Assembly (NCBI GenBank): GCA_963555755.3
Contig: OY820905.2
Location: forward strand, 4,545,745-4,609,744
Length of the DNA: 64,000 nucleotides
DNA from: Nitrospirales bacterium
GTDB lineage: Bacteria; Nitrospirota; Nitrospiria; Nitrospirales; UBA8639
Direction of reading: 5' to 3'
Part shown: positions 1 through 64,000 of the stretch, one piece after another
Position numbering within the stretch: the stretch's first letter is position 1
Layout of the letters: each line of letters begins with the position of its first letter
The notes under the pieces: generated by a model
What the model was told of the DNA's origin: nothing
The model's input: the letters and a program-made list of their open reading frames with translations, nothing else
The model's database searches: none
Made by a program: the position numbers and the translations under genes

Positions 1-144
1 TGGAAGAACAATTCTCACAAGAAATGGCTATGAAAAGGGTTGAAAATCTTTACCGTGATCTTACAGGGTTGTAGAGGAATTCTGTGTGCGTAGCGAGTGA
101 TTCTGCAAAGTAGACAGAACGGAAAGGGAGGAAAGGACGACTAC

Positions 145-1686
145 TTATTGGGGTTGATTGAGGGGGGTTGGTTGGGAAGAGGAGCGAAGCAGGTGCTCTG
201 GAATAGACCCCTGTCCCATGGAATGTTCGTAGCGAACTCCCGACGAAGCCTCGGGGTAGGGTATGTGTAAAAAACTTCGCACATCCGCTTCTAGCCAATC
301 TCGTAATCGCACGAGATCTTCGGCTGTGAGAGAGTCTGTGTAGACATACGATGTATACTCTCCCGGTATTCCCTTATAATATTCTGCCGTTTCGTTATAG
401 TTCACTTCTACGCTATGTAAGCGATCACCGGTTTTATGATAGGTATAGGTCCAGATCCGGGGGGATGTTTCTACGGCCTCGTCAAAATAGGGTGTTCCTG
501 GATATGTGGTGATGACCGTGGTATCAAAGTCATTCGGCTGAACTAACCGCAGCCAGTCGCGTGTGTCTTTGATGGTTTGTTCTGTTTCCCCAGGGTGCCC
601 AACGGACATGAGCGCCTTCACTTTGAGCCCATGTCGTCTGGCGATTTCCATGCATCGAGTATTGTCCTCAAGGGTGGCTATCTTTTGAATATTGGTGAGA
701 ATCCGTTCAGCGCCTGATTCAAAGCCAATAAGCAGCCAACGAAATCCAGCTTGATACATGGCTTCGGCTTGTTCGTCCGTAAACAATTCAGCCTTGATGA
801 AACCTCTAAGCCGGAACTCGACACCGAGGTTGTGCTGCGCTTGGGATATGAGCGTCATTAACTCAACCATTTTTGGATTGACGTTGAGTTCGTCATCGTA
901 GAGCATGAATCCGCGTGTTCCATACTGTTCAAAAAGGTGGACCATTTCCTGAACCACATTTTCACTTGTCCGAGTCCGAATGCGTCTGAGAGATGGACTG
1001 CTTCGTCCACCGCAAAATCCGCATCCAAATGGGCATCCTAATTGGGCAATCATGGAAAGAGCCGGGACGTCATCAATGGTGTAACGGTAGCTCTCCACAT
1101 CCACTAAATGGCGAGCAGGAAATGGCAGGTCATTCAGAAGTGAGTTGGTTAAGAATATTTTGGATTGAGGATTATCTCCATCGACAATTTTTGGTGGGTG
1201 CTCGCATAAGGCATCAAATATCGCCAATTCACCATCCCCGGCGACCAAGACATCGTATTGTTGTTGGAGTTGTTGGAGGGCTTCGGTGGCCCTCCCTATG
1301 ATCCCGCGTTTACATTCGTTTTTGTGCGCGGAATGGACGAGGGTGGTATGAGGTCCCCCTAAAATAATACGAGAATGTGGAAGGTGGGCGCGAAGCACGA
1401 TTTGGATCTTGCCCGCAGCGGGGATTTGGGGAGTCGTAGCCGTCAGGCCAAAGGTCTGGATCGAAGTGGTATTTGCGTAATCTCGAACGACTTCTTCGTA
1501 GTTTTCTACTCCTGATAAATCTAAGACATCCACTGAATAGCCGGCATTTTCCAAGACCGCGGCAATACGGAGAATGCCAAGACTCATGAAAACTCGTTCA
1601 TCTAAGAGAAACACCGAGGGGGGAATGATCAGGCAGATGGAACGAGTCATGAAATTGTGTGGTCCGGACGCTGTGGGGATGGACAA
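145..1686 (-). CDS. Cobalamin-binding radical SAM protein (class B radical-SAM methyltransferase-like)
   Basis: N-terminal B12-binding-like domain (SLGILRIAAVL...LGGPH...GDGE), CxxxCxxC motif GCPFGCGFC, YDDE and GFESG. Alternative start ATG at 1650. Confidence 0.85.
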   Translation of the reverse strand: MSIPTASGPHNFMTRSICLIIPPSVFLLDERVFMSLGILRIAAVLENAGYSVDVLDLSGVENYEEVVRDYANTTSIQTFGLTATTPQIPAAGKIQIVLRAHLPHSRIILGGPHTTLVHSAHKNECKRGIIGRATEALQQLQQQYDVLVAGDGELAIFDALCEHPPKIVDGDNPQSKIFLTNSLLNDLPFPARHLVDVESYRYTIDDVPALSMIAQLGCPFGCGFCGGRSSPSLRRIRTRTSENVVQEMVHLFEQYGTRGFMLYDDELNVNPKMVELMTLISQAQHNLGVEFRLRGFIKAELFTDEQAEAMYQAGFRWLLIGFESGAERILTNIQKIATLEDNTRCMEIARRHGLKVKALMSVGHPGETEQTIKDTRDWLRLVQPNDFDTTVITTYPGTPYFDEAVETSPRIWTYTYHKTGDRLHSVEVNYNETAEYYKGIPGEYTSYVYTDSLTAEDLVRLRDWLEADVRSFLHIPYPEASSGVRYEHSMGQGSIPEHLLRSSSQPTPLNQPQ

Positions 1687-1724
1687 CTATTACTATTAGG
1701 TTGCTAGGGGTTGCTTATTAGTAT

Positions 1725-2837
1725 TTACAGAGCTTTTCGGCAAATATCAAGGAAATACTCCGCTCTTTTTTCGCATGTATGGTGATTGACAAGGTGCAGG
1801 TAACCCTTTTCAATGATTTCTTGTCGTTCGGATTCATTTTGAAGGTAGTATTTGACCAATTCTACCAGGTTGCTTAAGTCTCGTTTGATAAAAACAGCAT
1901 GGGTGTTATGGATAAAATTATGAGGGATGACCGAGTAGGGTATATCTGATAAGAGTAATGTCTTGCATGCGACAATTTCATAGTAGCGAATCGGGGGGGT
2001 GAGCCCCCCACCACGAAGGCATAGGGCAATTTTTGAACGGAAAATTTGGTTAAAATATGGATTGTTTCCTTGGCTGTCTGGATCGGGGGAAAGTTTAGGA
2101 GCTTCGTAATTGTGAGGGGCTGCGGCCAAGGGAAAAAATTTGTCTTTGAGCCGTTCTATCCCTGGTCCTCTCATTTTGTATGTCTGATCGCCAGGGTCTC
2201 TATATAGTCCGCCATCGAAATTAATTGCTGATGTATTCTTTAATATGGTGATCGCTTTAGGGCGACATGGATGGGAAGCCCGTCCGGTATAGGAGAGATC
2301 GATGGTCTTGTCTCCACTGGGAATTGGTGGAATGGTTTGAAGTGCCACGCTCAACGGAAGCGGATAGGTTATGTTATATAAAGTACGATTCCACCTAAAG
2401 GACCGAACCGCGTCAATAAAATCCAGTAGCCGGTTTCGCGTGCCCCACACGTAGTCACGTTTAAAATACAACTGAATGGGATATTGTGCCAAAAGGTCAT
2501 GGCGGATGTAGGAATCTTCTTCTCCATCCAGTAGAACCAAGGGGGGCATCGGGGCTTTAGATTGTTGCAAGGAAGTCAAGGTGGTCAGTGCCACGGGGCG
2601 AGGTGCAAAGCAAATAAACGAAAATTCGTGTTGAAAAAGTTTTTCGATAACTTCTTCCTTAGAGGCCAGGGGAATCGAAGATTGGGGTACAAACCAGATT
2701 TTTGCCGAAGGGTCGTGGTATGTGGGCTTGGGAGGAAAATCAACGACATTTTGTGAACCTAGAACCGAACACAACCCTGTATACATTTGATCGGTTTGGT
2801 GGTCGGGATCCGGCAAAGTGATAAAAAGGATTTTCAT
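1725..2837 (-). CDS. CgeB/Glyco_trans_1_2-type glycosyltransferase
   Basis: C-terminal SKIALC...RYYEIVACKTLLLS...IIEKGYLHLVNHHT matches the CgeB-like GT-B C-terminal signature. Confidence 0.75.
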   Translation of the reverse strand: MKILFITLPDPDHQTDQMYTGLCSVLGSQNVVDFPPKPTYHDPSAKIWFVPQSSIPLASKEEVIEKLFQHEFSFICFAPRPVALTTLTSLQQSKAPMPPLVLLDGEEDSYIRHDLLAQYPIQLYFKRDYVWGTRNRLLDFIDAVRSFRWNRTLYNITYPLPLSVALQTIPPIPSGDKTIDLSYTGRASHPCRPKAITILKNTSAINFDGGLYRDPGDQTYKMRGPGIERLKDKFFPLAAAPHNYEAPKLSPDPDSQGNNPYFNQIFRSKIALCLRGGGLTPPIRYYEIVACKTLLLSDIPYSVIPHNFIHNTHAVFIKRDLSNLVELVKYYLQNESERQEIIEKGYLHLVNHHTCEKRAEYFLDICRKAL

Positions 2838-3244
2838 GTTACTTTTCCCTGTGCCCTTGTTTAAAGAGAATTATTGTCTTCACCTATAACTTCGAATGGG
2901 AAATCTGACTATTTGTTTGATTGGCTAGGAAGTTCTTTTAAAAATAATTTTTCTGATAGAATACGTCTCGACTCTATTCACCAATTTACCAGAAGGTCAA
3001 GAAAAATAGATCGACATAATTCGTTGGATGAGATGATTTTTTGCTGGGGACTCACTTGTCAGCTCTGGAATTAATCTACCCATTTTTTGATTCAATATTT
3101 CCCACTTCTTACTTGATTGAAACTTCCTAGGCCTGTTATTGAGGGTACCCAGTGCCCGCAATGAAGAATTATTGCTTTGTAATGATAAGTACGAAATTTG
3201 ATGGCGCTCGTTGAGTTTTTATTTTGTCTAAGGCGAGGATAGGG

Positions 3245-4051
3245 ATGAAACTACATTGTTTTTTGTGTGCTTCTCCGCTGTTTCCTGATGATAGGGTGAG
3301 GGATCAGGAGTTGCACTCTCAATATTATAAGAAGAACAGGGAAGCGACTCCAGAGGACGTGATGCTGAGTGTCATTCAAAATGGATGTACGTTTCCCGTT
3401 CAAGAAGGCAGGTGTATTCGGAATCCGTTCGTCAAGAGTATAGCATATAATTGGCTTCTCTGTGATGCCAACTGCCAAGGAGATTACTGGCTCTTTCTTC
3501 CGGAAGATTGTTTGGTGAAACCAGAGGGGTGGCAGGAAATTCAACGGCATATGCGTAAGGGGAAGGAGTGTTTTGGGCTTTCAAAAGATCCTAAAGGCTT
3601 GGTAGCCAAACAAGGAGTTTTTCAGAGTATTTCAAAAGAAGTCCAGGCTGTGTGCGATATGAATTTCCTGGGAAAAGAAATTGGGGGTGCTGTATTACGC
3701 CAGACATTGGAAAAACAAGGCTTTCACTGTATTACTAAAAACTGGAAAAAATTTTCGTCAAATCCTGATCTTTGGGGGAATGAGTTGTATGGGCTTATGA
3801 ATGTTCCTGATCATCCGGAAATTAATCGAACCTTAAATCTGCCAATTCTCCAAGATTATGGCTTTGATGGATGGAAAGCGACCAAGGAAGAATTGGAGTC
3901 AACATTCATGAAAATTGTGTCGAGGAGTTTGGAATTACAACGGCAACAAGCTGATGCGGTGAAATCCCTCATTGCCCACTTTGGCCCATTGATTAGCGAA
4001 TTACCTTATAAAGGTCTGTGGTCTGAGTTTATGAGCAGATTCAAAAAATAA
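3245..4051 (+). CDS. Hypothetical protein in glycan locus, weakly GT-A-like
   Basis: Long ORF with ATG at 3245 after GAGGA. QGDYWLFLPEDC resembles the GT2 segment GDYxxFLDxD. First gene of the GT cluster. Confidence 0.55.
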   Translation: MKLHCFLCASPLFPDDRVRDQELHSQYYKKNREATPEDVMLSVIQNGCTFPVQEGRCIRNPFVKSIAYNWLLCDANCQGDYWLFLPEDCLVKPEGWQEIQRHMRKGKECFGLSKDPKGLVAKQGVFQSISKEVQAVCDMNFLGKEIGGAVLRQTLEKQGFHCITKNWKKFSSNPDLWGNELYGLMNVPDHPEINRTLNLPILQDYGFDGWKATKEELESTFMKIVSRSLELQRQQADAVKSLIAHFGPLISELPYKGLWSEFMSRFKK

Positions 4052-4108
4052 GCCCCCTGTGTAGGTGCGATTAATACCAAATGTTGGCGTTGTTGGACTT
4101 CTGACTAA

Positions 4109-5221
4109 ATGAAAATTGGCTTTGATGCGACCCCCCTTATTCACCCAATTGGAGGAATCGCATGCTATGCAAAGAATTTATTGAAAGCCCTATTAGAATT
4201 AAATAGCGGGGACATTTTTTTTGGGTATATCCCCATCGGCACTTCCTCGCAACTGCCATGGCCTACTCATGAATACGGTAAAAGGTTAAGATGGGTCGAA
4301 GTTAATCACCGTAGCCTTCGGCATCGAAGGGCCACTGACCAATTGGATGTGTACCACGGAACAAATTTTAAACTTCAGACTTCAGGGCGTTATGGAACGG
4401 TGTTGACGATTCATGATCTTTGGTTAGATCGACATCCTGAATATTCCAAAAAGTTTTTTGGACAGCGACTTTCCTTTTATCGGACGAAACGACGGGTTCA
4501 GCAGGCTACTCGTGTGATTGCCGTGTCAGAGTTTACGGCGAAGGAAATTCAGGAACTATACGGAGTGCCCGCGAACAAGATTTCAGTCATTCATCATGGA
4601 GTCTCGAAGGATTTTTTCCCTGACCCTGGTCCAATCAAGAACTTTAGTGGTTTCCGGGAACGTCTAGGGATTCGGGATAAGCCGTTTGTCTTATTTATCG
4701 GTGGGGCTAACCCAAGGAAAAATCATCAGGCGCTATTCAAAGCCCTTGCCCATAATACATATCTCAGCCAAGAACATTCGCTCGTGGTGGTAGGAAGTAC
4801 ATCATTTAAAAAACTCACCCTTAAAAAAACCATCCATGACCTCGGCTTGGAAGGATGTGTCGTTTGTGTTGAGCAGGTGTCTCCTGATGAACTTCGAATG
4901 TTGTATTCGAGGGCCTCGTTATTCGTGTTCCCTTCAAGATATGAAGGCTTTGGCTTTCCTGTCCTTGAGGCGATGGCTTGTGGAGTTCCTGTCATAACTT
5001 CGAGATGTTCTGCCTTGCCAGAGGTGGCAGGGGACGCCGCGATATTGGTAGATCTTGAAAATTCAGAAGCGTTGGAACAGGCGATGGTTCAAGTCCTTCA
5101 AGACTTGGATCTTCAAAATACGCTTCGACAAAAGGGGGTAACACGAGCGGCTAGTTTTGATTGGATGCGGACGGCAGAACAAACTCTTCAGGTCTATCAC
5201 TCAATTGGTCCTCAAAAATGA
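4109..5221 (+). CDS. Glycosyltransferase family 4 (MtfB/WbaZ-like)
   Basis: [30 protein letters not shown] (Ex7E motif). Confidence 0.92.
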
Positions 5222-5327
5222 TAGAGGTGCTTAAGGGAAGATTCAGTTTGCTGATAAAAAGAGCAAGTTTCCAAACTGGAAGTTAAGGAAGTTGCAGAAA
5301 AATTTTATCGAGAAGTTTCAATAGAAG

Positions 5328-6368
5328 ATGTCAAAAATTAAAGTACTACAAGCCGTAAGTCGATTGGAGATAGGTGGAACCGAAAAGGCCCTTCAGGTTT
5401 TCTGTAAATATCTTGATAAATCAAGATTTGAGGTCATTGCCTGTGGATGGCAACAAGGGGGTTGTCGAGTTGAAGAATTAAAAAAACTAGGGATTCCCGT
5501 TATAGTGGGGCCCGTGGATATCAATAAAGTGGTTCGTGATCATAAGATTGATATTTGCCATGTTTATCGATCTGGCCACTATGAACCAGGATCACTTCCT
5601 GACAAATCCAAAGGGTGGCCGAAGATCGTTGAGACGAGTATTTTCCATGATTTCGATCCCATTGAAGGGCAGTCCATTGATCACCATTTCTTTGTGTCTG
5701 AGTTTTCTCGAAACCAATACCTTGAAAAAAATAGGTTGTCGCAGTCCCTGCAGTATGATGTTTTGTATAATCCTGTAGATATGGAAGAGTTTCCTGAACG
5801 CCCAAAAACCTTTTCCTCCACCATTGGTCGATGTAGTCGAGCTGATGATGGCAAATGGCACAAGGTCTGTATCGATTGTTTGCCGAAGGTGTTCAGAAAG
5901 GTTCCAGAAGCCAAATGTGTGATCCAGGGGATACCGGATACTATGCGCGAGCGGTTAGCCCATTTATCCGTAAATGAGAAAGTTCAGCTTTTTGAACCGA
6001 ATATGAATGTCCAAGAGTTTTATCAACGTATCGATGTATTTATTCATGGTGCGCGAGTGGGTGAAACGTTTGGGTGTGTCATTGCTGAGGCCATGGCGAA
6101 TAAAATTCCCGTCGTGACCCTGAGCACCCCTCGGGGCAAGAAAGCGAATGCGCAGGTTGAGTTGGTTGAGCACGGCATAACCGGGTTTGTGTGTCGATGG
6201 TCATGGCAATACGCGAATGCTGTCATTGAGCTGTTAAAGAATCACGATCTCAGGGAACGGTTTGCTCGACAGGGCTATGAAAAAGCCTGCGAGCAGTTTG
6301 AAGCATCACGGCTGACACGAAAACTCGAGAATGTGTATACTTCGCTGATGGATGGGCCGCATGTTTGA
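5328..6368 (+). CDS. Glycosyltransferase family 4
   Basis: GGTE near the N-terminus; ETFGCVIAEAMA (Ex7E). Confidence 0.88.
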   Translation: MSKIKVLQAVSRLEIGGTEKALQVFCKYLDKSRFEVIACGWQQGGCRVEELKKLGIPVIVGPVDINKVVRDHKIDICHVYRSGHYEPGSLPDKSKGWPKIVETSIFHDFDPIEGQSIDHHFFVSEFSRNQYLEKNRLSQSLQYDVLYNPVDMEEFPERPKTFSSTIGRCSRADDGKWHKVCIDCLPKVFRKVPEAKCVIQGIPDTMRERLAHLSVNEKVQLFEPNMNVQEFYQRIDVFIHGARVGETFGCVIAEAMANKIPVVTLSTPRGKKANAQVELVEHGITGFVCRWSWQYANAVIELLKNHDLRERFARQGYEKACEQFEASRLTRKLENVYTSLMDGPHV

Positions 6369-6399
6369 GTATCGGGATTCTTAACTCCCTTTTGATCTG

Positions 6400-7416
6400 A
6401 TGGGTAGCCATGTTGAAAATATTCTTGTCATCAAGCTACGGTACATTGGCGATGTTCTCCTCACCACTCCGCTCTTTCGTGTCCTTCGCGAGCAATTTCC
6501 TCAAGCCAGACTGACCGCCCTGGTAAATCAAGGCACGGAGCCTGTTCTCAAGCATAATTCTTGCCTTGATCATATCGCCGTACTTCCCCAGGGAAACTGG
6601 GTTCAACAGATTAAATTTCTCCGGTTTATTCGATCGTGTCGCTTTGACTGTGTGATTGATGTATCTGATGGGGATCGGTCTGCATTCCTCACGGCTATTT
6701 CAGGGGCACGAATGAAAATTGGTTTTAATCGTGAAGGCCTATGGAGGGGGAGAGTCTATTCATGGTCGATCAAAGGCCAATATGGAACGATGCACATGTT
6801 GGACTACCACGCACAGTCGCTTATTCCGCTTGGGATGGAGCCGCGCATTTGTGATCCGGAGCTAAATGTCAGCGACGAAGAGAGTCAAGCTGCCGAACAG
6901 ATTCTTGCCAACTATGGGTTGAAAGGCGTGAATTGGGTCATGCTACATCCCGCTGCTCGATACTGGTTTAAAGCCTGGCCACCTGAAAGGTTTGCAGCGC
7001 TGGGTGATGCGCTTATCAAAGAAGGGTTTCAAGTTGTCTTAGTAGGAAGCGAACCTGAACAAAAGGTGGCCGAAGAGGTGATTCAAGCTGGTCAACAGAA
7101 ATTTGTCTCTCTCGTTGGGAAAACTACTCTTCGAGAGTTGGCAGTGTTGATGAAGCAATGCCGCATTTTTGTAGGAAATGATGCGGGACCGATGCACATG
7201 GCTGCTGCGGTCGGCTGTCCCGTAGTCGCCTTGTTTGGTCCCACGGATCCGGCTGTATGGGGGCCTCGTGGGAAATCATGTCATACCATCTATAAAGGGC
7301 TTGATTGCCGAGAATGTTTTTATCCAGGTTGTCAAAAGGGCGAGATGAGTTGCATGAAACGTATTAGCGTGGATGAAGTACTGCAAGCGGTGAAACCATT
7401 GTTATCTGGGGCATAG
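6400..7416 (+). CDS. GT9 LPS heptosyltransferase (WaaQ/WaaF-like)
   Basis: KLRYIGDVLL, HPAARYWFKAWP, GNDAGPMHMAAA, ALFGPT. Confidence 0.9.
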   Translation: MGSHVENILVIKLRYIGDVLLTTPLFRVLREQFPQARLTALVNQGTEPVLKHNSCLDHIAVLPQGNWVQQIKFLRFIRSCRFDCVIDVSDGDRSAFLTAISGARMKIGFNREGLWRGRVYSWSIKGQYGTMHMLDYHAQSLIPLGMEPRICDPELNVSDEESQAAEQILANYGLKGVNWVMLHPAARYWFKAWPPERFAALGDALIKEGFQVVLVGSEPEQKVAEEVIQAGQQKFVSLVGKTTLRELAVLMKQCRIFVGNDAGPMHMAAAVGCPVVALFGPTDPAVWGPRGKSCHTIYKGLDCRECFYPGCQKGEMSCMKRISVDEVLQAVKPLLSGA

Positions 7417-7522
7417 CTTACCTGGGTGGTGAATGTAAACAGACAATGGGGCTGCCGAACAATTGAAATATTTCCATTATGCCGTCCGCAGGTTATTCAT
7501 CTCATACACCTCCAAGAGCAAG

Positions 7523-7658
7523 CGGGGATGTTCAAAACCTGTCCTGAGCCAACGCCGAAGGAAGGTGTGATCAGTCCTGTCCTGAGTCTGTCGAAGGGAA
7601 CGCTGCTGGTTTGTCTGCCGTAGCCTTGGCGAAGGCTGACGCCCTTTTTCAACATCCC
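7523..7658. repeat. Degenerate family-F MITE carrying REP-like palindromes
   Basis: Ends GGGGATGTTCAAAA and TTTTTCAACATCCC match the F termini at 24076, 29462 and 62381. Interior has CCTGTCCTGAG...CGAAGG twice and TCTGCCGTAGCCTTGGCGAAGGCTGA. Confidence 0.6.
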
Positions 7659-8720
7659 TTACGGAAATGGGGACAGGGGGGCATAGTGCATAGGAACTCC
7701 GAGTAGCTCTTCAAGCCATGGGTCCATGTCAGATTTGGGTAACGGCATCATGTTGAGTCGTACTTCGAGTTGGTATTGATTGCCTGTGGTCATCACCCCG
7801 ATGACGACTGCGGCATTTTTGTAATCGGGGAGTAGGTGTTGAGTATAAAATTCACAAATCGTCGTATAGAGCCGCCCGCTTTCCCCCATAATCCCTAGAA
7901 GATCCGGAAGCTCAGTGAGACATGTATGAGCCGAACACCGATAGGCAAAGCGGTTGTGTGGCTCGATCTCCTGAAATTCGTGTAAGGCCTGTTGCGGGAA
8001 CCCGGTTAGATACACTCTGACCGACGCAGTAGGCAGTTGATGCGTATTGGCCAACCCGCTAGCCGGCACCAGAAATTCAAAAGGGTCAGAGGCATTAAAT
8101 TCGAATTGGCATGGCCCAAAGGCATCCGCCCAAGAGCAAAAAAACGGTACCTCTTCTCGAGTCGAACGAAGGCTGACCTTATGGTCCTGGCGCTCTATTT
8201 CAATGGGAAGTCCCAGAAGATCGATAGCGGATTGAAACGCGGTCTCCCGTTCGTCTACCCAGATTGATGGCTGATGATTGATCCATGTATCTCCTGGGGC
8301 AATGACCTCACAGGTGCCCAGGCGAATGCGAATAAAGGAATGGGTATGACGAAAACCGAGCCAAAACATGGCCTGAGGGTGGAGTGTAGCGAAGTGGCCT
8401 GGGATGAGCCAGGGATGACAAATGGAACAATAAGTACTGACGGATTGGTATTGTTGAAAGATCGTGTGATAGCGTCCCGCTAACAGAAAAAAATCGCCCT
8501 GCCAATTATCCAGAATGTGGATCATCGTGACATCCTCGAATGGCCAGGGTTCCAGTTGTTGAATGCTTTCAGGCGAAGTCACCTGCCATTCTTCCACATA
8601 GCAAATCCCTTCTTTCTCCGGATCAACGGGGCGTAGCCCTTTACGTTCAAGACGTGTCAGCATGGACAACACGTCTTCGAAACTTAGCGAATCCTGAGAT
8701 TCCCACCGTTGCTCACGCAT
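7659..8720 (-). CDS. Hypothetical protein
   Basis: 353-aa ORF with normal composition; no recognised motif. Confidence 0.7.
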   Translation of the reverse strand: MREQRWESQDSLSFEDVLSMLTRLERKGLRPVDPEKEGICYVEEWQVTSPESIQQLEPWPFEDVTMIHILDNWQGDFFLLAGRYHTIFQQYQSVSTYCSICHPWLIPGHFATLHPQAMFWLGFRHTHSFIRIRLGTCEVIAPGDTWINHQPSIWVDERETAFQSAIDLLGLPIEIERQDHKVSLRSTREEVPFFCSWADAFGPCQFEFNASDPFEFLVPASGLANTHQLPTASVRVYLTGFPQQALHEFQEIEPHNRFAYRCSAHTCLTELPDLLGIMGESGRLYTTICEFYTQHLLPDYKNAAVVIGVMTTGNQYQLEVRLNMMPLPKSDMDPWLEELLGVPMHYAPLSPFP

Positions 8721-8892
8721 GTTTGTTTAGGGCGGAGGAGGATGAGCCGGTCATGGATAGTGATGAGGATGGGAGGTGAGGAGTGAGTTGTCGGTTAAAG
8801 ATTTTCATGGGGTTGGGAATTTTGAGGCAGCAGGAAAAGAGTGCGAGCAAGGCCATCGACAGAAAACCTTTTTGGTCAATCGGGCAAAAAAA

Positions 8893-8984
8893 TGGCGGAG
8901 AGGGCGGGATTTGAACCCGCGGTAGGGGGTAAACCCTACGGCGGTTTAGCAAACCGCTGCCTTCGGCCGCTCGGCCACCTCTCC
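8893..8984 (-). tRNA. tRNA-Ser(GCT)
   Basis: Minus strand reads GGAGAGGTGGCCGAGCGGCCGAAGGCA GCGGT-TTGCTAA-ACCGC, long variable arm, GGTTCAAATCCC, CTCTCCGCCA with encoded CCA. Confidence 0.97.
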
Positions 8985-8988
8985 GCAT

Positions 8989-9174
8989 TTATTTTGTGAT
9001 ATTTTCCAACTGTTTATACGCGAACGCCAATGGAACCTCAAGAGCCGGTTGCAGTGGGGTTGTGGATTCGGCCTGTTCTTGGGTGTCGTCTAACAGATTG
9101 ATGACGTGTCGGTAGTCCCCTTCAAACAAGTGGCCATACACGTCTATGGTCACTTTAATGCTGCTATGCCTCAA
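8989..9174 (-). pseudogene. C-terminal remnant of a tyrosine integrase
   Basis: LRHSSIKVTIDVYGHL matches the LGHS...T...Y.H box II with the catalytic Tyr. It ends 4 nt upstream of the tRNA; the N-terminal part is absent. Confidence 0.75.
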
Positions 9175-9276
9175 CATTATATCACCCACGAAGACATAAA
9201 TCCCACCTGCATCGTCCCTCTGGGTCCCGACCCAAACCTCACTTCCCCCCATGGTCGAAACGATTTATCTCGATAG
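9175..9276 (+). pseudogene. C-terminal remnant of glutathionyl-hydroquinone reductase (YqjG/omega-like GST)
   Basis: Manual translation HYITHEDINPTCIVPLGPDPNLTSPHGRNDLSR* resembles the HYYxSHxxINPxxIVPxGP C-terminus of the family. Confidence 0.65.
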
Positions 9277-9386
9277 ACTATATTGTTCGTTCAGAATGTA
9301 CCCTCAAAAGTATTCTAAGCTTGTAAAGAGGTTTTTGAGTTTAAAGGGATAGGTTGATTTTGGTGGAGGTGTTGAAAAACGGTCTG

Positions 9387-9917
9387 TTACTTTTTGGTGA
9401 AGAGATGGGTCTGATCCACGCCGTGGGATTCAATGACGTTGAGGCCTTTGGCATTTACGTGACGGCCGCTGATTTTTGCGTTTTTTATCCGCAGGGTCCA
9501 CGGGGTATGGAGTTTGGCGCCGTTTTCCATGAAGAGTTGCGGGGTTTTGAGTTCGCCGTCCACCCTGGCGGTGCTGCTGAGTTTGACGTTGTTCTTTGCC
9601 GTGATATCCCCAATGATCGTGCCTTCACTTTCGACGGACCCGGCCTTGACTTTGGCTTCAATCATGCCTTGATGGCCAACAATCAGTGAGCCTTTGGTAT
9701 GAATTTCCCCTTCAAAGCGTCCGTCAATTCGAATGTTTCCGTGGTTGGTAATCTTTCCCTTGCATTCAACCCCTTCACCAAAAAATGCGACGATTTCATT
9801 GCTTTTTCTTCGCTGAACGGGGTCCCTGGGGTTTTTGGCTGTTTGTGTAACAGACCTTCCCTGGGCATGGCGTTTATCCATGGCCTTCGACTGTTTGGAT
9901 TCAGTGGATGTACTCAT
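9387..9917 (-). CDS. Bactofilin (polymer-forming cytoskeletal protein)
   Basis: FFGEGVECKGKI...IRIDGRFEGEI...LIVG...GTIIGDI...ARVDGELKTPQLFMENGA beta-helix repeats. Confidence 0.85.
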   Translation of the reverse strand: MSTSTESKQSKAMDKRHAQGRSVTQTAKNPRDPVQRRKSNEIVAFFGEGVECKGKITNHGNIRIDGRFEGEIHTKGSLIVGHQGMIEAKVKAGSVESEGTIIGDITAKNNVKLSSTARVDGELKTPQLFMENGAKLHTPWTLRIKNAKISGRHVNAKGLNVIESHGVDQTHLFTKK

Positions 9918-10191
9918 GAGTCAGAAGATGTCCTGTATTTCGTACGCCTCAATCTTTTTTTTGTTCCTTGTGCCTCAATATAAGTTTATCGGTGGTTGAT
10001 TGAATTAAATTGAATTTTTTGTATTTCTCATCGTGCCCCTGCTCCTCATCCACCTTTTGAAAGCCTTTCGTATGATTTGGATCTGATTGTCCATATTGCA
10101 AAAAATTACCGATCTGTTTTTTCCATATATGCAGGGTGGCGAGGCGTCTTGGACCAGGACCTTTTGCTTGACATGAGATGGTCATGGGTAG

Positions 10192-10662
10192 ATGGTGCGC
10201 GAGACGTTGTCACATGTGATTTGTGCGTGTGGATATCCTGCGAACGAGCGAGGACTACGATCCATGCCAGTTGCGACTATGGCCTTTCGTCGATGTGTGG
10301 TCAATTCCCCTGCCTACGGAAGCGATGAGGACCACGTGGGCTCGCGCGTTTTTTTTGACTTGCAGGTTGAAGATGAGGCGTATGCCAATGTGTGTGTTGA
10401 TGTTCGGCAGCTAGCGCGTGAGGGGACAGAGAATGAACCACTGTTGGTTTCGCATCCGGACGGCTATGATGGGCCCCTCAACTTTCAGGTGTTTCAGTGC
10501 CTGGTAGAATTTTATTATCGTCAAGCTGTAGGCACAAAATGGGGGATGTTGGGAAACACAGGCATTCGAATGCGGTTAGAAGATTGGGTCATTGAACACG
10601 AGATGCTCGTTCAGTTTGAATTGTATGATGATGAGGCAGGATGGGGCGCTTCCGTTCCTTAG
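10192..10662 (+). CDS. Hypothetical protein
   Basis: 156-aa ORF; start uncertain (ATG near 10264 possible). The stop TAG overlaps the MITE target site. Confidence 0.6.
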   Translation: MVRETLSHVICACGYPANERGLRSMPVATMAFRRCVVNSPAYGSDEDHVGSRVFFDLQVEDEAYANVCVDVRQLAREGTENEPLLVSHPDGYDGPLNFQVFQCLVEFYYRQAVGTKWGMLGNTGIRMRLEDWVIEHEMLVQFELYDDEAGWGASVP

Positions 10663-10821
10663 GGTTCGCGCAAGAATAACTTCCCCTGTTTGGGCGTCGG
10701 TCCATCCCGTCTGGCGGCGTTGCTTGTCCTTTCCATACCGAGGAGTATGTGCAGTCCTCGCGCCTTGCCCCGATCTCAAATCTGGGCCTCCCAATTGTAC
10801 CGGTTATTTCGTGACGGACCC
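10662..10821. mobile_element. Hybrid MITE: left end of family B joined to right end of family D
   Basis: GGGTTCGCGCAAGAATAAC...GTTATTTCGTGACGGACCC with TTA on both sides. The switch point is the shared TCGCGCCTTGCC at 10758-10769. Confidence 0.8.
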
Positions 10822-11439
10822 TTAGCTTCTGGATAGAGCCTCCTCAATACCAGTCACAATCTGTGGGGATAAGGGTTTGAGCCCTGGACGGTATCGAGCA
10901 ATGATGTTTCCTTGTCGATCGACTAAAAACTTTTGAAAATTCCATGTAATCTCGCCAGGGAAGGGACTGTCCTTTGTTAAATATTGATACAACGGATGGG
11001 TGTCCTCACCCTTCACACTGATTTTGGTAAACAACGGAAATTCTAACGCGTACTTCGTATAACAAAATGATTTGATCTCCTCGTTTGTCCCCGGTTCCTG
11101 TTTCCCGAAGTTGTTGGCTGGAAACGCGAGAATCTCTAATCCTTGTTCCTGGTATTGCTCGTACAATGTTTGCAATCCACCGTATTGCGGAGTGTTGCCA
11201 CACAGACTGGCGGTGTTGACGAGAAGCAGGACTTTGCCCTGAAAGCGTTGAAGGTCAACGGGATGGCCATCAATGTCATCCATGGTAAAGTTGTAGACGG
11301 GAGCCATGGTCGCTTGCGTGGCTTCTTTGACCCGGTCGGAGCTCGGTTCGAATGAATAACCCGGTTTACAACTGAGGGTGAGGCTCAGAAAGAGAATGGT
11401 GCCGAGGCCGAGTGCGAAGTGTCGTGAGGTGATATCCAT
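10822..11439 (-). CDS. Cys-type glutathione peroxidase with N-terminal signal peptide
   Basis: VNTASLCG, AFPANNFG.QEPG, ITWNFQKFLVDR. Confidence 0.93.
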   Translation of the reverse strand: MDITSRHFALGLGTILFLSLTLSCKPGYSFEPSSDRVKEATQATMAPVYNFTMDDIDGHPVDLQRFQGKVLLLVNTASLCGNTPQYGGLQTLYEQYQEQGLEILAFPANNFGKQEPGTNEEIKSFCYTKYALEFPLFTKISVKGEDTHPLYQYLTKDSPFPGEITWNFQKFLVDRQGNIIARYRPGLKPLSPQIVTGIEEALSRS

Positions 11440-11521
11440 GGGAGGGCTCCTTTTTTCTGTAGGGGGTTTGTCGATAACACTCAGTGGGTTGCTGTGCTTT
11501 CAATTGTGCCGCAACAACGAT

Positions 11522-12094
11522 TCACCAGTAATAGGGCCTTCCATAGGGGCCAAAGTAATAGGGATTCCAGTAATACGGGCCGTACCAATAGGGCTGATAT
11601 CGATACGGGTAATACCCATAGGGATAATTCACTGCTGTTGGCCAAATCTTAAGATGTTCAATAGTTATCGTAGGATAGGTGTAATCCATTTCATCCAAAG
11701 GTTCGGTTTGACTTCCTGAAACAGAGCCAACAATCGTGATGCGAGTGCCTTCAGGGACAATTGCGGGATCCAAAAAGGCCTGTTCTCTTGCCAAAAATCT
11801 TCCTTGGGACTGCATGCGATCCATGACCGGTTCATAGGAGTCTTCCAAGGGAAGCTGCAAAATCACAAGCCGTGTATGGTCTTTCATCCGTTTAGCCATT
11901 AAAACCTCTCCACCCAAAAAAAGAGTTGTGCCTTTGTAGGATTCCGGGGATTCCTTGATTTGTTCAAAAGTCAGGGACGGGTCCACTTTGGACAGCGTGT
12001 CTTGAGGGAACCAATCGTCGTGATAACTGGACGCACAACCAAGCAGGAGAGGAATACCGAAACTAACAAAGGCGCGAGTAAAGAGGGTTCGCAT
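11522..12094 (-). CDS. Slp family outer-membrane lipoprotein
   Basis: Lipobox LLGC; LGGEV, LQLPL, SQGRFLA, FLDPAI, ITIVG, YTYP; Tyr/Pro-rich tail. Confidence 0.88.
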   Translation of the reverse strand: MRTLFTRAFVSFGIPLLLGCASSYHDDWFPQDTLSKVDPSLTFEQIKESPESYKGTTLFLGGEVLMAKRMKDHTRLVILQLPLEDSYEPVMDRMQSQGRFLAREQAFLDPAIVPEGTRITIVGSVSGSQTEPLDEMDYTYPTITIEHLKIWPTAVNYPYGYYPYRYQPYWYGPYYWNPYYFGPYGRPYYW

Positions 12095-12158
12095 TCGGAG
12101 GGCTTACCTTATCCAAAGGTTATGCGTTATTGTACCCTCAAGGAAGAGGATTGCCAAT

Positions 12159-12932
12159 TTAGCCTAGTGATTTGAGTGAGAAACGAATGGGGAGGTCTAC
12201 CACGCTGCGAACGGCGAAGAGTCCGTCTTGGGCTGGGGTAAATTTCCATTTCTTGATGGCCCTGGCCGCGGCTTCATCTAATACGGAATAACCACAGCTT
12301 TCTCTGACTTTTACCGTTCCCGGACGGCCGTCTTGCAGAATTTCTACCCGCAGGAGGGTTTTGCCTTCCAATCCCATTACACGGGCAATTCTGGGGTATT
12401 GGGGAGTGGGATTAAATAGAATTTTCGGGGGTGTGGTTGCGGTGAGGGATTGTCCCGCCTGGTGGTCCACGAGGATGCGAGTGCTTGAGTGAGCCAGATC
12501 GCTTACGCGATTGACTCGAGATATCGGTTGAGCAAACTCTTCTGGAGTCAGTGCCGTGGACGCAACTTGAATAATCGAGTGGATGTGTCGATTGGTACCG
12601 ACTGTTACATGTCGGACCAGAGAAGAGAATGTATCAGCCGGACGAATCATATGAAACAAATTCGAAACAGCCACCGCCGGGGTCGAGGGTTTCTGAGAGG
12701 CAGCCACCGTGTCGGGTTGATGGGCTTTTGGGACGGTTGGTATCGGAGCGACCTGAGGCGTAACCGGCATCACGTCCACTAACCTCACGGATATCGGCGA
12801 GGAAGCAGAATCGGGGGGATGGGACCCAACGAGAACCGCGAGCGCCAAGAAACCTGCTAGATGGAGTGCCAGCGAGTAGGAACTGAACACCCAAAAGTGT
12901 TGGGATCTGTTTTTGCGAAAAGCCATGCTCAC
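12159..12932 (-). CDS. TonB family energy transducer
   Basis: N-terminal TM with SxxxH (SLALH); C-terminal PQYP..AR..GLEG...LDEAA..AIKKWKFTPA. Confidence 0.85.
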   Translation of the reverse strand: MSMAFRKNRSQHFWVFSSYSLALHLAGFLALAVLVGSHPPDSASSPISVRLVDVMPVTPQVAPIPTVPKAHQPDTVAASQKPSTPAVAVSNLFHMIRPADTFSSLVRHVTVGTNRHIHSIIQVASTALTPEEFAQPISRVNRVSDLAHSSTRILVDHQAGQSLTATTPPKILFNPTPQYPRIARVMGLEGKTLLRVEILQDGRPGTVKVRESCGYSVLDEAAARAIKKWKFTPAQDGLFAVRSVVDLPIRFSLKSLG

Positions 12933-13241
12933 ATGTCTTTAAGAAAGATGGGTCAAAAACGACCTCATTATAGAAAGTAAAGGATACAATGTGTGGGGCT
13001 TGTTCTTCAACCTTTTAAATCTCTTCAATTTATTGCTTTATACCTGTGTGGCCCCTGATCCTTATCATCGCAACAATGACAAAAGAAATTGAGAGGAAAT
13101 AATTGCCTAGGCAGAACTCAGGATAACGTGGTGGGTCCTGCCATACAATCAGCAGGGCTCGGAGGAATCTTTGGTCTGAGAAAACTTGCGCAACTCGCTA
13201 TAATAGAAGAAGGATGATGGGTCTTCTATTGCGGAGGAAAT

Positions 13242-15731
13242 ATGGAACCTGAATCAGAGAGCTCCAAACCTCAACCCAAGCATCGCGAACTCATGATGGC
13301 TACAGTTGCCAAGGTCATGGATCCGGTGTGTGGGATGATGGTCGATCCGCTTTCAGCTGCCGGGAAATTCGACCATGAGGGGACGACCTATTATTTCTGC
13401 AACCCCCGATGCGAAGAACGATTTCGTGGTGATCCCGATGGCTATCTAAGCGGGAAGTACAAGCAATCGATGGAGCAGGTTCCGGCAAAGCCTGGGACAA
13501 AATACATTTGCCCGATGTGTCCGGAAGTGGAATCGGATGTCCCGGCAACATGTCCGTCGTGTGGGATGGCCTTGGAACCGTCGGCTGTGGCCATGCCCTC
13601 GACCAAGACGGAATATGTGTGTCCCATGCATTTGGAAGTGGTCCAAGACCATCCGGGGGCCTGTCCCAAATGCGGAATGGCATTGGAGCCCCGAACCGTA
13701 ACGTTGGAAGAAACCAATGCTGAACTCGTGGATATGACCCACCGGTTCTGGATTGGGGTGGCGCTGGCGTTGCCAGTGTTTGTGTTGGCTATGTCGGATA
13801 TGATCCCAGGTCAACCGTTAAAAGAAATGCTGTCCGCCAGAATATCGAATTGGCTGCAATTCATCCTCGCCACGCCGGTGGTGGTTTGGGTCGGGTTACC
13901 GTTCTTTCAACGTGGGTGGGCCTCAGTCGTCAATCGTAGTCTCAACATGTTTACGCTTATTGCTATGGGTACGGGGACCGCCTATGTGTATAGTGTGGTT
14001 GCAACGGTGCTTCCCGGTATGTTTCCCGAATCATTCCGTACTCTGAGCGGCGAGGTGCCCGTGTATTTTGAAGCCGCTGCGGTTATCATTGTGTTGGTCG
14101 CGCTGGGTCAAGTATTAGAAATTCGGGCACGCAGTCAGACGACGAGTGCGCTTAAAGCGCTGCTTGGCTTAGCGCCAAAAACCGCCCGTATCGTTTGGCG
14201 TAATGGAAAGGAAGAAGATATTCCCCTAGAGAAAGTCACAGTCGGCGATCGATTGCGCATTCGACCTGGAGAAAAAGTGCCGGTTGATGGGGAGGTGCTG
14301 GAAGGTTCAACATCGATCGATGAATCGATGGTGACGGGTGAGCCGATCCCGGTCGAAAAACACAGGGGCAGTTGGGTGACTGGAGGGACCATCAATGGCA
14401 CGGGTACCGTGTTGATGGAAGCCAAGCGCGTTGGGCAAGAGACCATGCTGGCGCGGATCGTTCAGATGGTGAGCGAGGCTCAACGCAGTCGTGCGCCTAT
14501 TCAGCGGGTGGCGGATGTGGTCGCTGGTTACTTTGTTCCAGTCGTCGTGTTGGTGGCGGCTGTGGCTTTTGGTGTATGGGCAACAATTGGACCGGAGCCA
14601 AAGTTGGCCTATGCCTTGGTGAATGCGGTGGCAGTGCTCATCATTGCCTGCCCCTGTGCGTTAGGGTTGGCCACACCCATGTCGATTATGGTGGGTACTG
14701 GGCGAGGCGCCAGCGCCGGCGTGCTCATTAAAAATGCCGAAACTCTAGAACGATTGGAAAAGGTAGACATCTTAGTGGTGGATAAAACCGGGACGTTAAC
14801 CGAAGGCAAACCCGTACTTCAGTCGATCGTGCCCACCGCAGATTTCAGCGAGACAGCCGTGCTTCAATTGGCTGCCAGCGTGGAGCGCATCAGTGAGCAT
14901 CCCTTAGCGTCAGCCATCGTGACGGGGGCAAGGGAGCAGGGGCTTGTGCTCAGTGCGGTGGAAGAATTTCGTTCGCAAACAGGTGAAGGAGTCGAAGGGA
15001 AAGTTGATGGGAAAATCGTGGCGTTGGGTAATCGGCTGTTTCTCGAACGCGATATGGGTGTGCCATCGAAGGAATTAATGGAACTCAATAAGCAAAGTGA
15101 GTCGTTACGAAAAAAAGGGCAGACCGTGGTATTCGTAGCCGTCGATGGGCAACCAGCGGGTGTCATCGGTGTGGTTGATCCAATTAAAGCGACCACTGCG
15201 GAAGCGATCCGTTCCCTTAAACGTGATGGCCTCAAAATCGTGATGGTGACGGGTGACAATCGGCAGACCGCCGAAGCCGTGGGTCAGCAACTTGGGTTGA
15301 AACAGATTCAGGCGGAAGTGTTGCCTGAACACAAGCATCAGATCGTGAAGCAATTACAAAAAAAAGGGCATGTGGTGGCCATGGCCGGGGATGGCATCAA
15401 TGATGCGCCAGCTCTCGCTGAGGCTGATGTGGGAATTGCCATGGGAACAGGTACCGACGTGGCCATCGAAAGCGCAGGCGTCACCTTAGTCAAAGGGGAC
15501 CTTCGTGGTGTCGCCCGCGCCCGCAACCTGAGCAAAGCTACCATGGCGAACATTCGTCAAAATCTTTTCTTCGCCTTCTTCTATAACCTCCTCGGCATAC
15601 CTGTTGCCGCGGGTATCCTGTATCCCTTCTTTGGAATTTTGCTGACCCCGATTATTGCCAGCGTGGCCATGACCTTCAGCTCGGTATCAGTCATCACGAA
15701 TGCGCTGCGGTTGCGAAGAGTTCATCTGTAA
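13242..15731 (+). CDS. copA: P1B-1 Cu(I)/Ag(I)-exporting ATPase with YHS domain and two CPMx metal-binding repeats
   Basis: DPVCGM YHS domain, two YxCPM...CPxCGMALEP repeats, [30 protein letters not shown] and MxxSS. Confidence 0.93.
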
Positions 15732-15784
15732 CCTGGTGCTGAGGAGTTTGCAAATTACCAGAATGCTGAAGATTCTTTTATTGA

Positions 15785-16274
15785 ACCTAGAATCGGCAGT
15801 TGGATCACAAAAGTCCGCGCAAGCTATTGGCGCACCTAGGAGCCTGTCCAAGATTAGACAGATCTACTGCGGGTGCGCTGGGTTTGGCCAGATCTTTCGA
15901 TCCTTTTCGTTAAATAGTCACCACTATTCGCCTCAAACGATCGAAACATCTGACTCAAACCAGACCCCCCTCGTCACGATCGCTAATCTCGGACAGGCTC
16001 CTCACAAAATACAAAAATATCTTATCACCACGGAGGGTTCGCGCAAGAATACCTTCCCCGGTTTGGGTGCTGAGACACCTGTCTGGCAAGGCGCGAGGAC
16101 TGCGCATACTCCTCGTATGGAAAGGACGAGCAACGCCGCCAGAAAGGATGGATCGACGCCCAAACCGGGGAAGGTATTCTTGCGCGAACCCTAAGGTGAC
16201 CACGACTTTGTGTATTTCACCAGGCACACCAATTTCTTACACGTCTTTTTTGCGCCCAACTGCCGTTTCTAGGT
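15785..16274. mobile_element. Composite MITE A containing C (15840-16000) and B (16035-16191)
   Basis: A TIRs ACCTAGAA.CGGCAGTTGG / CCAACTGCCGTTTCTAGGT with TGA duplication; C TIR GAGCCTGTCC; B TIR GGGTTCGCGCAAGAATA. Confidence 0.88.
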
Positions 16275-16340
16275 TGAAAAGATAGATGCCGTTTTTGCGG
16301 GAATAATGCCCAGGGTTTTCATAGTGTTCCCCAAAGAGCC

Positions 16341-16622
16341 TTGATGAACAATCTTCCTCGTATTGAAATCGAATATTGCACGCAATGTCGGTGGCTATTG
16401 CGGGCGGCATGGATGGCGCAGGAGTTGTTGACGACGTTTGAGGAAGAGCTGGGTGAAGTGGCGTTGATTCCTGGGACCGGTGGGGTGTTTAACGTTCGTG
16501 TAAAAGAAAAATCGGTTTGGTCGCGGGAGCAGCAAGGGCGGTTCCCAGAGGTCAAAGAACTGAAACAATTAGTCCGGGATGTTATTGCCCCTGGAAAAGA
16601 TCTTGGGCATTCGGAACGATAG
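16341..16622 (+). CDS. Rdx (SelT/SelW/SelH) family protein, Cys form
   Basis: IEYCTQCRWLLRAAWMAQELLTTF...GGVF...FPEVKELKQLVRD...LGH. Confidence 0.92.
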   Translation: MMNNLPRIEIEYCTQCRWLLRAAWMAQELLTTFEEELGEVALIPGTGGVFNVRVKEKSVWSREQQGRFPEVKELKQLVRDVIAPGKDLGHSER

Positions 16623-16666
16623 AGAGGATAGCCGATGGGCTATTTATCGTAAGAAAAATGCCTGGT

Positions 16667-16861
16667 CTATTCAAAAAGCGGAGCTTGCGGTCCGACATGG
16701 AGACCAGCCAAATCAGGATCTTCTCCTTCTAGGGTCTGAGGTCGGTCCTCTGCATTTTGGACTTTTTTAAAGGCCTTTCGTTCTAGCTTATCTTTTTGTT
16801 TCATTTGCAAGGCTCGTTCCCTATTACGCTTGGCCGTCGTGGTTTTCGATGGTTTTCCCAT
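16667..16861 (-). CDS. Small basic conserved hypothetical protein
   Basis: KRNRERA...K.ERK...EDPDLAG...GPQ pattern; GGAGG RBS immediately upstream. Confidence 0.7.
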   Translation of the reverse strand: MGKPSKTTTAKRNRERALQMKQKDKLERKAFKKVQNAEDRPQTLEGEDPDLAGLHVGPQAPLFE

Positions 16862-17204
16862 ATCCCTCCGTCGTGTTGTTTCCCTAATTGACGTTGTGAC
16901 TGGATGGTGTCATTACCCGGAGCCACAACATGACAAGAAAAATGTTTATTATTGATCGTGAATGTGATCGTGAATGTGCTGGGTAAGAAAATAACATCGG
17001 GTGGGTGGCCTGTCAAATGGGGTTGGAGTGGCCCTTTGTAGTCGGTGTTAAGGCTTGGGGTGCTTGGAAAATACGAACATATTACCCAATTGACAAAGTT
17101 CGGTTATCGGAATAAGCAGAATCATTGGTATATTGGTCTTGGACACGGATTGTCCCACTGGCCTGTTTCTGTCTTGGGAAGATGAACAATTGGAGGTGAT
17201 TGCC

Positions 17205-17378
17205 ATGGACGGAATAAAAACAATTTTAATGGTGATGGTTTTGGTCCTACTTGCGTGTTCTCCAGAAATTGGGAGTAAGGCGTGGTGTGAGAGTATGAAG
17301 GATAAATCCAAAGGGGATTGGACTGCCACCGAAGTCAAGGATTTTGCCAAACACTGTTTGTTGGACCTTGGAGAATAA
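17205..17378 (+). CDS. DUF3012-like small lipoprotein
   Basis: GGAGG RBS at 17192, lipobox LLAC, then SPEIGSKAWCESMKDKSKGDWTA.E...FAKHC. Confidence 0.8.
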   Translation: MDGIKTILMVMVLVLLACSPEIGSKAWCESMKDKSKGDWTATEVKDFAKHCLLDLGE

Positions 17379-17679
17379 ACCAGGGCTGATTTTCGAGAAA
17401 CAGGAGTCCTTCTCATCGGTGAGGAAATGCATGTTTCTTCCGCTCTTCCTTTCTTAAGGGTTGTATTGAGTGCACCAACCCGTTTTCTCCATTTTTTTAC
17501 CTCCCACCTCATTTAATACACTCCTATATCTTAAGCGAGACATTCTGATCTTTGGAGACCTGTATGATTCCTTGTCCAAAATATAATTTTTCTTAGTTGT
17601 GCCTTTCGGGAACCATGGGTGGCCGTCCGCAGTGAGTGTATCTGTCCTTCTCAATTTTCGAGGAAAGGAGGGAGGCAAG

Positions 17680-18117
17680 CTAATCTAAAAAATGAAGGTT
17701 GGCTCGTCGCCGAAGGTGATACCGGTCTAAGGCACGAACCATGTGGCCTAAAATTTGATGGGAAGGTTTCCCGTCTTTTGTTTGAAGTTTTTGAAAGAGG
17801 ACCCCGACCTTTCCAGTTATTGGGGAGGTGACCGACCCATGTTGAAAATGTTGAATGACTCCTGTTGCCCAAACTATTTTTTTATCTAGTATCAGTTTCA
17901 GGTGAATTTCTCTTCCCAAGGACAAGAGGTTCGTTCTCCACTCCGGCATTTCCAATAGGGACCCTTCCAAGCTTAAATTGTCAATGGTGACGGCCCAGTA
18001 TTGTCCTCCCTCAATTTCCAAAATGCCTTCAACTAAGGGAAATGCTTTAACATCCTGCAATCGTAGGGACGCTCGACGATCAGCGTGTTGAGGGTGAGAC
18101 GATTGTGATTGATTCAT
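17680..18117 (-). CDS. PilZ domain protein
   Basis: RRASLR (RxxxR) and NLSLEG (NxSxxG) c-di-GMP-binding motifs. Confidence 0.7.
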   Translation of the reverse strand: MNQSQSSHPQHADRRASLRLQDVKAFPLVEGILEIEGGQYWAVTIDNLSLEGSLLEMPEWRTNLLSLGREIHLKLILDKKIVWATGVIQHFQHGSVTSPITGKVGVLFQKLQTKDGKPSHQILGHMVRALDRYHLRRRANLHFLD

Positions 18118-18374
18118 GGGGCAACAGAAATTTGAATTAAGTAAACCCTAGAAGTCAAATGTCGTCAGAGATTTTTCGTTTCATGCATTATTGATGACAT
18201 TGCCTGATCTGTTCTTTGTATCGGTTGGATTAGTAGATGGCCAAAGCCGAGGATGCGAGGAAGATGGAAGCTTTATCGTTACAAGGATGGATGATGAATT
18301 GAATGAAAGGGATGAGGGCTAAATCTTCCTCAACGATGACGAAATGGACGAAACAGGGCTCATCTGATAGTTCA

Positions 18375-18538
18375 ACCTAGAAACGGCAGTTGGATCACAA
18401 AAGTCCGCGCAAGCCCTTGGCGCACCTGGCAAAATACAAAAAGGTCTCATCACCAGAGAGGTGACACGACTTTTTGTATTTCACCATGCACACCAATATC
18501 TTACACGTCTTTTTTGCGCCCAACTGCCGTTTCTAGGT
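18375..18538. mobile_element. Empty (unnested) MITE A, 164 bp
   Basis: Perfect TIR ACCTAGAAACGGCAGTTGG with TCA duplication. Appears identical to the inverted copy at 30854-31017. Confidence 0.9.
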
Positions 18539-19252
18539 TCAATGGACGATCACATGGCTGTCCCGATATTCCACCCGAGAAATAGCTAAGGGCTCTAAAA
18601 GCCTAGTTCGAATGGGCCCTGTTGAAAGTCTTTCCGGGTATTTGGTATTCACATTTCTTTTTGTTTTCCTTATTTTGTGGTTTCTTGGGTGTCCGCCTTC
18701 CGTATTCTTCCCCTCAGCCTGTCGGTGTAGGAGTCTATCGTTTGTCCGAGTTTTTTATCATTAAATACCCGTCACCTCACTTTTTCCATCACCATCGTCC
18801 ATAACTGTCAGAATGTTTTTTGAGGTTCTGCGTTTGAGGTGGCTCGCTGGGCTCTCCTGCAATCTTACCCCTTTGAATTAGGATAGTGTGGATGGGGTGT
18901 TGACGGTGGAAACCATTCTGGTCGTCTGAACATGGATCGCCAAATGAATTAACCGTTTAGCCAGATTAACCCTAACAGTTGTACCTATGTGGCCAATTTC
19001 ATCTTGAGATGGTAAGGAGGAACACAGGAGGAGTGTTATGAGGGTACCGTCAATCTTTCGGAACTGCCTGCTCGCGGGTTCATTCATAGCATTGTGTGCT
19101 ACGACTAGCTGGGCGGTGCCGGTAAAATTACCATTGAACCCAGTGGAAACATGGGTGGATTCGGTTATAGCGTCATTCACAGGGCGAGTCATGGATCGGG
19201 GGGCCATCCCGGTTATTACATTGGGTGGAGCCTTTTGTATGACAACATTATT

Positions 19253-19382
19253 GGGATGGATCGACGCCCAAACAGGGGAAGTTATTTTTGCGCGAACCCT
19301 AAGGTGACCACGACTTTTTTTATTTCACCATGCACACCAATATCTTATACATCTTTTTTGCGCCCAACTGCCGTTTCTAGGT
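19253..19382. mobile_element. Left-truncated A[B] composite MITE
   Basis: Right end of B (to 19299) followed by the right arm and TIR of A. Confidence 0.8.
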
Positions 19383-19422
19383 TCAATATCACGAGTGGGT
19401 CCTTAGTTCAGCAGCCGAATGG

Positions 19423-20860
19423 GAGTCAAGCCCAAAGTTAGTTGAAATTCTCCACGGCTCCGAGGTTCATATTAGGCAACCTTCTTCATCGAGGTCTTCC
19501 CAATGTTTAACTCTTGTTGCAGTGCCTCACGCAAGCGTGGCAAGTGCCGATAGCCCTTGACTCTGCGGAGCCGTGGCTCGATATCCAGCAACGCCGCGGC
19601 CAACCACCGCTGCCGCTGATTCGAGTTCGTCCAGCGATCCACCTTGGCACACCGCTCTTCCACCAAGGCATTGATGGATTCCAGACAATTCGTCGTTTTG
19701 AAGGACAGACCTACCAGAGCAAACACCCCCAGCCGATGCAACGTCAACGTGTCCTCTAGACCTTCCGCCAAACTCCGAGCCGCCGATTGGTTGCGGTCCT
19801 CCAGTTCCGTCTGCAGGTGCGTGAGTGCGGCTCTCGCTTCCGCATAGGTCGGGCGCTGATACGCCCGTTGAAGCCGGCGTCGCCACGTGGCCTGGTCGCC
19901 TTTCGGTACATGGCTGACGACATTCTCCCGTTTGTGCCACTGGCACCGCTGCCCCAGGGCTGAGTGGCCAAAGGCGTGGCGCACGGCCGCTCGCAGGCCT
20001 TTGCCCCCATCAATGCTGACCACCAACCCCTGGGAACTGGTGAGGCCGCGCTCCCCCAACTCCTGAAGAAAGGGCGTGAGGCCTTGCTCATTTTCCGTTC
20101 CCGTTTCCACAAACCCCAGGACGTGTTTCTCGCCCGTGAGCGTGATCCCGATCGCCACGACCCTCGTCATGTCGGCAACGGTCTTGCCATCGAGAAAGAT
20201 GGCGACGATGTCTCGCTCACGGCGGTCGCGTTCCTGCAGTCCCTTGAGTGGCTTGGCGCTGGCATCCGTAAAACTCCGCGACACCGTCGCGCTTGACAAG
20301 CCAATCGCCCCAGGGACTGCGGCCGCCGCCGCCTCATAGTTCCGGCAGGAAATCCCATACAGCACGCGTTTGAGCCGGACCTCATCCAGCTTACCTGTCC
20401 CACGGAGGTGGGTCAGGCGCTGTAAGGCCATTTCGCCACCCCCCACGTACTGAACGCGAGGAATCGGCAACGGATGCCGTTGCCCCGCCAGCCGGACACT
20501 CCCGGGATTACTCCCATGCCGGCGGCCAGGCAGCCGAGCCCCCTTCCGTTCATCCCGGGCCCCGGCCACCGCACACACTTCGTCCTCTAAGAGCTCCTGA
20601 ATCCGCATCAGACCCAAGGGGATGAGGGCCTGAATACATTCCACCTTGCTGTTCACATCGAAGGCCTCATACTGCTCGGGCCGAATCACCCGCACGGCCC
20701 CCAAGCGGCGCGTCTTCTTGCTTCTCGTTGTCGTTTTCGCAATACTGCGCATGAAGTGGCTCCTTTTTTTCTGTTGCTGAGATGTCGATTCTTCGTCGAA
20801 CGCCATCTCACCACAGGTGGGGGAGCCGCTTCAAATTTCAACTAACATTAGCACACACTC
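19423..20860 (-). mobile_element. IS256-family insertion sequence
   Basis: Imperfect ~39-bp TIRs (GAGT...GTTAGTTGAAATT...CGGCTCC). Direct repeat CCGAATGG at 19415-19422 and 20861-20868. Confidence 0.9.
19472..20752 (-). CDS. IS256/Mutator-type DDE transposase
   Basis: FLDG, SIDG, QRCQWHK, TTNCLESIN. ATG at 20752 follows AAGGAG; the ORF is open to 20806. Confidence 0.9.
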   Translation of the reverse strand: MRSIAKTTTRSKKTRRLGAVRVIRPEQYEAFDVNSKVECIQALIPLGLMRIQELLEDEVCAVAGARDERKGARLPGRRHGSNPGSVRLAGQRHPLPIPRVQYVGGGEMALQRLTHLRGTGKLDEVRLKRVLYGISCRNYEAAAAAVPGAIGLSSATVSRSFTDASAKPLKGLQERDRRERDIVAIFLDGKTVADMTRVVAIGITLTGEKHVLGFVETGTENEQGLTPFLQELGERGLTSSQGLVVSIDGGKGLRAAVRHAFGHSALGQRCQWHKRENVVSHVPKGDQATWRRRLQRAYQRPTYAEARAALTHLQTELEDRNQSAARSLAEGLEDTLTLHRLGVFALVGLSFKTTNCLESINALVEERCAKVDRWTNSNQRQRWLAAALLDIEPRLRRVKGYRHLPRLREALQQELNIGKTSMKKVA

Positions 20861-21330
20861 CCGAATGGGTTTGTTGATGGTGAGGTCAATTATATCCTGA
20901 CGAGTGGACCTTCCGCCGGTTCTGGGACGTTTTATTTTGATGCGATTAATTTTATGAATAACAGCACTGGGCCCAACCGTCTTTCTGAAACGTCGTTGAT
21001 GATCTGGGCCAACAATTGGGATACAGAGGGTTCTGAATCGGGACCCTCTTATGGTGCTTTGGGGGTTAATCTGAAAGGGAGTCTGCAAGCAATACCCGAA
21101 TCCAGTACAGTGCTTTTGATCGGCACTGGCCTTGCCGGATTGATTGGGTAACGGTACCGGAAATCTTAGGGATAACCATCTCGCTGGGTCTCATGCGCAC
21201 AAACAGTTCGAGCCTCATTCCTCAGGCAGTGGAGTTCGATTTTTTTTTGCGTAGACGAAAGGCAGGAGATGAGGGACAATGCATGGAGAGTATGTGAAAT
21301 GCGTACAAAAAAAGCATTGGGGACATTGGC

Positions 21331-22731
21331 ATGAGTGAGGACCGGGTGTTTGATCTGTTGTGTATTGGCAGTGGCCCTGCGGGTCAACGTGCTGCCGTTC
21401 AAGCCGCGAAAGTGGGGAAACGCGTAGTGGTGGTGGAAAAACGTCGTTGGGTGGGTGGGTTGTGTCTGGATACGGGCACGATTCCCAGTAAGACGTTTCG
21501 GGAAGCGGTGCTAGCGTTTGGAAAACAAGCAGAACAGTTTCGAAGCCATCATGGTTTTTCCAGTAGCGAACGGTTGACCGCCACTGGGCTTTTTTCGAGA
21601 GTCAATGCGGTGGTGGAACGCGAAGCCGATGTGATCGATCGTCAACTTCAACGTAACGACATCGAGGTGTTACGAGGAGAAGGCGCCTTTCTCGATCCGC
21701 ATACCCTCAAGATCTCCACCGAGACCGAAACGCTTCATGTTCGAGCTGACCGTATTCTCATTGCTGTAGGCACGGTCCCGGCCCCCACTCCTGGAGTGCC
21801 CTGTGATGGGGAGGTCATTATCAACAGTGACGCGGTAACGAAATTACGACGATTGCCAAAATCCATGGTCGTGGTTGGTGCGGGGGTCATTGGGATTGAA
21901 TATGCATCGATGTTTGGGGCGCTCGGTATCGAAGTGACCTTGGTGGATCGACGAGATCGGCCTTTGGAGTTTCTCGATTCCGAAATCGTGGATGAACTCA
22001 TTCATCAAATGCGCAATAACAATGTGGTATTTCGTTCGGGAGAAACGGTTGAACGATTGGATTTGACGGAAGGGACACCCACGCGGGCCGTCATTCATCT
22101 TGAATCGGGGAAGCGGCTGGTGTCGGACCTTGTGCTCTTTTCGATTGGTCGTATGGGAGCAACAGATTCCCTGAATGTCGGGGCTGCCGGGTTAGAGGTG
22201 GATGCCCGTGGCCGTCTGAAAGTCGATGAATACTTTCGGACAAATGTTCCTCATATCTTTGCGGCTGGTGACGTGATTGGCTACCCCAGCCTTGCGGCCA
22301 CTTCATTGGAGCAAGGTCGATTGGCGGCCTGCTATGCCTTTGATATTCCGGTCCAACCGATGGTGTCCTATTTTCCGATCGGGATTTATGCCATCCCTGA
22401 GATTTCCATGGTTGGGGAGACGGAGCAAGCGCTCACCAAAAAGAAGGTTCCCTACGAAATTGGGTTGGCGCGGTACCGGGAAATTGCCAGAAGTCAGATC
22501 GTGGGGGATAATACGGGTTTATTGAAGTTGCTCTTTCATCGACACACTCGGCAGCTTCTGGGCGTGCATGTGATTGGGTCGAGCGCGACAGAATTGGTTC
22601 ATGTGGGGCAGGCCGTCCTTGGTCTGGGGGGCGGATTGGACTACTTTTTAACGACGGTGTTTAATTATCCCACCATGGCGGAGTGTTATAAAGTCGCCGC
22701 TCTTGACGCATGGAATAAACTGTCACAATGA
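21331..22731 (+). CDS. sthA: Soluble (Si-specific) pyridine nucleotide transhydrogenase
   Basis: GSGPAG, GGLCLDTGTIPSKT (CxxxGT, no second Cys), GAGVIG.EY, C-terminal FNYPTMAE.YKVAA. Confidence 0.93.
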   Translation: MSEDRVFDLLCIGSGPAGQRAAVQAAKVGKRVVVVEKRRWVGGLCLDTGTIPSKTFREAVLAFGKQAEQFRSHHGFSSSERLTATGLFSRVNAVVEREADVIDRQLQRNDIEVLRGEGAFLDPHTLKISTETETLHVRADRILIAVGTVPAPTPGVPCDGEVIINSDAVTKLRRLPKSMVVVGAGVIGIEYASMFGALGIEVTLVDRRDRPLEFLDSEIVDELIHQMRNNNVVFRSGETVERLDLTEGTPTRAVIHLESGKRLVSDLVLFSIGRMGATDSLNVGAAGLEVDARGRLKVDEYFRTNVPHIFAAGDVIGYPSLAATSLEQGRLAACYAFDIPVQPMVSYFPIGIYAIPEISMVGETEQALTKKKVPYEIGLARYREIARSQIVGDNTGLLKLLFHRHTRQLLGVHVIGSSATELVHVGQAVLGLGGGLDYFLTTVFNYPTMAECYKVAALDAWNKLSQ

Positions 22732-22990
22732 TGTGAGTGAGTTGGGTCTATTCGTTAACATTTTTTTGTTATTTCTCTCAGTTTGATACACCCAGGTGCC
22801 GAGAAGAGGACTAACCGTTGTATTGATTTCCCGCTGGATAGGAGTCGATACGTTAAATATCTCTAAGCCCGCTCATTTCTGCGAACCCTTTTTTCCTAGG
22901 ATTCGGTGAGGGTGAAAGAGAAGGCATCTAGTTGTCGACAGTGAACTGAGTGGGGAGAAGTTGAGACTCATGTCATCAAAAGGAGGAGTT

Positions 22991-23218
22991 ATGGATACTG
23001 AAACACGCTGTGTTTTTGTGGCTGGCTTGACCTTTTTTTCCGGATTAATCTTTGGCTTGGGAATGGGCGTCTTGCTCGCTCCTCAGTCGGGGAGTCGGAC
23101 TCGCCGGCATCTTCGGACTATGGTGGAAGACATAGGTGAGCGGGCCGGTGAATGGGTAGAAGATGCCAAGGATACTATGAACGGCATGGTTGATCGTGGG
23201 AGAACGATTGCTGGATAG
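22991..23218 (+). CDS. YtxH domain protein
   Basis: AGGAGG RBS; GLIFG..MGVLLAPQSGSRTR. Confidence 0.8.
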   Translation: MDTETRCVFVAGLTFFSGLIFGLGMGVLLAPQSGSRTRRHLRTMVEDIGERAGEWVEDAKDTMNGMVDRGRTIAG

Positions 23219-23476
23219 CACGTATAAAATATTTGTGACTACTCAGGCGGATAGACTGAAGGCTTTTAGGGGCAATCATGCGTGATCTTTCAACACTTCT
23301 GGCATTTTGACCGTTAGCCTTCAGCCTACCGCCTAAATACCTGACCAGTTGCAAATATTTGAGAGCTGGAGGTCGAGTGTGGTTGTAAAGACAAAGCACG
23401 ACTTGGCCAATGGGAACGGATTTGATTGCTGATGAGAAAGAATAGATGTTTAATGTTTCTTAAGATGGCGTTCTAG

Positions 23477-23881
23477 ATGAAAATGTGGGTGGGAGTTGTC
23501 ATTTTTGTGCTGGGTGTGGGCGCTGGATTGAGCGGAGTGCAATTTATTCCGGCCTCCGTGTCACTGTATTTGCCTGCTGTGCTTCAAGCTCAGAACGAAA
23601 TTGTGAAGGGGATCGTTGTTCGAAAGCACCAGGAGTCTGAACGGTTGCTCCTAACGGTGTCTACTCCTCGGGGAGCCTTGTTAGCCACGTTTACCCAGCA
23701 AATCCCAGAAATTGATTTATTGGTTGAGGAAGGGGATGAGGTGACGTTGGGACTGACACAGTATGCTCCGTTTGTTCATGATCCCACGATCAAAGGTGTG
23801 ATGAAGCCCGATCATCTCCCAGCCCAACCAACAGCCGACCCGGAACCCGACAACGGGAATCTACCAATCTTGGAATCGTAA
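23477..23881 (+). CDS. Hypothetical membrane-anchored protein
   Basis: 134-aa ORF with an N-terminal hydrophobic segment. Confidence 0.65.
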   Translation: MKMWVGVVIFVLGVGAGLSGVQFIPASVSLYLPAVLQAQNEIVKGIVVRKHQESERLLLTVSTPRGALLATFTQQIPEIDLLVEEGDEVTLGLTQYAPFVHDPTIKGVMKPDHLPAQPTADPEPDNGNLPILES

Positions 23882-23896
23882 TCCGAACCCGTCTTA

Positions 23897-24537
23897 GGAC
23901 CTGAGAGAAAAGAACTTGGCCATCTCGCATCCAATCTTCGGGCCATCATTGAACCTAGAAGCAGCAGTTGGATCACAAAAGTCCGCGCAAGCTCTTGGCG
24001 CACCTAGGAGCCTGTCCAAGATTAGACAGATCTACTGCGGGTGCGCTGGGTTTGGCCAGATCTTTCGATCCTTTTCGGGGAATGTTGAAAAAGGCCCCCA
24101 GCTGCGTTCTCGGGCTTTTGGCGTGCTCACGTACTCCGTGTACGCTCCGCGCGCCAAAACCCCTGCGGCCTTGCTGGATGGCCTTTTTGAACATTTCCCG
24201 TTTTCGTTAAATAGTCACCACTATTCGCCTCACACGATCGAAACATCTGACTCAACCCAGCACCCCCTCGTCACGATCGCTAATCTCGGACAGGCTCCTC
24301 GCAAAATACAAAAATGTCTCATCACCACCGAGATGACCACGACTTTTTGTATTGCACCATGCACACCAATATCTTACACGTCTTTTTTGCGCCCAACTGC
24401 CGTTTCTAGGTTGAACGGGCCTCAATCGAAACACCCTCACCATCGCTGTGCTATGCCTCGGGTTTTCCTCAATCGTTCCGTCCCAATCCGACCTAAATCT
24501 TGGCGCGATATTGTCCAAGTTATTTTCTCTCAGGTCC
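23897..24537. mobile_element. Four-level nested MITE: E > A (23953-24411) > C (24008-24297) > F (24076-24200)
   Basis: Each level has its own TIRs and duplication: TTA (E), TGA (A), CTAG/CTCG (C), TTTT (F). Removing inner elements restores the unnested forms seen elsewhere in the window. Confidence 0.88.
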
Positions 24538-24550
24538 TTATCTGATCCTC

Positions 24551-26761
24551 ATGTCGCTGAACCTCAAACATGAAAAAACCCTTCAGGCCCTCGCGCGTGC
24601 GCATGGTATCGAGTTGAGGTATCGTGATGGGACGGGCATGGTTCGAAGGGTTTCGACTTCGACCGTTCATGCTCTATTGCATGCGATGGGAGTGAACGTG
24701 GCAACGTACGAGGAGGTGCATCAATCTTTGAAGGCCGTTCGCCTTCAACCTTGGACGAGGGTGCTCGACGAGGTGTTTGTGGTCTGGCAAGGGAACACTT
24801 CCTCACTGTGGCAATTAACGATTCCCACGGCTGCCACTTTGCTTCCTCAACTGGCAGTGACTTGGCAGTTGGAAAATGAGCGAGGGCATCAGGTCGGCGA
24901 TCAGGGTTCCGGAGAACGCCTTTCGCTGATTGCCTCACGAACGATTAATGGAAGGGCGTGCTGTCGGTTGGGCGTGCCGTTTCCCGAAAACCTGCCTCTT
25001 GGCTATTATCGTTTAACGGTCACGGCATCGTGGCCCTCTCAGACCGTCTGTGGAGAGGCGTTGGTCATTGTCGCACCCAAGCAGTGTTACCTGCCGGACC
25101 AGCCCAATCGGTCTTGGGGGGTGACGGTTCAATTGTATGGGTTATCGAGCGCTCGAAACTGGGGTATTGGAGATTTTAAAGATCTTTCGATGTTGGCCAC
25201 GTGGGCAGGTAGCCACCTTGGTGCTTCGACGATTGGCATCAATCCACTCCATGCCCTGTCAGCCAAATCGATCAGCCCGTATTCTCCGTCGAGCCGGTTA
25301 TTCTTTAACCCGCTGTATCTGGATGTTGAGGCGATTCCCGAATTTCAGAACGCCCTCGCTTTACAAGAGCAGGTCAAAAGCGAGGCCTTTCAAGATCGCT
25401 TGAAAGTGCTGAGGGACCGCCGAACGGTGGATTATGATGAAGTCCGCGCGGTGAAATTTCCTCTCTTGGAATCCTTGTATGCGGTGTTTTGCCAACACCA
25501 TGTGGCCACGGGATCCGAACGGGCGCACGCGTTTGATCAATATGTTCAACAGCAAGGTACAGTGTTGCGCCGGTTCGCCGTATTTCATGTTTTACAGGAA
25601 CGGTATCGCCATGCGTCGTGGTGGCAATGGCCCGTCGAATATCAGGATTCAACGTCGGTTGCTGTTGAGGATTTTGCCAACCAGCATCTGGATCGGCTGC
25701 GGTTTTATCAATATTTGCAATGGCAGTGCGAGGATCAACTCGGTGAGTTAAACTCAACCGCAAAACAGGCGGGATTGTCTTTAGGGTTGTATCACGACCT
25801 GGCAGTTGGAATCGTTGCCGATGGGGCTGATGCCTGGATTTTTCAAGATCAGCTTGCGCGTGGGGTCTCGATTGGGGCCCCTCCGGATCTGTTTAATTTG
25901 TCGGGTCAAAATTGGAACTTACAACCACCGATCCCGACTCGACTCCGATCGCAGGCGTATCATTTTCTCAGGGAAACTTTTCGTCACAACATGCAGTATG
26001 GTGGCATGTTACGAATTGATCATGCGCTGAGTCTCTTTCGGTTATATTGGATTCCCGAGGGCAAGTCGGCTAGTGAGGGCGCCTATGTTCGGTATCCGAC
26101 TGACGAGTTGTTGGCGGTTCTTGCCTTGGAAAGCGTCCGGCATCAGGTGATGGTCGTTGGAGAAGATTTAGGAACTGTGACCCCTGGGATTCGACGAAAA
26201 TTCGCTCAGGCAGGCTTATTGTCCTATCGTTTATTAATGTTTGAAAAACATTCTGGCAGAGGATATCGAACCCCAAAAACGTTTCCGGAACAAGCGTTAG
26301 CTTCGGTCAATACGCATGACCTTCCCACCCTACGCGGATTTTGGGTTGGGCGAGATATTGAGACGAAGGAGCAAATTGGGTTATACCCTTCTGCATCGCA
26401 TATGGACCAGGATCGAGTCACTCGCACCCAGGATCGGCAAGCCTTACTGCGGGCTTTGGGGAGGGAACGGCTGTTGCCAACGGGTACGCCATCTCAAGCG
26501 GAAGAATTGCCTCAATGGTCGGATGAATTGTGCCGGGCGATCTATGCGTATGTAGCCCGGACCCCTTGCCGGGTGATGGCGACCTCTCTTGAGGATTTAT
26601 TGGGAGAGGTGGATACGCCCAATGTGCCCGGTGCGCCGGAGGGTGCGTATCCTGTGTGGCAACGAAAGTTGAGCCGACCATTTGAAGAATGGCAACACGA
26701 TCCGGATCTTCTCGATTTTGCAGCCGCCGTGCATCGCGAGCGTGCGGCTTCTTCGGTGTAA
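24551..26761 (+). CDS. malQ: 4-alpha-glucanotransferase (GH77 amylomaltase)
   Basis: WGIGDF, SPYSPSSR, DLAVG, LRIDH, GEDLG, THDLPT. Confidence 0.93.
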   Translation: MSLNLKHEKTLQALARAHGIELRYRDGTGMVRRVSTSTVHALLHAMGVNVATYEEVHQSLKAVRLQPWTRVLDEVFVVWQGNTSSLWQLTIPTAATLLPQLAVTWQLENERGHQVGDQGSGERLSLIASRTINGRACCRLGVPFPENLPLGYYRLTVTASWPSQTVCGEALVIVAPKQCYLPDQPNRSWGVTVQLYGLSSARNWGIGDFKDLSMLATWAGSHLGASTIGINPLHALSAKSISPYSPSSRLFFNPLYLDVEAIPEFQNALALQEQVKSEAFQDRLKVLRDRRTVDYDEVRAVKFPLLESLYAVFCQHHVATGSERAHAFDQYVQQQGTVLRRFAVFHVLQERYRHASWWQWPVEYQDSTSVAVEDFANQHLDRLRFYQYLQWQCEDQLGELNSTAKQAGLSLGLYHDLAVGIVADGADAWIFQDQLARGVSIGAPPDLFNLSGQNWNLQPPIPTRLRSQAYHFLRETFRHNMQYGGMLRIDHALSLFRLYWIPEGKSASEGAYVRYPTDELLAVLALESVRHQVMVVGEDLGTVTPGIRRKFAQAGLLSYRLLMFEKHSGRGYRTPKTFPEQALASVNTHDLPTLRGFWVGRDIETKEQIGLYPSASHMDQDRVTRTQDRQALLRALGRERLLPTGTPSQAEELPQWSDELCRAIYAYVARTPCRVMATSLEDLLGEVDTPNVPGAPEGAYPVWQRKLSRPFEEWQHDPDLLDFAAAVHRERAASSV

Positions 26762-26810
26762 TTATCTATCCCATCGACGACTTCCACCCTGACAAAGAAG
26801 GTCATTCCTC

Positions 26811-27626
26811 ATGAACCCAGAATCGCGTCTTGTGATCCTGACAGATTTAGATGGCTCGTTACTGGATGCTGATACCCATGAGTGTGGCCCTGCACGATCG
26901 GAACTGGATAATTTGCGCACTCGAGGTATCCCGGTCATGTTCTCGACGAGCAAGACCTTTGCCGAAGTAGAACCCATGCGTCAGGAAATGGAGAATGTCG
27001 ATCCGTTTATCGTGGAAAATGGCGGAGCGGTATATGTTCCCGAGGGATATTTCCCCGAGGTCCCGGAGCACAGTGTCCAGCGAGATGGCTATCATGTCAT
27101 TGAGCTTGGGATATCGTATCTGACCCTTCGTGAAGGGTTGCGGACGATTGAGCAAAAACTTGGCATTCGGTTGAAGGGCTTCGGCGATATGAGTTTGGAT
27201 GAAGTGGTCACGACCACGGGGCTATCCCCCATTCAAGCGATGGCTGCACAAAAACGAGAGTTTGACGAACCGTTTCTCGTCAACGATCCGTCAAAAATGT
27301 TTGAGATACGGCATGAAGCAGGGCAGTTGGGATTCCTGGTGGCATTGGATGGGCGCTTTGCTCACCTTGTGGGTGGCACCCATAAAGGATCAGCTTGTCG
27401 CATCCTTTTGGATTTATGCCGGAAGTATTGGGGAGCCATCCGGACTGCGGCGATCGGATCCAGCTTAAATGACGTTCCCATGCTGGAACAAGTGGACTAT
27501 CCCTTTTTGGTCGAACAGCGAGGGGGCGGATACCAAAGTGGGATTGCGTTTAAACAACTTATTCGGGTGGAAGGAATTGGTCCGGTGGGTTGGGCAAAAT
27601 GTATTCAACAATTAGGCGAAGCCTAA
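26811..27626 (+). CDS. HAD-IIB mannosyl/glucosyl-3-phosphoglycerate phosphatase-like protein
   Basis: TDLDGSLLD, STSKT, FIVENGG, REFDEPF. Motif IV reads GSSLND. Confidence 0.82.
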   Translation: MNPESRLVILTDLDGSLLDADTHECGPARSELDNLRTRGIPVMFSTSKTFAEVEPMRQEMENVDPFIVENGGAVYVPEGYFPEVPEHSVQRDGYHVIELGISYLTLREGLRTIEQKLGIRLKGFGDMSLDEVVTTTGLSPIQAMAAQKREFDEPFLVNDPSKMFEIRHEAGQLGFLVALDGRFAHLVGGTHKGSACRILLDLCRKYWGAIRTAAIGSSLNDVPMLEQVDYPFLVEQRGGGYQSGIAFKQLIRVEGIGPVGWAKCIQQLGEA

Positions 27627-27716
27627 GACATGGATGCTACCCAAGGATGGCTTCTTAGTTGTCTGTGTCCTGTATGTCTTGGACCGATAGCGTTTTTATC
27701 TCGTAGCCCTTCATTG

Positions 27717-28550
27717 TTAGGTTTGTTGGGGGTTAATGGTAGTGGGGGCGTCATTTAATCGGGAGGCTGGTATGACGACTTTCTTTCCGTCCACGTCGAG
27801 AACAATGACCATCGAGGTGAGGTCCACAACTGTTCCCGTCATTTCGCCAACCTGGACGTGTTGCCCGATTTGAACAAAATGGCGAACCGAGTAAGTGCCA
27901 ATGAGATTTCGGACGGCTGGTCCTGCACCCAGTCCGATGGATAAGGCCACTGTAGCTACCAATCCCGCCGCAAGGATCAATAAAAACGAGGCCAAGAAAC
28001 TCGTATCAAATCCTAATCTGGAGACAGCCATGATGCCCGCCACGAGGATGGACAACGCATAAATCAGGTGCCCGGCCATCCTTGCCGCAGGCAATCCAGC
28101 CGATTCACATGTGGCTGTGACCAATGTGCGTAATGCCCTGGCACCAAACAATCCGATCAGGACAATCAGAGCTGCGAAGATGAGATCCGGAAGCGCATAG
28201 GCTAGAGAAATCAGCGCTTCAGTGAGAACCTCCAGCTTTAATGCTCGGGCCGCCGAAATAAGAAAGAGGAGAAAAATTACCCAAAACATGAGGGCTCCGA
28301 TGATGTGAGCCCCTGTTTTCTGTAGGCCGAGTTGTTGGAATAAGGAGGTGATGCCCCAACTGTCCAGGAGCCGATTGAAGTGTGCAAATTCCAAGATACG
28401 GCGTATGGCGCTACTGACAAGCCGACCAAGAATGATGCCCACTGTTACCAGAACAAGCGCGCCCAGAATGTTTGGAAGAAAGGTAATGATCATATCCAAA
28501 CTATCGTAGAGTGATTCTTCCAGCGGCAGGCTGAACGGGCTTTGGTCCAT
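27717..28550 (-). CDS. CmpX/TM-helix-repeat small mechanosensitive-channel-like membrane protein
   Basis: FLPNILGAL and YALPDLIFA TM repeats, SIGLG, MscS-like beta domain GQHVQVGEMTGTV. Confidence 0.78.
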   Translation of the reverse strand: MDQSPFSLPLEESLYDSLDMIITFLPNILGALVLVTVGIILGRLVSSAIRRILEFAHFNRLLDSWGITSLFQQLGLQKTGAHIIGALMFWVIFLLFLISAARALKLEVLTEALISLAYALPDLIFAALIVLIGLFGARALRTLVTATCESAGLPAARMAGHLIYALSILVAGIMAVSRLGFDTSFLASFLLILAAGLVATVALSIGLGAGPAVRNLIGTYSVRHFVQIGQHVQVGEMTGTVVDLTSMVIVLDVDGKKVVIPASRLNDAPTTINPQQT

Positions 28551-28553
28551 GCG

Positions 28554-29417
28554 TTATACTCCTGTGTCTTTTCTCACCCATGCAGGTGAACGATGAGGGA
28601 TTCGTTGCGTGATGAACTGGCGCATCTTGCCACGTTTCTCCCAATTCGTCACGTAAGATTTTTTCGACATCTTTTCGTCGAGAAGAACTTGGTAGGCCCG
28701 TATCCGCTGGACATATGTCACGGGTTCGAGCCCTCGCGCATATCCATACGGAAGCGATCGATAATATTTTTTCTGGCTCAGAAGGGGCAGGACTTGCATC
28801 ATGTCCTGCCAGCGATCCGGGTTTTTCTGTTTTCGGAGGGCCAGGATCCGCGCATCTTTCACATGTCCCAACCCCACGTTGTAGGCGGCTAGTGCAAAGA
28901 AGGTTCGGTCGGGTATGGGGACGGAGATTGGGATTCTCTGCTGCATCATCGTGAGGTACTGTGCGCCCCCATAGATACTTTTTCTGGGGTCAAGCCGATT
29001 CCTGATCCCAAGTGACGCTGCCGTACGTCTGGTCAGCATCATAAGGCCTCGAACACCAGTTGGGCTTCTGGCTCGACGGTTCCAGTGGGATTCTTGATAG
29101 GCTTGAGATGCGAGAAGTTTCCACGGAAGATTATGCTTTTTGGCAGCGTTTTGAAAATGTTCTTGATATCGAGGGAATCGGGTCCTGAGGTGTCTGAAGA
29201 AAATTTTACGGTCATAGCGGGAGAGTATTTTTCTCACTTGCACCGGTGCGGTAGTTTGGGGGCGAGTCAAAGCCTGCATGTGTTGTGTGTGAAGGTTGGA
29301 TTTGATAGTTGCGAGATGATTGGATGTGTGTTGAGCAAATTTCGAAAATACAATATGTGTGCTGACAAGCACACCAATCAAGATAAGACTGCCTACCCAT
29401 TTCAAGAATATGCCCAT
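28554..29417 (-). CDS. MltF-like lytic transglycosylase (SLT domain only)
   Basis: AYQESHWN..A.SPTGVRGLMML, ALAAYNVG.GHV.DAR, YGYARG.EPV.YV. No substrate-binding domain. Confidence 0.85.
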   Translation of the reverse strand: MGIFLKWVGSLILIGVLVSTHIVFSKFAQHTSNHLATIKSNLHTQHMQALTRPQTTAPVQVRKILSRYDRKIFFRHLRTRFPRYQEHFQNAAKKHNLPWKLLASQAYQESHWNRRARSPTGVRGLMMLTRRTAASLGIRNRLDPRKSIYGGAQYLTMMQQRIPISVPIPDRTFFALAAYNVGLGHVKDARILALRKQKNPDRWQDMMQVLPLLSQKKYYRSLPYGYARGLEPVTYVQRIRAYQVLLDEKMSKKSYVTNWEKRGKMRQFITQRIPHRSPAWVRKDTGV

Positions 29418-29461
29418 TGGTCGATTATCTGTTCCCGGGACGGTATTTCAGGTTTTCTCTA

Positions 29462-29736
29462 CAGGGAATGTTGAAAAAAGCCGCCAGCCTACGCTTAAGC
29501 TTCGGCCGACGGGCCAGCGGCGTTCTCGCCATTTTGCCGTGCGCACTACTTCATGTACGCTCCGCGCGTCAAAATGGCTGCAGCCTTGCTGGACGGAACC
29601 TTCGGAAAGACCTCAGGGCATGCTTTTTGAACATTTCCCGTTTTCGTTGAATAGTCCAACTATTCGCCTCAAACGATCGAAACATCTGACTCAAACCAGC
29701 ACCCCCTCGTCACGATCGCTAATCTCGGACAGGCTC
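29462..29736. mobile_element. MITE F variant (29462-29640, with two REP-like inserts) plus the right half of C
   Basis: CAGGGAATGTTGAAAAA...TTTTTGAACATTTCCCG, then the C arm ending GGACAGGCTC-CTAG. Same F/C junction as at 24200. Confidence 0.8.
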
Positions 29737-30041
29737 CTAGGTGGTGCAGGTGAGAGTCACAGGAAAAAAAGTGTGACAAAGAACACAACGTTGGAGTGAT
29801 AGGAGCCACGGCTATCATTTGTTGTAATGGAATATAATTAGTGCCCTTGAGAGAAAGGGGGAATATCTCCGCAATCGAGATGGTCGTGGCTCTATCGCTG
29901 GCAAAGGTCATTGCGGCTGAGGGATGAGCTCGGGATCTTCCCCCTCTTTTCAGAAACACATTCTTTTCAGCCATTTTATGCTGTTTGCTAACGCGCTGTC
30001 CATTTTTTTCTCGACATACGAACAATCTCTTTATGTACTTA

Positions 30042-31017
30042 GGACCTGAGAGAAAATAACTTGGACAATCTCGCATCCAATCTTCGGGCCATCTTTGAAC
30101 GGGCCTCAATCGAAACACCCTCACCATAGCTGTGCTATGCCTCGAGTGTTTCTCAATCGTTCCGTCCAAATCCGACCCCAATCTTGGCGCGATATTGATC
30201 AAATTATTTTCTCGCAGGTCCTTAGGGTCCGTCACGAAATAACCGAGACAATTGGCCGAGACGATTTTGGAGCGAGCCAAGGAGCGAAGAGCGCGCATAC
30301 CGGGAGTATGGAAGCGATGAGCGACGCCGGCGCAGCCCAAAAGCGTCCGGCCCTCCGGGGAGGCCCATCTTTGGCCCGGGGCGGCGTTGCTCCTCGGTCA
30401 CAGAGCCCCGCTCTGCTCCCTCGTCGCGCCTTGCCCCGATCACAAATCTGGGCCTCCCAATTGTCCCGGTTATTTCGTGACGGACCCTGAGCGCACCAAG
30501 GAGCCTGTCCAAGATTAGACCGATCTACTGCGGGTGCGCTGGATTTGGCCAGATCTTTCGATCCTTTTCGTTAAATAGTCACCACTATTCGCCTCAAACG
30601 ATCGAAACATCTGACTCAAACCAGCCCCCCCTCGTCACGATCGCTAATCTCGGACAGGCTCCTCGCAAAATACAAAAAGTCGTGGTTACCTTAGGGTTCG
30701 CGCAAAAATAACTTCCCCTGTTTGGGTGCTGAGACGCCAGTCTGGCAAGGCGCGAGGGCTGCGCATACTCCTCGTATGGAAAGGACGAGCAACGCCGCAA
30801 GACGGAATGGATCGACGCCCAAACAGGGGAGGTTATTCTTGCGCGAACCTTTAACCTAGAAACGGCAGTTGGGCGCAAAAAAGACGTGTAAGATATTGGT
30901 GTGCATGGTGAAATACAAAAAGTCGTGTCACCTCTCTGGTGATGAGACCTTTTTGTATTTTGCCAGGTGCGCCAAGGGCTTGCGCGGACTTTTGTGATCC
31001 AACTGCCGTTTCTAGGT
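30042..31017. mobile_element. MITE cluster: E (30042-30221), D (30225-30487), C (30501-30661), B (30694-30850), inverted A (30854-31017)
   Basis: TIRs of each family are present; neighbouring elements share TTA; A-derived spacers flank C. Confidence 0.85.
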
Positions 31018-31142
31018 TTAACAGTCAACAGGTCTCTTCGTTCCGTTCCTTTCCTTCTTGTAGAACCAGCTGTCCTCTTATGTGCGGTGTGGGGGCTCAC
31101 ATCACACCCCCTCCTTGATTTCCAAGGGAAAAGTTGAAATTT

Positions 31143-31204
31143 TTGTATCCGATTAGAAACAGGGCTGTATCAATCGGATACAGGGCTGTATCAATCGGAT
31201 ACAA
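31143..31204. promoter_or_regulatory. Tandem palindromic operator-like array
   Basis: Perfect 21-bp tandem ACAGGGCTGTATCAATCGGAT x2 gives TGTATC-N5-GATACA twice, plus an outer IR TTGTATCCGATT/AATCGGATACAA. Lies upstream of a response regulator. Confidence 0.5.
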
Positions 31205-31392
31205 TTCTGTTGACTACAACCCCCTTAGTAAACTATAAAATAAAAGCATTGTGGAAATATATTTTAATTTCACGCAGTTATGATATTTATGTTGTAACAC
31301 GTGTAAGATTTTTTTTGCATGAAATCTGCTTGGATATTCGAATATGGCAAGAAATTGTTCTGACAATTTTTGGAAAAACAGTCATTGACTCT

Positions 31393-31761
31393 ATGGCACC
31401 GATTTTAGTCATTGACGACGATCCGCAGGTCAATCAATTATTGCGAGATGTATTAGAGTGTGAAGGGTATCAAGTAATCACAGCGCAACGAGCCACAGAG
31501 GGGCTTCACCACTTGGAGACGACAACGATCGATCTGGTGATTACTGATGTCATCATGCCTGGTAAAGGGGGATTGGAAATCATCAGAGAGATGCGCCAAC
31601 GATATCCCCAAACCAAGATCCTGGCAATTTCAGGGGGGCTGTCAAAAGGTGGCATAGATGTGTTGGATATCGCGAAACGTTTGGGAGCGAACAGAGTGCT
31701 ATCTAAACCTTTCGTCGTGCAGGATCTCCTCCAAAGTGTTCGCATGTTGTTAGAGGCTTGA
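31393..31761 (+). CDS. Stand-alone response regulator receiver
   Basis: ILVIDDD, DLVITDVIMP, AISGG, KPF. The stop TGA is the left duplication of MITE A. Confidence 0.9.
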   Translation: MAPILVIDDDPQVNQLLRDVLECEGYQVITAQRATEGLHHLETTTIDLVITDVIMPGKGGLEIIREMRQRYPQTKILAISGGLSKGGIDVLDIAKRLGANRVLSKPFVVQDLLQSVRMLLEA

Positions 31762-32352
31762 ACCTAGAAACCGCAGTTGGATCACAAAAGTCCGCGCAAA
31801 CTCTCAGGGTCCGTCACGAAATAACCGAGACAATTGGCCGAGACGATTTTGGAGCGAGCCAAGGAGCGAAGAGCGCGCATACCGGGAGTATGGAAGCGAT
31901 GAGCGACGCCGGCGGAGCCCAAAAGCGTCCGGCCCTGCGGGGAGGCCCATCTTTGGCCCGGGGCAGCGTTGCTCCTCGGTCACAGAGCCCCGCTCTGCTC
32001 CCTCGTCGCGCCTTGCCCCGATCACAAATCTGGGCCTCCCAATTGTCCCGGTTATTTCGTGACGGACCCTGAGCGCACCTCGCAAAAGAGAAAAATGTCT
32101 CATCACCACGGAGGGTTCGCGCAAGAATACCTTCCCCGGTTTGGGTGCTGAGACACCTGTCTGGCAAGGCGCGAGGACTGCGCATACTCTCGGTATGGAA
32201 AGGACGAGCAACGCCGCCAGACGGGATGGATCGACGCCCAAACCGGGGAAGGTATTCTTGCGCGAACCCTAAGGTGACCACGACTTTTTTTATTTCACCA
32301 TGCACACCAATAGCTTACACGGCTTTTTTGCGCCCAATTGCCGTTTCTAGCT
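31762..32352. mobile_element. Composite MITE A containing D (31807-32069) and B (32113-32269)
   Basis: A TIRs with TGA duplication; D TIR GGGTCCGTCACGAAATAACCG; B TIR. Confidence 0.88.
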
Positions 32353-32526
32353 TGAATATTCCTGCCGAAATAAGTGGATGTTTACCTTCCTCATGTTTTT
32401 GTCATTTTTAAGTTTGCCAAGACACGCCTTGCTTGTTTTTTGCGTGTTGTTTCATGCAGACGACTACCCTGAATTTTGTGTGTGAATAGCCTGGTCGAGT
32501 CATTCCCTCCTTCTGGATTCTTTTCA

Positions 32527-32667
32527 GGGCACCTCTAAAAACCGTCCTTTTCCGTGATGGCGGCGTCAGCCGCGTGCTCAAATCCTCATGTATTCGCCCA
32601 TACACTCCGGTTTTCCGCGCGCAGCTTCCTTGCCCTCACAAAAAATGCCGGGTTTTTAGAGGTGCCC
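32527..32667. mobile_element. MITE G, 141 bp
   Basis: TIR GGGCACCTCTAAAAA with 4-bp duplication TTCA; second copy at 43522. Confidence 0.85.
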
Positions 32668-32840
32668 TTCAGTCACGAGATTGTTCCCTGTGGAATACTG
32701 AGAGTATAGTGGGTCCAGTGAAGTCAGCGACCACCTTTCCCCCTGACACGTGAAGGTCTTTGGAAATTGTCACCAATTCGCAGAAATTTTGAATTATTCA
32801 ACAGACTTCTCAGGGATTTTTCTGGGCAGGCAAGGGTTGA

Positions 32841-33614
32841 ACCTAGAAACCGCAGTTGGATCACAAAAGTCCGCGCAAGCTCTTAGGACCTGCGAGAAAA
32901 TCACTTGATCAATCTCGCATCCAATCTTCGGGCCATCTTTGAACGGGCCTCAATCGAAAAACCCTCACCATAGCTGTGCTATGCCTCGAGTGTGTCTCAA
33001 TCGTTCCGTCCAAATCCGACCCCAATCTTGGCGCCATATTGATCAAGTTATTTTCTCGCAGGTCCTTAGGGTCCGTCACGAAATAACCGGGACAATTGGC
33101 CGAGACGATTTTGGAGCGAGCCAAGGAGCGAAGAGCGCGCATACCGGGAGTATGGAAGCGATGAGCGACGCCGGCGGAGCCCAAAAGCGTCCGGCCCTCC
33201 GGGGAGGCCCATCTTTGGCCCGGGGCGGCGTGGCTCCTCGGTCACAGAGCCCCGCTAGGCTCCCTCGTCGTGCCTTGCCCCGATCACAAATCTTGGCCTC
33301 CCAATTGTCCCGGTTATTTCGTGACGGACCCTGAGCGCATCTGGCACAATACAAAAATGTCTCATCACCACGGAGGGCTCGCGCAAGAATAATTTCCCTT
33401 GTTTTGGTGCTGAGGCGCCTGTCTGGCAAGGCGCGAGGACGGCGCATACTCCTCGTATGGAAAGGACGAGCAACGCCGCCAGACAGGATGGATCGACGCC
33501 CAAACATGGGAAGTTATTTTTGCGCGAGCCCTAAGGTGACCACGACTTTTTGTATTTCACCATGCACACCAATATCTTACACGTCTTTTTTGCGCCCACC
33601 TGCCGTTTCTAGGT
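32841..33614. mobile_element. Composite MITE A containing E (32886-33065), D (33069-33331) and B (33375-33531)
   Basis: A TIRs with TGA duplication; same E-D tandem as at 30042-30487. Confidence 0.88.
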
Positions 33615-33697
33615 TGAAGGATGATCCGTATATGAAATGAGAAGAGCCTGGTAAAGGAAACCGGTCCCAACGACTAAATCTTTGGAGAGTAAAATTC

Positions 33698-34417
33698 ATG
33701 AAACGTCTGGATGGAAAAGTGGCTATTGTTACGGGAAGTAGTAGTGGAATTGGGAAAGCCATCGCATTGAAATTTGGTGGCGAGGGCGCGACGGTGGTGG
33801 TGACGGCCCGACGGTTGGAACTGTGTGAGCAAGTTGCCGAACAGATTCGAGTGCAGGGGGGACAGGCTGTGGCGGTGAGGACTGATGTGACCGATGAGTC
33901 TCAGGTCGATGAATTATGCAGTCAAACTATCACCAATTTTGGGCACATTGATATTCTTGTGAATAATGCCGGAGTTTTTGGTGGAGGGCTGTTAATGAAA
34001 ACCAGTACTGCTGAGTTTGACCGTGTCATGAGCACCAACTTGCGAGGGACATTTTTTTGTTGCCGCGCCGGCATTCGAATCATGATGAAACAAGGCACCG
34101 GTACCATCATCAATATGTCGAGTGTGGCTGGTGTTGAAGCATGGGCTGGAACGGGAACCTATAGTGCTTCCAAGCATGGGTTGATGGGATTGACCAAATC
34201 CTTGGCGGATGAAGCCCGGGTCCATGGGATCAAAGTATGTGCTATTTGTCCGGCAGGGGTCGCGGATGAATTAGTTGATGCCTCGGAAGAAGAAATAGTC
34301 GAGAGCCAAAAGATTAGTCCTTTTGATATTGCGGAAACGGCCCTGTATCTCGCCACTCTGGGACCCCATGCGATTGTGCGTCAGGTGGTGGTGGACAGAC
34401 TGGGGGCGGAGTGGTAA
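33698..34417 (+). CDS. SDR family oxidoreductase
   Basis: TGSSSGIG, NNAG, SS, YSASK. Confidence 0.92.
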   Translation: MKRLDGKVAIVTGSSSGIGKAIALKFGGEGATVVVTARRLELCEQVAEQIRVQGGQAVAVRTDVTDESQVDELCSQTITNFGHIDILVNNAGVFGGGLLMKTSTAEFDRVMSTNLRGTFFCCRAGIRIMMKQGTGTIINMSSVAGVEAWAGTGTYSASKHGLMGLTKSLADEARVHGIKVCAICPAGVADELVDASEEEIVESQKISPFDIAETALYLATLGPHAIVRQVVVDRLGAEW

Positions 34418-34423
34418 GAAGGG

Positions 34424-34544
34424 GTGGCTTTTGCAAAAGGCCGCCAGCGGCGTTCTCGGGTTTTTGTCGTCCTCACGTACTCCATGTACGCTGCGGGCGC
34501 CAAACCCCCTGCGGCCTTGCTGGACAGCCTTTTTCAACAGCCCC
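34424..34544. mobile_element. MITE F copy
   Basis: CCAGCGGCGTTCTCGG...CGTAC...GTACG...GCGGCCTTGCTGG core; right end TTTTTCAACAGCCCC. Confidence 0.75.
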
Positions 34545-34667
34545 AAGAGGCCGATGAATGCCACTACACGTCCATGAAAAAGTCTGGCAAGCGGAGATAA
34601 AAAGACTGAAATGAGTCATCTTCCTTAAATCCGGATGCAAGAGCTGCGACGGTTTGTCTTTCTGATC

Positions 34668-35066
34668 CTATTCCTTTTCTTTGAACCGTAACGAGGCGGA
34701 GTTAATACAGTATCGCTGCTTGGTTGGCGCTGGCCCATCGGGGAACACATGTCCAAGATGGGCATCGCACCGAGAACATTGGACCTCGACTCTCGTCATG
34801 CCGAGATTATGGTCGGCATGGGTGTCTAACGCTGAGTCTGTTGCCGGTTGGGTGAAGCTTGGCCACCCGGTTCCCGAGTCAAACTTATCGTCTGATTGAA
34901 ACAATGGGGTGCCACAACAGATACAGTGATACGTTCCCTCTTCTTTATGGCTGTAATAGGTACCGCTATATGAGGGTTCGGTTCCATGCTGGCGTGTTAC
35001 ATAAAACTGTTCCGGTGTCAATTGTTGTTGCCATTCCTCATCAGGTTTTTGTAGCTTGGCGGCCAT
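34668..35066 (-). CDS. msrB: Peptide-methionine (R)-S-oxide reductase
   Basis: GTE, CICC, KFDSGTGWPSF, CSRCDAHLGHVF.DGP, RYCINS. Confidence 0.95.
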   Translation of the reverse strand: MAAKLQKPDEEWQQQLTPEQFYVTRQHGTEPSYSGTYYSHKEEGTYHCICCGTPLFQSDDKFDSGTGWPSFTQPATDSALDTHADHNLGMTRVEVQCSRCDAHLGHVFPDGPAPTKQRYCINSASLRFKEKE

Positions 35067-35179
35067 GGATATCTTCCTTAAACGCGGGTTATAAAAAGGG
35101 ATGTTCTGATCAGTCGATTCCACTCAAGAATCATAGCACACATGACGGTCAAAAGGGGGCTGTTCCAAACTTGTCCTAA

Positions 35180-35336
35180 GGGCTCGCGCAAGAATAACTT
35201 CCCCTGTTTGAGCGTCGATCCATCCCGTCTGGCGGCGCTGCTCGTCCTTTCCATACGAGGGGTATGCGCAGTCCTCGCGCCTTGCCAGACAGGTGTCTCA
35301 CCACCCAAACAGGGGAAGTTATTTTTGCGCGAACCC
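35180..35336. mobile_element. Stand-alone MITE B, 157 bp
   Basis: ~33-bp TIR, TAA duplication in CTAAG. Confidence 0.88.
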
Positions 35337-35725
35337 TAAGGTAAGTCAAAGGTTTTTTTGCAGCATTCTGCTAGGCCAGGCAGTCGATAGGGGGGCAGGT
35401 TTGGCTGTTGAAGGTAATGGCAGGCAGGCCCCACCAATTCTGAAGCAGGGTCGAGTGTCGACGTCGATAGTCCACGGAAAACCGTAAATCACTATTTTGA
35501 AAAATTGTAGTGTTCCACTCTGCCCTTGTCTTATAGAGCCCCTCTACACCGTGAAGGTCATCCGGAAAAGGCCTTCCAATTGTGTCATGTCGAACGGATG
35601 TGAGAAATCCTTGAAAGGTTGGAAGAGATCTCTCGCTTTGCTCGAGACAAGGATTTCTCCCGTTGGTCGATATGACAAGGGACTTAGATCCATCGAATAC
35701 GTAACCGCTTTTATTCAAGACTACA

Positions 35726-36388
35726 CTAATAACTCTCCCGCTTGAGACATGAGTTGGCGAGATCGATCCCGTCTCGTTGGCAGGTGGCAGCGAGAAGCTG
35801 ATAGTGCGCTGACGAATCCGTCACCGCGGTGAGGTGAAGAGTCTGGCAGAGCTGAATGGTATAGACTAACGATGCGCTGGTTTTAATCAAGGCCCAGCCA
35901 TATTCAAAGCGAGGGCCGTCTTTGGGAGAATGCGCCGAACGGCTGAGGGCTTGGACTATCTCCACATCATAGGGTGTTTCCATCCAATCAGTTGGAGCCA
36001 ACTTCGTCAAAATTGAATGATCGTCAGATGCCGGGTTCCCAGGTTGTGGGATCTGAGATGTATCAAACAGTCCGCGCTGAAAACGATAGTTACTCAATAA
36101 GGCTTCGTGAAAGAGTGCTCGCCAAGACGTATCCGACAAGTCACGATTCACAGCGTCAATTATCTCGGTATTCAATGGTCCACTCACGTCATGTCCCTGC
36201 ACAATCCGGCCAGCCTTGAACAGCTTGGGATAGGAGTCACCCATGCGATCGGGAAACGCTGTTGTTCCCATCAAAGGTGTTAGGCGTAGCGCCATGAAAT
36301 CGCGAAAGTGTACGGTCTCATAGTCTGCTAGAAGACTATGAAGCGTGCGTTCATGGCACAGATGAAAAGGATAAAAGAGTGCGTTCAT
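35726..36388 (-). CDS. Hypothetical protein
   Basis: ORF starting MNALFYPFHLC; the upstream extension in the ORF track comes from the mini-A repeat. Confidence 0.7.
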   Translation of the reverse strand: MNALFYPFHLCHERTLHSLLADYETVHFRDFMALRLTPLMGTTAFPDRMGDSYPKLFKAGRIVQGHDVSGPLNTEIIDAVNRDLSDTSWRALFHEALLSNYRFQRGLFDTSQIPQPGNPASDDHSILTKLAPTDWMETPYDVEIVQALSRSAHSPKDGPRFEYGWALIKTSASLVYTIQLCQTLHLTAVTDSSAHYQLLAATCQRDGIDLANSCLKRESY

Positions 36389-36429
36389 ACAATGGGAATG
36401 TAGAACATTGTGAAGAGGGGCGAGATTGA

Positions 36430-36471
36430 ACCTAGAAATGGCAGTTGGACGCCCAAGTGCCGTTTCCAGGT
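36430..36471. repeat. Mini-A: the two MITE A TIRs fused with the interior deleted
   Basis: ACCTAGAAATGGCAGTTGG-ACGC-CCAAGTGCCGTTTCCAGGT. Confidence 0.8.
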
Positions 36472-36533
36472 TCAAGTGCGCACCTTTGCCAGGTTGGGCA
36501 AAAGGTGCGCAGAGAGATTAGGGAACCGGGAAT

Positions 36534-36890
36534 TTACTTACGTTCCTTGATTGCATCTTGATAGGCCTTGTCTTGGGCCAGCCAGTCGAGTCGGAGGCGT
36601 TCGGAAATTGCTTTTGCCTGATTATGGCGTTCCACGCGAGTCTCTTGATTTTTGATCGAGGCTTTGACGGCGTCGCTTATGACATACGAACTTTGTTGGC
36701 CAAAGAGGATTCGGATGGTTTCAGGATGCGGGTTCAATTTTCGGTGCTCGCAATACTTTTTGCCAGCCTCAGTCAAACTGCCATCATGTTCTTCGGTTAG
36801 GGGTGTGGTCCCAGGTGGCACATCCCCCCCAGTAAACCCATATAATTTTCCAATTTCTCCCTCGGCATAACGTATTTTCGCATCTCCCAT
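36534..36890 (-). CDS. Hypothetical protein
   Basis: 118-aa ORF with AAGGA upstream. Confidence 0.6.
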   Translation of the reverse strand: MGDAKIRYAEGEIGKLYGFTGGDVPPGTTPLTEEHDGSLTEAGKKYCEHRKLNPHPETIRILFGQQSSYVISDAVKASIKNQETRVERHNQAKAISERLRLDWLAQDKAYQDAIKERK

Positions 36891-37030
36891 GTGGTCATTC
36901 CTTTGTGTGTAGAGATTGAATAAAAGTAGCGAAGTCAGCCGGAGGAGGTGGTGAGGCCCAGCAGGGTGACTTCAGGATAAATCATAAGGAACAATGAACA
37001 AGAACCTTCAGTTTAGAGAGTAGCCTCTTA

Positions 37031-37187
37031 GGGCTCGCGCAAGAATAACTTCCCTTGTTTGGGCGTCGATCCATCCCGTCTCGCCGCGTTGCTCGTCCTT
37101 TCCATACGAGGAGTATGCGCAGTCCTCGCGCCTTGCTAGACAGGTGTCTCAGCACCCAAACAGGGGAAGTTATTCTTGCGCGAACCC
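37031..37187. mobile_element. Stand-alone MITE B, 157 bp
   Basis: B TIRs flanked by CTTA and TAAG. Confidence 0.88.
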
Positions 37188-37261
37188 TAAGTGTATATGT
37201 TTTTTGTGAAAATTTCTAAGGGTTTAAAATGGCCGTCATCAAAGGGCGACCGCACGGTGTA

Positions 37262-38332
37262 TCACACGTTGAATTTAAAGTGACAGACATCGCCGTCTTT
37301 CACTACATATTCTTTGCCTTCAGAGCGGATCAGGCCTTTCTCACGGAGCGCCGGCTCTGAGCCATATTGGTCGAGGTCCGTGAAGCCATAGATGTCAGCC
37401 TTAATAAAACCCTTCTCAAAGTCTGAGTGTATGACGCCGGCAGCTTGAAGTGCCTTCGCCTCTTCAGGGATCGTCCAGGCTCGGACTTCGTCCGGGCCAC
37501 CCGTGAAGTACGAGCACAATCCAAGGGTTTTGTACGCTGTCACAATGACTTTTTCCAGCCCACTTTGTTTTATGCCCAAGTCTTGCATAAACAAGTCGCG
37601 GTCTTCTCCGGACAACTCCGCAATTTCGCTTTCGAGTTTGCCGCAAATCACGGCTGATTCTGATCCGCGCTCCTTGGTAAAGACCTGAAAATCAGCAATG
37701 ACGGCTTGGTCCGGGTCCTCATCGGTGTTTCCGACATACAGGATGGGCTTGGACGTGAGCAGAAAGAAAGGCTTGAGTACCTCAGGGTCGAGGCTCAATG
37801 CTCGTACGGGTTTGCCTTCTTCAAGGCCGTTCTTAAGAATTTCAAGAAATTCCAGCGCCTCTTTCGATGCCTTGTCGCCGGCCCTCGCTTTGCCCGAGAC
37901 TTTGTCGAATTGCTTCGTGATGCTTTCCAAATCGGCCAACATTAGCTCGGTTTCAATTACCTCGATATCCCGCTTCGGATCAATGTTTCCAAGTGTATGC
38001 ACAACATCATCATCTTTGAAGAGGCGGACCATGTGCATAATCGCGTCCACTTCACGAATGTTGGCTAAGAATTTGTTGCCAAGGCCTTCGCCAGTCGCTG
38101 CGCCTTTGACGAGGCCGGCGATGTCAACAAAACGGCAGGAGGCCGGAATGGTTTTCTTGGGCTTGAACAGTTCCGTAAGGCGGTCAAGACGTATGTCTGG
38201 GACCGCTACGATACCGACATTAGGTTCGATCGTGGCAAACGGATAATTCGACGCAACCGCGCCTCCGGATGTCAGCGCATTAAAAATCGTCGATTTGCCG
38301 ACGTTGGGAAGCCCGACAATGCCAATTTCCAT
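37262..38332 (-). CDS. ychF: Redox-regulated ribosome-binding ATPase YchF
   Basis: GLPNVGKST, NYPFATIEPN, DIAGLVKGA, GVIHSDFEKGFI, EGKEYVVKDGD. Confidence 0.96.
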   Translation of the reverse strand: MEIGIVGLPNVGKSTIFNALTSGGAVASNYPFATIEPNVGIVAVPDIRLDRLTELFKPKKTIPASCRFVDIAGLVKGAATGEGLGNKFLANIREVDAIMHMVRLFKDDDVVHTLGNIDPKRDIEVIETELMLADLESITKQFDKVSGKARAGDKASKEALEFLEILKNGLEEGKPVRALSLDPEVLKPFFLLTSKPILYVGNTDEDPDQAVIADFQVFTKERGSESAVICGKLESEIAELSGEDRDLFMQDLGIKQSGLEKVIVTAYKTLGLCSYFTGGPDEVRAWTIPEEAKALQAAGVIHSDFEKGFIKADIYGFTDLDQYGSEPALREKGLIRSEGKEYVVKDGDVCHFKFNV

Positions 38333-39155
38333 AGGAATCGAATACTAGCAAATCACTACTCGACCAGGCTAGTGCGGGGATTACACGAGAATCGACAGGT
38401 TCATGAGTAGGAACCCACTCCAGCTCGGATTGAGCCCCGCCCCGCAGGCAAGTTCCTAGCCCTCCTTCCGCTGTGGGCTTTTCGCATCGTGGCGTAGGGT
38501 CTCACCTTCAGCAAACTAGAGCATTTAAAACATTTACAAGACATTGGAAAACCACCAGGTCCTCTAAAAAACTGAAGGCTGGAACCTTCAGTTAGCGCTG
38601 CCCGTTTATCCATCCCCCTGGGCATTCACCCAGTTTAACCCCTTGATGGGTCAGTGGAAATCTTCAAACAATCGAAGTTGCATTTTCTTTGCTCATGTAA
38701 ATGACAAGATCAATGTCCATGGGCAACGAGTTGACAACAATAGGTTCTACGAAAGGGTCAAACACGGAGTGTTGATAAAGGTGTGTCTCTTTCTCAGACA
38801 AGCAGGGGAGAAGGGCATCTTTCCTACAGAATACGGGCATGAGGGAATACATGACCCCAGTGGGAAGGGTGTCCACTCCTAACCGTGTCAATCAAATTCA
38901 GACTTGTGCGTTAACACAGAGACTGACAATTAGTATTCATCACCCATTACCATTCAAGGGGGCAAACGATGGATCATACAGAATATATGGTTCTATCCTA
39001 CCGCCATCCAATTCTGGCCCCATGGAGTTTCTTGGCCATGGCGTTGCTTCCTGTGAGCGTTCTTTCTTGTGTCGCTGCACGATCGTATCGTGCCCTCTTC
39101 CCACGGACCAAGGGGCTCTGACGCCAGGAAGAGGCAGCATGAGATGCTGCAGCGA

Positions 39156-41189
39156 GTGCGCCTGTGAAGGCGTTTGATCAGGAGGGTGCAAGTCCCTCTC
39201 AGGCGAACGTTACCAGCCTGAAGTCGACAGTGGTAACTGCGTTTCCGTGAGGAAGGGTGGAGAGCAATCTGAGACGAACGACCAGTCCGTAACGAACGTG
39301 AACTCGATTCGGCCAAGCCTGTCGGGGAGGCTCCTAGCGATGTCCGAACCCTTGATCGCGCGACGGCAGATCCCTTCGACCTGAGAGTCTGCCCGGGGGA
39401 TAGACGCGGCAAGTCACGGCGGTGACGTAACGTGGGAAAGCGACCGTGGCGAAATGGCAAGGTGGTGGTTGGAGATGGAATGGTCGGAAGGTCAAACGAG
39501 CTAAGCAGGGAGATCTGTCGGGTGAAGGACGTGGACGACGTGTCGTGACCATTCGCAGTGGGGGACGCTGCGTGATCAATGGCCCAGGCCCCTCGGTGCC
39601 GTATCGCGTGCCGCAGGGGAACGAACGAAGCGATGCCGATGACGTTGGATGAAGCGGCTCGACAGAAGTCAGAGCTCTCATAATAGCTGGGAAGCCGTGC
39701 AGCATAACGCGGTGGAGCAAAGGGGAGCAGGAAGGTAGATGTGAAATGACTAAACCGCCGACACGTCGAGCCTCGACCCCGCGTCGAGATTACATCCCAG
39801 TCACAGTGCCGTTTTCGGCTACCCCGGCTGGGGAGCTTCCTGGGATCGACCAGTGGGCTCATCGAGCGGTTTGGACAGATCGCATGGTGGCGACACTGAT
39901 GGCAGACAAAGTGAGAGGAGGCAAATGGCACACGTTGAGGGATAAGGTGTCTGGCAGCCTGAACCTGTCCTGCTCGGCCAAGAAGGTCCTGGGCAAGAAC
40001 GGGGCTGCGGGCGTTGACCGGCAAACGTGTTCGGAGTTCGCCGAGCATGAGCGGGCGGAACTCGATCGGTTGCAAGCCGAACTGGGTGACGGAACCTATC
40101 GTCCGGCAGCGGGGCGGCGGCGGTGGATTTCCAAACCCGACAGGTCGGCGAAGCGCCCGTTGGGAATTCCGACCGTGCGGGATCGCGTCGTGCAAACGGC
40201 AGTGGTCCACGTGCTTGAGCCGATTATGGACGCCATGTTCCATGCGCGAAGCTTCGGCTTTCGCCACGGACGCGGGTGCCATGATGCCCTACGGTGCGTC
40301 GAGGAATGGCTCGACGCCGGGTATGTGTATGTTGTCGACGCGGATGTGCAGGAGTACTACGAGACGATTCCGAAAGATCGACTGTTGGCCAGAGTGCAAC
40401 AGAAGATCTCGGATCGCCGTGTGTTGGGCCTGGTGAAGAAGTTTCTGAACCAGGGGATTCTGGAAGAACTGCGGGAGTGGACGCCGGAAGCCGGTGTGCC
40501 GCAAGGCGCGGTGCTGTCTCCCATGCTGTCGAATGTCTATCTCAACCCCCTGGACCATCGGATGTCCGATCTCGGATTTCAGATGGTGCGCTACGCGGAT
40601 GACTTTGTCATCCTGTGTCGCACGCCGGAAGAAGCCGAAGCGGCGCTGGCCGAGGTGCGCCGGTGGGTGGAGGCCAAGGGGCTGACACTGCATCCCGAGA
40701 AAACACACATCGTGGACTCGCGGGAGAAGAGCTTTTCGTTTCTGGGCTATTCGTTCCGAGGCCGGCTGCGGTTTCCACGAGCGAAGAGCCACCGAAAGTT
40801 CATCGCCCGCATCCGCGAGCTGACGCCGCAGAAATCGGGCGACTCGCTGGCGGTAATTCTCCACCGGCTCACTCGCTCGACGCAAGGGTGGTTCAACTAC
40901 TTTCGGCACTGTTTTTGGAACATCTTCAAGGCCTACGATGGAATGATCCGTCGGCGGTTGCGCCGGATGCTTCTGAAAAGGAACCGAAGGAATCGACAAC
41001 GCCTCGCACGCAATCAACGGTGGCCGAACGCCTTCTTTGCGGATCATGGGTTCACGAGCCTGAATGATGCCCATATTCGTTTCGTCCACTCCATAGGAAC
41101 CTACTGACTGGAGAGCCGTATGCGGGAGAACTGCACGTACGGTTCGGAGGGAGGGGGAGCGCAACTCAATGCGCCCTCCCTACCCCTAT
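39156..41189 (+). mobile_element. Complete group II intron (IEP lacks endonuclease domain)
   Basis: 5' end GTGCG at 39156. Domain V GAGCCGTATGCGGGAGAACTGCACGTACGGTTC (41113-41145, AGC triad). Domain VI with bulged A at ~41182 and ...CCCCTAT end. Confidence 0.92.
39746..41107 (+). CDS. ltrA: Group II intron reverse transcriptase/maturase
   Basis: AAGVD, RPLGIPTVRDRVVQ, SFGFR, VDAD, GVPQGAVLSP, RYADD, FSFLGY, domain X GWFNYF; no HNH domain. Confidence 0.93.
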   Translation: MTKPPTRRASTPRRDYIPVTVPFSATPAGELPGIDQWAHRAVWTDRMVATLMADKVRGGKWHTLRDKVSGSLNLSCSAKKVLGKNGAAGVDRQTCSEFAEHERAELDRLQAELGDGTYRPAAGRRRWISKPDRSAKRPLGIPTVRDRVVQTAVVHVLEPIMDAMFHARSFGFRHGRGCHDALRCVEEWLDAGYVYVVDADVQEYYETIPKDRLLARVQQKISDRRVLGLVKKFLNQGILEELREWTPEAGVPQGAVLSPMLSNVYLNPLDHRMSDLGFQMVRYADDFVILCRTPEEAEAALAEVRRWVEAKGLTLHPEKTHIVDSREKSFSFLGYSFRGRLRFPRAKSHRKFIARIRELTPQKSGDSLAVILHRLTRSTQGWFNYFRHCFWNIFKAYDGMIRRRLRRMLLKRNRRNRQRLARNQRWPNAFFADHGFTSLNDAHIRFVHSIGTY

Positions 41190-41318
41190 CCTAAAAATAC
41201 AAGACGACGCCATTCGCGCAAAAGGAGAGGCGACATAACCCACGAGGAGTGCCATAAATTTATGTGCACCTGATCGTATTGTGCTGCCAGAACCCTACAT
41301 TCTGCATGATCCCAAACG

Positions 41319-42896
41319 ATGTTGTTACACAATGTAGGACATTCAAGAGGTATGTTGGCATTGGCCATGATGGCCCTATTCGTTCCAGCGATCACATTCG
41401 GCCAGGAAACGGACATAACGCAAACACCGAATGCCGCCAATGCAGGCATTAAAAAATCCTTGGAAGACCAAATCGGGGAGGGTCGTGGAGATATCAACAC
41501 TCCTGACTCATCGCATTTCATCATTAAGAGAGATCCCTTTCGGGCCATTGCCCGGGGACGCCAACTGTTTCAGCGCAAATTCACCATTGCCCAAGGGATG
41601 GGACCACGCACCGATGATGGAATTGGCGATATCGAAACGGAGCTGTCTCTAGGAGTAGGTTTGGCCGACAGTTGTGCAGCATGTCATGGCCGACCAAGGG
41701 GAGCGGCCGGATTTGGTGGAGATGTTTTTACGCGTCCCGACAGTCGGGATGCTCAACATTTATTTGGGTTAGGCATTAAAGAAATGCTTGCTGATGAAAT
41801 CACACAGGATGATAGTGCAATCAATCAGGCCGAAGGTCTGGGTAGCCCGGTTACGGTGCAGCTCAACAGTAAGGGCATTCACTTTGGAAAAATCACCGTA
41901 AATTCTGATGGAACCTATGTCCCTTCTGACATTAAGGGTGTCGATGATGATCTTCGCGTTCGTCCCTTTTTCCATCACGGAGGAACGATCTCAATCCGAG
42001 AATTTGTCGTCGGGGCGCTCAACGCGGAGATGGGCCTTGAAGCTGTTGATCCCGAACTTGTCGATGCAGCCGCTGGCGGCTCCTTTGTCACCTTGTCGGG
42101 AATGGTTCTGGATGGTTCACAAGATTCCATTGAAAGCCCTGTTGCGGTCAATGATGCTGACGATCCGGATTCCGATGGAGTCGTCAATGAAGTTCCGGAA
42201 AGTCTTGTCGATTTTCTAGAATTTTATTTATTGAACTATTTTAAGCCAGCAACTTATCAGAATACGAGAGGTACAAAGAGTGGCCAACGGATCATGAAAG
42301 AAATTCGGTGCACAAACTGCCACGTGCCAAATCTCACGATCAGTCATGATCGCCGAGTGGCCGACGTGGAAACGCGGTATGATCGCAAACAGGGCATCTT
42401 CAATAATATGTTCGCCACCGCCTCGACGTTATTCAACGAGGAGGATGACGGCACTGGCCACCCGACCATCAAATCCCCGATTGGAGGCTCTTTTAAGGTA
42501 AAAAACATTTACACGGATTTTAAACGCCACGACTTAGGTCCTAACTTTCATGAGCGCAATTTTGATGGGGAGCTCCGAACCGAGTTTTTTACAACCGCGT
42601 TATGGGGAGTAGGCACCACTCCTTCATATGGTCATGACGGACGATCCATCAATTTACGTGAGGTCATCCTTCGTCATGGTGGAGAAGCCCAAGACTCCAG
42701 GGAGGCGTTTGCCCGGTTATCAAAAGACCGGCAAGCACACGTGATCGAGTTCTTGCAATCGTTGGTGTTGTTCGGCCCACCGGATACAGCGTCGAATCTC
42801 AATCCCGGTGATCCCAATACACCCAACTTTCCACAAGAAGGCCACGGGAGCATCGACCTATCTGTGCTCTTTAACGATCCAACTGATCCGGAATAA
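41319..42896 (+). CDS. Exported di-heme oxidoreductase (DHOR/thiol-oxidoreductase-like)
   Basis: Signal peptide; two CxxCH motifs (CAACH, CTNCH); YTDFKRHDLG, T.LWGVG, YGHDGR...ILRHGGEA. Confidence 0.82.
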   Translation: MLLHNVGHSRGMLALAMMALFVPAITFGQETDITQTPNAANAGIKKSLEDQIGEGRGDINTPDSSHFIIKRDPFRAIARGRQLFQRKFTIAQGMGPRTDDGIGDIETELSLGVGLADSCAACHGRPRGAAGFGGDVFTRPDSRDAQHLFGLGIKEMLADEITQDDSAINQAEGLGSPVTVQLNSKGIHFGKITVNSDGTYVPSDIKGVDDDLRVRPFFHHGGTISIREFVVGALNAEMGLEAVDPELVDAAAGGSFVTLSGMVLDGSQDSIESPVAVNDADDPDSDGVVNEVPESLVDFLEFYLLNYFKPATYQNTRGTKSGQRIMKEIRCTNCHVPNLTISHDRRVADVETRYDRKQGIFNNMFATASTLFNEEDDGTGHPTIKSPIGGSFKVKNIYTDFKRHDLGPNFHERNFDGELRTEFFTTALWGVGTTPSYGHDGRSINLREVILRHGGEAQDSREAFARLSKDRQAHVIEFLQSLVLFGPPDTASNLNPGDPNTPNFPQEGHGSIDLSVLFNDPTDPE

Positions 42897-42927
42897 TCGG
42901 GAAGAAAAGAAGAAGACTGAGTTCTTG

Positions 42928-42961
42928 CCAAGGCATCAGGGGGAACAACCTGATGCCTTGG
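42928..42961. terminator. Strong hairpin between convergent genes
   Basis: 13-bp perfect stem CCAAGGCATCAGG / CCTGATGCCTTGG; no clear U tract. Confidence 0.5.
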
Positions 42962-43027
42962 TTGGAGATGCGTGTGGCCCTTGGATAGAGTTGCGGGGGG
43001 GGAGGGTACACCATTCAAGACCCGACC

Positions 43028-43348
43028 CTACTTCTTCTTTTTTTTGGATTTCCCCCACGTTTCTTTTAGCAGGGTCTTCCACTCCTCGCGAGAAATCGCT
43101 GGCATGGTCTTAATACGAATATGGCCCATCGAGGCATTCAGCACACCGGCCTTCATCGCGGCGCGATTATGCGGAAAATCCCAAATGGCCACAACATCAT
43201 ACTCACCCAAGCAATAATAGGCGTGAAGCAATTTGCCGCCCAAGGCTTCCACATTCTGCTTGACCATGTCTGACCGAGCCTCACCTTTAGCCCTCATGGT
43301 CTTCAGTCCATCATGGGTAAAGTTCACTAAGCTGACGTAGATTGGCAT
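43028..43348 (-). CDS. GYD domain protein
   Basis: MPIYVSLVNFT..G...VEALGGKL..AYY.LGEYDVVAI. Confidence 0.85.
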   Translation of the reverse strand: MPIYVSLVNFTHDGLKTMRAKGEARSDMVKQNVEALGGKLLHAYYCLGEYDVVAIWDFPHNRAAMKAGVLNASMGHIRIKTMPAISREEWKTLLKETWGKSKKKKK

Positions 43349-43521
43349 GGTGCACCCCTTGGTTGGTGACGTGAATAATAAAGCGCTCGTGTTTGAGGGA
43401 AGATGTGAGTATCCTAAATGAAAAGCCAGATAAAGGATAGCCACTTTTCTGATGACTGGTCAGGCGAAGGACGAATCCAACCTGACGCAAGACCAATGGG
43501 AATTTTTAAATATTAAATAAA

Positions 43522-43662
43522 GGGTACCTCTAAAAATCGTCCTTTTCCGTGATGGCGGCGTCAGCCGCGTGTTCACATCCTCATGTATTCGCCCATACAC
43601 TCCGGTTTTCCGTGCGCGGCTTCCTTGCCCTCACAAAAAATGCCTGGTTTGTAGAGGTGCCT
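43522..43662. mobile_element. MITE G, 141 bp
   Basis: Homologous to 32527-32667; 4-bp duplication TAAA. Confidence 0.85.
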
Positions 43663-43987
43663 TAAAGGAAAAGGCGAGCAACCGGTCATGAGAAATAGAA
43701 CGCCGCCTGTGAAGTATTGAAGTGAAAAAATCATGGCAAGGGGCGTCAAGAAATATTAAATGATGCACGATTCAAGACCTGACCTTTTACGTTTTGGAAT
43801 GGTTCAAGCGTACCTTTGATGCCGGTGCCGTATGGAGTTACGAGGAAATCACGTTCTGCAAGGTTTTCGGAATCTTCTGAGTATCTGCATTCCCAGAAGA
43901 AAAGAACTAGGCTAATTTTGAACAATGAAGTTAAAAAAACTCCCGACCCCTTTCTGTTTTCTTGGAGCGCATGTTTTGTTAAGCAGC

Positions 43988-44155
43988 CTACGTCTCCTCA
44001 CCCCCATCAAGGCAGTTCGTGCATTCATCCAATTTGGGTTCTCCATGGTTGCTGCAATAATGACGGGAGCATCGTGCGCAGACCATAAAACTCATGAGTA
44101 TCGTATCCGCTTCCTCGCACACATAACAATTTTTTTCTCGTTTGGCTTTCGGCAT
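43988..44155 (-). CDS. 55-aa Cys/His-rich putative zinc-finger protein (absent from ORF track)
   Basis: MPKAKREKNCYVCEEADTILMSFMVCARCSRHYCSNHGEPKLDECTNCLDGGEET; AAGGAG 7 nt before the ATG. Confidence 0.7.
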   Translation of the reverse strand: MPKAKREKNCYVCEEADTILMSFMVCARCSRHYCSNHGEPKLDECTNCLDGGEET

Positions 44156-44455
44156 ATTTCTTCTCCTTCATCGTGATCATGTAAGGCGCCATTTGCCGCA
44201 AAGCCATCCCCGACGGTGTTGGGGTGGGGCAAGGATCCTAGTGTGTCATTTCCGGCCGAGGGCTTGGACCCCACTATTGGCGGGAAGTCGGGAAGGGCGT
44301 CTATCTAGTGAAGACGCGAGGATGTTGCGCTGATTGGTAACAGGGTGAGACTACCGTATGACACCACTGTATAGCAAACTAGCGAGGTTTGATCGCATGG
44401 TGCTGATCAAGTCATAATCAAGGAAATACACAACCCTCTTTCTCCCACGTTTGAC

Positions 44456-45316
44456 ATGTCCATTCAATGGTTTCCCGGTCACATGAATACGGCGCGCCGA
44501 GAGGCCGCCAAGACGATAGCCTCCATCGATGTCATCGTCGAAGTGCTGGATGCTCGTATACCAGAAGCCAGCAGCAATCCGATGATCACGGAATTGCGGC
44601 GGCAGTGCCAGCGTCCTTGCCTGAAAGTTCTCAACAAAGCCGACCTTGCTGACCCCGCCGTCACCCAAGCCTGGTTGAACAAGTATAACCAGGAAACTGG
44701 CGTGAATGCCGTAGCCCTTGCCGGTAATCGCGTTGGGCAAGCCGCCAAGGTCCCCAGTCTGTGTCAACCTCTCGCCAAGCATCGCAGCACGACCACGAAA
44801 CCGCTACGCATGCTGATCATGGGCATTCCGAATGTTGGCAAATCCACACTCATGAACACGTTGCTCAAACGCCGCATCACAAAAGTGGGCAACGAACCCG
44901 CTGTGACAAAAAAACAGCAACGCCACACTCTCAACGACCGAATGACGCTCATCGACTCCCCGGGCCTTTTGTGGCCAAAAATCAAAGACCCGGTCGTGGG
45001 TTTTCTGCTCGCCACGATCCATGCGATTGGCGCCAATGCTGTCGTCGATGAAGAAATCGCCGAGTTTCTCGCAACCACTCTCCTTACACGCTACCCAGGA
45101 CTGCTCACGGCGCGGTATGGATTTGGGGAAGATGGGCTAGATGGCGCAGGCGTGCTTGAATCCATTGCCATCAAACGGGGATGCTTGCGTAAAGGAAAGG
45201 GCGGGGAACTAGACAGAGAAAAAGCCGCAAAAATTTTGCTAAACGAATACCGCAACGGCACATTAGGCCGCACGAGCCTGGAGTCTCCAACCACGCCTGA
45301 GGTCCCTACCGTATAA
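44456..45316 (+). CDS. rbgA: Ribosome biogenesis GTPase RbgA/YlqF
   Basis: IQWFPGHM, DARIP, NKADL, GIPNVGKST, DSPG (circularly permuted GTPase). Confidence 0.93.
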   Translation: MSIQWFPGHMNTARREAAKTIASIDVIVEVLDARIPEASSNPMITELRRQCQRPCLKVLNKADLADPAVTQAWLNKYNQETGVNAVALAGNRVGQAAKVPSLCQPLAKHRSTTTKPLRMLIMGIPNVGKSTLMNTLLKRRITKVGNEPAVTKKQQRHTLNDRMTLIDSPGLLWPKIKDPVVGFLLATIHAIGANAVVDEEIAEFLATTLLTRYPGLLTARYGFGEDGLDGAGVLESIAIKRGCLRKGKGGELDREKAAKILLNEYRNGTLGRTSLESPTTPEVPTV

Positions 45317-45527
45317 TCATTCACCTCGTAGGCCCGACTGTCACGATAGACAGAAAATCACCGTACCAACATTCCCCGCTACTAGGCTTTCAGAGGAAAG
45401 GTCTAGGGAAAAAAGCAACTCGATCATGGTCTTTGATCATCGTCAGGACTCTTGTTCGGGGATGACCTGTCACCAGACGCGGCGTATCCGGTCCTGTGTC
45501 AACAATCCAAATGAGCGACACGCAGGC

Positions 45528-46070
45528 TTAGTCGTCCAGCATGGGCTCAGGGACCCCACCGATCATCGAAAAAATCAGCCCGCCAATCACGGCTTGTACA
45601 ATCCATCCAATAAGACATACGCCAATGGCTCGGTACGTACTGTGATAATCCAAGGCTTGGCGCACGGCAATCACCATGGCCACGAGCATCCACACACTCG
45701 CAAGAAGATTCACAATAGCGTCTAAGCCTGGAATGATGCCGAGAATCCGAATGATGCCTGGGGCGCTCGAAAAGCCAATTGTCCGAAGCAGTTCACCATG
45801 ATCAGCAGAGGTTTGGGGTTCGGGCAAAAGTTTCGTGCCAATGATGTAGGTCAAAAAAGCCCAGATATACCATCCGAGCAAGGAAAAAACCGTGCCGAGC
45901 AACAGCCCCATCAGCCCGGATTCTTGCATGAACCCAATCCCACCGGCCACGCTTGATAATACGACGACGGCCATCGCCTGGCTCATCGCATTCTTGTCGG
46001 CCTCCACTTCTTCATAGACCTGAACATCGAGTTTTGCCGCTCGTACCATCCGATCAACAAACTGGGTCAT
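45528..46070 (-). CDS. YIP1 family membrane protein, copy 1
   Basis: RMVRAAKLD...YEEVEAD, multiple TMs, LLRTIGFSSAPG, VIAVRQALD. Confidence 0.8.
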   Translation of the reverse strand: MTQFVDRMVRAAKLDVQVYEEVEADKNAMSQAMAVVVLSSVAGGIGFMQESGLMGLLLGTVFSLLGWYIWAFLTYIIGTKLLPEPQTSADHGELLRTIGFSSAPGIIRILGIIPGLDAIVNLLASVWMLVAMVIAVRQALDYHSTYRAIGVCLIGWIVQAVIGGLIFSMIGGVPEPMLDD

Positions 46071-46339
46071 AATGGTCGATCTCCTTTCCCTCACGAGGGA
46101 TAATGTACATGAAAAATGAAAAGATTGGTGCCCTAGGGGGAAGACAAGAAGCAATTATGAGGAACAGGCTGAGAAAGATCTACTCTTTTTCGGTGGGGAA
46201 TCAACTGAAATTTTGATGAGGGGAATTCGTGTAGCGAATGATCAAGGGAAATGGGGCTGATTCTTGGCCCTTCATCCGTTGTCCGCCGTGCCCGAAGTGG
46301 TCGGCGGGCATCCCTTCTCATGTCGGCATTTTTCCTTCT

Positions 46340-46456
46340 GTCATTCCCGCCATTTGCAATCGAGAATCCATCCACATTTCGTCATTCCCGCCATTTTTAA
46401 TCGGGAATCCATCTTCAAATTTCCTCTCCTTTGTAAGGAGAGGGCAAGTGAGGTAG
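46340..46456. repeat. REP-like palindrome cluster
   Basis: Two GTCATTCCCG-N10-CG(A/G)GAATCCA units, then CCTCTCCTT-TGT-AAGGAGAGG. Confidence 0.65.
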
Positions 46457-46466
46457 AGTCTTAAGC

Positions 46467-47315
46467 ATGAACGTAGATCTCATCATTCGAATCAGCGCGT
46501 TTGTGGGAATCTTCGCCGCGATGGCTGTGTGGGAAATGATGTCGCCACGTCGTCAATGGCAGGTGGCCAAAGCCAAGCGCTGGGTGATCAATCTGGCCAT
46601 GGTGGGATTCAACACGCTCTTCACCCGAACCCTCTTAGCCTCAGGCGTCTTAGGGGCGGCGGTCCTGGCAGGGCAGAGAGAGGTGGGGCTCTTCCATCAA
46701 CTGGATTGGCCTTGGTGGGCAGAACTCATCATCGCAATGATCGTGTTGGATTTGGTGGTGTATTTTCAACATGTGCTCATGCATGCCGTCCCCATACTCT
46801 GGCGATTACACATGGTGCATCATTCCGATTTAGATATCGATGTGACCACCGGCGTTCGGTTTCACCCGATCGAAATTGCTCTGTCGATGTTCATCAAAAT
46901 CGGAGCCGTTATTTTGATAGGCGTGTCACCCACCGCCGTGCTCATATTCGAGGTCATGCTAAATGCGACCTCCATGTTCAACCATAGTAACGTGTGCATT
47001 CCCGTGCAGGTGGATCGCATGCTCAGGTGGATCGTGGTCACCCCCGACATGCATCGGATTCATCATTCCGTCATCCCACGAGAGACCAACCGTAACTTTG
47101 GATTTAACTTGCCGTGGTGGGATCGTGTGCTCGGCACGTACCTGAGTGATCCTAGCAAAGGACATGAACAAATGACGATCGGTCTTGAACAGTACCGAGA
47201 CTCTACCCGGCTCACCTGGCTGGGCCTCGTGGCCTTACCGTTTGTCGGAGAAATCGGGAAATACCCAACGTGGCATGACGAACAGAACGAAGTCGAAACC
47301 GAAAACGAAAAATGA
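46467..47315 (+). CDS. Sterol desaturase / fatty-acid hydroxylase family protein
   Basis: His boxes HVLMH, HMVHH, RFHP, NHSN, HRIHH; NFG...WWDR..GTY. Confidence 0.9.
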   Translation: MNVDLIIRISAFVGIFAAMAVWEMMSPRRQWQVAKAKRWVINLAMVGFNTLFTRTLLASGVLGAAVLAGQREVGLFHQLDWPWWAELIIAMIVLDLVVYFQHVLMHAVPILWRLHMVHHSDLDIDVTTGVRFHPIEIALSMFIKIGAVILIGVSPTAVLIFEVMLNATSMFNHSNVCIPVQVDRMLRWIVVTPDMHRIHHSVIPRETNRNFGFNLPWWDRVLGTYLSDPSKGHEQMTIGLEQYRDSTRLTWLGLVALPFVGEIGKYPTWHDEQNEVETENEK

Positions 47316-47433
47316 ATGAGATGGTGGTCGAAAAGAATCCGAAACCTAGCACTGATTTGCCAAGAAATTTCTGTCGTATGAGAAGTGAAATCTCCTTATT
47401 CCCCGGTGCTCTGCAAAGGGGTAACTATTAATG

Positions 47434-47467
47434 TCCCCCCTTTGGAAAAGGGGGGTAGGGGGATTTT
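47434..47467. repeat. REP-like palindrome between convergent genes
   Basis: CCCCCCTTT-GGA-AAAGGGGGG followed by TAGGGGGATTT. Confidence 0.55.
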
Positions 47468-47498
47468 CCAATCATATTGTTTCCTTTAATAGCGGCGC

Positions 47499-48041
47499 TT
47501 AGTTATCCAGCATTGGCTCAGGGGGTCCACCCATCATCGTAAAAATCAATCCAATAATCACGGCTTGCACAATCCATCCAATAATACACACGCCAATGGC
47601 TCGGTACGTACTGTGATAATCCAAGGCTTGGCGCACGGCAATCACCATGGCCACGAGCATCCATATACTCGCAAGGATATTCACAATTGGGCCTAAGCCA
47701 GGAATAATGCCGAAAATCCGAATCATACCGGGGGAGCTCGAAAAGCCAATCGTCCGAAGCAGTTCACCATGATCAGCAGAGGTTTGGGGTTCAGGCAGAA
47801 GTTTCGTGCCAATGATGTAGGTCAAAAAAGCCCAGACATACCATCCGAGCAAGGACATGACCGTGCCCATCAACAACCCCGTCAGCCCGGATTCTTGCAT
47901 GAACCCAATACCACCGGCCACGCTTGATAACACGACAACGGTCATTGCCTGGCCCATGGAACTTTTGTCGGCTTCCACTTCTTCATAGACCTGAACGTCG
48001 AGTTTGGCAGCGCGTACCATTCGATCAACAATCTGAGTCAT
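47499..48041 (-). CDS. YIP1 family membrane protein, copy 2
   Basis: Colinear, same-length paralog of 45528-46070. Confidence 0.8.
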   Translation of the reverse strand: MTQIVDRMVRAAKLDVQVYEEVEADKSSMGQAMTVVVLSSVAGGIGFMQESGLTGLLMGTVMSLLGWYVWAFLTYIIGTKLLPEPQTSADHGELLRTIGFSSSPGMIRIFGIIPGLGPIVNILASIWMLVAMVIAVRQALDYHSTYRAIGVCIIGWIVQAVIIGLIFTMMGGPPEPMLDN

Positions 48042-48309
48042 AATGGTCGACCTCCTTTCCCTCACAAGGGATAATTTTCACTAGAATTGAAAAGGATTGT
48101 GCCTAATGGGAAGACAAGAAGCAATTATGCGGAACAGGTTGAGAGAAATCTATCATTCTTCGGTGAGGAATCAACTAAAATTTGGATGAGGAGAATTTGT
48201 TTGGCGAACGTTCAAGGAAAAGATTTCTGAGCCTTTCTTCATTTCCTAAAAATAAATCTGTCCCCTTTTCTTTTTTCTCAAAATGATTATCTAGGGACTT
48301 ATTGCTTTA

Positions 48310-48798
48310 ACCTAGAAACGGCAGTTGGGCGCAAAACAAACGTGTAAGATATTGGTGTGCATGGTGAAATAAAAAAAGTCGTGGTCACCTTAGGGCTCGC
48401 GCAACAATAACTTTCCCTGTTTGGGCGTCGATCCATCCCGTCTGGCGGCGTTGCTCGTCCTTTCCATACGAGGAGTATGCGCAGTCCTCGCGCCTTGCCA
48501 GACAGGTGTCTCAGCACCCAAACAGGGAAAGTTATTGTTGCGCGAACCCTTAGTGGTGATGAGACATTTTTTATTTTGCCATGTGCGCCTAGGAGCCTGT
48601 CCGAGATTAGGGATCGTTGCGAGGGGGTGCTGGTTTGAGTCAGATGTTTCGATCGTTTGAGGCGCATAGTAGTGCCTATTTAACGAAAAGGATCGGGAGA
48701 TCTGGCCAAATCCAGCGCACCCACAGTAGATCCGTCTAATCTTGGACAGGCTCCTTGAGCTTGCGCGGACTTTTGTGATCCAACTGCCGTTTCTAGGT
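48310..48798. mobile_element. Inverted composite MITE A containing B (48393-48549) and C (48593-48753)
   Basis: A TIRs; B with TTA/TTA duplication; C sits at a different site in A than at 15840. Confidence 0.88.
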
Positions 48799-48799
48799 T

Positions 48800-49249
48800 T
48801 TAGGCACTGTTGCGGGCGGCTTCCAATAACGCATTGCACTCGAACTCCAGAATACCGCCAATGACTGTCGTTTGCCGAAAGGGGGTACGGCGAGCTACCT
48901 CCTCGGCCCGGATATCGATTTGCCGCCACCCGTGGCTCTGTAGAAAAGGGATCGAAGTCCCAAAGTACACGGTAGAAATTCCGGCCCACTCGATAGCACT
49001 TTGACACATGGGACACGGTTCAGCCGTCGTATACAAATCGAGTTCTGTCCAATCGATTGGTGAATGGTCGGCGGCACAACGATTGATCACGTCTATTTCG
49101 CCGTGGAAGGTTGGACTGTGAGAAGACCGGTTAAATCCTTGTGCGAGGACCTCGCCCGTCGTCCGTCGAACGATCACGGCGCCGAACGGAAACTGAGGTA
49201 CGTTCTGCGCCATGGCAATAGCCAGGCGCATATAATCATCGGGGCCCAT
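48800..49249 (-). CDS. Zn-dependent nucleoside deaminase (CDA superfamily)
   Basis: PFGAVIV, HGE, LYTTAEPCPMC. Confidence 0.9.
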   Translation of the reverse strand: MGPDDYMRLAIAMAQNVPQFPFGAVIVRRTTGEVLAQGFNRSSHSPTFHGEIDVINRCAADHSPIDWTELDLYTTAEPCPMCQSAIEWAGISTVYFGTSIPFLQSHGWRQIDIRAEEVARRTPFRQTTVIGGILEFECNALLEAARNSA

Positions 49250-49278
49250 GTTCTGTGGAGTTCTCTTGCCAATTTAAT

Positions 49279-49647
49279 TCATACCTCTGCATGACTGTCA
49301 TTGAACTCAAGGGGTGGGGGCAATTGTGCGAAACAGGCGGGGCAGAGTACGTACCCATCATTTCTTCGAAAAAACTGTCCGTCCAATTCTTGAGTGCAAT
49401 CTGTCGCTTGGCAATGAGAAGGATGGGAGGGGTTTCGTTCAGCTTGGATAGGTTCAAGAATGTCACGGAGGCGTGTAAACGGGGGACGAGTTTGGTGAAA
49501 GACTTTTGAGTCGCGTTGGCTCTCCTTTGCCAGAGTCTCTATATTTTTTCGAAGTCGAATATTTCCAAGAAGCAATTCAGTGTCACAGGGCCCCTCAGGT
49601 TCATGAGGGCGAAGGGGAGTGTTGGAGTTGAGTTTTTTCCTTGCCAT
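49279..49647 (-). CDS. Hypothetical protein with C-terminal four-Cys motif
   Basis: CQATDC...CPAC near the C-terminus; AGGAG upstream. Confidence 0.55.
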   Translation of the reverse strand: MARKKLNSNTPLRPHEPEGPCDTELLLGNIRLRKNIETLAKESQRDSKVFHQTRPPFTRLRDILEPIQAERNPSHPSHCQATDCTQELDGQFFRRNDGYVLCPACFAQLPPPLEFNDSHAEV

Positions 49648-49704
49648 CAATGGGGAGAATCTCCTGACATAAAAGTTTGAAACAATGAAACGATGTTCTT
49701 GAGC

Positions 49705-50354
49705 TCAGTTTCTCGGTTGTACAAATCGTTGGTCGATATATTTATTGAGAGCGTCTTTTGCGCGATATAAGTTCGTCAGAAGCACCGAGTAGGTAGCTTC
49801 AATGTTTTGAAGATTCGCCAAGTCTTCGGCCGTCAAAGGAAGCTGGATTTTCTGAAACGCGGCAATGGTGGAACCCCTTTGTTGGAGAGTTAACAAAAGG
49901 GCATCATAGGCCTCCCCTTGAGCCACTAAAGAGCTGCATTCTACTTTTAAATGCTCAATAAGTCCACGAACATCTTCTGAAATCATTTGGGAGTTTTCTG
50001 TCAGCTTCTCCCATTTTTCGACCTCGGGCTGTTCATTAAATTTTCCGAGGGTATCCACGAAGGTCGATTGAATCATTCCCAAATGGCTCAGGTTGGCACT
50101 GAGATTTAGTAAGCGCTGCTCTTCTTCGCGTAAAGATAGATTGTCGTAGATACGAGAACCAGAGTTAAAGGCTTTTTCGATTCCATCCGCTAAAGATCCA
50201 ACTGCTTCCCCAGCCATATTCACAAAGCCAAACAATTTTTCAAGACCGGTTTTGCCATGGTGGCTGAGGGTATCATCAAAAGAGATAAGGCGAAGATCAC
50301 CTGCACGAAATATCCACGTGGCTTGTAAGTTTTCTCTACAGAGTTCAAACGCAT
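49705..50354 (-). pseudogene. Helical exported protein, apparently split by one frameshift near 50255
   Basis: A signal-peptide-like frame (YFVQVIFALSLLMIPSA) overlaps a second frame HGKTGLEKLFGFVNMAGE... that runs to 49705. Confidence 0.45.
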
Positions 50355-50848
50355 AGTTTTATTCATATCTTGCTGGATTTTCCTCATCATGGTTCGTTCT
50401 CCTCGGCATATGTAATATGGGAGGAATGTACGTCTATGACTCGTGAAAGTCGGCCATTTTTTGTGTCCTTCTAAAAATGACGTATTCAAACGCAAATGTT
50501 TTCGCCACGGTTGGAGAATGGGAAATCTTTATTCATTTTTTCCTGTGACTTCTGAAATATCCTCTTGCCCGCGTGCAGATCCTGTGTTATCTTGAAAATC
50601 ATCGTGTAAGACCTCTTCCTTCTGGGGGTGCAGGCCCCGAGAGTGAGAAACTGGTTCTTACGCGATTTTTTTTGTTCAAACCCTCCTTGTGGTCTCCTGA
50701 TTTCAGGAACAATCCAGCAAGTATCCGGGAGTTTTGTCACGTGACCGAATTGGTCGTCGGCTTAGGCTGACCTCTAAACGTGTTTCTTGACGTCTATCAA
50801 TAGTTCAATGTGAAGAGGTTATTGCGTGATTTTGAAGAAAGTTCATAG

Positions 50849-52333
50849 ATGGTAAATGAGATGGTTGATAAAATTCGCGGGCTAATGAATGTCCGAAACG
50901 ATTTGCTCGCGGGCCTTGTAGTCGCATTGGCATTGATCCCTGAAGCGATTGCGTTTTCCAGCATCGCCGGGCTTGACCCCAAGGTGGGGCTCTATGCCTC
51001 GTTTTGTATGGCCACGGTCATTGCTTTTGCTGGTGGTCGGCCAGGCATGATTTCAGCCGCCACAGGTGCGATGGCGCTCCTAATGGTCACACTGGTCAAA
51101 GATTACGGGTTGCAATATTTGCTGGCCGCCACAGTTCTGACCGGGGTGCTGCAAATTCTCGCAGGCTGGTTTCGGCTGGGTTCTCTGATGCGCTTTGTGT
51201 CGCATTCCGTCATCACCGGTTTCGTCAATGCACTCGCCATTCTAATTTTTATGGCGCAACTCCCAGAACTGATCGGGATGACTTGGCAGGTGTATGTGAT
51301 GGTGGTGGCTGGCTTGGGTATTATTTACCTGTTTCCCTATATCACCAAGAGCGTGCCGTCTCCGCTCGTGGCTATCGTGGGATTGACCGCAGTGTCCATG
51401 GGGATGGAGTTGAACATCCGCACGGTAGGCGACTTGGGTCCACTTCCAGACAGTCTTCCAATATTTCTTTTGCCGGATGTGCCGCTGACCTGGGAAACCC
51501 TGCGGATCATTTTACCCGTATCGGCGACGTTGGCCGTGGTCGGGTTGCTAGAGTCCATGATGACGGCATCCATTATCGATGACCTCACGGATTCATCAAG
51601 CAACAAAAACCGTGAATGTATGGGGCAGGGAATCGCCAATATCTTTTCTGGTTTTATCGGCGGGATGGCGGGGTGCGCCATGATCGGACAGTCAATAATT
51701 AACGTGAAGTCCGGTGGCCGTGGGCGGCTGTCGACATTGGCAGCCGGTATATTCCTGCTGCTGATGGTGGTGTATATCGGTGACTGGGTGGCGCATATTC
51801 CGATGGCCGTCTTGGTGGCCGTGATGATCATGGTGTCGATTGGTACCTTCAAATGGTCCTCGATTCGCGATTTACGTGAACATCCGAAAAGCTCCAGCGT
51901 GGTGATGATCGCGACGGTGGTCGTGGTGGTGGCGACTCATGATTTGGCCAAAGGCGTGTTGGTTGGCGTGCTGTTGTCTGGATTCTTCTTTGCCCACAAC
52001 GTCGGGCGGATCTTACATATTGGTCGGAAGTCCGCGGATAAAGGCCGGCTGCGTATCTATACCGTGACAGGGCAGGTCTTCTTTGCCTCCGCTGAACGTT
52101 TTGTCAATTCCTTTGATTTCAAGGAAGTGATCGAAAAGGTGCAGATCAATGTCAGCCGTGCCCACTTCTGGGATCTGACCGCAGTCAGCGCATTAGACAA
52201 AGTCATCATCAAGTTTCGTCGTGAGGGAACGGAAGTCGACGTGATCGGGCTGAACGAAGCGAGTGCGACTATGATCGATCGCTTTGCCATCCATGACAAA
52301 CCCGATGCGGTTGAACAGGAGATGGGCCATTGA
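50849..52333 (+). CDS. SulP family anion permease with STAS domain
   Basis: [57 protein letters not shown]. Confidence 0.93.
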
Positions 52334-53211
52334 GAGGACTGCATTCTTTGAATACTGAAAAGAACGTGCTGGCATGCGTCGATCAATCGCATTTTGCGGA
52401 TTATGTCGCCGACTATGCGACCTGGGCGGCACGCCGCATGGAGGCACCACTAGAATTCCTGCACATCATCGACCGGCATCCTGAGATTGCCACCGGCAAT
52501 GATCATAGCGGAACCATCGGGATTGACGCGGAAGAAGTTCTGTTGAATGAACTATCCAATGAGGATGAATCCCGTAGCAAGGTGGTGCGTGAACGGGGCC
52601 GTCTCTTTCTCAATCGTTTGCGTGAGCGAGCCATTGAAGCGGGGGTCGAGTCTCCCGATGTCCGTCAGCGCTACGGGGTGTTGGTCGAAACCTTGGTGGA
52701 GCAGGAAAAAGGTGTGCGCCTGTTTGTGCTAGGCCGCCGGGGTGAATCAGCCGAGGCGACTCAGCGTGACCTGGGGCGCAATGTCGAACGGGTGGTGCGC
52801 GCGCTAAACAAACCGATTCTCGCCGTGACCGATGATTTTACAGAACCGAACCGAGTAATGATCGCGTTTGATGGTGGCATCGTGACCCAACGAGGCGTGG
52901 AAATGGTCGCGAAGAGCCCCCTCTTTCGAGGTCTTCCCGTACATCTGTTGATGTCAGGGAAAGAAAGTCAGAACGCCTCTAAGCAGCTGGAATGGGCCAA
53001 GACCACATTGGAGGCCGCAGACTTTGAAGTCACAGCATCCCTGATACCCGGCGACGCGGAGAGCGTCATTGCCAAGGCTGTCCAAGAGCAGGGAATCGAT
53101 ATGCTCATCATGGGCGCATACAGCCATTCCCCCCTTCGCAGCTTGTTGTTCGGCAGTAAAACCTCAGACCTGTTGCGTTCAGCCAAAATCCCCACATTAT
53201 TGCTACGTTAA
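52330..53211 (+). CDS. Tandem-domain universal stress protein
   Basis: [26 protein letters not shown]...FGSKT; overlaps the SulP stop. Confidence 0.9.
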
Positions 53212-53444
53212 CTTCACTCGCGTTGAACGTGGAGATACAGAGTTAAAGAATAAACATACCGAACTCGGTAGGGTTCTATTTGATGTGGTGACTGATGTGA
53301 GTGAAGCTAAACTTCACCTTCAAGAGGGTCCTCTTGAAAGAGTTCATCGGGATCTGCCTCGTTGCGATACTTCAGTTGAAGGCCTTTTAAGAAATTCCGC
53401 AATATTTGGTCTTTGCAATTGCGATAGTGTTTGTGGTCAGGTCT

Positions 53445-54913
53445 CAATACTGTTCACTTAGATATCTTCGGTGGTTTGATGGATGGTGTCCAGTCAATTT
53501 GCGCAACGGGCGGTCTCGGACGTTTGTACGGTGCGTATGGAGAGTTTCGGCGTTTCACCATCCTCGGCTTGATTTTTCCACGACTGGATTCACACAACAG
53601 TTTCGCCGTCGCCTCAAACAGCAGCCGATACCATGTTTTTTGGCGCTCAGGGGGGAAGGGCCCCAGATTGGGGCAGGGTTCGACGCACTAACTGCACCGT
53701 GGCCGTAAAAGATACCGTGCGGTCAGGGATGTCTGCCTGGGTGGCCCCTTGATACATCAACCAGCGCACGGCGTAGTGGGCCATCACCCATCCGTAGAAC
53801 TCTTGACGCACCAACTCTGGCGTTTTACTGCGCAGGACGCGACGACGTTGCCTCAGGTGCGTCTTCAGCTCATCAAACACCAATTCCACCTCCCAGCGCT
53901 CGTGATACAGTTGAGCCAGGTCCTGGGCGGGTGCGCCTTGGTCATCCAGCAGCGTGGTGACGAGACGGTACAGCGGTTCGCTATTGGGCCCCTGCGGTAA
54001 GACATACTCAATCACCCTGATGGCGATCCCATCAATTCGCTTTCTTCTGGCGCGTTCACTGGGATACAGATGGCTCAGGTACGAGCCATCGTCCAACAGC
54101 TTGTCAACTGGAAGGATCAAGCTCTTCGGCATGCGCCAGAGTAGTTGCGCTCCGGTCTGAAGGCCGGCCTGCCAATGGGCGTACCCGACAAAGCCGCGAT
54201 CGGCCATGCAGAGCATGTCGGGCGTGAGGCGACGCACCAAGGGCGCGGCCACCTCCCATTCGGCCTGCTTATAGGCCCCTAGTTCGGCATCCAAAATGGC
54301 GTGACTGGCACATTCCGTCAAAATGGCGCACTGGGCTTGGGGGTAGCCGGCCTGCCCGGTTCGGCTCCCTGGGTACCCAAAGACTTGCACATTGGCTTCC
54401 TCATCCGGGACCTCAAAGTTGGAGCCATCTATCGCGACGAGTCGGTAGCCTGCAAAAAAGGCGTGGGCATGCTCTGGACGAGCCAACGGGCGCAAGCAGC
54501 GCTGTCCAATGGCTTTCAGCGCCTTCCACGTCAGCCGTGAGCGGGCTTTGCTGATGGCTGATTTGACAACGGTCACGGGAGCAACGGGTTTGTGGTCTTT
54601 CCATGCCAGCCCTTGGGCCACAGCGGCAAACACCGCTTCGTACGCGGCCTCGCTGTATAAGCTCAACGCCATGGTGTAGTACACCACGGCAGAAGCGGGA
54701 AAGGTGCGGACACGTTCACTGTTACAATGATGTGCGTCAAGTTCTTCGTTGATGATGGCCACCGGAAAGGCACGAGCCAGTAATCCCGTGCTCAAATAAT
54801 CCGCCAATCGAGCCCCCGCCCCCAAGCCGACTTTCTTTCTTGCCATGTTGCCTCCTCCCAGATTACGTGTGGAGGCGAAGTATAACAGATTTTCATCTAA
54901 GTGAACAGTATTG
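53445..54913 (-). mobile_element. IS4-family insertion sequence
   Basis: Perfect 19-bp TIR CAATACTGTTCACTTAGAT; 10-bp direct repeat GGTCAGGTCT at 53435-53444 and 54914-54923. Confidence 0.93.
53647..54846 (-). CDS. IS4-family DDE transposase (possible +1 frameshift extension to 53454)
   Basis: AIDGS, ADRGF, YREK motif YHERWEVELVFDELK; GGAGG RBS. Confidence 0.92.
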   Translation of the reverse strand: MARKKVGLGAGARLADYLSTGLLARAFPVAIINEELDAHHCNSERVRTFPASAVVYYTMALSLYSEAAYEAVFAAVAQGLAWKDHKPVAPVTVVKSAISKARSRLTWKALKAIGQRCLRPLARPEHAHAFFAGYRLVAIDGSNFEVPDEEANVQVFGYPGSRTGQAGYPQAQCAILTECASHAILDAELGAYKQAEWEVAAPLVRRLTPDMLCMADRGFVGYAHWQAGLQTGAQLLWRMPKSLILPVDKLLDDGSYLSHLYPSERARRKRIDGIAIRVIEYVLPQGPNSEPLYRLVTTLLDDQGAPAQDLAQLYHERWEVELVFDELKTHLRQRRRVLRSKTPELVRQEFYGWVMAHYAVRWLMYQGATQADIPDRTVSFTATVQLVRRTLPQSGALPP

Positions 54914-55291
54914 GGTCAGGTCTGCGAAAAAAGGCACTCAGCTCATGCTTACTAATTTTCAAATCAGCCAAGGCTAAAATCGACAAGATGTCATCAGCTT
55001 GTAAATTGAAGGCGATTTTCAGCTTCACGAAAATGATATTATTTTTCAGCCGTTTTTCTGGTGTAGGCTGCACGCCATCTTTTTTGCCACGCCTATCGTT
55101 TATCAAGCCATTCAGAAACGTGGCGAACATGGTGTCACGAAGAGCCACGTAATCTTCATCATCATCTTTTTTCAGCCATGCACTCACCTCTTCTCGTGTC
55201 ACGGTCTGATCGGCCTGGGCAAAAACATCAATCATTTTGGAATCGCCAAAATCGAGGATGTAGCGAATGCGACGCAAACAATCGTTATTGG

Positions 55292-55594
55292 TCATGTATT
55301 GGTTCCTGTATCTTCATGATTCTCCTGATCACTCGTTGGTGAGAGGTGGATTCGAATTTTTTCCTCAGCAAACTCTATAATATCACCGTCCATGATTTTC
55401 TTTCGCTTTTGAGTCTCGACGTTTCCATTGACTATTACGTGCCCCGCAGCCACCACAGCCTTCGCTTCGCCACCACTTTCTACCATATTTTCGAATTTCA
55501 ATATTTTATAAAGCTCAGTGGGCTCGCGAGAAATTTCCACGTCTCGAAATTGAAGCGGCTCTTTCTCAACTAAAGGCGTAGCGTTGTGATCCAT
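55292..55594 (-). CDS. RNA-binding S4 domain protein (YbcJ/YaaA-like), copy 1
   Basis: ELYKILKF....SGGEAK......V.VNG.VETQKRKKI..GD; ATGA overlap with yehS. Confidence 0.88.
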   Translation of the reverse strand: MDHNATPLVEKEPLQFRDVEISREPTELYKILKFENMVESGGEAKAVVAAGHVIVNGNVETQKRKKIMDGDIIEFAEEKIRIHLSPTSDQENHEDTGTNT

Positions 55595-55907
55595 GCTGAT
55601 GACCTTCTTCGTAAATGCAAAAGTTGTGATTCGTGTTGATCATGATTCAAGTAAAGCCTGAGTCGGCCCTTCACAAGTTGTAATGAATGGAAGGAGTAGG
55701 GGGCAAGTCTGTGGTTGGTAGTTTTGGCACGAACTCTTTGTCGCTCATTTAGCTACTGACCTTTTAATGGGAAAGTGATCTTGTACTCCTAGGCGGTGTG
55801 AAATAGAGTATTAGTCAACCAAAGATTTGCCCCTTTCCATTTTTCTTTTTTTTTGAAAATTGACCGGTTTTCCATCATGGGACTTTATCGCAATGTAATT
55901 CGACGGT

Positions 55908-56330
55908 TTAATGCGTAAATATGACACGTAGGGCGGACAGCTTCAGGGTACTGCTTTGCAAACGCTTTTCCAGATCGGTAATTTTTGTGCTTAGTGATTG
56001 CACTTCTTCATCGCGAATTGTTGGGTTGCGCTTTTGCAGGGTAAGCAGACGCTGTAACTCGCCATCTAATTCTGCGTGCATTGACGCGATGGCAGCATTG
56101 CGAAACATTGGAGGCTGTTGCGAGGCTATTCCCTCAATTTGTTGCACCTGTTTTTTTAATGTCGTACGAGTCCTATCGATCACTTGCCGTGCAACTTCCT
56201 GATCGATCTTTTCCAGTAGAGTTTCATAGATGTCAGGTGTTAGTTGTCGTGCATAATTTTCCCCCTCCTGGTTGACCAGCAAGCGCAATGCGTTGCAAGG
56301 AAGGTAGCGACCGATGTCTAACCCGGCGGG
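55908..56330 (-). pseudogene. Duplicated 3' fragment of rapA
   Basis: Colinear with 58521-58943 (offset 2613), including ~90 bp downstream of the stop. Confidence 0.9.
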
Positions 56331-56560
56331 AGCCTTCTAGCACATCAACCAATAACCCATTTATTTTTTTGCCTTCAATGGCACCAGTCGTATATTCAAT
56401 TCGATTGCCTTCTGATTTATGAATTGAGGCATGTATTATCTGATCGGCATCGCAAACCACAGCAAGGTTTAGGAAAAGTACATAATTATTGTTCATGATT
56501 TTTTGTCAGTGGAGAGGGGATGGAAAATTATCATTATCTTCTTCCCTTTGGATTCTCCTC

Positions 56561-56747
56561 GACGCCTGCTGGCTGGGCATTTTGGCGGAGGCTCGTAACG
56601 TCCTGCGGACCTTGTTTGAGCGTAGCGAGTTGGTCCGCTTTCCAAAGGTTAGCTTTCGACCCAGGTGATGTGGCCAGACAGGGCGTCAATGGTTTTGGGT
56701 CCTTTTGCCGAAAGAAAAGGACCTCGGCTGCCTGGCCGAAACCCGGC
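56561..56747 (+). repeat. Multi-hairpin structured non-coding element
   Basis: GACGCC/GGCGTC outer stem, GCGGACC/GGTCCGC, GGTCCTTTT/AAAAGGACC, GAAA-containing loops; single copy in the window. Confidence 0.5.
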
Positions 56748-56764
56748 AAGGCTTAAATAATTGA

Positions 56765-56839
56765 ATGAAGAAACTGTTATTTGTCTGTAGTGAAAATCGG
56801 CTTCGCAGGCAAACGGCAGAGGTCATCTTTTCCGATTAG
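56765..56839 (+). pseudogene. N-terminal remnant of an LMW-PTP-like phosphatase
   Basis: MKKLLFVCSENRLRRQTAEVIFSD* resembles the LFVCxxNxxRSPTAE P-loop. Confidence 0.65.
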
Positions 56840-56964
56840 GCCAGATCATGTGCTATTTGGGATGGGCTCACGCCATACCTTGAATTCAAATCCACCTGAG
56901 CGGGAAACGAGGCTTCAGGCCACCAACATTGCGATTGATTCGTATTCTTTCGCGAGCCCTCAGG

Positions 56965-58224
56965 CTATTTTTTTCTCTTTTGAGGTTTTCTTTTTTTCTT
57001 TTTTTCCCTTTTCTCCTCCTCCTCCTTATCTATTTCTTTTAGCAACTCCTCCAAAGTGGGTTCCCCGCTGGGATGTGTCACCGTAAAGGCGTAATCCTTT
57101 TTCGTGAGTTCGATGACATCGATCTCTTGATCTAAAAACCCTTGAATCTCCTCAAGCCGTGACTTTTCTTCTTTGCTGCAGAACGAAATCGCTATCCCCT
57201 TTTTGACCCCACGCCCGGTTCTTCCCACACGGTGAACGTAGTTTTCTGCCCTATCCGGCAAGTCATAGTTCAGCACATAATGAACATCAGGAATGTCGAT
57301 GCCGCGTGCGCTAACATCTGTGGCGATTAAAATCTGACAGGCCCCTGCTTTAAATGCGTTCATCACCTCAGCCCGGTCACACTGATCCTTTTCCCCATGA
57401 ATCGTCAGCGTTTCTATCCCGACTCGACCCATCGCCTTGGCGACCCGTTCAGCGCGCACTCGCGTCCGGACAAACACGATCACCCGGCTCTCAGGATTAT
57501 CGGTCAGGAACCGCTCCAGGAAAAACCGTTTATCATCCATTTCAACGAACATCACATAGTGCGAGACATTTTTTGAGACACGATTGTCCGGTGAGATTTG
57601 AATCCGGATAGCCGAACTTCTCACCTGAGAATACGCCAGTTTTTTGATGTCGGCATTTATTGTTGCTGAGAAAAAGAGCGTTTGATGTTTGTGTGGCAGC
57701 TTTGTTTTGATCGCATGAATATCTCCAATAAATCCGAGATCGAGCATGTGATCGGCTTCATCCAACACAAGGGTTCGCACGTGGTTCAGCAGAACATACC
57801 CCTGACTGATCAGATCAAACAGTCGGCCGGGTGTCGTAATGAGCACATCGATGCCCTTCTGAAGTGTTTGTATCTGCGGGTCCTGCTCAACGCCGCCATA
57901 CATGGCAAACACCTTGACCTTGGTCTTTTTGGAAAGCTGGGCAAAGACCTCTCCAATCTGCATCGCCAGTTCGTGGGTCGGCACCATGACAATACATTGG
58001 ATACCATTGGAGCGTTGGCTCCTTTTCCACTGGTCGATCTGATTAATGATCGGGATGGCAAATGCGGCCGTTTTCCCCGTTCCTGTTTGGGCGATGGCCA
58101 GGACATCTTCCCCCGCCATGATCGAGGGCATGGCTTTAAATTGGATGTCCGTTGTTTTGACAAACCCGAGTCGGGACAGGTTATTTTTCAAAGCATCTGA
58201 AATGGGATATTTTTCAAACTTCAT
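56965..58224 (-). CDS. DEAD-box RNA helicase (RhlE-like)
   Basis: AQTGTGKT, PTHELA, TPGR, DEAD, SAT, ARGID, HRVGRTGR; basic tail. Confidence 0.95.
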   Translation of the reverse strand: MKFEKYPISDALKNNLSRLGFVKTTDIQFKAMPSIMAGEDVLAIAQTGTGKTAAFAIPIINQIDQWKRSQRSNGIQCIVMVPTHELAMQIGEVFAQLSKKTKVKVFAMYGGVEQDPQIQTLQKGIDVLITTPGRLFDLISQGYVLLNHVRTLVLDEADHMLDLGFIGDIHAIKTKLPHKHQTLFFSATINADIKKLAYSQVRSSAIRIQISPDNRVSKNVSHYVMFVEMDDKRFFLERFLTDNPESRVIVFVRTRVRAERVAKAMGRVGIETLTIHGEKDQCDRAEVMNAFKAGACQILIATDVSARGIDIPDVHYVLNYDLPDRAENYVHRVGRTGRGVKKGIAISFCSKEEKSRLEEIQGFLDQEIDVIELTKKDYAFTVTHPSGEPTLEELLKEIDKEEEEKREKKKKRKPQKRKK

Positions 58225-58256
58225 GGCGTTTCAATACGTCTTCTACAGAATAGAAA

Positions 58257-58449
58257 TAGGGGTCAAAACTTTGGTTGACTAAAATAGGGGTCAAATAGGG
58301 GTCAAAATAGGGGTCATTGGTTCAATAGGGGTCAATAGGGGTCAAATCTTTGGTTGAATAATACTTCAGATCTCGGGTCAAGGAATCATCAGTAGTTGAA
58401 AGTGACGCGAGGCCTGCAAAGCGAAACTCTTAACCAAAGATTTGCCCCC
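58257..58449. repeat. TAGGGGTCA stutter cluster plus inverted partner motif
   Basis: Six TAGGGGTCA at 58257, 58285, 58296, 58308, 58326 and 58336; two extend as AA(A/T)CTTTGGTTGA. Reverse copy TAACCAAAGATTTGCCCCC at 58431-58449. Confidence 0.8.
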
Positions 58450-58520
58450 TTCCATTTTTCTTTTTTTTAAAATTGACTGGTTTCCCATCATGGGACTTTA
58501 TCGCAATGTAATTCGACGGT

Positions 58521-61301
58521 TTAATTCGTAAATATGACACGTAGGGCGGACAGCTTCAGGGTACTGCTTTTCAAACGCTTTTCCAGATCGGAAATTTTGG
58601 TGCTCAGTGCTTGCACTTCTTCATCACGTATTGTTGGGTTGCGCTTTTGCAGGGTAAGCAGACGCTGTAACTCGCCATCTAATTCTGCGTGCATTGACGC
58701 GATGGCCGCATTGCGAAACATTGGAAGCTGTCGCGAGGCCATTTCCTCAATTTTTTTCACCTGTTTTTTTAATGTCGTACGTGTCCTATCGATCAATTTC
58801 CGTGCGACTTCCTGATCGATCTTTTCCAGTAGCGTTTCATAGATGTCAGGTGTTAGTTGTCGTGCATAGTTTTCGCCCTCCTGGTTGACCAGCAAGCGAA
58901 ATGCGTTGCAAGGAAGGTAGCGACCGATGTCTAACCAGGCGGGTGCTGGGCAGTTCGATTCGAATAATGCTTCGATCAAAATACTGCGAGGTGGAAGTTG
59001 TGACATGTGTAACGCGCAGACGCTGACCCTGCCTTTTTCTCCGTTCACAATCATGTCGATTGTCGCGCGCACCAATGGGTGCTCCCAGCTCAGAAAATGC
59101 ATGTCTTCTCGCGCAAGCGCGGTCTCGCGATTGGTCGTCACGGTGATGCCGTCTTCGGGTAACTCAGAAAATTGTTCGACCTGTAAATGAGCACCTGGCC
59201 GTACGACCCAACTGCTTAGCGAATGATCTTCAATTTCCACCCCAAGACAATCAAAGGCTTTTTCGAGATATTGTGATATCACGCCGGCCTGTTCATTTTG
59301 ATTGATTTCTCTAATCAACGGGTCGGCAATGTCTTTACGGCAACCACTGAGTTCGAACAACCGATTTCGACCGAGGTTGAGTTGCCGGATCTTTTGTTTG
59401 TGCAGATGCTTGCACTCGCTGATAAACCTGTCTTCATCGAGGTGTTCGCCTATCAGGTAGGCGGCAAATTGTTCATCCATCTCAGCCTTGATGTGTTGGC
59501 CGGTTGCACAACTTTGCTCAAACGCATTGAGTGAATGATGGTACCAGTGGCTCAACCGTGCTTCTCTTGAACCTGCCGCGACAGGCACGTGAATATTGAT
59601 CTCGTACTCCTGCCCGATTCTATCCAGGCGGCCAATGCGCTGCTCCAGTAAATCGGGGTTATCGGGTAAGTCGAACAACACGATATTGTGTAGAAATTGA
59701 AAATTTCGGCCTTCGCTGCCAATCTCCGAGCAAATCATAATTCGCGCACCGTCTTCGGCATCGGCAAACCAGGCGGCAGCGCGGTCTCGTTCCAGGATAC
59801 TCATGTGTTCATGAAACACACTGGCTTGTACACCATGCTGTTGCAGAAGTATTTTTGACGTGAAAACCGCGCTCTCGGCTGTTGCACAAATCAGTAGTAC
59901 TTTGTGCGGGGATAGTTCTCGTAGTTTGTCGGAAAGCCAGCTAATACGGGACTCGTTTCTGTCATCGTCGAGTACAGCAGGAATAAAATGACGTTGGGGA
60001 AAACCGCCGATGGTCGCACGGGTGTTCCTGAACAACATGCGGCCAGTGCCGTGTTGATCTATTAAATTGTCGATGATTTGTCGTCGAATTGTGTGTGCAT
60101 CGTCATTAGCGGCATTGATGCCTGTTATGTCAATGGCGTCGCAATCATCAATGAGCGAACGTAATCGCGCCAGATCTTCTTCAGCCATTGCCTGATTATC
60201 GAGTAGTAGATTTACCAGCTCGACAGTCTCGGCATGTTGTATCTCCTCGGATAGATAGCTTTCGAGCGAGTGGAAACGCGCCGGGTCGAGTAGTCGCAAG
60301 CGGGCAAAGTGCCCTGCTGTGCCGAATTGTTCGGGTGTGGCGGTTAATAACAACACTGAATCTGACTTATGAGCCAATGTCTCGATTTGTCGATACTCGC
60401 GGCTGCTCTCGCTCGGTGTCCACTCAAGACGGTGCGCTTCATCGACGACCAATATATCCCAATCGCACGTGGCAATTAACGGGGCGATATCATCGCGGCA
60501 GGCAAAGGTTAATCCGCATAACACGAGAGAGTATTGATCGAAATAGTTTTCAATAGGTGCCGATTCTTCAGAATTGTCAATTACCTGGTCGATATTTGAA
60601 AAATACTGTTCATCAATTATGGTGAAGCGTAAATTAAAGCGCCGTAGCAATTCCACCAGCCACTGATGCAGTAGTGGTTCGGGTACGATAATTAATGCAC
60701 GGTGTATTCTCCCGGTCAGTATCAGACGGTGCAGAATTAAACCGGCTTCAATGGTTTTACCGAGGCCCACTTCATCGGCGAGCAGAACACGCGGGGCTGT
60801 TCTATTTGATACTTCATTGGCAATATAAATTTGATGTGGAATCAGGCTGACACGTGGCCCCTGTAAGCCAAAGCTTGCTGATGTTTGTTGTTTGGCAAGG
60901 TGTCGCAGCGTTGTCGCGCGCAGCTCAAACCATTTGTTGTCGTCAACTTGTCCGGCAAACAGCTTGTCTTGCGGTACATTAAAAGTGATTTTATCGGACA
61001 GTTCACATTCGTTCAGGGTGGTAGCTTGGCCACTGTCTCGAATGCCGTGGTAACGCACGGTGCCGCTGTCATGTTCTATTTTGGTAATCGATAGATACCA
61101 ACCCTCCATACTTTTAATTGATTCACCGATATCAAATTTAACACGCGTTAGTGGGGCATTAATTTTTGCATAGGTGCGCGTTTCATCGGCGGCGGGAAAT
61201 TCCATTTGAACCGTGCGAAAGGCAACAGATTGGACGATGCCCAACCCGAGGGCGGCATCGTTGTCACTAACCCAGCGCTGGCCGGGCGTAAATTTATGCA
61301 T
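58521..61301 (-). CDS. rapA: RNA polymerase-associated SNF2 ATPase RapA/HepA
   Basis: GQRWVSD...LGLG, ADEVGLGKTIEAG, DEAH, LTATPEQ, SEIGSEGRNFQF, EQRIGRLDRIGQ, RapA C-terminal domain. Confidence 0.95.
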   Translation of the reverse strand: MHKFTPGQRWVSDNDAALGLGIVQSVAFRTVQMEFPAADETRTYAKINAPLTRVKFDIGESIKSMEGWYLSITKIEHDSGTVRYHGIRDSGQATTLNECELSDKITFNVPQDKLFAGQVDDNKWFELRATTLRHLAKQQTSASFGLQGPRVSLIPHQIYIANEVSNRTAPRVLLADEVGLGKTIEAGLILHRLILTGRIHRALIIVPEPLLHQWLVELLRRFNLRFTIIDEQYFSNIDQVIDNSEESAPIENYFDQYSLVLCGLTFACRDDIAPLIATCDWDILVVDEAHRLEWTPSESSREYRQIETLAHKSDSVLLLTATPEQFGTAGHFARLRLLDPARFHSLESYLSEEIQHAETVELVNLLLDNQAMAEEDLARLRSLIDDCDAIDITGINAANDDAHTIRRQIIDNLIDQHGTGRMLFRNTRATIGGFPQRHFIPAVLDDDRNESRISWLSDKLRELSPHKVLLICATAESAVFTSKILLQQHGVQASVFHEHMSILERDRAAAWFADAEDGARIMICSEIGSEGRNFQFLHNIVLFDLPDNPDLLEQRIGRLDRIGQEYEINIHVPVAAGSREARLSHWYHHSLNAFEQSCATGQHIKAEMDEQFAAYLIGEHLDEDRFISECKHLHKQKIRQLNLGRNRLFELSGCRKDIADPLIREINQNEQAGVISQYLEKAFDCLGVEIEDHSLSSWVVRPGAHLQVEQFSELPEDGITVTTNRETALAREDMHFLSWEHPLVRATIDMIVNGEKGRVSVCALHMSQLPPRSILIEALFESNCPAPAWLDIGRYLPCNAFRLLVNQEGENYARQLTPDIYETLLEKIDQEVARKLIDRTRTTLKKQVKKIEEMASRQLPMFRNAAIASMHAELDGELQRLLTLQKRNPTIRDEEVQALSTKISDLEKRLKSSTLKLSALRVIFTN

Positions 61302-61532
61302 GGTGTTCGTTCATCTTCTTTTAAGAGGTCAGAAATTGTTTCTCTGCGAAGCACTATAATCAGTTTCGTAGAGGTGGGAGTCAGTTTTTTGCATGCCCAG
61401 CGAAAAGGAAAAGAAAAGGGGTTAAATCTCTCGTTGAGATCATGGGGTTCATGGGGGCAAGTCTTGATTTAATATATTAAATTTCAGAAAAGGTATTAGG
61501 TGAAAACCCGACCCCTTGATTGACCCCTTGAC

Positions 61533-61574
61533 CAAGATGTAGGGAATGCGACGCAGGCAATCGTTATTGTTCAT
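61533..61574 (-). pseudogene. 14-codon 5' remnant of a second yehS copy
   Basis: MNNNDCLRRIPYIL matches the yehS start at 55295 with the same ATGA overlap with the S4 gene; homology stops at the GACCCC motif. Confidence 0.75.
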
Positions 61575-61873
61575 GTAGGTGTTTCTGTGACGTCAAGATT
61601 CTCATCACCGCTAGTTGGTGAGAGTTGAATTCGAATTTTTTCATCAGCAAACTCGATCGTATCACCGGCCATGATCTTCTTTCGCTTTTGAGTCTCGACG
61701 TTTCCATTGACTATTACGTGCCCCGCAGCCACCGCAGCCTTTGCTTCGCCTCCACTTCCGACCATACTTTCGAATTTCAATATTTTATAGAGCTCAATAG
61801 GCTCGTGAGAAATTTCCACGTCTCGAAATCCAATCGGTGCTTCCTCAACGGAAGGCGTCGCGTTGTGATCCAT
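61571..61873 (-). CDS. RNA-binding S4 domain protein, copy 2
   Basis: Same-length paralog of 55292-55594 (offset 6279); upstream DNA also homologous. Confidence 0.88.
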   Translation of the reverse strand: MDHNATPSVEEAPIGFRDVEISHEPIELYKILKFESMVGSGGEAKAAVAAGHVIVNGNVETQKRKKIMAGDTIEFADEKIRIQLSPTSGDENLDVTETPT

Positions 61874-62380
61874 GCTGATGACCTTCTTCGTCAGTAATAA
61901 AGTGGAGATTCGAGTTGATCCTGATTCAAATATGGGCTGAACCGGCCCTTCATATGTTGTAATGGATGCAATGAGTAGGAGGCAAGTCTTTGGTTGAGAG
62001 TGTCGGTGTATACCCTCACCCCTTCCTCCGCAACTACTTGTTTCTCAATGTGGGGATTTCCTGGACCCTTCCGGTTCAAATCAGAGTCTGCAACTGGGCT
62101 ATTTAGTCAACCAAAGATTCGACCTCTTATCGACCCCCTTATTTGGCTTCGAGTCAGAAGCCTGAGTCCCCTACGCCAAACCCTCAACAAAAGATTTGCT
62201 CCATTCCCGTACGCCGAACAATCAGGTCTGCTAGCATGGCCTCTACCCACAGATATCGCTATCAATATGACGTTGGACCTCTCCGAGGTGAAGAATCATC
62301 GGATCAGTCATTCAGGGCCCGTTGAATAATTCAGATTCATTGGCCATAGATACTTCAGGACGGTCCCCTACATCAGTGAG

Positions 62381-62504
62381 AGGGGATGTTCAAAAAAGTT
62401 CGTCCAGCAAGGCCGCAGCCGTTTTGACGCGCGGAGCGTACTCTCAGTACGTGAGCACGGCAAAAGGGCGAGAACGCCGCTGGCGGCTTTTTTCAACATT
62501 CCCA
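62381..62504. mobile_element. MITE F copy (inverted)
   Basis: GGGGATGTTCAAAAAA...CCAGCAAGGCCGCAG...GAGAACGCCGCTGG...TTTTTCAACATTCCC. Confidence 0.8.
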
Positions 62505-62540
62505 TTCAACATTTTTCGATGACAGGTATACTCACAACCA

Positions 62541-63482
62541 ATGCCCGCAAAAATACAATACGCCTATCTGGCTCCAGAAGGATTTCAGGATCAACTAGCC
62601 AACGAGCTTGAGGGAATTCAATCCCAGCATGGACGGTTGATTGTGACGGATCGTCTTCCTGAACAACCTCCCTTGTGGGCGCAGAATTGTTGGCGCAATC
62701 CCATCTTGATACCCATACAGTCGATTTCAGACGCGGCCCAAAAACTCAAATCCCTCCAAAGAAACTGGAGCCTGTACTCCTTTCACTTGCATCGACGAGG
62801 CCAACTGATTCAGGAACAACTTCCTTATGTCTCCGCAAAGCCACTACATTTTCCAACGTGGCTACCTCAATCCCCTCTGGGGTCGTGGACTCTTCTGGAT
62901 CGAGAGACTCTATTGGCCGCCAGCGACTGTTCGAGTGCATTTCCAAATGGAGAAATACAGTTTGCGGAAGATAAGAAAAACCCACCGAACCGGGCTTACC
63001 TGAAGTTATGGGAAGCACTGACGACTGTCCAGCAACATCCCAACTCTGGCCAGTTTTGCATTGATGTCGGAGCAAGCCCAGGAGGGTGGACCTGGGTCCT
63101 GGCGCAATTGGGCGCTGAAGTATTAAGCATTGACCGATCTTTGTTAGACAAAAGAATATCTGAAATGCCGGGAGTTTATTTTCAAAAAGGGGATGCCTTT
63201 TCCCTCAGTCCAGAAAAGTTCAAAGAGACTCGAGAAAAAACCGACTGGCTATTCAGCGACCTCGTGTGTTATCCCGAAAAACTTTTCGACTGGGTCACGA
63301 TGTGGATCGAATCAGGCATATGCGATAATTTTATTTGCACCCTGAAGTTTCAGGGGGACAGCGATTACCACATAGCCCAAAGATTTGCGGCCATACCCCA
63401 TAGCCAAGTGCTTCACCTTTTTCACAACAAGCATGAGTTGACCTGGATAAAGCTGAAGGCCTGGGAACCATTCCCCTCATGA
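62541..63482 (+). CDS. RlmM-like (FtsJ-fold) rRNA 2'-O-methyltransferase
   Basis: PPNRAYLKLWEA, DVGASPGGWT, FSDL, TLKF, HNKHE (K-D-K-E tetrad). Confidence 0.8.
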   Translation: MPAKIQYAYLAPEGFQDQLANELEGIQSQHGRLIVTDRLPEQPPLWAQNCWRNPILIPIQSISDAAQKLKSLQRNWSLYSFHLHRRGQLIQEQLPYVSAKPLHFPTWLPQSPLGSWTLLDRETLLAASDCSSAFPNGEIQFAEDKKNPPNRAYLKLWEALTTVQQHPNSGQFCIDVGASPGGWTWVLAQLGAEVLSIDRSLLDKRISEMPGVYFQKGDAFSLSPEKFKETREKTDWLFSDLVCYPEKLFDWVTMWIESGICDNFICTLKFQGDSDYHIAQRFAAIPHSQVLHLFHNKHELTWIKLKAWEPFPS

Positions 63483-63762
63483 AACCCATTGACCCAAGCC
63501 AAAGTTCTAGACAGGACATTGGCAGAAGCGCACGCCGATGCAACCGCGGCTGATCTCTTCACCCAAGACGGTGAGGAGCACGTACGTATTGAATGTCATT
63601 GACATGATAAAACACATGAGCATACTAAATGCGGGTTGGCCTAAGCATGAATCCATGCAAAATGGCCTCAATAGATTAGTAAATAGGATTGACCCTTTTT
63701 TTGACCATTTTTTGTTATCCAGGCCCAGCTAAAACCGTCTGCATCAGGGATGATGCAAGCAC

Positions 63763-64000
63763 TCAATCGATTCGCGCAAACACCGCTTTTAGATAGTCCA
63801 TTTCTGGCATCGCCGCATTGACTGGATGGTCTGCGCCCAGCCCACCTTGATACACTATCGATGTACTGCGGCCCGCCTTGTATCCCGCAGTCTGCACTAT
63901 CCTTGTCAACGCATCGCGCTGCAAGTGCAGAGAGCAAGAGGCGCTGACTAACAAGCCCTGCTGGTCCAGCAGTTTTAACGCTAGCTGGTTAATGTGATGA
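63763..64000 (-). CDS. rlmI: C-terminus of an RlmI-like class I SAM rRNA methyltransferase (runs off the window)
   Basis: HINQLALKLL...GLLVSASCS.H...GADHPV...PE.DYLK. Confidence 0.75.
   Translation of the reverse strand, partial: HHINQLALKLLDQQGLLVSASCSLHLQRDALTRIVQTAGYKAGRSTSIVYQGGLGADHPVNAAMPEMDYLKAVFARID

Follow-up and report, generated by a model that had tools for sequence, protein, structure and literature searches.

Our analysis of the genome of a Nitrospirales bacterium demonstrates that mini-transposons are nested at fixed sites of a host element, A, throughout the chromosome, and sequence comparisons of cargo and hosts suggest that a few founder insertions were probably followed by homology-templated gene conversion, which copied the cargo among dispersed A copies. 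In the genome under study (G000; two contigs, 99.44% complete) over a hundred A copies were found, 116 of them full-length, and 50 of these 116 contain a total of 83 cargo elements. All 83 are located at positions 44/45, 54 or 85 of A, each family is present in a single orientation only (83/83), and the three sites show 7 of the 8 possible combinations of loaded and empty. None of 20,000 simulations of uniform placement reached this concentration, assuming independent events, although the events are not independent. These results bear out the modular, non-autonomous nested system with three cargo sites and combinatorial cargo that an earlier note on this DNA had described. Its view of A as a one-way carrier did not hold, because A itself also occurs as cargo, in E 18 times and in C once. 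Families A to F together constitute 3.2% of the genome, B has 131 solo copies, and 29 of the 38 full-length D copies sit inside A. Unrelated elements were also observed within A, namely a REP-like repeat at position 83 and an IS110 element in the terminal inverted repeat (TIR).

The window, that is the whole stretch of 64,000 nucleotides that was analysed (contig OY820905.2, positions 4,545,745 to 4,609,744), contains the following elements:

10662..10821 (+), hybrid with a B end on the left, a D end on the right and its own TTA duplication
15786..16273 (+), A loaded with C (site 54) and B (site 85) between two copies of TTGAA; contigs of runs X13 and X14 lack the entire element
15839..16001 (+), C cargo at site 54, ends matching an IS1182-family element
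16035..16191 (+), B cargo at site 85, of the degenerate GGA/TAA junction lineage
18376..18537 (+), empty A with TTCAA on both sides, belonging to a set of 7 identical copies in the genome
19253..19382 (+), truncated B (111-157) joined to A (85-165)
23897..24537 (+), E[A[C[F]]], with the A composite at E position 56
23954..24410 (+), A with C[F] at site 54
24007..24298 (+), C with F at C position 70
24077..24199 (+), F, the innermost element
29513..29737 (+), truncated fragment of F and C
30042..30850 (+), string of E, D, C and B in the order of A, with A-interior pieces between them and no A ends
30855..31016 (-), empty A with TTTAA duplication, identical to the copy at 18375
31763..32351 (+), A with D at site 45 and B at site 85
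32842..33613 (+), A with E and D stacked at site 45, one TTA in common, and with B at site 85; one contig of run X10 lacks the whole element
35180..35336 (-), solo B
36431..36470 (+), TIR-only A of 40 bp, flanked by TTGAA and TTCAA (imperfect duplication)
37031..37187 (-), solo B
48311..48797 (-), A with C at site 44 and B at site 85, imperfect duplication

The five composites of the earlier note were all recovered as claimed (A[C,B] at 15785-16274, A[C[F]] at 23953-24411, A[D,B] at 31762-32352, A[E,D,B] at 32841-33614 and A[C,B] at 48310-48798 on the minus strand), except that the E surrounding the second of them had been missed, and so were its two empty copies (18375-18538, and 30854-31017 on the minus strand) and the TIR-only copy. 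That the copies have their own duplications proved correct for six of the seven full-length copies in the window, which show perfect 5-bp duplications, but not for the imperfectly flanked copies at 48310 and 36431. The transposases encoded in the window are of the IS256 and IS4 types, in agreement with the claim that it holds no matching transposase. Apart from a tRNA and a group II intron domain, a search of the window against Rfam gave nothing.

Element A proper is a non-coding sequence of 163 bp with CC..GG ends, TIRs of about 19 bp and a stable hairpin (fold z = -9.1), and it is flanked by a 5-bp TTNAA target-site duplication; a length of 164 bp and a TNA duplication had been proposed earlier. 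The correction rests on the non-canonical outer bases, which 7/10 and 6/13 informative copies of A repeat on the opposite side (0/29 and 0/33 in the same test on B), and on locus L290, where the insertion in a relative is flanked by ATCAT twice and G000 has a single ATCAT. The earlier note had proposed to look for empty TTNAA sites in relatives and for an autonomous insertion sequence. Empty orthologous sites hold a single ATCAT or a single TTTAA, whole A elements are absent at orthologous sites in other strains, and an IS1380-like element of about 1.67 kb (L061) carries the ends of A. A thus has the features of a MITE, being short, with TIRs, a hairpin, a duplication with empty orthologous sites and an autonomous element with matching ends.

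As judged from sequence similarity, the ends of A match those of an IS1380-like transposon, of which G000 retains only a remnant: with the query used, a 91-aa piece of transposase was all that was detected there. An A-type end was present at 74 of 80 transposase-homologous loci and both ends at 45 of 80. The transposase of this partner matches DDE_Tnp_1_4 (PF13701; 80.8 bits, cut-off 34.7) and is 23% identical to the ISEcp1 transposase; on NF033539 two proteins scored 151 and 149 bits, below the cut-off of 180, the second being scored only up to an internal stop. In full-length metagenome copies of the partner the middle three duplication bases match in only 13 of 45. An IS1380-like transposase presumably performs the insertion of A. 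The 19-bp A end was also found in several phyla, on short elements with a length of mostly about 165 or 236 bp. A defines a group of MITEs that has one end conserved across several phyla and can now be linked to an IS1380-like transposase. Within A, the mirror positions 58/108, 63/103, 61/105 and 54/112 covary, which fits templated copying within the hairpin.

Among the cargo families, C has ends that match an IS1182 element, present in two copies in G000, at 18 of 19 terminal bases, and this partner encodes a DUF772 and DDE transposase (NF033551, 375 bits, cut-off 270) in an open frame. Some IS1182 members generate a 4-bp CTAG duplication, but the outer bases of solo C were copied in 0/7 and 0/2 informative copies, which fits a 2-bp TA duplication within CTAG. 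B, D and E generate 3-bp TWA duplications and their outer bases are not copied; among solo copies with TNA on both sides, the two sides match in 77 of 97 for B and 57 of 65 for E. B, D and E may be IS5-like elements. Searches of G000, other genomes, viral sequences and plasmids did not reveal an autonomous partner of B, D or E: the models DDE_Tnp_4, DUF4096 and DDE_5 had no match in G000, the ISAzo13 model was blank in G000 and equally so in every control genome, pattern searches over 201 and 301 genomes gave, among the matches listed, one short E-ended element and unrelated sequences, and the viral scans and plasmid searches gave nothing usable. Two candidates did not hold up. An E-ended element of 2042 bp with an open reading frame of 544 aa (C1:2549815) proved to be an unrelated insertion sequence inside E that has ends of its own and duplicates CCCGA, and an IS5-like element with GGG ends duplicates TA and makes no TWA duplications. 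When the core of B, D and F was checked for likeness to ERIC, blastn of B against E. coli genomes gave no match; a B-like core was also found in A-ended and E-ended elements outside G000.

The comparison of cargo with the surrounding backbone argues for copying between A elements, because cargo haplotypes and their junction bases recur together on unrelated A backbones. In one B lineage of 15 copies the B sequences differ by 2.9 of 157 nt and the backbones by 12.8 of 142, and Mantel comparisons gave rho values about 0 for B at site 85 (-0.15, n=27, p 0.88), D at site 45 (0.15, n=29, p 0.15) and C at site 54 (0.03, n=12, p 0.45). Likewise, F was not coupled to its host C (rho -0.05, n=33), while A was partly coupled to its host E (rho 0.43, p 0.007), which weighs against uncoupled copying. 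Backbones with identical sets of SNPs were found both empty and loaded, with differing junctions; linkage among backbone SNPs showed no decay with distance, suggesting that recurrent mutation also contributes. Transposition in which the cargo brings its own flank was rejected, because B of the same lineage at unique sites has ordinary TWA-type flanks. Loading of site 85 is correlated with that of site 45 (p 1e-4), and the members of a few composite pairs are 98-99% identical, differing by 4/431 or 8/614 nt; both observations fit movement as units and weigh against templated copying.

A change of cargo in place was seen when the same insertions were compared across relatives. The cargo state differs at 12 of 16 A insertions common to G000 and relatives, and 8 of these are clean swaps between loaded and empty (5 loaded in G000, 3 in the relative), most of them supported by one flank only. 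The relatives are fragmented assemblies (64-91% complete) in which 86 of 206 examined A ends were placeable, the loci are not a random sample, and in L268, L273 and L274 the flanks map to different G000 loci. At C1:4437630 G000 holds D and B. The relatives G005 and G006, about 95% and about 90% identical, carry no cargo at this locus, with CTTGG or CTTGA at site 45 and CAAAG at site 85. All three genomes have 11 private backbone marks in common, and the outgroup comparison polarises the difference as a gain in place. The gained B is 1 nt from site-85 B elements of other A copies, including that of the window composite at 48311..48797, and its 7 nearest relatives all have site-85 junctions, none being solo. 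The flanks of G000 and G005 are 92% identical upstream and 98% downstream, and the lower upstream value indicates that exchange between strains may have supplied part of this locus. Loaded copies make up 5 of 13 typed shared ends and 7 of 58 absent ends, which is the direction expected if older copies are more often loaded, in a biased sample.

The fixed positions could reflect true docking, in which each cargo transposase repeatedly hits the same positions of the A hairpin and every loading is an independent transposition. Such repeated arrival would agree with the presence of at least three lineages of B at site 85 and of two lineages of C at sites 44 and 54, with the predicted locations of site 85 in the apex loop and of site 45 beside a local loop, with the unrelated elements within A, with the open frame of the IS1182 partner of C, and with the fact that most of 87 empty E copies have a true TTGAA target at their position 56. 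We nevertheless consider docking unlikely, and the earlier note's proposal of it unsupported, because the empty alleles mostly lack a target word and are overwritten upon loading: TTAG occurs in 1 of 83 empty site-45 alleles (CTCTTGGCG in 46), CTAAG in 1 of 89 at site 85 and CTAG in 3 of 104 at site 54, whereas all 29 D- or E-loaded copies have T-N-A on both sides. In addition, non-target junctions such as GGA/TAA are common to 12 copies with unrelated backbones (the CGGA-[B]-TAAG junction already claimed as recurrent, in 12 of 27 B at site 85 genome-wide), orientation is fixed despite palindromic targets, the B gained in place resembles composite-borne B and not the solo copies, and the single consensus TWA of A, at position 128, was never used in 116 copies.

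It is similarly improbable that nesting preceded spread, as the earlier note had concluded, with each composite arising once, being amplified as a unit by the A transposase and later losing cargo and mutating. Perfect 5-bp duplications flank 27 of 41 solo loaded copies (38 of 56 solo empty ones), yet they do not mean that the unit inserted as a composite, since orthologous copies change cargo after insertion. The nearly identical composite pairs, the absence of entire composites in close strains, the deletion scars at C1:718921 and 907108 and a length of 940 bp, which is within range for an autonomous element of about 1.67 kb, would all agree with this order of events. On the other hand, cargo and backbone are uncoupled, the gain at C1:4437630 occurred in place, and near-identical twins elsewhere exist for 26 of 66 empty A copies and for 0 of 50 composites; moreover, excision should leave CTNAG or CTAG and the empty alleles read CTTGG, CTGG or CCGAG, so that precise excision as their origin was ruled out. 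Assembly artefacts at near-identical repeats might also create combinations and swaps, since some contigs of the fragmented relatives join different flanks across B or E and no public contig spans a whole composite. This is very improbable given the two-contig assembly of G000, the difference-free contigs that extend from unique flanks into A ends, the same junctions in G005, G006 and G018, and the two separate concordant assemblies of C1:4437630 with both flanks and private marks.

In the templated copying that we favor, an empty A first enters TTNAA and duplicates 5 bp, presumably by means of the IS1380-like transposase, and rare A alleles with a TWA or CTAG word would then have received founder B, D, E or C insertions; in the E and D stack each insertion appears to have regenerated the target beside itself. 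Chromosomal A copies subsequently gain or lose cargo in place, as seen at orthologous loci, and at one locus the cargo arrived with donor junction bases and backbone marks 9-15 bp away were kept. Cargo is probably transferred by ectopic recombination, or by template switching where hairpins stall replication, and fixed sites and orientation would be founder effects propagated by homology. Some cargo is also lost through short-homology deletion, as the scars show, and some composites are probably still mobile as units. Against this model, the homology arms measure about 10-30 bp, which is short for recombination of the RecA type. More tentatively, the pattern might represent transposase-free homing among MITEs, in which a landed MITE spreads to the other copies of its host family by gain-biased, short-arm templated copying. 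Dispersed hairpin repeats would then form an exchange network in which orphaned elements multiply after loss of their transposase, and D, mostly inside A and with no partner found, would be such an orphan. The loci described here are a rare case in which the movement of inserts of 160-450 bp between dispersed repeats of a bacterium can be followed locus by locus, with no signature of transposition. Loci present in three genomes make it possible to test the rate at which ectopic conversion proceeds, its direction and its tract length. If the copying model is true, the number of transposition events in nested MITEs cannot be taken from copy number or flanking duplications, and a second route of multiplication is open to non-autonomous elements.

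Several of these features have counterparts in known systems. ISEcp1 is described as making 5-bp duplications (PMC12589106). A resembles the IS1380/ISEcp1 group in its 5-bp duplication and the DDE_Tnp_1_4 domain of its partner, and differs in its preference for TTNAA and in the partner's NF033539 score below cut-off; a MITE of this subgroup was not found in the literature searched. C has ends like those of an IS1182-family element and differs in duplicating 2 bp, not 4. Inteins and group I introns also spread into empty cognate sites via templated repair, with fixed position and orientation. In contrast, the targets in A are dispersed repeat copies in one chromosome and losses occur too, one locus being polarised as a gain and scars of loss being seen; we know of no homing endonuclease for the A system. 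REPs have been reviewed as targets of insertion sequences (PMC3184786), and such targeting would account for founder events, not for the overwritten A junctions. The plant MITEs Tourist, Castaway, Gaijin and Ditto form nested multimers, some families being preferred targets, which their description attributes to independent insertion events (PMC5172404), whereas the common junctions and uncoupled backbones of A point to copying. The pneumococcal BOX element is likewise modular and MITE-like, and the size of its orthologous copies changes in place; BOX, RUP and SPRITE insert into each other (PMC3049150). BOX (boxA-boxB(n)-boxC) varies by tandem copies of one module, for which slippage or unequal crossover suffices, whereas A varies by taking up whole MITEs of at least four distinct families, each of which has ends of its own and also occurs as solo copies, into empty sites with no tandem template. 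In-place exchange of cargo between bacterial MITE copies was not reported in the literature searched, which included few subscription journals. In summary, nested and modular MITEs are known, and the likely new aspect, as read from the sequences compared here, is the in-place copying of cargo between dispersed A copies.

Our analysis of the source genome G000 (4.62 Mb, two contigs, 99.44% complete) showed that cargo sites in A, a 163-bp hairpin MITE, are fixed. Consensuses were built for families A to F and the main contig C1 was peeled from the innermost element outward, yielding 650 full-length elements on this contig (A 116, B 164, C 77, D 38, E 105, F 150), of which 141 were nested, with one edge case outside the assignment; 453 partial matches (86 of them A) were excluded from these counts. 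Full-length A carried 83 cargo elements within 50 copies, at positions 44/45 (D 29, E 10, C 4, B 1), 54 (C 12) and 85 (B 27), and each cargo family kept a single orientation. Nesting among the families is mutual: A was itself the cargo of E at position 56 in 18 copies (17 sharing one orientation) and of C in one case, and F occupied position 69/70 of C in 33 copies, all in one orientation. Upon re-examination of the window every A copy listed in the earlier note was found as described; the composite at 23953 indeed contains A[C[F]], but its outermost layer had been overlooked and the full structure is E[A[C[F]]]. Partial A copies included about five with a REP-like repeat at position 83 and three whose A end carries an IS110 element, and an A copy of the relative G005 (contig C211) has a site-85 cargo whose start is unlike any of B-F. 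Outside G000, A matched best (92%) in records titled Nitrospirae and Nitrospinota, and marine sediment metagenomes were among the DNA runs that contain the window stretch. Other repeats and elements were as follows.

G000:C1:2352800-2354700: multi-copy cassette with F-like ends, an IS110-like ORF and a 6-bp duplication, in the core common to B and D (within B here, within D elsewhere)
G000:C1:2884829-2886535: TA-duplicating IS5-like element in the centre of C, near the A and F insertion points
G000:C1:2549815-2551856: 1.85-kb IS in E, 544-aa transposase, CCCGA duplication, presumably IS1634-like
Window 19423-20862 and 53424-54923: multi-copy elements of the IS256 and IS4 families, ends unlike A-F
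Window 38993-41189: repeat of about 2.2 kb with more copies in the genome; Rfam identifies 41111-41189 as a group II intron domain
Window ~32526-32666 and 43521-43661: additional high-copy repeat not in families A-F, depth very high in public runs
Window 45526-48221 and 55257-61835: locally duplicated sequence (a pair of Yip1 genes, a pair of S4-domain genes, a second RapA C-terminal piece)
G000:C2 (second contig, 14 kb): mostly repeats C1 near 4.14 Mb

The earlier note had read A as a carrier with fixed docking sites for cargo, with nesting preceding the spread of composites; the nested copies and their contents stood, whereas neither process was borne out. If every loaded A had received its cargo by a separate transposition, the empty sites would be expected to serve as targets and the junctions, the bases between backbone and cargo, to copy the recipient's site. 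However, few empty alleles read as targets (TTAG in 1 of 83 at site 45, CTAG in 3 of 104 at site 54, CTAAG in 1 of 89 at site 85), whereas every D- or E-loaded copy (29 of 29) had T-N-A on both sides, and odd junctions followed the cargo lineage, not the host, a B lineage with the degenerate junction GGA/TAA being found on many unrelated A backbones. Docking is therefore disfavoured.

Likewise, the simple spread of ready-made composites was not supported, since cargo distance was independent of backbone distance within A (rho -0.15 for B, 0.15 for D, 0.03 for C) and none of the 50 composites had a near-identical twin, compared to 26 of 66 empty A copies. The closest composite pair differed at 4 of 431 nt. 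A similar independence from host distance was found for F in C (rho -0.05), and 15 related B copies were 2.9 nt apart while their hosts were 12.8 nt apart. Moreover, backbones with identical SNP sets were seen empty and as A[D] with differing junctions, and a near-identical one as A[E,D]. Cargo and backbone are nevertheless not fully uncoupled, as A in E correlated with its host (rho 0.43, p 0.007) and loading of site 45 correlated with that of site 85.

A-bearing stretches from the relatives G005, G006, G018 and a few others, whose assemblies are fragmented and include contigs that join differing flanks across B or E, provided 206 distinct A ends, 86 of which were placed on G000 by their flanks; the remaining 120 were unmatched (48), matched at a non-adjacent position (55), had a repetitive flank (12) or matched over a short stretch (5). 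G000 was without A at 69 of the placed ends and had A at 17 (16 insertions). Four of these common insertions were in the same state and twelve differed, with eight clean loaded-versus-empty swaps (five loaded in G000, three in the relative) and four deletions or ambiguous cases. Cargo thus changes at existing A insertions, and the junctions are donor-type. At C1:1055520, G005 carries C at site 54, where G000 reads CTGG, and both genomes have the same private variant 6-8 bp to the left of this site. At C1:4437630, the insertion, both unique flanks (92% alike upstream and 98% downstream between G000 and G005) and 11 private backbone marks are common to G000, G005 and G006, yet G000 is loaded with D and B while both relatives are empty. 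Since G006 (median identity to G000 90%) is more distant than G005 (95%), D and B were most simply gained in place in G000, a reading tempered by the lower likeness of the upstream flank and by the fragmented assemblies of the relatives. The gained B is 1 nt from site-85 B copies of other A elements, including that at window 48393, and CAAAG at site 85 became CTAA/TAAG upon loading. Marks 9-15 bp away from the junctions were retained here, whereas differences at C1:78245 reach about 35 bp into the right arm, indicating that tract length varies.

These observations favour templated copying between A copies, in which founder cargo would have inserted into rare A alleles bearing the target word and would then have been copied between dispersed A copies via ectopic recombination or template switching. 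The hairpin arms of A covary, and each cargo forms a separate hairpin in the fold with the A stem undisturbed. MutS is present in the genome; single mismatches would be corrected while large loops may escape repair, which would favour short apparent tracts. A B/D hybrid element at window 10662-10821 and an A copy at C1:907108 that lacks the stretch between sites 45 and 85 suggest that the ends of B, D and E may be interchangeable.

A itself inserts with a 5-bp duplication: among informative copies, unusual outer bases recurred on the opposite side in 7 of 10 and 6 of 13 cases for A, whereas the same test gave 0 of 29 and 0 of 33 B copies, and A insertions of relatives corresponded to single ATCAT and TTTAA words in G000. 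The duplication is 3 bp (TWA) for B, D and E and 2 bp for C. At window 15781-16278 the empty target in two public runs (X13, X14) differs in its middle base from both duplicated copies in G000, and only 13 of 45 full-length metagenome copies of A's partner element agree in the middle three duplication bases; both could be due to polymorphism or assembly. Among 97 solo B copies on C1, mismatched duplications were skewed (TTA/TAA 13 times, TAA/TTA once).

Scanning species genomes for the A end gave at least 115 stretches spread over several phyla, of which 80 came with flanks. Among the matches listed, most elements were short, many of them close to 165 or 236 bp in length, and a single 1676-bp element encoded a transposase. 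This transposase scored above the cut-off for DDE_Tnp_1_4 and 151 on the IS1380 model (cut-off 180), with 23% identity to ISEcp1 (features described in PMC12589106). Metagenome homologues had an A-type end in 74 of 80 cases and both ends in 45 of 80. In stretches L013-L092 of the scan, short elements from records of Proteobacteria, Chlamydiae, Verrucomicrobia, Acidobacteria and Nitrospirae have one 19-bp A-type end in common; their lengths cluster near 165 and 236 bp although their interiors are dissimilar, and some 236-bp elements contain a B-like core. In G000 the remnant of A's partner is only 91 aa, with the right end retained (C1:562136-562480); G002 and G006 have longer copies, but with stops or frame breaks. 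Seven empty A copies identical to one another in G000, and the absence of the whole element at some loci in close strains, point to recent A activity. The partner of C is a matching IS1182 element with two copies in G000; searches for a B, D or E partner gave none.

The part of the literature searched contained no description of cargo being exchanged in place. A term search of the main text of a prokaryotic MITE survey (PMC11602168) returned neither 'nested' nor 'IS1380', and passages of PMC2759123 add nothing on nesting; PMC3184786 reviews bacterial MITEs and the targeting of REPs by IS elements. Plant MITE multimers have been attributed to independent insertions (PMC5172404), and TIME composites to the capture of DNA between two copies (PMC4133298). 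BOX elements resemble the present system in changing in place, but vary through tandem modules (PMC3049150). The constituent parts are ordinary MITEs; what is unusual is the locus-level evidence of whole MITEs moving in place between the copies of another MITE.

Follow-up and report, generated by a model that had tools for sequence, protein, structure and literature searches.

A four-layer stack of short repeats upstream of malQ in a Nitrospirales bacterium and its probable assembly by copying between repeat copies

The stack of four nested repeats in front of malQ was probably assembled in place, after a few founder insertions, by homology-templated copying between host copies of cassettes that each consist of a passenger and its junctions. 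Five observations are the basis of this reading: the junctions are fixed, the cargo falls into lineages, the hosts are random copies, orthologous copies differ in place, and junction bases are of the donor type. Positions given below without a contig name refer to the window, the whole stretch of 64,000 nucleotides that was analysed (G000:C1:4545745-4609744); G000 is the genome that contains it, and the other G numbers are genomes compared with it.

Results

The stack in front of malQ

The stack occupies positions 23894-24540 and has the layout TTA-E[TTGAA-A[CTAG-C[TTTTCG-F-TTTTCG]-CTCG]-TTGAA]-TTA. Its parts and neighbours are listed in order of position.

23477..23881, + strand: upstream ORF of 134 aa, no family hit
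23894..23896, + strand: left copy of the TTA target of E; G006 lacks the insert at the orthologous site and reads TTA once
23897..24537, + strand: MITE E, outermost layer; 179 bp without cargo, 112 full copies, TNA duplication
23949-53 and 24411-15: TTGAA copies flanking A (direct reading)
23954..24410, + strand: MITE A at E position 53-57; 163 bp, 117 copies, TTNAA duplication
24004-07 (CTAG) and 24298-301 (CTCG): flanks of C (direct reading)
24008..24297, + strand: MITE C at A position 51-54; 160 bp, 80 copies
24076..24200 (start 24076/78), + strand: hairpin repeat F at C position 65-70; about 123 bp, 152 copies
24538..24540, + strand: TTA target of E, right copy
24551..26761, + strand: malQ, 4-alpha-glucanotransferase, intact, 736 aa; TIGR00217 430.8 bits (cut-off 205.65)

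As an earlier note on this DNA had described, the stack is 641 bp long, it ends 13 bp before the malQ ATG (24551), and its excision leaves a gap of 25 bp. The four-deep order was also confirmed, with four pairs of inverted arms (27 bp in E, 50 bp in A, 20 bp in C), but the claim that every layer has a duplication needs correction, since that of C is imperfect (CTAG/CTCG) and that of F is specific to one junction. The junction of F reads TTTT(CG)/TTTT(CG), with a boundary that is ambiguous by 2 bp. Contigs from sequencing run X1, which may be the source sample, agree with the stack without a single difference (23300-23978, 23976-24095, 24109-24286 and 24383-25300). An Rfam scan of the stack gave no match; the only Rfam matches in the window are the 3' domain of a group II intron (RF00029, 41111-41189) and a tRNA (8896-8984).

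In G006, G002 and G003, the orthologue of the upstream ORF abuts or overlaps the malQ start. The ORF in G000 ends with a TAA stop 12 bp before the E target site, and the stack together with this new stop codon separates a gene pair that is coupled in the relatives. In the 616 codons compared with G005, malQ differs by 25 synonymous and 27 non-synonymous changes, which suggests that purifying selection on it has continued. As regards the possible effect on malQ expression raised by the earlier note, no promoter-like site was found within the stack, and the promoter and terminator scan stayed at chance level. Contigs of RNA run X12, which carry neither strand nor level and may be DNA, cover 23559-23942 (upstream ORF into E) and 24871-25144 (malQ), with none across the stack, and were not taken as evidence. 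Two candidate intermediate alleles that join malQ to E, L020 in G005 and L141 (the single metagenome match), were rejected because they switch to other loci inside the repeat.

Both nesting orders and the target sites

A second copy of A in the window holds E together with two further families.

32842..33613, + strand: second A copy, flanked by TTGAA/TTGAA; E and G in tandem at position 42-44, H at position 82-84
32886..33065, + strand: E of the A-resident lineage, junction TTA/TTA
33069..33331, + strand: MITE G, 263 bp; 29 of 38 copies at the A42 site; junction TTA/TGA
33375..33531, + strand: MITE H in the centre of A, 157 bp, 166 copies; junction GGA/TAA

Both nesting orders are real, A in E before malQ and E in A at 32886. 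The accompanying proposal, that each family carries a target site for the other, holds for E, which offers TTGAA to A and keeps this canonical site in 91 of 93 empty copies, but not for A. Empty A copies at the site of E and G mostly read CTTGG (65/83) and only once CTTAG; at the site of C they read CTGG in 70 of 105 cases and CTAG in three, and at the site of H mostly CCGAG. Filled A copies have TNA junctions at the E/G and H sites and CTAG-like ones at the C site. Therefore, of the two directions of targeting, only that of A into E has a target that is maintained. A has entered the TTGAA of E independently at least twice, and one of these copies lies in the opposite orientation, in an E that lacks it in both G005 and G006. 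Recursive nesting was seen as well, as A[E[A],H,G] and E[A[E,G]] at G000:C1:1104003 and 1354721, and as an E-A-E-A-E chain in L051 of G005 that may be an assembly path.

Genome-wide nesting and target density

A nesting graph was built by iterative excision for ten families from full-length copies, so that partial hosts were missed; it comprises 825 such copies across the genome, and 149 of these are nested. Three stacks are four deep, all E>A>C>F, against 1.17 expected from independent per-family occupancy (P=0.115), and their number is unremarkable given that occupancy. The 149 nested copies fall into 18 classes defined by inner family, host, site and orientation. Seven of them account for 136 copies: F at C66 (34), G at A42 (29), H at A82 (28), A at E54 (18, plus one reversed), C at A52 (12), E at A42 (10) and C at A42 (5). 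Orientation is fixed in 34/34 F in C, 29/29 G in A, 28/28 H at A82, 12/12 C at A52, 10/10 E in A and 18/19 A in E. If the copies were independent, the orientation bias would reach p=1e-10, which argues that nested copies are not independent.

With crude gene calls, nesting by copy counts exceeds the level set by target density for C (22/80 vs 4%) and G (29/38 vs 13%) and marginally for A (20/117 vs 10%, p=0.017) and H (p=0.056), but not for E (12/112). After collapse to junction classes, which undercount founders, and with the same gene calls, it amounts to 1-10% per family, near or below the target-density expectation except for C (9% vs 4%). Independent A-into-E events, estimated from junction and haplotype, number about 4-7 against 3.4 expected from TTNAA density. 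The families were active in the same period, as the earlier note had supposed: for each of E, A, C, H and D, some insertions are found in G000 but not in its close relative G005, or the reverse.

That note had proposed a network of mutual safe havens, the families preserving target sites for one another; nesting would then be enriched through repeated independent insertion and purifying selection elsewhere. The copy-level excess for C and G, the TTGAA kept in E, the several independent A insertions at E54 and one site occupied by E in G000 and by H in G005 agree with this. However, once copies are collapsed to junction classes, nesting comes close to what target density predicts, the outcome by which this explanation would be refuted; empty A lacks canonical targets, the orientation bias is extreme, the A-into-E events fit their expectation, and the cargo descends from few lineages. 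We regard this explanation as very unlikely.

Families with TNA targets also form head-to-tail trains with one shared TNA, 21 adjacent pairs being found among E, G, H and J; an example is L001:800-1820 (G000:C1:1753100-1754120), and the third four-deep stack lies within an H-E-J-E train. Of the seven J copies, six occupy the same site in a further repeated element that appears to be coding (G000:C1 498367, 757659, 762701, 2665140, 2674627 and 4372339), again one junction in many hosts.

Cargo lineages and host copies

Cargo at a given junction is marked by diagnostic alleles. The E allele 8C is found in 18 of 18 copies at A42 against 9/94 elsewhere, F allele 45G in 34/34 at C66 against 2/118, C allele 135C in 14 of 15 at A52 against 2/65, and a diagnostic C allele in 7/7 at A42 against 10/73. 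H at A82 comprises about three lineages, each tied to its own junction, one of them linked to a GGA/AGA left junction (17/20 vs 1/14, p=1e-5). The middle base of the G junction varies (TCA, TTA, TGA, TAA), a variation that counts against the reading by copying.

Hosts behave differently from cargo. In A, the presence of E, G, H or C as cargo is not associated with any variant beyond the target bases, and the only host associations are C 45G and E 52A, which adjoins the site; this donor-type 52A is present in 6 of 19 filled E copies and in none of 93 empty ones. Diversity is 0.022-0.059 for cargo and 0.059-0.125 for hosts, and cargo is 1.2-3 times less diverse. In a permutation test against random subsets, cargo was tighter in all seven classes (p<=0.001 in six, 0.014 for G) and hosts in none of the seven (p 0.12-0.999). 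Among 37 near-identical A pairs with cargo, one member was empty in 31, the cargo differed in three and was of the same class in three. The A copy at C1:1665418 carries E, G and H although, apart from the target bases, it does not differ from three empty A copies. One young A lineage comprises six empty members and four filled ones, each of the latter with a junction set of its own.

The four-deep stacks differ part by part: F is identical in two of the three, and E differs at 14-17 sites. The malQ stack agrees with assembly by copying: it combines an E with 52A, an A of the E-resident 8G group and a C of the A52 lineage. Its F is identical to that of a second stack, whose E differs from it at 14 sites and is a plain E in G005. 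A at E54 is a mixed case: the A copies there have several haplotypes, the E hosts have diverged and one copy is reversed, which indicates some fresh insertions.

These data bear on a second explanation, that the outer element jumps together with its cargo, the association of the two being obscured later by precise excision and by exchange of host arms. Fixed site and orientation would follow from it. In its favour are also the 28 top-level C[F] copies at unrelated loci, the same junctions in G005, G006 and G018 of another genus, one A pair with identical host, cargo and junctions, and one near-identical C[F] pair. But co-transposition predicts equal diversity of cargo and host arms, and the hosts found are random copies with more diversity than their cargo; near-identical hosts share cargo in only three of 37 pairs, and a 10-site haplotype of E cargo is kept despite 94 paralogues able to scramble it. 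Moreover, simple excision cannot yield TTG from TCA[G]TTA or delete 52A, changes that are described for individual loci below. Co-transposition as the sole process is largely refuted, and we consider it an unlikely account of the stacks.

Orthologous loci in relatives

Orthologous loci were compared with G005 (90 search loci and 10 contigs) and G006 (10 contigs and one locus); G005 is a fragmented assembly of 64% completeness, which under-samples long stacks and is biased to short inserts. By our own count, 28 host loci are shared with these two genomes. Eight have cargo in either genome, and seven of the eight differ: E[A[C[F],H]] vs E, E[A] vs E (twice), C[F] vs C, A[G,H] vs A, H vs H[C], and A vs A[C]. 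Shared rare variants beside the site anchor four of the seven, and the other three are anchored less well.

At C1:4437631, 13 host variants are common along the element, including between the two sites, and G and H are present only in G000. The junctions change from TTG to TCA[G]TTA and from AAA to TAA[H]TAA. G005 has 46G, which is in no G000 copy, and 49G, where G000 has the consensus beside G, so that gain is favoured at this locus. At C1:1396547, A is present together with 52A, and 49G is retained. The variants at these two loci limit the exchanged host sequence to about 3-20 bp per side. This pattern fits what homing-like copying into an empty allele with short co-conversion would leave. 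The genome comparison contains no conversion event observed as such, and at only about two loci is there support for one direction, gain or loss, over the other.

Where orthologous copies differ, the difference is a family-wide allele in 70 of 127 cases (20.9 expected). No decay of linkage with distance was seen in E, H and D, and sites close together gave a weak signal in A, C and F (p 0.004-0.03), so that part of the allele sharing could be due to recurrent mutation in hairpins. Loss of F at C1:650430 fits plain precise excision. At C1:3721953, one side of the duplication has the sequence of the empty site, the other the canonical one. G005, G006 and G018 have junctions at the same positions, which implies that the founders are old or were moved horizontally. 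At G000:C1:3934788, E in G000 corresponds to H at the same site in G005 (L138), and two further sites are likewise occupied by different families.

Target duplications and parents of the families

E, A and C are MITEs, with terminal inverted repeats, a length of 160-179 bp, no transposase and many copies (112, 117 and 80, respectively). F is a multi-copy hairpin repeat with inverted ends, for which classical MITE status is not shown: free F copies lack a duplication in 85 of 118 cases (shuffled null 96), with 2-bp repeats in 26 against 17. Exact target duplications were found for E in 62/100 copies (3 bp) and for A in 65/97 (5 bp), with empty sites in G005 and G006. For C, CTAG is the consensus on both sides, exact in only 19/58 copies and seen in one clean empty/filled CTAG pair; its two sides look nearly independent. 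Mismatched duplications occur in 38/100 E, 52/137 H, 39/58 C and 32/97 A, i.e., in 33-67% of free copies, and D is exact in 95/117. Hairpin symmetrisation accounts for only some of the mismatches (E 7/38, H 15/52, A 0/32, C 2/39). A palindromic or extended target preference of free copies did not rise above the null.

A third explanation is that young passenger lineages transposed repeatedly into the same sites in fixed orientation and brought junction bases along from the donor. The piggyBac-type overhang reaction offers an analogy for such donor-borne bases. Transposition of this kind could account for the low cargo diversity, the random hosts, the very short apparent tracts and the frequent mismatched duplications, including the half-canonical one at C1:3721953, and A did enter E54 in both orientations. 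But free copies lack an extended target that resembles the host sites, no filled A42 keeps the recipient TTG on either side, and the non-canonical GGA junction follows one H lineage across unrelated hosts. Transposases of at least three unrelated types would also have to share this odd behaviour, and that of A survives in G000 only as a broken fragment. We therefore judge it quite unlikely, somewhat more so than co-transposition, and return to copying between hosts as the preferred reading.

Parents with matching ends were found for two families. The ends of C match two IS1182 copies in G000 (C1:1335228-1336891 and near 2920459) with CTAG on both sides and a transposase that reaches 377 bits against profile NF033551 (cut-off 270); C derives from IS1182 of G000. 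The ends of A match over 18-21 bp those of L236 and L251 from two alphaproteobacterial genomes, elements of 1672 bp with TTGAA or TTTAA on both sides and a 516-aa ORF. Their transposases score 154 and 153 bits with NF033539, below the cut-off of 180, and 82 bits with PF13701, above that of 34.7, so that the putative parent of A is only IS1380-related and falls below the IS1380 family cut-off. G000 itself holds only an 88-residue broken fragment of a transposase related to that of A, and in Nitrospiraceae genomes A has matches at 90-97%. In many phyla, ends of the A type with TTNAA duplications also enclose unrelated interiors of 107-287 bp (L192-L298), among which 163 bp and about 234 bp recur; these are a MITE group of wide distribution that belongs to an IS1380-related element.

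No autonomous parent with matching ends was found for E, G and H in G000, other genomes, plasmids and viral contigs; TNA targets suggest IS5-type parents. A DUF4096 or DDE_5 transposase was absent in all five genomes searched, the plasmids gave no match for E or F, and no parent was found for F. Several candidates were rejected: an IS1634 between E ends proved to be inserted inside an E copy, an IS1595 between A ends is nested deeper, and matches to E ends in viral contigs and two distant genomes are due to chance. The first is a complete IS1634 in L013 (G000:C1:2549815-2551856), and the IS1595 lies within an F-bounded remnant next after the left arm of an A (L014). In 11 of the 28 F-bounded stretches listed, the F-type ends enclose a recombinase gene of the IS110 family (NF033542, 210 bits), for example at G000:C1 2334766-2336123 and 2405142-2406501 (L018, L002), which suggests that F is a landing site for IS110. 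By eye, D, G, H and F have different ends and similar central GTA/CATAC-loop-TAC/GTATG hairpin motifs (window 32527-32668, 33069-33331, 33375-33531 and 24120-24155).

Discussion

In the mechanism that we favour, each junction would have been founded by one or a few ordinary insertions, roughly at the rate that target density allows. The cargo would then have spread by non-reciprocal exchange (gene conversion) altering about 3-20 bp of host per side. The recombination machinery of the host would act, the trigger being, as a guess, either cleavage of the site by a transposase or invasion by a strand of another copy, and mismatch repair might restore more distant host bases, which is likewise a guess. 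Some transposition of whole composites, precise loss and fresh insertion, as of A into the TTGAA of E, would also contribute. The cargo encodes no nuclease. A point against this mechanism is that mutS1 is intact in G000, since MutS should suppress recombination between copies that are 5-10% apart.

In intron and intein homing and in gap repair after P-element excision, a filled allele is the template from which an empty one receives the insert at the same position, with short co-conversion; in the present bacterium, by contrast, the hosts would be dispersed paralogues, and no dedicated endonuclease was found. Ectopic recombination or gene conversion among Wolbachia IS copies was reportedly described by Cordaux in 2009. 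In the accessible parts of the literature compared (PMC4853749 among it), nested IS, gene conversion of IS and MITEs as IS targets are already known. Wolbachia has 18 IS split by nested IS (PMC3205602) and gene conversion within 23-bp TIRs (PMC3004938), and resembles G000 in nested bacterial elements and in conversion over very short homology. As far as the accessible text of these papers goes, however, nesting is counted there as one-off events and conversion alters point differences, whereas in G000 whole inserts of 120-620 bp appear to move with their junction bases.

Prokaryotic MITEs with a cognate IS, such as RUP with IS630-Spn1, Nezha, Chunjie, Correia and ERIC, are described in the portions available of PMC2229807, PMC3184786 and PMC10969869. 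The present families are like them in being short and non-coding, in their terminal inverted repeats, high copy number and empty sites in relatives, for E and A in a target duplication, and, for C and A, in a parent IS with matching ends. MITEs or REPs also serve as landing sites of IS110/IS1111, as QMITE2 in Coxiella (PMC10969869) and with ISPpu9 (PMC12288879). There, too, a repeat is reused at one position, but the insertions, as given in the accessible sections, are autonomous and targeted by a recombinase, whereas the passengers in G000 are non-coding, come from several families and enter hosts that, when empty, lack their target. A term search of the accessible text of PMC10969869, PMC3184786 and PMC11602168 did not find 'nested', nor was fixed-junction MITE-in-MITE cargo across many hosts found there. 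No description of whole nested cargo exchange between bacterial MITE copies was found in the literature searched, chiefly freely available papers.

More tentatively than assembly by copying as such, the families may form a homing-like network in which passengers and junctions are copied between dispersed hosts without a transposase of their own, about as often as a host copy acquires a point mutation; nested elements would then be hyperparasites on a distributed landing pad, building modular Russian-doll stacks. The order of nesting commonly serves to date transposon waves and to deduce target preference. Neither deduction holds if paralogous hosts exchange inserts by copying, and the number of copies is then no longer a count of transposition events. 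If this is true, non-autonomous elements could spread after loss of their transposase, as A, whose transposase is only a fragment in G000, and the stacks would be a natural many-locus record of short-homology recombination in a mutS-bearing bacterium.

Follow-up and report, generated by a model that had tools for sequence, protein, structure and literature searches.

The window analysed here, a stretch of 64,000 nucleotides from a Nitrospirales genome (GCA_963555755.3, contig OY820905.2), contains MITEs of several families with different ends, and these enclose a common structured core. A family B MITE with ends GGG(T/C)TCGCGCAA lies at 48393–48549, inside another MITE, and is flanked on both sides by a TTA duplication (48390–48392 and 48550–48552). 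Its core (48442–48501, purine strand on the minus strand) consists of a closing stem, the basal motif AAGGC/AACGC, two GA/GA tandems, a GCGC/GGAA motif and a 5-bp tip hairpin. Further B copies are found at 16035–16191 (plus strand), 30694–30850, 32113–32269, 33375–33531, 35180–35336 and 37031–37187. The family D MITE at 30225–30487 (ends GGGTCCGTCACGAAA) carries two cores in opposite orientations. Its 5′ core (30274–30333, purine strand plus) is of the AAGGA/GACGC type and is closed by GCGCC/GGCTC, a stem with one mismatch that an earlier, sequence-only reading of this DNA had left out of its list; its 3′ core (30378–30437, purine strand minus) is of the AAGGC/AACGC type, with GAGC/GTGA beneath the tip. 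Other D copies lie at 31807–32069 and 33069–33331, and a hybrid element (10662–10821, minus strand) combines a B left end, a D right end and a B-type core.

The family F MITE (34421–34544) has ends GGG(A/G)(A/C)TGTT(C/G)AAAA, the left one degenerate in this copy, and its core (34444–34523, minus strand) belongs to a class with a long mid-stem, here with arms of 20 and 18 nt. F copies are also present at 62382–62503 (plus strand), 24078–24198 and 29464–29638 (both with the purine strand on minus). The family G MITE at 32527–32667, with ends GGGCACCTCTA(A/C)AAA, lies between TTCA duplications (32523–32526 and 32668–32671); its core (32559–32634, minus strand, AAGGA/GACGC) is of a subfamily common to G, family H and RPE1. 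One contig of a DNA run lacks G at 32522–32668, the short side of that contig having just 25 letters. A second G copy is located at 43522–43662 (minus strand). The sequence-only reading had placed cores in B, F and G and two in D, and all five were recovered at the positions, and with the stems and tips, that it had given.

Two other families carry rearranged versions of the motifs. Family E (30041–30222, minus strand; ends AGGACCTG(C/A)GAGAAA; second copy at 32885–33066) has a rotated basal motif, with AACGA in the 5′ arm and GAGGC in the 3′ arm, and GAGGC/GGTGA beneath the tip; 119 copies in the genome cover its centre. Family O2 (30498–30664, minus strand; ends TAGGAGCCTGTC) has GAGGC/AACGA immediately beneath the tip, and 49 copies in the genome cover its centre. 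The O2 ends are also found on 1670-bp elements bearing a transposase.

Predicted fold, abundance and covariation of the core

The genome holds about 700 copies of the core, spread over five MITE families with differing ends. A structural descriptor, itself built from the window cores of B, D, F and G, found 464 sites genome-wide; reversing the genome left none, and two shuffled versions had 0 and 2. A simpler scan gave 272 sites against 4–9 in controls, and BLAST with seven window cores as queries returned 724 loci, partial matches counted. The frequency of the core is thus far above chance. Only 9 of the roughly 700 copies lie within predicted genes (3849 calls of our own simple gene predictor). 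No Rfam 15 family reached its gathering score on the core, neither on the window cores nor on 40 relatives.

The purine strand of the core is predicted to fold into a rod in which Watson–Crick pairs alternate with tandem sheared purine pairs. The basal motif would be a pseudo-symmetric AA-G-GC/AA-C-GC, that is a G-C pair between two tandem sheared-type pairs, and the sheared geometry would be supplied by GA/GA or GC/AA tandems flanking a G-C pair on each side. The tandem GA/GA pairs in the stem, as well as a second motif beneath the tip that is conserved as strongly as the basal motif, had escaped the sequence-only reading. The purine-rich internal loop described in that reading is better taken as a set of non-canonical pairs. 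For the B and D 3′ cores the energy model favours another fold, in which AA bulges out and GG(C) pairs with GCC; we rejected it as the common structure because the AAGGA and ...ACGCA variants do not fit it.

In the window, GGCGTT goes with GCCTT and GGCGTC with TCCTT, as had been claimed, and the same covariation appears in independent cross-phylum sets. A scan of a GTDB sample with a pattern that left AAGG free gave 118 matches, and in 73 of them, from 11 phyla, AAGG stood at the mirror position. The C·A/A·G covariation holds in 70 of these 73 (C·A 60, A·G 10, G·A 2, A·A 1; Fisher 2e-11) and persists when one sequence per 70% cluster is kept (49/10, 1.5e-10). Viral contigs (n = 32) gave C·A in 24, A·G in 6 and C·G in 2. 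In the GTDB matches, closing pairs 1 and 2 are Watson–Crick in 93% and 97%, the second with three common pair types. Across genomes the mid-stem arms have a median identity of 37.5%, yet they pair inside each element, which refutes recent descent from a single element as the origin of the families. In an alignment fitted to the model, 14 of 17 pairs vary on both sides, a value reached in none of 500 shuffles. GA/GA makes up 58 of 102 2x2 loops. Typical structured RNAs have constrained tip loops, unlike the cores, whose tips are free in sequence (103 kinds in the 118 GTDB matches, TTCG once) but 4–8 nt long in all 118, though the pattern permitted 3.

We considered the explanation that the core has no function and is an ancestral MITE interior kept by descent, by stem-preserving conversion of one arm to the other and by random amplification bursts from a small number of master copies. 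Its presence is indeed patchy: when 60 further genomes from the phylum were scanned for the short core class, with only 88 candidates scored per genome, 5 had a match. Changes in both arms are also frequent within families, as fold-back conversion predicts (pair 37/86 of F is G-C in 108 copies and C-G in 34; pair 19/141 of B is A-T in 119 and C-G in 28). However, conversion should yield Watson–Crick pairs, whereas the non-canonical sites are the most conserved ones and covary between C·A and A·G across phyla. We therefore regard this explanation as improbable.

Transposon ends and copy-level variation

The window elements have no transposase gene, carry terminal inverted repeats, and fall into length classes of mainly 120–265 bp between paired ends. 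Exact target duplications of 3 bp were found in 57% of 143 paired B copies genome-wide and of 4 bp in 80% of 112 paired G copies. Family H has an exact 8-bp duplication in 45% of 20 paired copies, and 23% of the 35 paired D copies show an exact duplication. Family F shows no clear target duplication.

The ends of family H are those of twelve 2413-bp elements that lack the core and encode an IS66 transposase (E = 9e-88). A search of the genome's multi-copy elements revealed no autonomous partner with the ends of B, D, F or G. Two candidates were rejected: a gene between B ends, since the insertion has two left arms, and an element inserted in F between end and core. From the starts of their proteins we take them to be IS630-like and IS110-like, respectively. 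Nearly identical upper cores occur in G, H and RPE1 beneath three kinds of ends. An "outer" MITE family with more than 100 end-pairs has spread without the motif, so the core is not needed for MITE success.

A dedicated protein might read the basal and tip motifs, in the manner of RAYT and REP, and start or assist a mobilisation that the IS ends complete. Such a reader would fit several observations. The C-G closing pair is kept in 66 of the 73 AAGG-bearing GTDB matches, a conservation of sequence beyond pairing alone that extends over 11 phyla; AAGG lies at one of a few distances from the end (26–27 in F, 36 in G and H, 53–55 in B and D); and the motif is present in rotated form in family E. 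On the other hand, no multi-copy gene in the genome is tied to cores, save the IS110-like insertion in F, and the length of the duplication tracks the ends and not the core. We consider a dedicated reader rather improbable.

We compared alleles at motif sites with those at all other sites in B, F and G (163, 162 and 123 copies). Alleles present in at least 10 copies amounted to 2 of 162 possible at motif sites and 65 of 837 elsewhere (p = 0.0009), whereas single-copy alleles showed little difference (34/162 against 141/837, p = 0.21). Both motif alleles in this shared class, GTAA for GGAA and GCAG for GGAG, also occur as variants in other families. Shared alleles per site come to 0.037 at the non-canonical sites, as against 0.167 for the terminal repeats and 0.233 for the remaining sites. 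In D, E and O2, where three motif patterns were unmatched and their sites entered as "other", shared alleles were again depleted at the motif (1/153 against 83/1413) and single-copy alleles likewise (14/153 against 242/1413, p = 0.011). As shared variants avoid the motif and single-copy mutations mostly do not, the core probably serves the amplification of the element. The copy-level data, partly replicated in this second set, suggest that what is selected is how well the element itself multiplies, and not a host function at the individual locus. Taken together, our results support the proposal of the sequence-only reading that beneath different transposon ends lies a structured module that is strand-specific and under selection, and none of the three outcomes which that reading had named as refuting was obtained.

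Possible action of the core as DNA or as RNA

Our best explanation is that these MITEs are built on one old and widespread core whose purine-strand fold aids copying of the element in cis, most likely as single-stranded DNA; our belief and our doubt in it are about equal. The purine-rich strand would fold into the rod in exposed single-stranded DNA, for example in the lagging-strand template, and might unite the two ends, which are near each other; alternatively, it may stabilise or mark an excised or unwound strand. Each family would be mobilised by the transposase that recognises its ends, so that the help given by the core would have to be generic. Families probably exchange ends through copying of one IS end over the fold-back onto both arms. 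Hairpins of REP/RAYT systems (accessible text of PMC3733652) and of Streptomyces telomeres, the latter with sheared G:A pairs (accessible text of PMC5449611), offer analogies: in both, proteins read single-stranded DNA that folds with non-canonical purine pairs. Unlike these, the core lacks a GNA triloop and a GTAG or CGTC tag, and we found no protein linked to it.

The core could instead act as RNA. A compact rod might be tolerated, protected or processed in transcripts, or might serve as an RNA intermediate or helper in copying, and copies with an intact fold would then survive or spread better. Energy models agree with this in that the cores of B, G and D (5′ as well as 3′) fold into the rod under the RNA model but not under the DNA model, with RNA folding z-scores of single cores as low as -4.5. 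At GTDB loci adjacent to rRNA or tRNA, the purine strand is in the transcript in 10 of 10 cases, and in one Klebsiella genome a sense rod is present in each of the 7 23S-5S spacers retrieved, the differences among them being compensatory. According to the accessible text of PMC2229807, ERIC RNA reportedly alters mRNA decay via RNase E in one orientation, and RPEs are located in tmRNA and M1 RNA. Near protein genes, by contrast, there is no consistent sense bias: counts relative to the adjacent genes in this genome are 65:53 in B, 45:32 in G and 83:112 in F, without an overall preference for either strand, and family F leans antisense downstream of genes (107:39). Neither UUCG nor GNRA is enriched in the tip loops. 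The rRNA-spacer rod was rejected as a general feature of Enterobacteriaceae, as it was seen in 1 of 29 sampled family-level 23S-5S spacers, namely the query's own. Furthermore, as rRNA copies undergo homogenisation and mostly run in the direction of replication, their orientation would be expected of exposed DNA as well and should not separate the two possibilities. We judge action as RNA to be unlikely, although it deserves serious consideration.

Other observations lend no support to the preferred single-stranded DNA reading. GA/GA tandems show no preference in their flanks (YR 24, RY 21, mixed 13), and G-T 1x1 pairs are about as frequent as A·G (74 vs 79), so neither test supports DNA over RNA. 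No lagging-strand preference was detected (leading:lagging 88:87 in B, 69:66 in G and 136:163 in F).

Relation to ERIC, RPE1 and other repeats

The core is present in ERIC elements, as judged from motif layout, and RPE1 has it in a relaxed form. Four ERIC-type loci (L042, L050, L066 and L100) share with the window cores the closing stem, AAGGC ... AAC(G/A)CA and the order GAGC-stem-loop-stem-GTGA; the central hairpin of the ERIC plan is thus found in the window with matching basal and tip motifs. Both sites for what we take to be the ERIC-PCR primers, sequences that stand beside "ERIC" in 257 listed papers, are present in eight loci. One of these loci matches E. coli chromosomes at 100% identity and has hits in 5426 of 5426 genomes; in this E. 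coli copy the 3′ half of the basal motif is altered. The short-core model R1 had no match on the two ERIC loci supplied, and the link to ERIC therefore stands on motif layout. ERIC/IRU repeats of Enterobacterales are MITEs of about 127 bp with TA ends, whereas the window families bear other ends and duplications; the accessible text of two reviews (PMC2229807, PMC3184786) describes no internal motif common to ERIC and other MITE families, and one of them states that DNA motifs besides TIRs "have not been found".

With translated H cores, RPE1 (NCBIfam TIGR01045) was the sole family matched (E about 1e-3, 19 bits, cut-off 30). The TIGR01045 model hits 110 places in the genome, all below the 30-bit cut-off, the best with 21.2 bits and covering the centre only. 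Fifteen RPE1 loci above the cut-off, read by eye, have the AGGA/GAC inner half in 12 cases and GAC in 15; in its outer half the basal motif is looser, with AAGGA in 5. The central hairpin is common with the window cores. RPE1 is frequently in frame within genes, unlike the cores here.

Several other known repeats were compared with the core. REP/RAYT elements are GTAG- or CGTC-tagged palindromes of 20–40 bp that lie next to an HUH transposase; the window cores are 60–80 nt, lie inside inverted ends with duplications, and no linked HUH gene was found among the multi-copy elements of the genome. For the 155-bp Correia/NEMIS element, too, the interior has been proposed as a transposition aid, through an internal IHF site (accessible text of PMC2229807); compared by description, that is a duplex protein site in one family, whereas the core is a non-canonical fold beneath unrelated ends. 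The Rfam models V_AS5 (RF02818) and Ysr49 (RF02766) scored below threshold on ERIC-type loci (50.6 of 96 and 29.7 of 95 bits); both are narrow and gave no match on the window cores. Flavo-1 and Clostridiales-1, considered as possible carriers of the core, were rejected: no match was found, their first alignment rows appear unrelated, and six short core words searched in the alignment archive of the corresponding paper gave one match, also unrelated. One primer for the BOX of Streptococcus had a lone chance match in a coding region, which speaks neither for nor against a core in BOX. In the literature covered, which leaves most subscription papers outside, we found no paper joining these repeats through a shared core. 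The elements themselves are known MITEs, as their best-known members, ERIC and RPE1, have long been described, and an undescribed system, in the form suggested, is not supported; the novelty is the shared core.

A broader proposal, possible but in our view more doubtful than the cis-acting fold itself, is that ERIC, RPE1 and many unnamed MITEs of at least 11 phyla form one ancient superfamily. Its sheared-pair core, folded in the single strand, would enhance mobility independently of the transposase, so that any DDE transposase would move the element more often, and by exchanging ends it would persist longer than its helpers.

Bacterial MITEs are usually regarded as genus-specific deletion relics of IS elements (accessible text of PMC11602168). 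A core that is kept over phyla under stricter constraint than the terminal repeats, and that is missing from the sole autonomous partner found, suggests instead that many MITEs form a long-lived lineage whose interior is under selection. ERIC, used for strain typing for decades, and RPE1 would then belong to one family. The question of why such repeats keep their fold and attain hundreds of copies is now narrowed to a few testable point mutants and, if it is true that the core boosts transposition in cis, it would be a novel type of component for short transposons.

Families that share the core

The shared core is real. The B, F, G and two D cores have the positions, closing stems, tips and loop covariation that the sequence-only reading ascribed to them, and its claim of one core under different transposon ends held, with five end types carrying it. 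A structural descriptor made of the closing stem, AAGG, the tip motif and RACGC places the core above chance (464 sites in the 4.6-Mb genome versus 0 to 2 in three controls). BLAST with seven window cores as queries found 724 loci in the genome.

Of 143 copies of family B (~157 bp), 57% have a duplication of 3 bp; of 112 copies of family G (141 bp), 80% have one of 4 bp. Family D (~263 bp) carries two cores in opposite orientation, and single-core derivatives are also present in the genome. Family F is mostly 120-150 bp long with no clear duplication; its nearest named relatives, among the matches listed, are Nitrospira and Nitrospirales records. A comparison with the multi-copy elements of the genome yielded no autonomous partner for B, D, F or G. 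Family H, absent from the earlier reading, duplicates 8 bp in 45% of 20 copies. Twelve 2413-bp elements with H ends encode an IS66 transposase and lack the core, so the H core is no leftover of a parent IS. This IS66 partner has a second gene of 295 aa (L002:1559-2446, in one compared locus) with no NCBIfam match.

The added families E and O2 contain the same 5-bp motif in another arrangement, rotated between the arms in E and directly under the tip in O2. A MITE family with AACCTAGAAAC ends (window 30853-31018 and similar) lacks the core and this motif and has instead G-T pairs on one strand (11 G-T versus 2 A-C), through which it stays an imperfect palindrome. B, D, E and O2 are nested in this family and in each other at TNA sites, and the nested composites are 430-940 bp long.

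At fixed places, F rods contain inserted small REP-like hairpins, which have GA tandems or GNA loops (e.g., window 29464-29638 and G000:C1:19491); they lengthen the rod and leave the core untouched. An IS110-like element with a 343-aa frame (G000:C1:1893133-1894492 and about 11 similar loci) has repeatedly entered F at the same point of a small hairpin module between end and core. At G000:C1:2332331-2333548, two inverted B left arms surround an IS630-like gene and the core is gone. We take both labels from the starts of the proteins. The window also contains a group II intron (39746-41189; reverse transcriptase/maturase, TIGR04416, E=1.7e-102, and a domain V-VI RNA match) and duplicated genes (45526-48221 and 55257-61835), namely a pair with Yip1 domains, a pair with S4 domains, and a C-terminal RapA fragment adjoining full RapA.

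Predicted fold and covariation

The B core and the two D cores give a gap-free alignment of 62 columns. On the purine strand, GA/GA tandems alternate with Watson-Crick pairs, and in these cores the pairs between tandems co-vary (G-C, C-G, A-T). The internal loop described previously is real, as is its covariation. It is pseudo-symmetric (AA-G-GC opposite AA-C-GC), and we read it as a predicted G-C pair between two tandems, each GA/GA or GC/AA. The covariation would then be a C·A for A·G swap. By base-pair geometry, C·A and A·G would be interchangeable sheared pairs. The same swap is found under the tip, with GCG/GAA in B and GAG/TGA in the D 3' core. With the RNA energy model, the D 5' core and the G core fold into this rod; the DNA energy model does not recover it.

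GTDB was scanned with the tip motif and RACGC only, leaving AAGG open, which gave at least 119 loci; the following figures apply to the 118 distinct matches obtained from 115 of the loci listed. Exact AAGG lies at the mirror position in 73 of 118, where simple arithmetic predicts ~3%, with C·A in 60, A·G in 10, G·A in 2, A·A in 1 and C·G in none. Closing pairs are Watson-Crick in 93% and 97%, and tip-loop sequences are unconstrained. The other 45 have at least one change, and the basal motif is absent from many alphaproteobacterial matches. Exact matches, with phyla assigned by hand, come from Pseudomonadota, Nitrospirota, Desulfobacterota, Bacillota, Bacteroidota, Acidobacteriota, Planctomycetota, Campylobacterota, Myxococcota, Actinomycetota and Elusimicrobiota. 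In the reverse test on viral contigs, where only AAGG and the tip were specified, the open 3' half was found at the mirror position in 45 of 83 loci, and the 32 distinct cores had C·A (24), A·G (6) or C·G (2). The covariation holds in both wider sets.

GA/GA makes up 58 of 102 2x2 loops. In 26 short cores, 14 of 17 pairs change on both sides in a model-fitted alignment, which is biased towards the model. Mid-stem arms of 62 long-class elements have a median identity of 37.5%, and own arms pair far better than swapped arms (0.58 versus 0.30, p=1e-17). Double-core elements oriented like D occur in other genomes (loci L250, L106 and L111), one being an Elusimicrobiota record. Records of Klebsiella indica, Kosakonia and Enterobacter have core-bearing rods without obvious IS ends, in sense, in their 23S-5S spacers (L271-L277, L148, L225); in one subtype, a second motif, AAGGA/GACAC, lies close to the base.

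Named relatives and probable end swapping

The Rfam check proposed with the sequence-only reading gave no family reaching threshold on the core. Translated H cores matched RPE1 alone among 18,950 NCBIfam models, under the cut-off. Of 15 true RPE1 loci, 12 keep the basal motif's inner half, and the upper stem resembles that of G and H. ERIC-type elements present the full plan of the core. Both ERIC primer sites are found in eight loci; one locus with both is identical to E. coli DNA, and its basal motif is altered in the 3' half. A core common to MITE families is not named in the consulted passages of PMC3184786, PMC10969869, PMC2229807, PMC11602168 and PMC5896051, nor in those of PMC3049150, PMC3733652, PMC5449611 and PMC2864571. 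No description of such a core was found in the open-access literature, where most subscription papers are missing.

G, H and RPE1 differ in their ends, of which there are three kinds, but have a common upper core. Window 10662-10821 holds a B-D hybrid, and changes that affect both arms at once are frequent. Copying of one end across the fold-back, which we infer, would account for new symmetric ends.

Selection and possible mode of action

Shared alleles (in at least 10 copies of a family) are depleted at motif sites in B, F and G (2/162 versus 65/837 elsewhere, p=0.0009), whereas single-copy alleles are not (34/162 versus 141/837, p=0.21). Pooling of alleles in at most 4 copies gives a motif-site rate of 8.2 versus 12.0 per 1000. 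The depletion of shared alleles recurs in D, E and O2 (1/153 versus 83/1413), but there single-copy alleles are depleted too (14/153 versus 242/1413, p=0.011). Four families have a higher single-copy rate at their motif sites than elsewhere, and two a lower one. On the simplest reading of these counts, MITE copies would decay after landing and only intact ones would start new subfamilies; some selection may act at each locus.

We prefer, at roughly even chance, that the core acts as folded single-stranded DNA in cis on element mobility. That it works as RNA is unlikely. In favour of RNA, all 10 GTDB loci adjoining rRNA or tRNA genes, among the matches listed, are in sense, and the rod is present in 7/7 fetched 23S-5S spacers of one Klebsiella genome, but in only 1 of 29 sampled Enterobacteriaceae spacers. 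In this genome the purine strand has no overall sense/antisense or leading/lagging bias. Neither G-T frequency nor GA context separates DNA from RNA. Action of a dedicated protein on the core is improbable, and a core without function is, if anything, more so.

The sequence-only reading had proposed a candidate for an undescribed system; the window elements are MITEs, a known class, and two carriers of the core are famous, but the shared, covarying, non-canonical core, with its sign of service to amplification, appears to be undescribed.

Follow-up and report, generated by a model that had tools for sequence, protein, structure and literature searches.

Paired inverted copies of a 20-nt motif in the 64-kb window (the whole stretch of Nitrospirales DNA analysed, 64,000 nucleotides) are, by the features of their ends, non-autonomous miniatures (~140 bp) of a TIRtron. 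The ends of such miniatures stand at many borders of gene blocks which, as sequence comparison indicates, are common to distant marine nitrite-oxidising bacteria. We propose, with a probability of about 0.6, that a Y1 enzyme joins the two ends separately, by a short tag to a G, cuts the resulting junctions again and in this way reshuffles the blocks. The element class has been known since 2013; its junction rules and a movement of cargo were not found in the literature searched.

The window motif forms the ends of a TIRtron

The 20-nt motif matches the window seven times at up to three mismatches, where 0.01 matches would be expected, and the genome (4.6 Mb, subsequently named G000) 114 times at up to four mismatches, 50 of these being exact. 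The preliminary description had supposed a Y1 HUH (RAYT-type) gene linked to the motif, and such a gene was located between exact copies of it. The Y1_Tnp profile matches the genome 17 times; the gene in question (L009, C1:761,652–762,608) encodes a 319-aa protein with Y1_Tnp and Bac_DnaA_C domains (Pfam) and predicted enzyme activity, and lies inside an element of 1,016 bp (C1:761600–762615) both ends of which are the window motif. A sequence search of the PDB gave matches to DnaA domain IV and none to an HUH structure. The terminal inverted repeats (TIRs) of the element are 20 bp long and perfect, fit GGGG[AT][CG]A[CG] at 7 of 8 positions (GGGGTCAA) and diverge just inside the repeat (GAGTTTC on the left, CTAA on the right). 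The autonomous element is composed of a tag, a 27-bp left end, the 319-aa gene and a right end within which the stop codon falls. The other Y1 genes of the genome have GGGGTC-led ends of their own; L006–L008 are near-identical to each other, and the Y1 genes of this genome are, as their copies indicate, mobile and multi-copy. Among metagenome homologues, GGGGTC-led TIR pairs were present at 46 of the 67 loci examined (80 were returned). A plasmid search yielded one record at E ≤ 1e-40, with 37% identity.

By the features tested, the 1,016-bp element is a TIRtron (TIRYT) of subclass 2.1.2. The class was described by Di Nocera (2013, PMC3733652) and assigned to TnpA_Y1 subclass 2.1.2 by Quentin (2018, 10.1101/279083), in whose survey subclass 2.1 is the second-largest Y1 protein group, found in 14.9% of strains. 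As in the published TIRtrons, a Y1 core carries a Bac_DnaA_C tail, the TIRs are GGGG-led with one of them overlapping the 3′ end of the gene, and TIR dimers and clusters occur elsewhere in the genome. In the text of these two descriptive papers we found neither a rule for the junctions nor a tag or target base, and neither large duplications nor a movement of cargo; some of these may appear in their figures or supplements. Beyond them our literature search, which had most subscription papers outside its scope, returned a single preprint, on an enzyme of subclass 2.1 that lacks TIRs, and no experimental study of subclass 2.1 or test of an enzyme binding or cutting TIRs.

The sites had initially been read as REP/REPIN-like. 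REPtrons (TnpA_REP with REP-BIME or REPIN copies, PMC3333891) are similar in that an HUH gene is flanked by the repeat and paired non-autonomous copies exist, the activity in trans being predicted in our case. Unlike REPs as portrayed in that source, the ends have no GTAG foot and no palindrome within each repeat; pairing occurs between two ends only, and left and right ends differ and match those of the gene-bearing element. We rejected the REP/REPIN reading and regard the sites instead as asymmetric TIRs of TIRtron miniatures.

Miniature elements in the genome and in the window

The genome contains 23 small pairs of this family (family A), 20 of which measure 134–149 bp; they keep the left/right asymmetry of the parent and consist of both ends around a filler of ~90 bp. 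A genome tally of 105 motif matches comprises these 23 small pairs and 57 unpaired ends. In a genome search the interiors of the miniatures (MITEs) occurred in MITEs only. They do not match the interior of the parent, and a plain internal deletion of the L009 element was discarded as their origin. Family-A sites cluster, 32 of 47 lying within 10 kb of another compared with 8.5 by chance, and two arrays of four directly repeated MITEs each separate cargo at C1:88–97 kb and 4,096–4,106 kb; the four at 88–97 kb are identical and in direct orientation. Family-A ends are scarce in relatives (17 matches in 5 genomes). Folding of the four window MITEs as single-stranded hairpins gave z-scores of −4.4, −2.0, −1.6 and −0.5, so that two fold weakly, the sequence behind the −0.5 value having ended short of the right tip.

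Motif pairs do stand where the preliminary description had placed them, at 55699–55834, 58338–58449, 61453–61527 and 61978–62126. Some assignments had to be revised: the pair at 61453–61527 and three further copies (43015, 43772 and 43940) are of other TIR families, the site at 48254 is a different motif and that at 63687 is degenerate. The orientation of the MITEs alternates within the window, and the island genes from yehS to the second S4 gene are all on one strand.

The island starts with a split copy of yehS (DUF1456), the 5′ part of which occupies 54914–55295 (minus strand); the remainder, from 53444 to ~53311, lies left of an IS4-family element (53445–54913, minus); the 10-bp target duplication of this element, GGTCAGGTCT, looks like a TIR end and lies inside yehS. 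In the genome, 19 of 21 full copies of this IS4-family element, with 10-bp target duplications close to GGTCAGGTCT, are situated inside TIRtron ends. To the right of S4-domain gene copy 1 (55292–55594, minus), a G007-like allele, stands a family-A MITE (55695–55838, plus) with the tag AGTA and with its left end at 55699 and its right end at 55834; its interior is 79% like the 1,572,043 subfamily. Next comes a rapA 3′ stub with the RapA_C domain (55908–56333, minus), 94% identical to the full gene; no TIR end was found at its 5′ break (56333). An 87-aa ORF without Pfam match (56233–56496) runs into the stub at this position.

A DEAD-box helicase block (56965–58224, minus) adjoins a run of truncated end copies, AATA-GGGGTC scars (58245–58337, plus), that is shorter in near-identical environmental strains. 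The following family-A MITE of 112 bp (58338–58449, minus) has the opposite orientation, with its right end at 58338 and its left end at 58449; the same MITE stands after rapA in G011. Full rapA (58521–61301, minus) is 91% identical to that of G002. Upstream of it, AAAA scars and a degenerate family-A end (61403–61437, plus) are joined after CCAGCG, and G002 carries a different TIR family at the same G. The MITE of a second TIR family (61453–61531, plus; pair 61453–61527) has one scar and the tag TCAA, and resembles, at 85%, the one that G007 carries upstream of S4. To this tag a yehS stub (61532–61574, minus) is joined.

To the right of S4-domain gene copy 2 (61571–61873, minus), a G011-like allele, stands a family-A MITE of 149 bp (61978–62126, within 61974–62142, plus) with tag AGTA and a right scar and with relatives at C1:4,362,568 and in G011; a lone degenerate family-A end (62183–62202, minus) is present in G011 too. 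The FtsJ-family methyltransferase gene (62541–63482, plus; presumably RlmM-like) forms with the S4–MITE block a segment, S4–MITE–rlmM, that is also present in G011 at 89% identity. A dispersed repeat of ~120–190 bp with hundreds of matches occupies 62315–62503 and is missing at this place in G011. The window ends with the contig, and its last 288 bp (63713–64000) are 100% identical to C1:36,648–36,935. Two Yip1-domain genes (45526–46251 and 47497–48221), 83–89% alike and without a family-A motif, surround a fatty-acid hydroxylase gene; G002 has related copies in changed order.

The breaks in these genes agree with the preliminary description. Both copies of the rapA 3′ block (94% identity, offset ~2613) begin at an end, both S4 blocks (85–86%, offset 6279) finish at one, and the second yehS is cut after 14 codons and one G, of codon 15, directly abutting the tag TCAA. 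The different offsets had been taken as a sign against one tandem duplication; the offsets are as given. An in-genome duplication of S4 was ruled out by its tree, in which copy 1 clusters with the G007 sequence (support 0.97) and copy 2 with that of G011 (0.93), and the two copies are therefore separately acquired alleles. Their geometry resembles a 442-bp target duplication, as 55253–55694 and 61532–61973 flank a MITE-bounded unit of 5.8 kb. The rapA stub and full rapA are weak sisters in their tree (support 0.53). As far as tested, the duplications are not assembly artefacts: the sites at 58.3, 61.5 and 62.0 kb are spanned by contigs of one near-identical run, which may be the source sample, and these contigs contain both rapA-3′ and both S4 alleles. 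Joints 58361–61458, 58357–62099, 58362–62177 and 61411–61552, with short sides or low depth and perhaps stemming from other repeat copies, were left out.

A tag and a target G define the junctions

Comparison of family-A flanks with uninterrupted paralogues showed that homology stops exactly 4 nt outside GGGG in 8 of 14 cases, 7 of them on a G; the remaining six stop at −3, −5 or further out. Because homology stops there, the 4-nt tag (AAAA, TAAA, AATA, GATA and others) is considered part of the end. The junctions take the form target...G/NNNA GGGGTC, the slash marking the joint. Position −5 is occupied by a G in 43 of 66 family-A ends of this genome (after omission of 10 intron-interrupted ends), in 20 of 29 ends in four other genomes (12 regions) and in only 39 of 89 ends of more distant homologues; the counts lack independence, and their P-values are inflated by kin and duplicate copies. 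Nested truncated copies are frequent at the ends, every one of them starting at the tag, and their number varies among near-identical environmental strains. One such strain has the DEAD junction as ...ACAACAG/AATA, with native upstream sequence that is missing from the window; the cut in yehS copy 2 reads ...TTG G/TCAA. Tagged junctions were found on both strands. A genome-wide scan for target duplications found no fixed-length duplication at intact elements; its base tallies were set aside, since its family list also included the group II intron and other non-TIR repeats.

These features also separate the element from IS200/IS605, which was considered and rejected: TIRs and tagged junctions on both strands stand against the absence of TIRs, subterminal hairpins and one active strand in that family (PMC3333891).

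The same blocks have different neighbours in other genomes

Core DNA of this genome is 74–78% identical to that of G002, 71–78% to G003 and 67–74% to G011, and has no match in G007 at E ≤ 1e-60. Island blocks are 89–96% identical between genomes whose core DNA is at 67–78%: the DEAD block reaches 94–96% with G002, G003, G006 and G007, and the S4–yehS block 90% with G007. The neighbours of the DEAD, rapA, S4–yehS and S4–MITE–rlmM blocks differ in each genome. At the 3′ border of the DEAD block (56896/7) G003 and G007 have other TIR families, and upstream of rapA this genome and G002 have different TIR families at the same G.

Among 61 genomes, 6 were found to have the S4 gene. Upstream of it, 6 of 7 copies carry an end at the same G, with at least four unrelated interiors that leave only ~11–20 bp of common sequence; the tags differ by 1–2 bases (AGTA, AGGA, ATGA). 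To judge from these sequences, one old junction at the S4 border followed by exchange inside the 11-bp TIR core would fit as well. Certain blocks were carried together with an internal MITE, such as S4–MITE–rlmM in G011.

Relatives of rapA in the Nitrospirales are 75–87% identical, which places the host in this order, and their neighbours differ across 16 Nitrospirales loci; in most of these 16 more distant loci no TIR end was found at either side of rapA. Across marine Nitrospirales rapA combines varied neighbours with a conserved leader of ~100 bp, and it is ~40% identical to gammaproteobacterial RapA.

The expected enrichment of ends at synteny breakpoints was observed and is modest. From 38 alignment ends, 4 at the IS4 element and 3 at contig ends were dropped and 19 distinct positions remained. 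Ends lie within 25 bp of 8 of these 19 compared with 2.7 by chance (P = 0.002), and of 7 of 19 when compared with non-coding positions only (P = 0.04). The other 11 breakpoints, including the 5′ break of the rapA stub, have no end within 25 bp. Of the earlier picture of motif-bordered cassettes shuffled between genomes, the bordered blocks common to several genera hold, but the blocks fall short of precise single-gene cassettes, many of them being fragments. ‘Cassette array’ is thus too strong a term, and gene shuffling by re-used TIRtron ends is the likely description.

Long direct repeats around cargo that probably moved

A unit of 6.0 kb at C1:4,100,367–4,106,390 contains three MITEs and two cargo segments between direct repeats of 2,025 bp, which are 100% identical, an observation at the level of the assembly. 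Both repeat junctions read G/AAAA, on opposite strands; the genes truncated are an integrase at the left copy and a PEP-CTERM gene at the right. At the left junction two of three relatives continue uninterrupted for ~120–145 bp past it and the third for ~45 bp. Apart from IS and short repeats, the cargo is single-copy in the genome. This is the only complete long duplication among TIR ends in the genome-wide scan, and it would be explained by two separate joining events on opposite strands. A partial, similar case of 617 bp (C1:87,773 and 94,384, beside an IS6-like gene) flanks the 88–97 kb array. Ends in G010 and G050 adjoin duplicated DNA from nearby, and in G050 one end is fused to part of the interior of its own transposase gene. 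Gene fragments beside ends derive from yehS, an AbiEii copy, the integrase, the PEP-CTERM gene, P450 and NmrA.

CBASS-type genes (JAB, E1-E2, DncV-like, patatin; L192:10863–15343, C1:96.8–101.8 kb) have the right end of a MITE on one side and a degenerate family-A end on the other, with AbiEii and its partial copy in the same array. Beside rapA in G002 (C46, L080:500–7150), numerous GGGGTCAGGTCTTGCA ends and one TIRYT gene alternate with RHS toxin 3′ fragments and immunity-like ORFs. At G000:C1:1,569–1,572 kb two MITEs likewise enclose an RHS/CdiI segment. TIR ends may shuffle the tips of polymorphic toxins.

DISCUSSION

A chemical basis for separate joining of the ends is offered by TnpA_REP, which cuts single-stranded DNA with low specificity and at a distance, carries out strand exchange and tandem amplification and has been proposed to sequester flanking genes (PMC3333891). 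It is described there as cutting between C and T, unlike the cut envisaged here after G and before the tag. From the scars we infer that nicking by the Y1 enzyme would take place on single-stranded DNA, on the 5′ side of the tag, and that the enzyme would stay linked to the end through a 5′-phosphotyrosine, open to attack by the target 3′-OH after the G. As the 5′ tags of the two ends lie on opposite strands, the ends would be joined in two events. Such joining would leave nested scars, cut genes and local duplications and, once in this genome, the 2,025-bp duplication around the 6-kb unit of three MITEs. An existing G/tag junction would be a preferred site, so that the border of a block would persist while its MITE and gene neighbours differ from genome to genome. 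New targets would thus lead to captured and cut genes, old junctions to exchange of ends and stable borders. RecA exchange between identical MITEs probably contributes.

A bolder version, which we advance tentatively and think rather doubtful, is a site-specific recombination network driven by HUH enzymes, with interchangeable G/tag junctions of several TIR families. Whole gene modules (S4–yehS, the DEAD helicase, rapA and defence genes) would be excised and re-integrated across Nitrospirales genera. If true, integron-like arrays could arise by a further route, in addition to IntI/attC and Xer/pdif, and one already parasitised by its own site-homing IS4 element and group II intron.

The strongest rival to separate joining holds that the MITEs are passive markers which insert and re-insert at each other's ends in a tolerant island, that the Y1 enzyme spreads MITEs only, and that the blocks are swapped by RecA or microhomology recombination together with horizontal transfer. 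We think this unlikely. It would account for the modest breakpoint enrichment (P = 0.04 against non-coding positions), the blocks that cross MITEs (S4–MITE–rlmM) and the motif-free Yip1 pair in the island, and the four identical direct MITEs at C1:88–97 kb are ready substrates for RecA. However, RecA cannot make new G/tag junctions inside genes, such as those in yehS codon 15 and in the integrase, nor can it produce a duplication of 2,025 bp whose tagged junctions lie on opposite strands, and unrelated MITE interiors at the same border share only ~11–20 bp.

Even less probable is a domesticated, integron-like system with attC-like MITEs and the Y1 enzyme as an integrase that excises and reorders whole-gene cassettes for the benefit of the host. 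The fixed borders re-used across genera, the common strand from yehS to S4 copy 2 and the homing of a group II intron and the IS4 element to the ends, as IIC introns home to attC, would agree with it; same-orientation MITE arrays hold AbiEii and a toxin–antitoxin pair, and the CBASS genes adjoin one array. But many blocks are gene fragments, the MITE orientation alternates and the Y1 genes themselves are mobile and multi-copy (L006–L008). The Y1 gene is not beside the island, where we found no attI- or promoter-like platform. The true integron integrase of the genome, its sole IntI (C1:318,997), is far from the window and from end clusters, with none in its bins, and a link to it was rejected; the integrase is full and, like its two 3′ fragments (325,317 and 332,481), has no connection with the present system.

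A DDE transposase acting on the MITEs in trans, or assembly artefacts behind the duplications, would suit the presence of TIRs as in DDE MITEs and a genome full of DDE IS but is largely refuted and scarcely credible: a fixed-length duplication as in a classical DDE MITE was not found, the ends belong to the Y1 gene and overlap its stop codon, and the alleles differ by 6–15% and are both present in independent contigs.

Integron and CALIN arrays are characterised by a linked tyrosine recombinase, attC boxes and whole single-ORF cassettes with like-oriented sites. Unlike these, the TIR ends are accompanied by no linked tyrosine recombinase, no attC boxes and no whole-ORF precision, and their orientation is mixed. 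As in integron/CALIN arrays and Acinetobacter pdif modules (PMC10132070), paired sites stand between genes and are re-used as borders. Pseudo-compound transposons and translocatable units of IS26 (PMC7986276) likewise have direct-repeat arrays that separate cargo, and target joining at an existing copy; IS26 is an autonomous DDE element with 8-bp duplications, compared with ~140-bp MITEs, an HUH enzyme and no fixed duplication here, and no IS6-family DDE transposase with an 8-bp duplication is involved. In its effect the system seems to work most like IS26 arrays (PMC7986276) or pdif modules. A TnpA_REP of the same subclass 2.1 beside prochlorosin genes has been proposed to diversify neighbouring genes (10.1101/2020.03.09.984088); it lacks TIRs, in contrast to the ends and junctions visible here.

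With its tag, target base, two distinct ends (left and right) and 140-bp mini-element, this genome supplies a concrete substrate. Its sequence also bears signs that TIRtron ends move kilobases of cargo and that genes exchanged between genera have such ends as borders used repeatedly. A TIR-using HUH enzyme with kilobase-long target duplications would, if confirmed, represent a new transposition chemistry and a so far unrecognised driver of accessory-island assembly.

As in integrons, where group IIC introns target attC (PMC7923331), the TIR ends are targeted by a specialised IS and by a group II intron. The intron has the unusual 5′ start GCATG (e.g. G000:C1 240690, 687543 and 2226040); 12 of 12 of its 5′ ends follow the TGACC of a TIR end, in at least four TIR families, and its 3′ exon, where seen, is CC plus the tag. 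Its position at TIR ends parallels that of IIC introns at attC.
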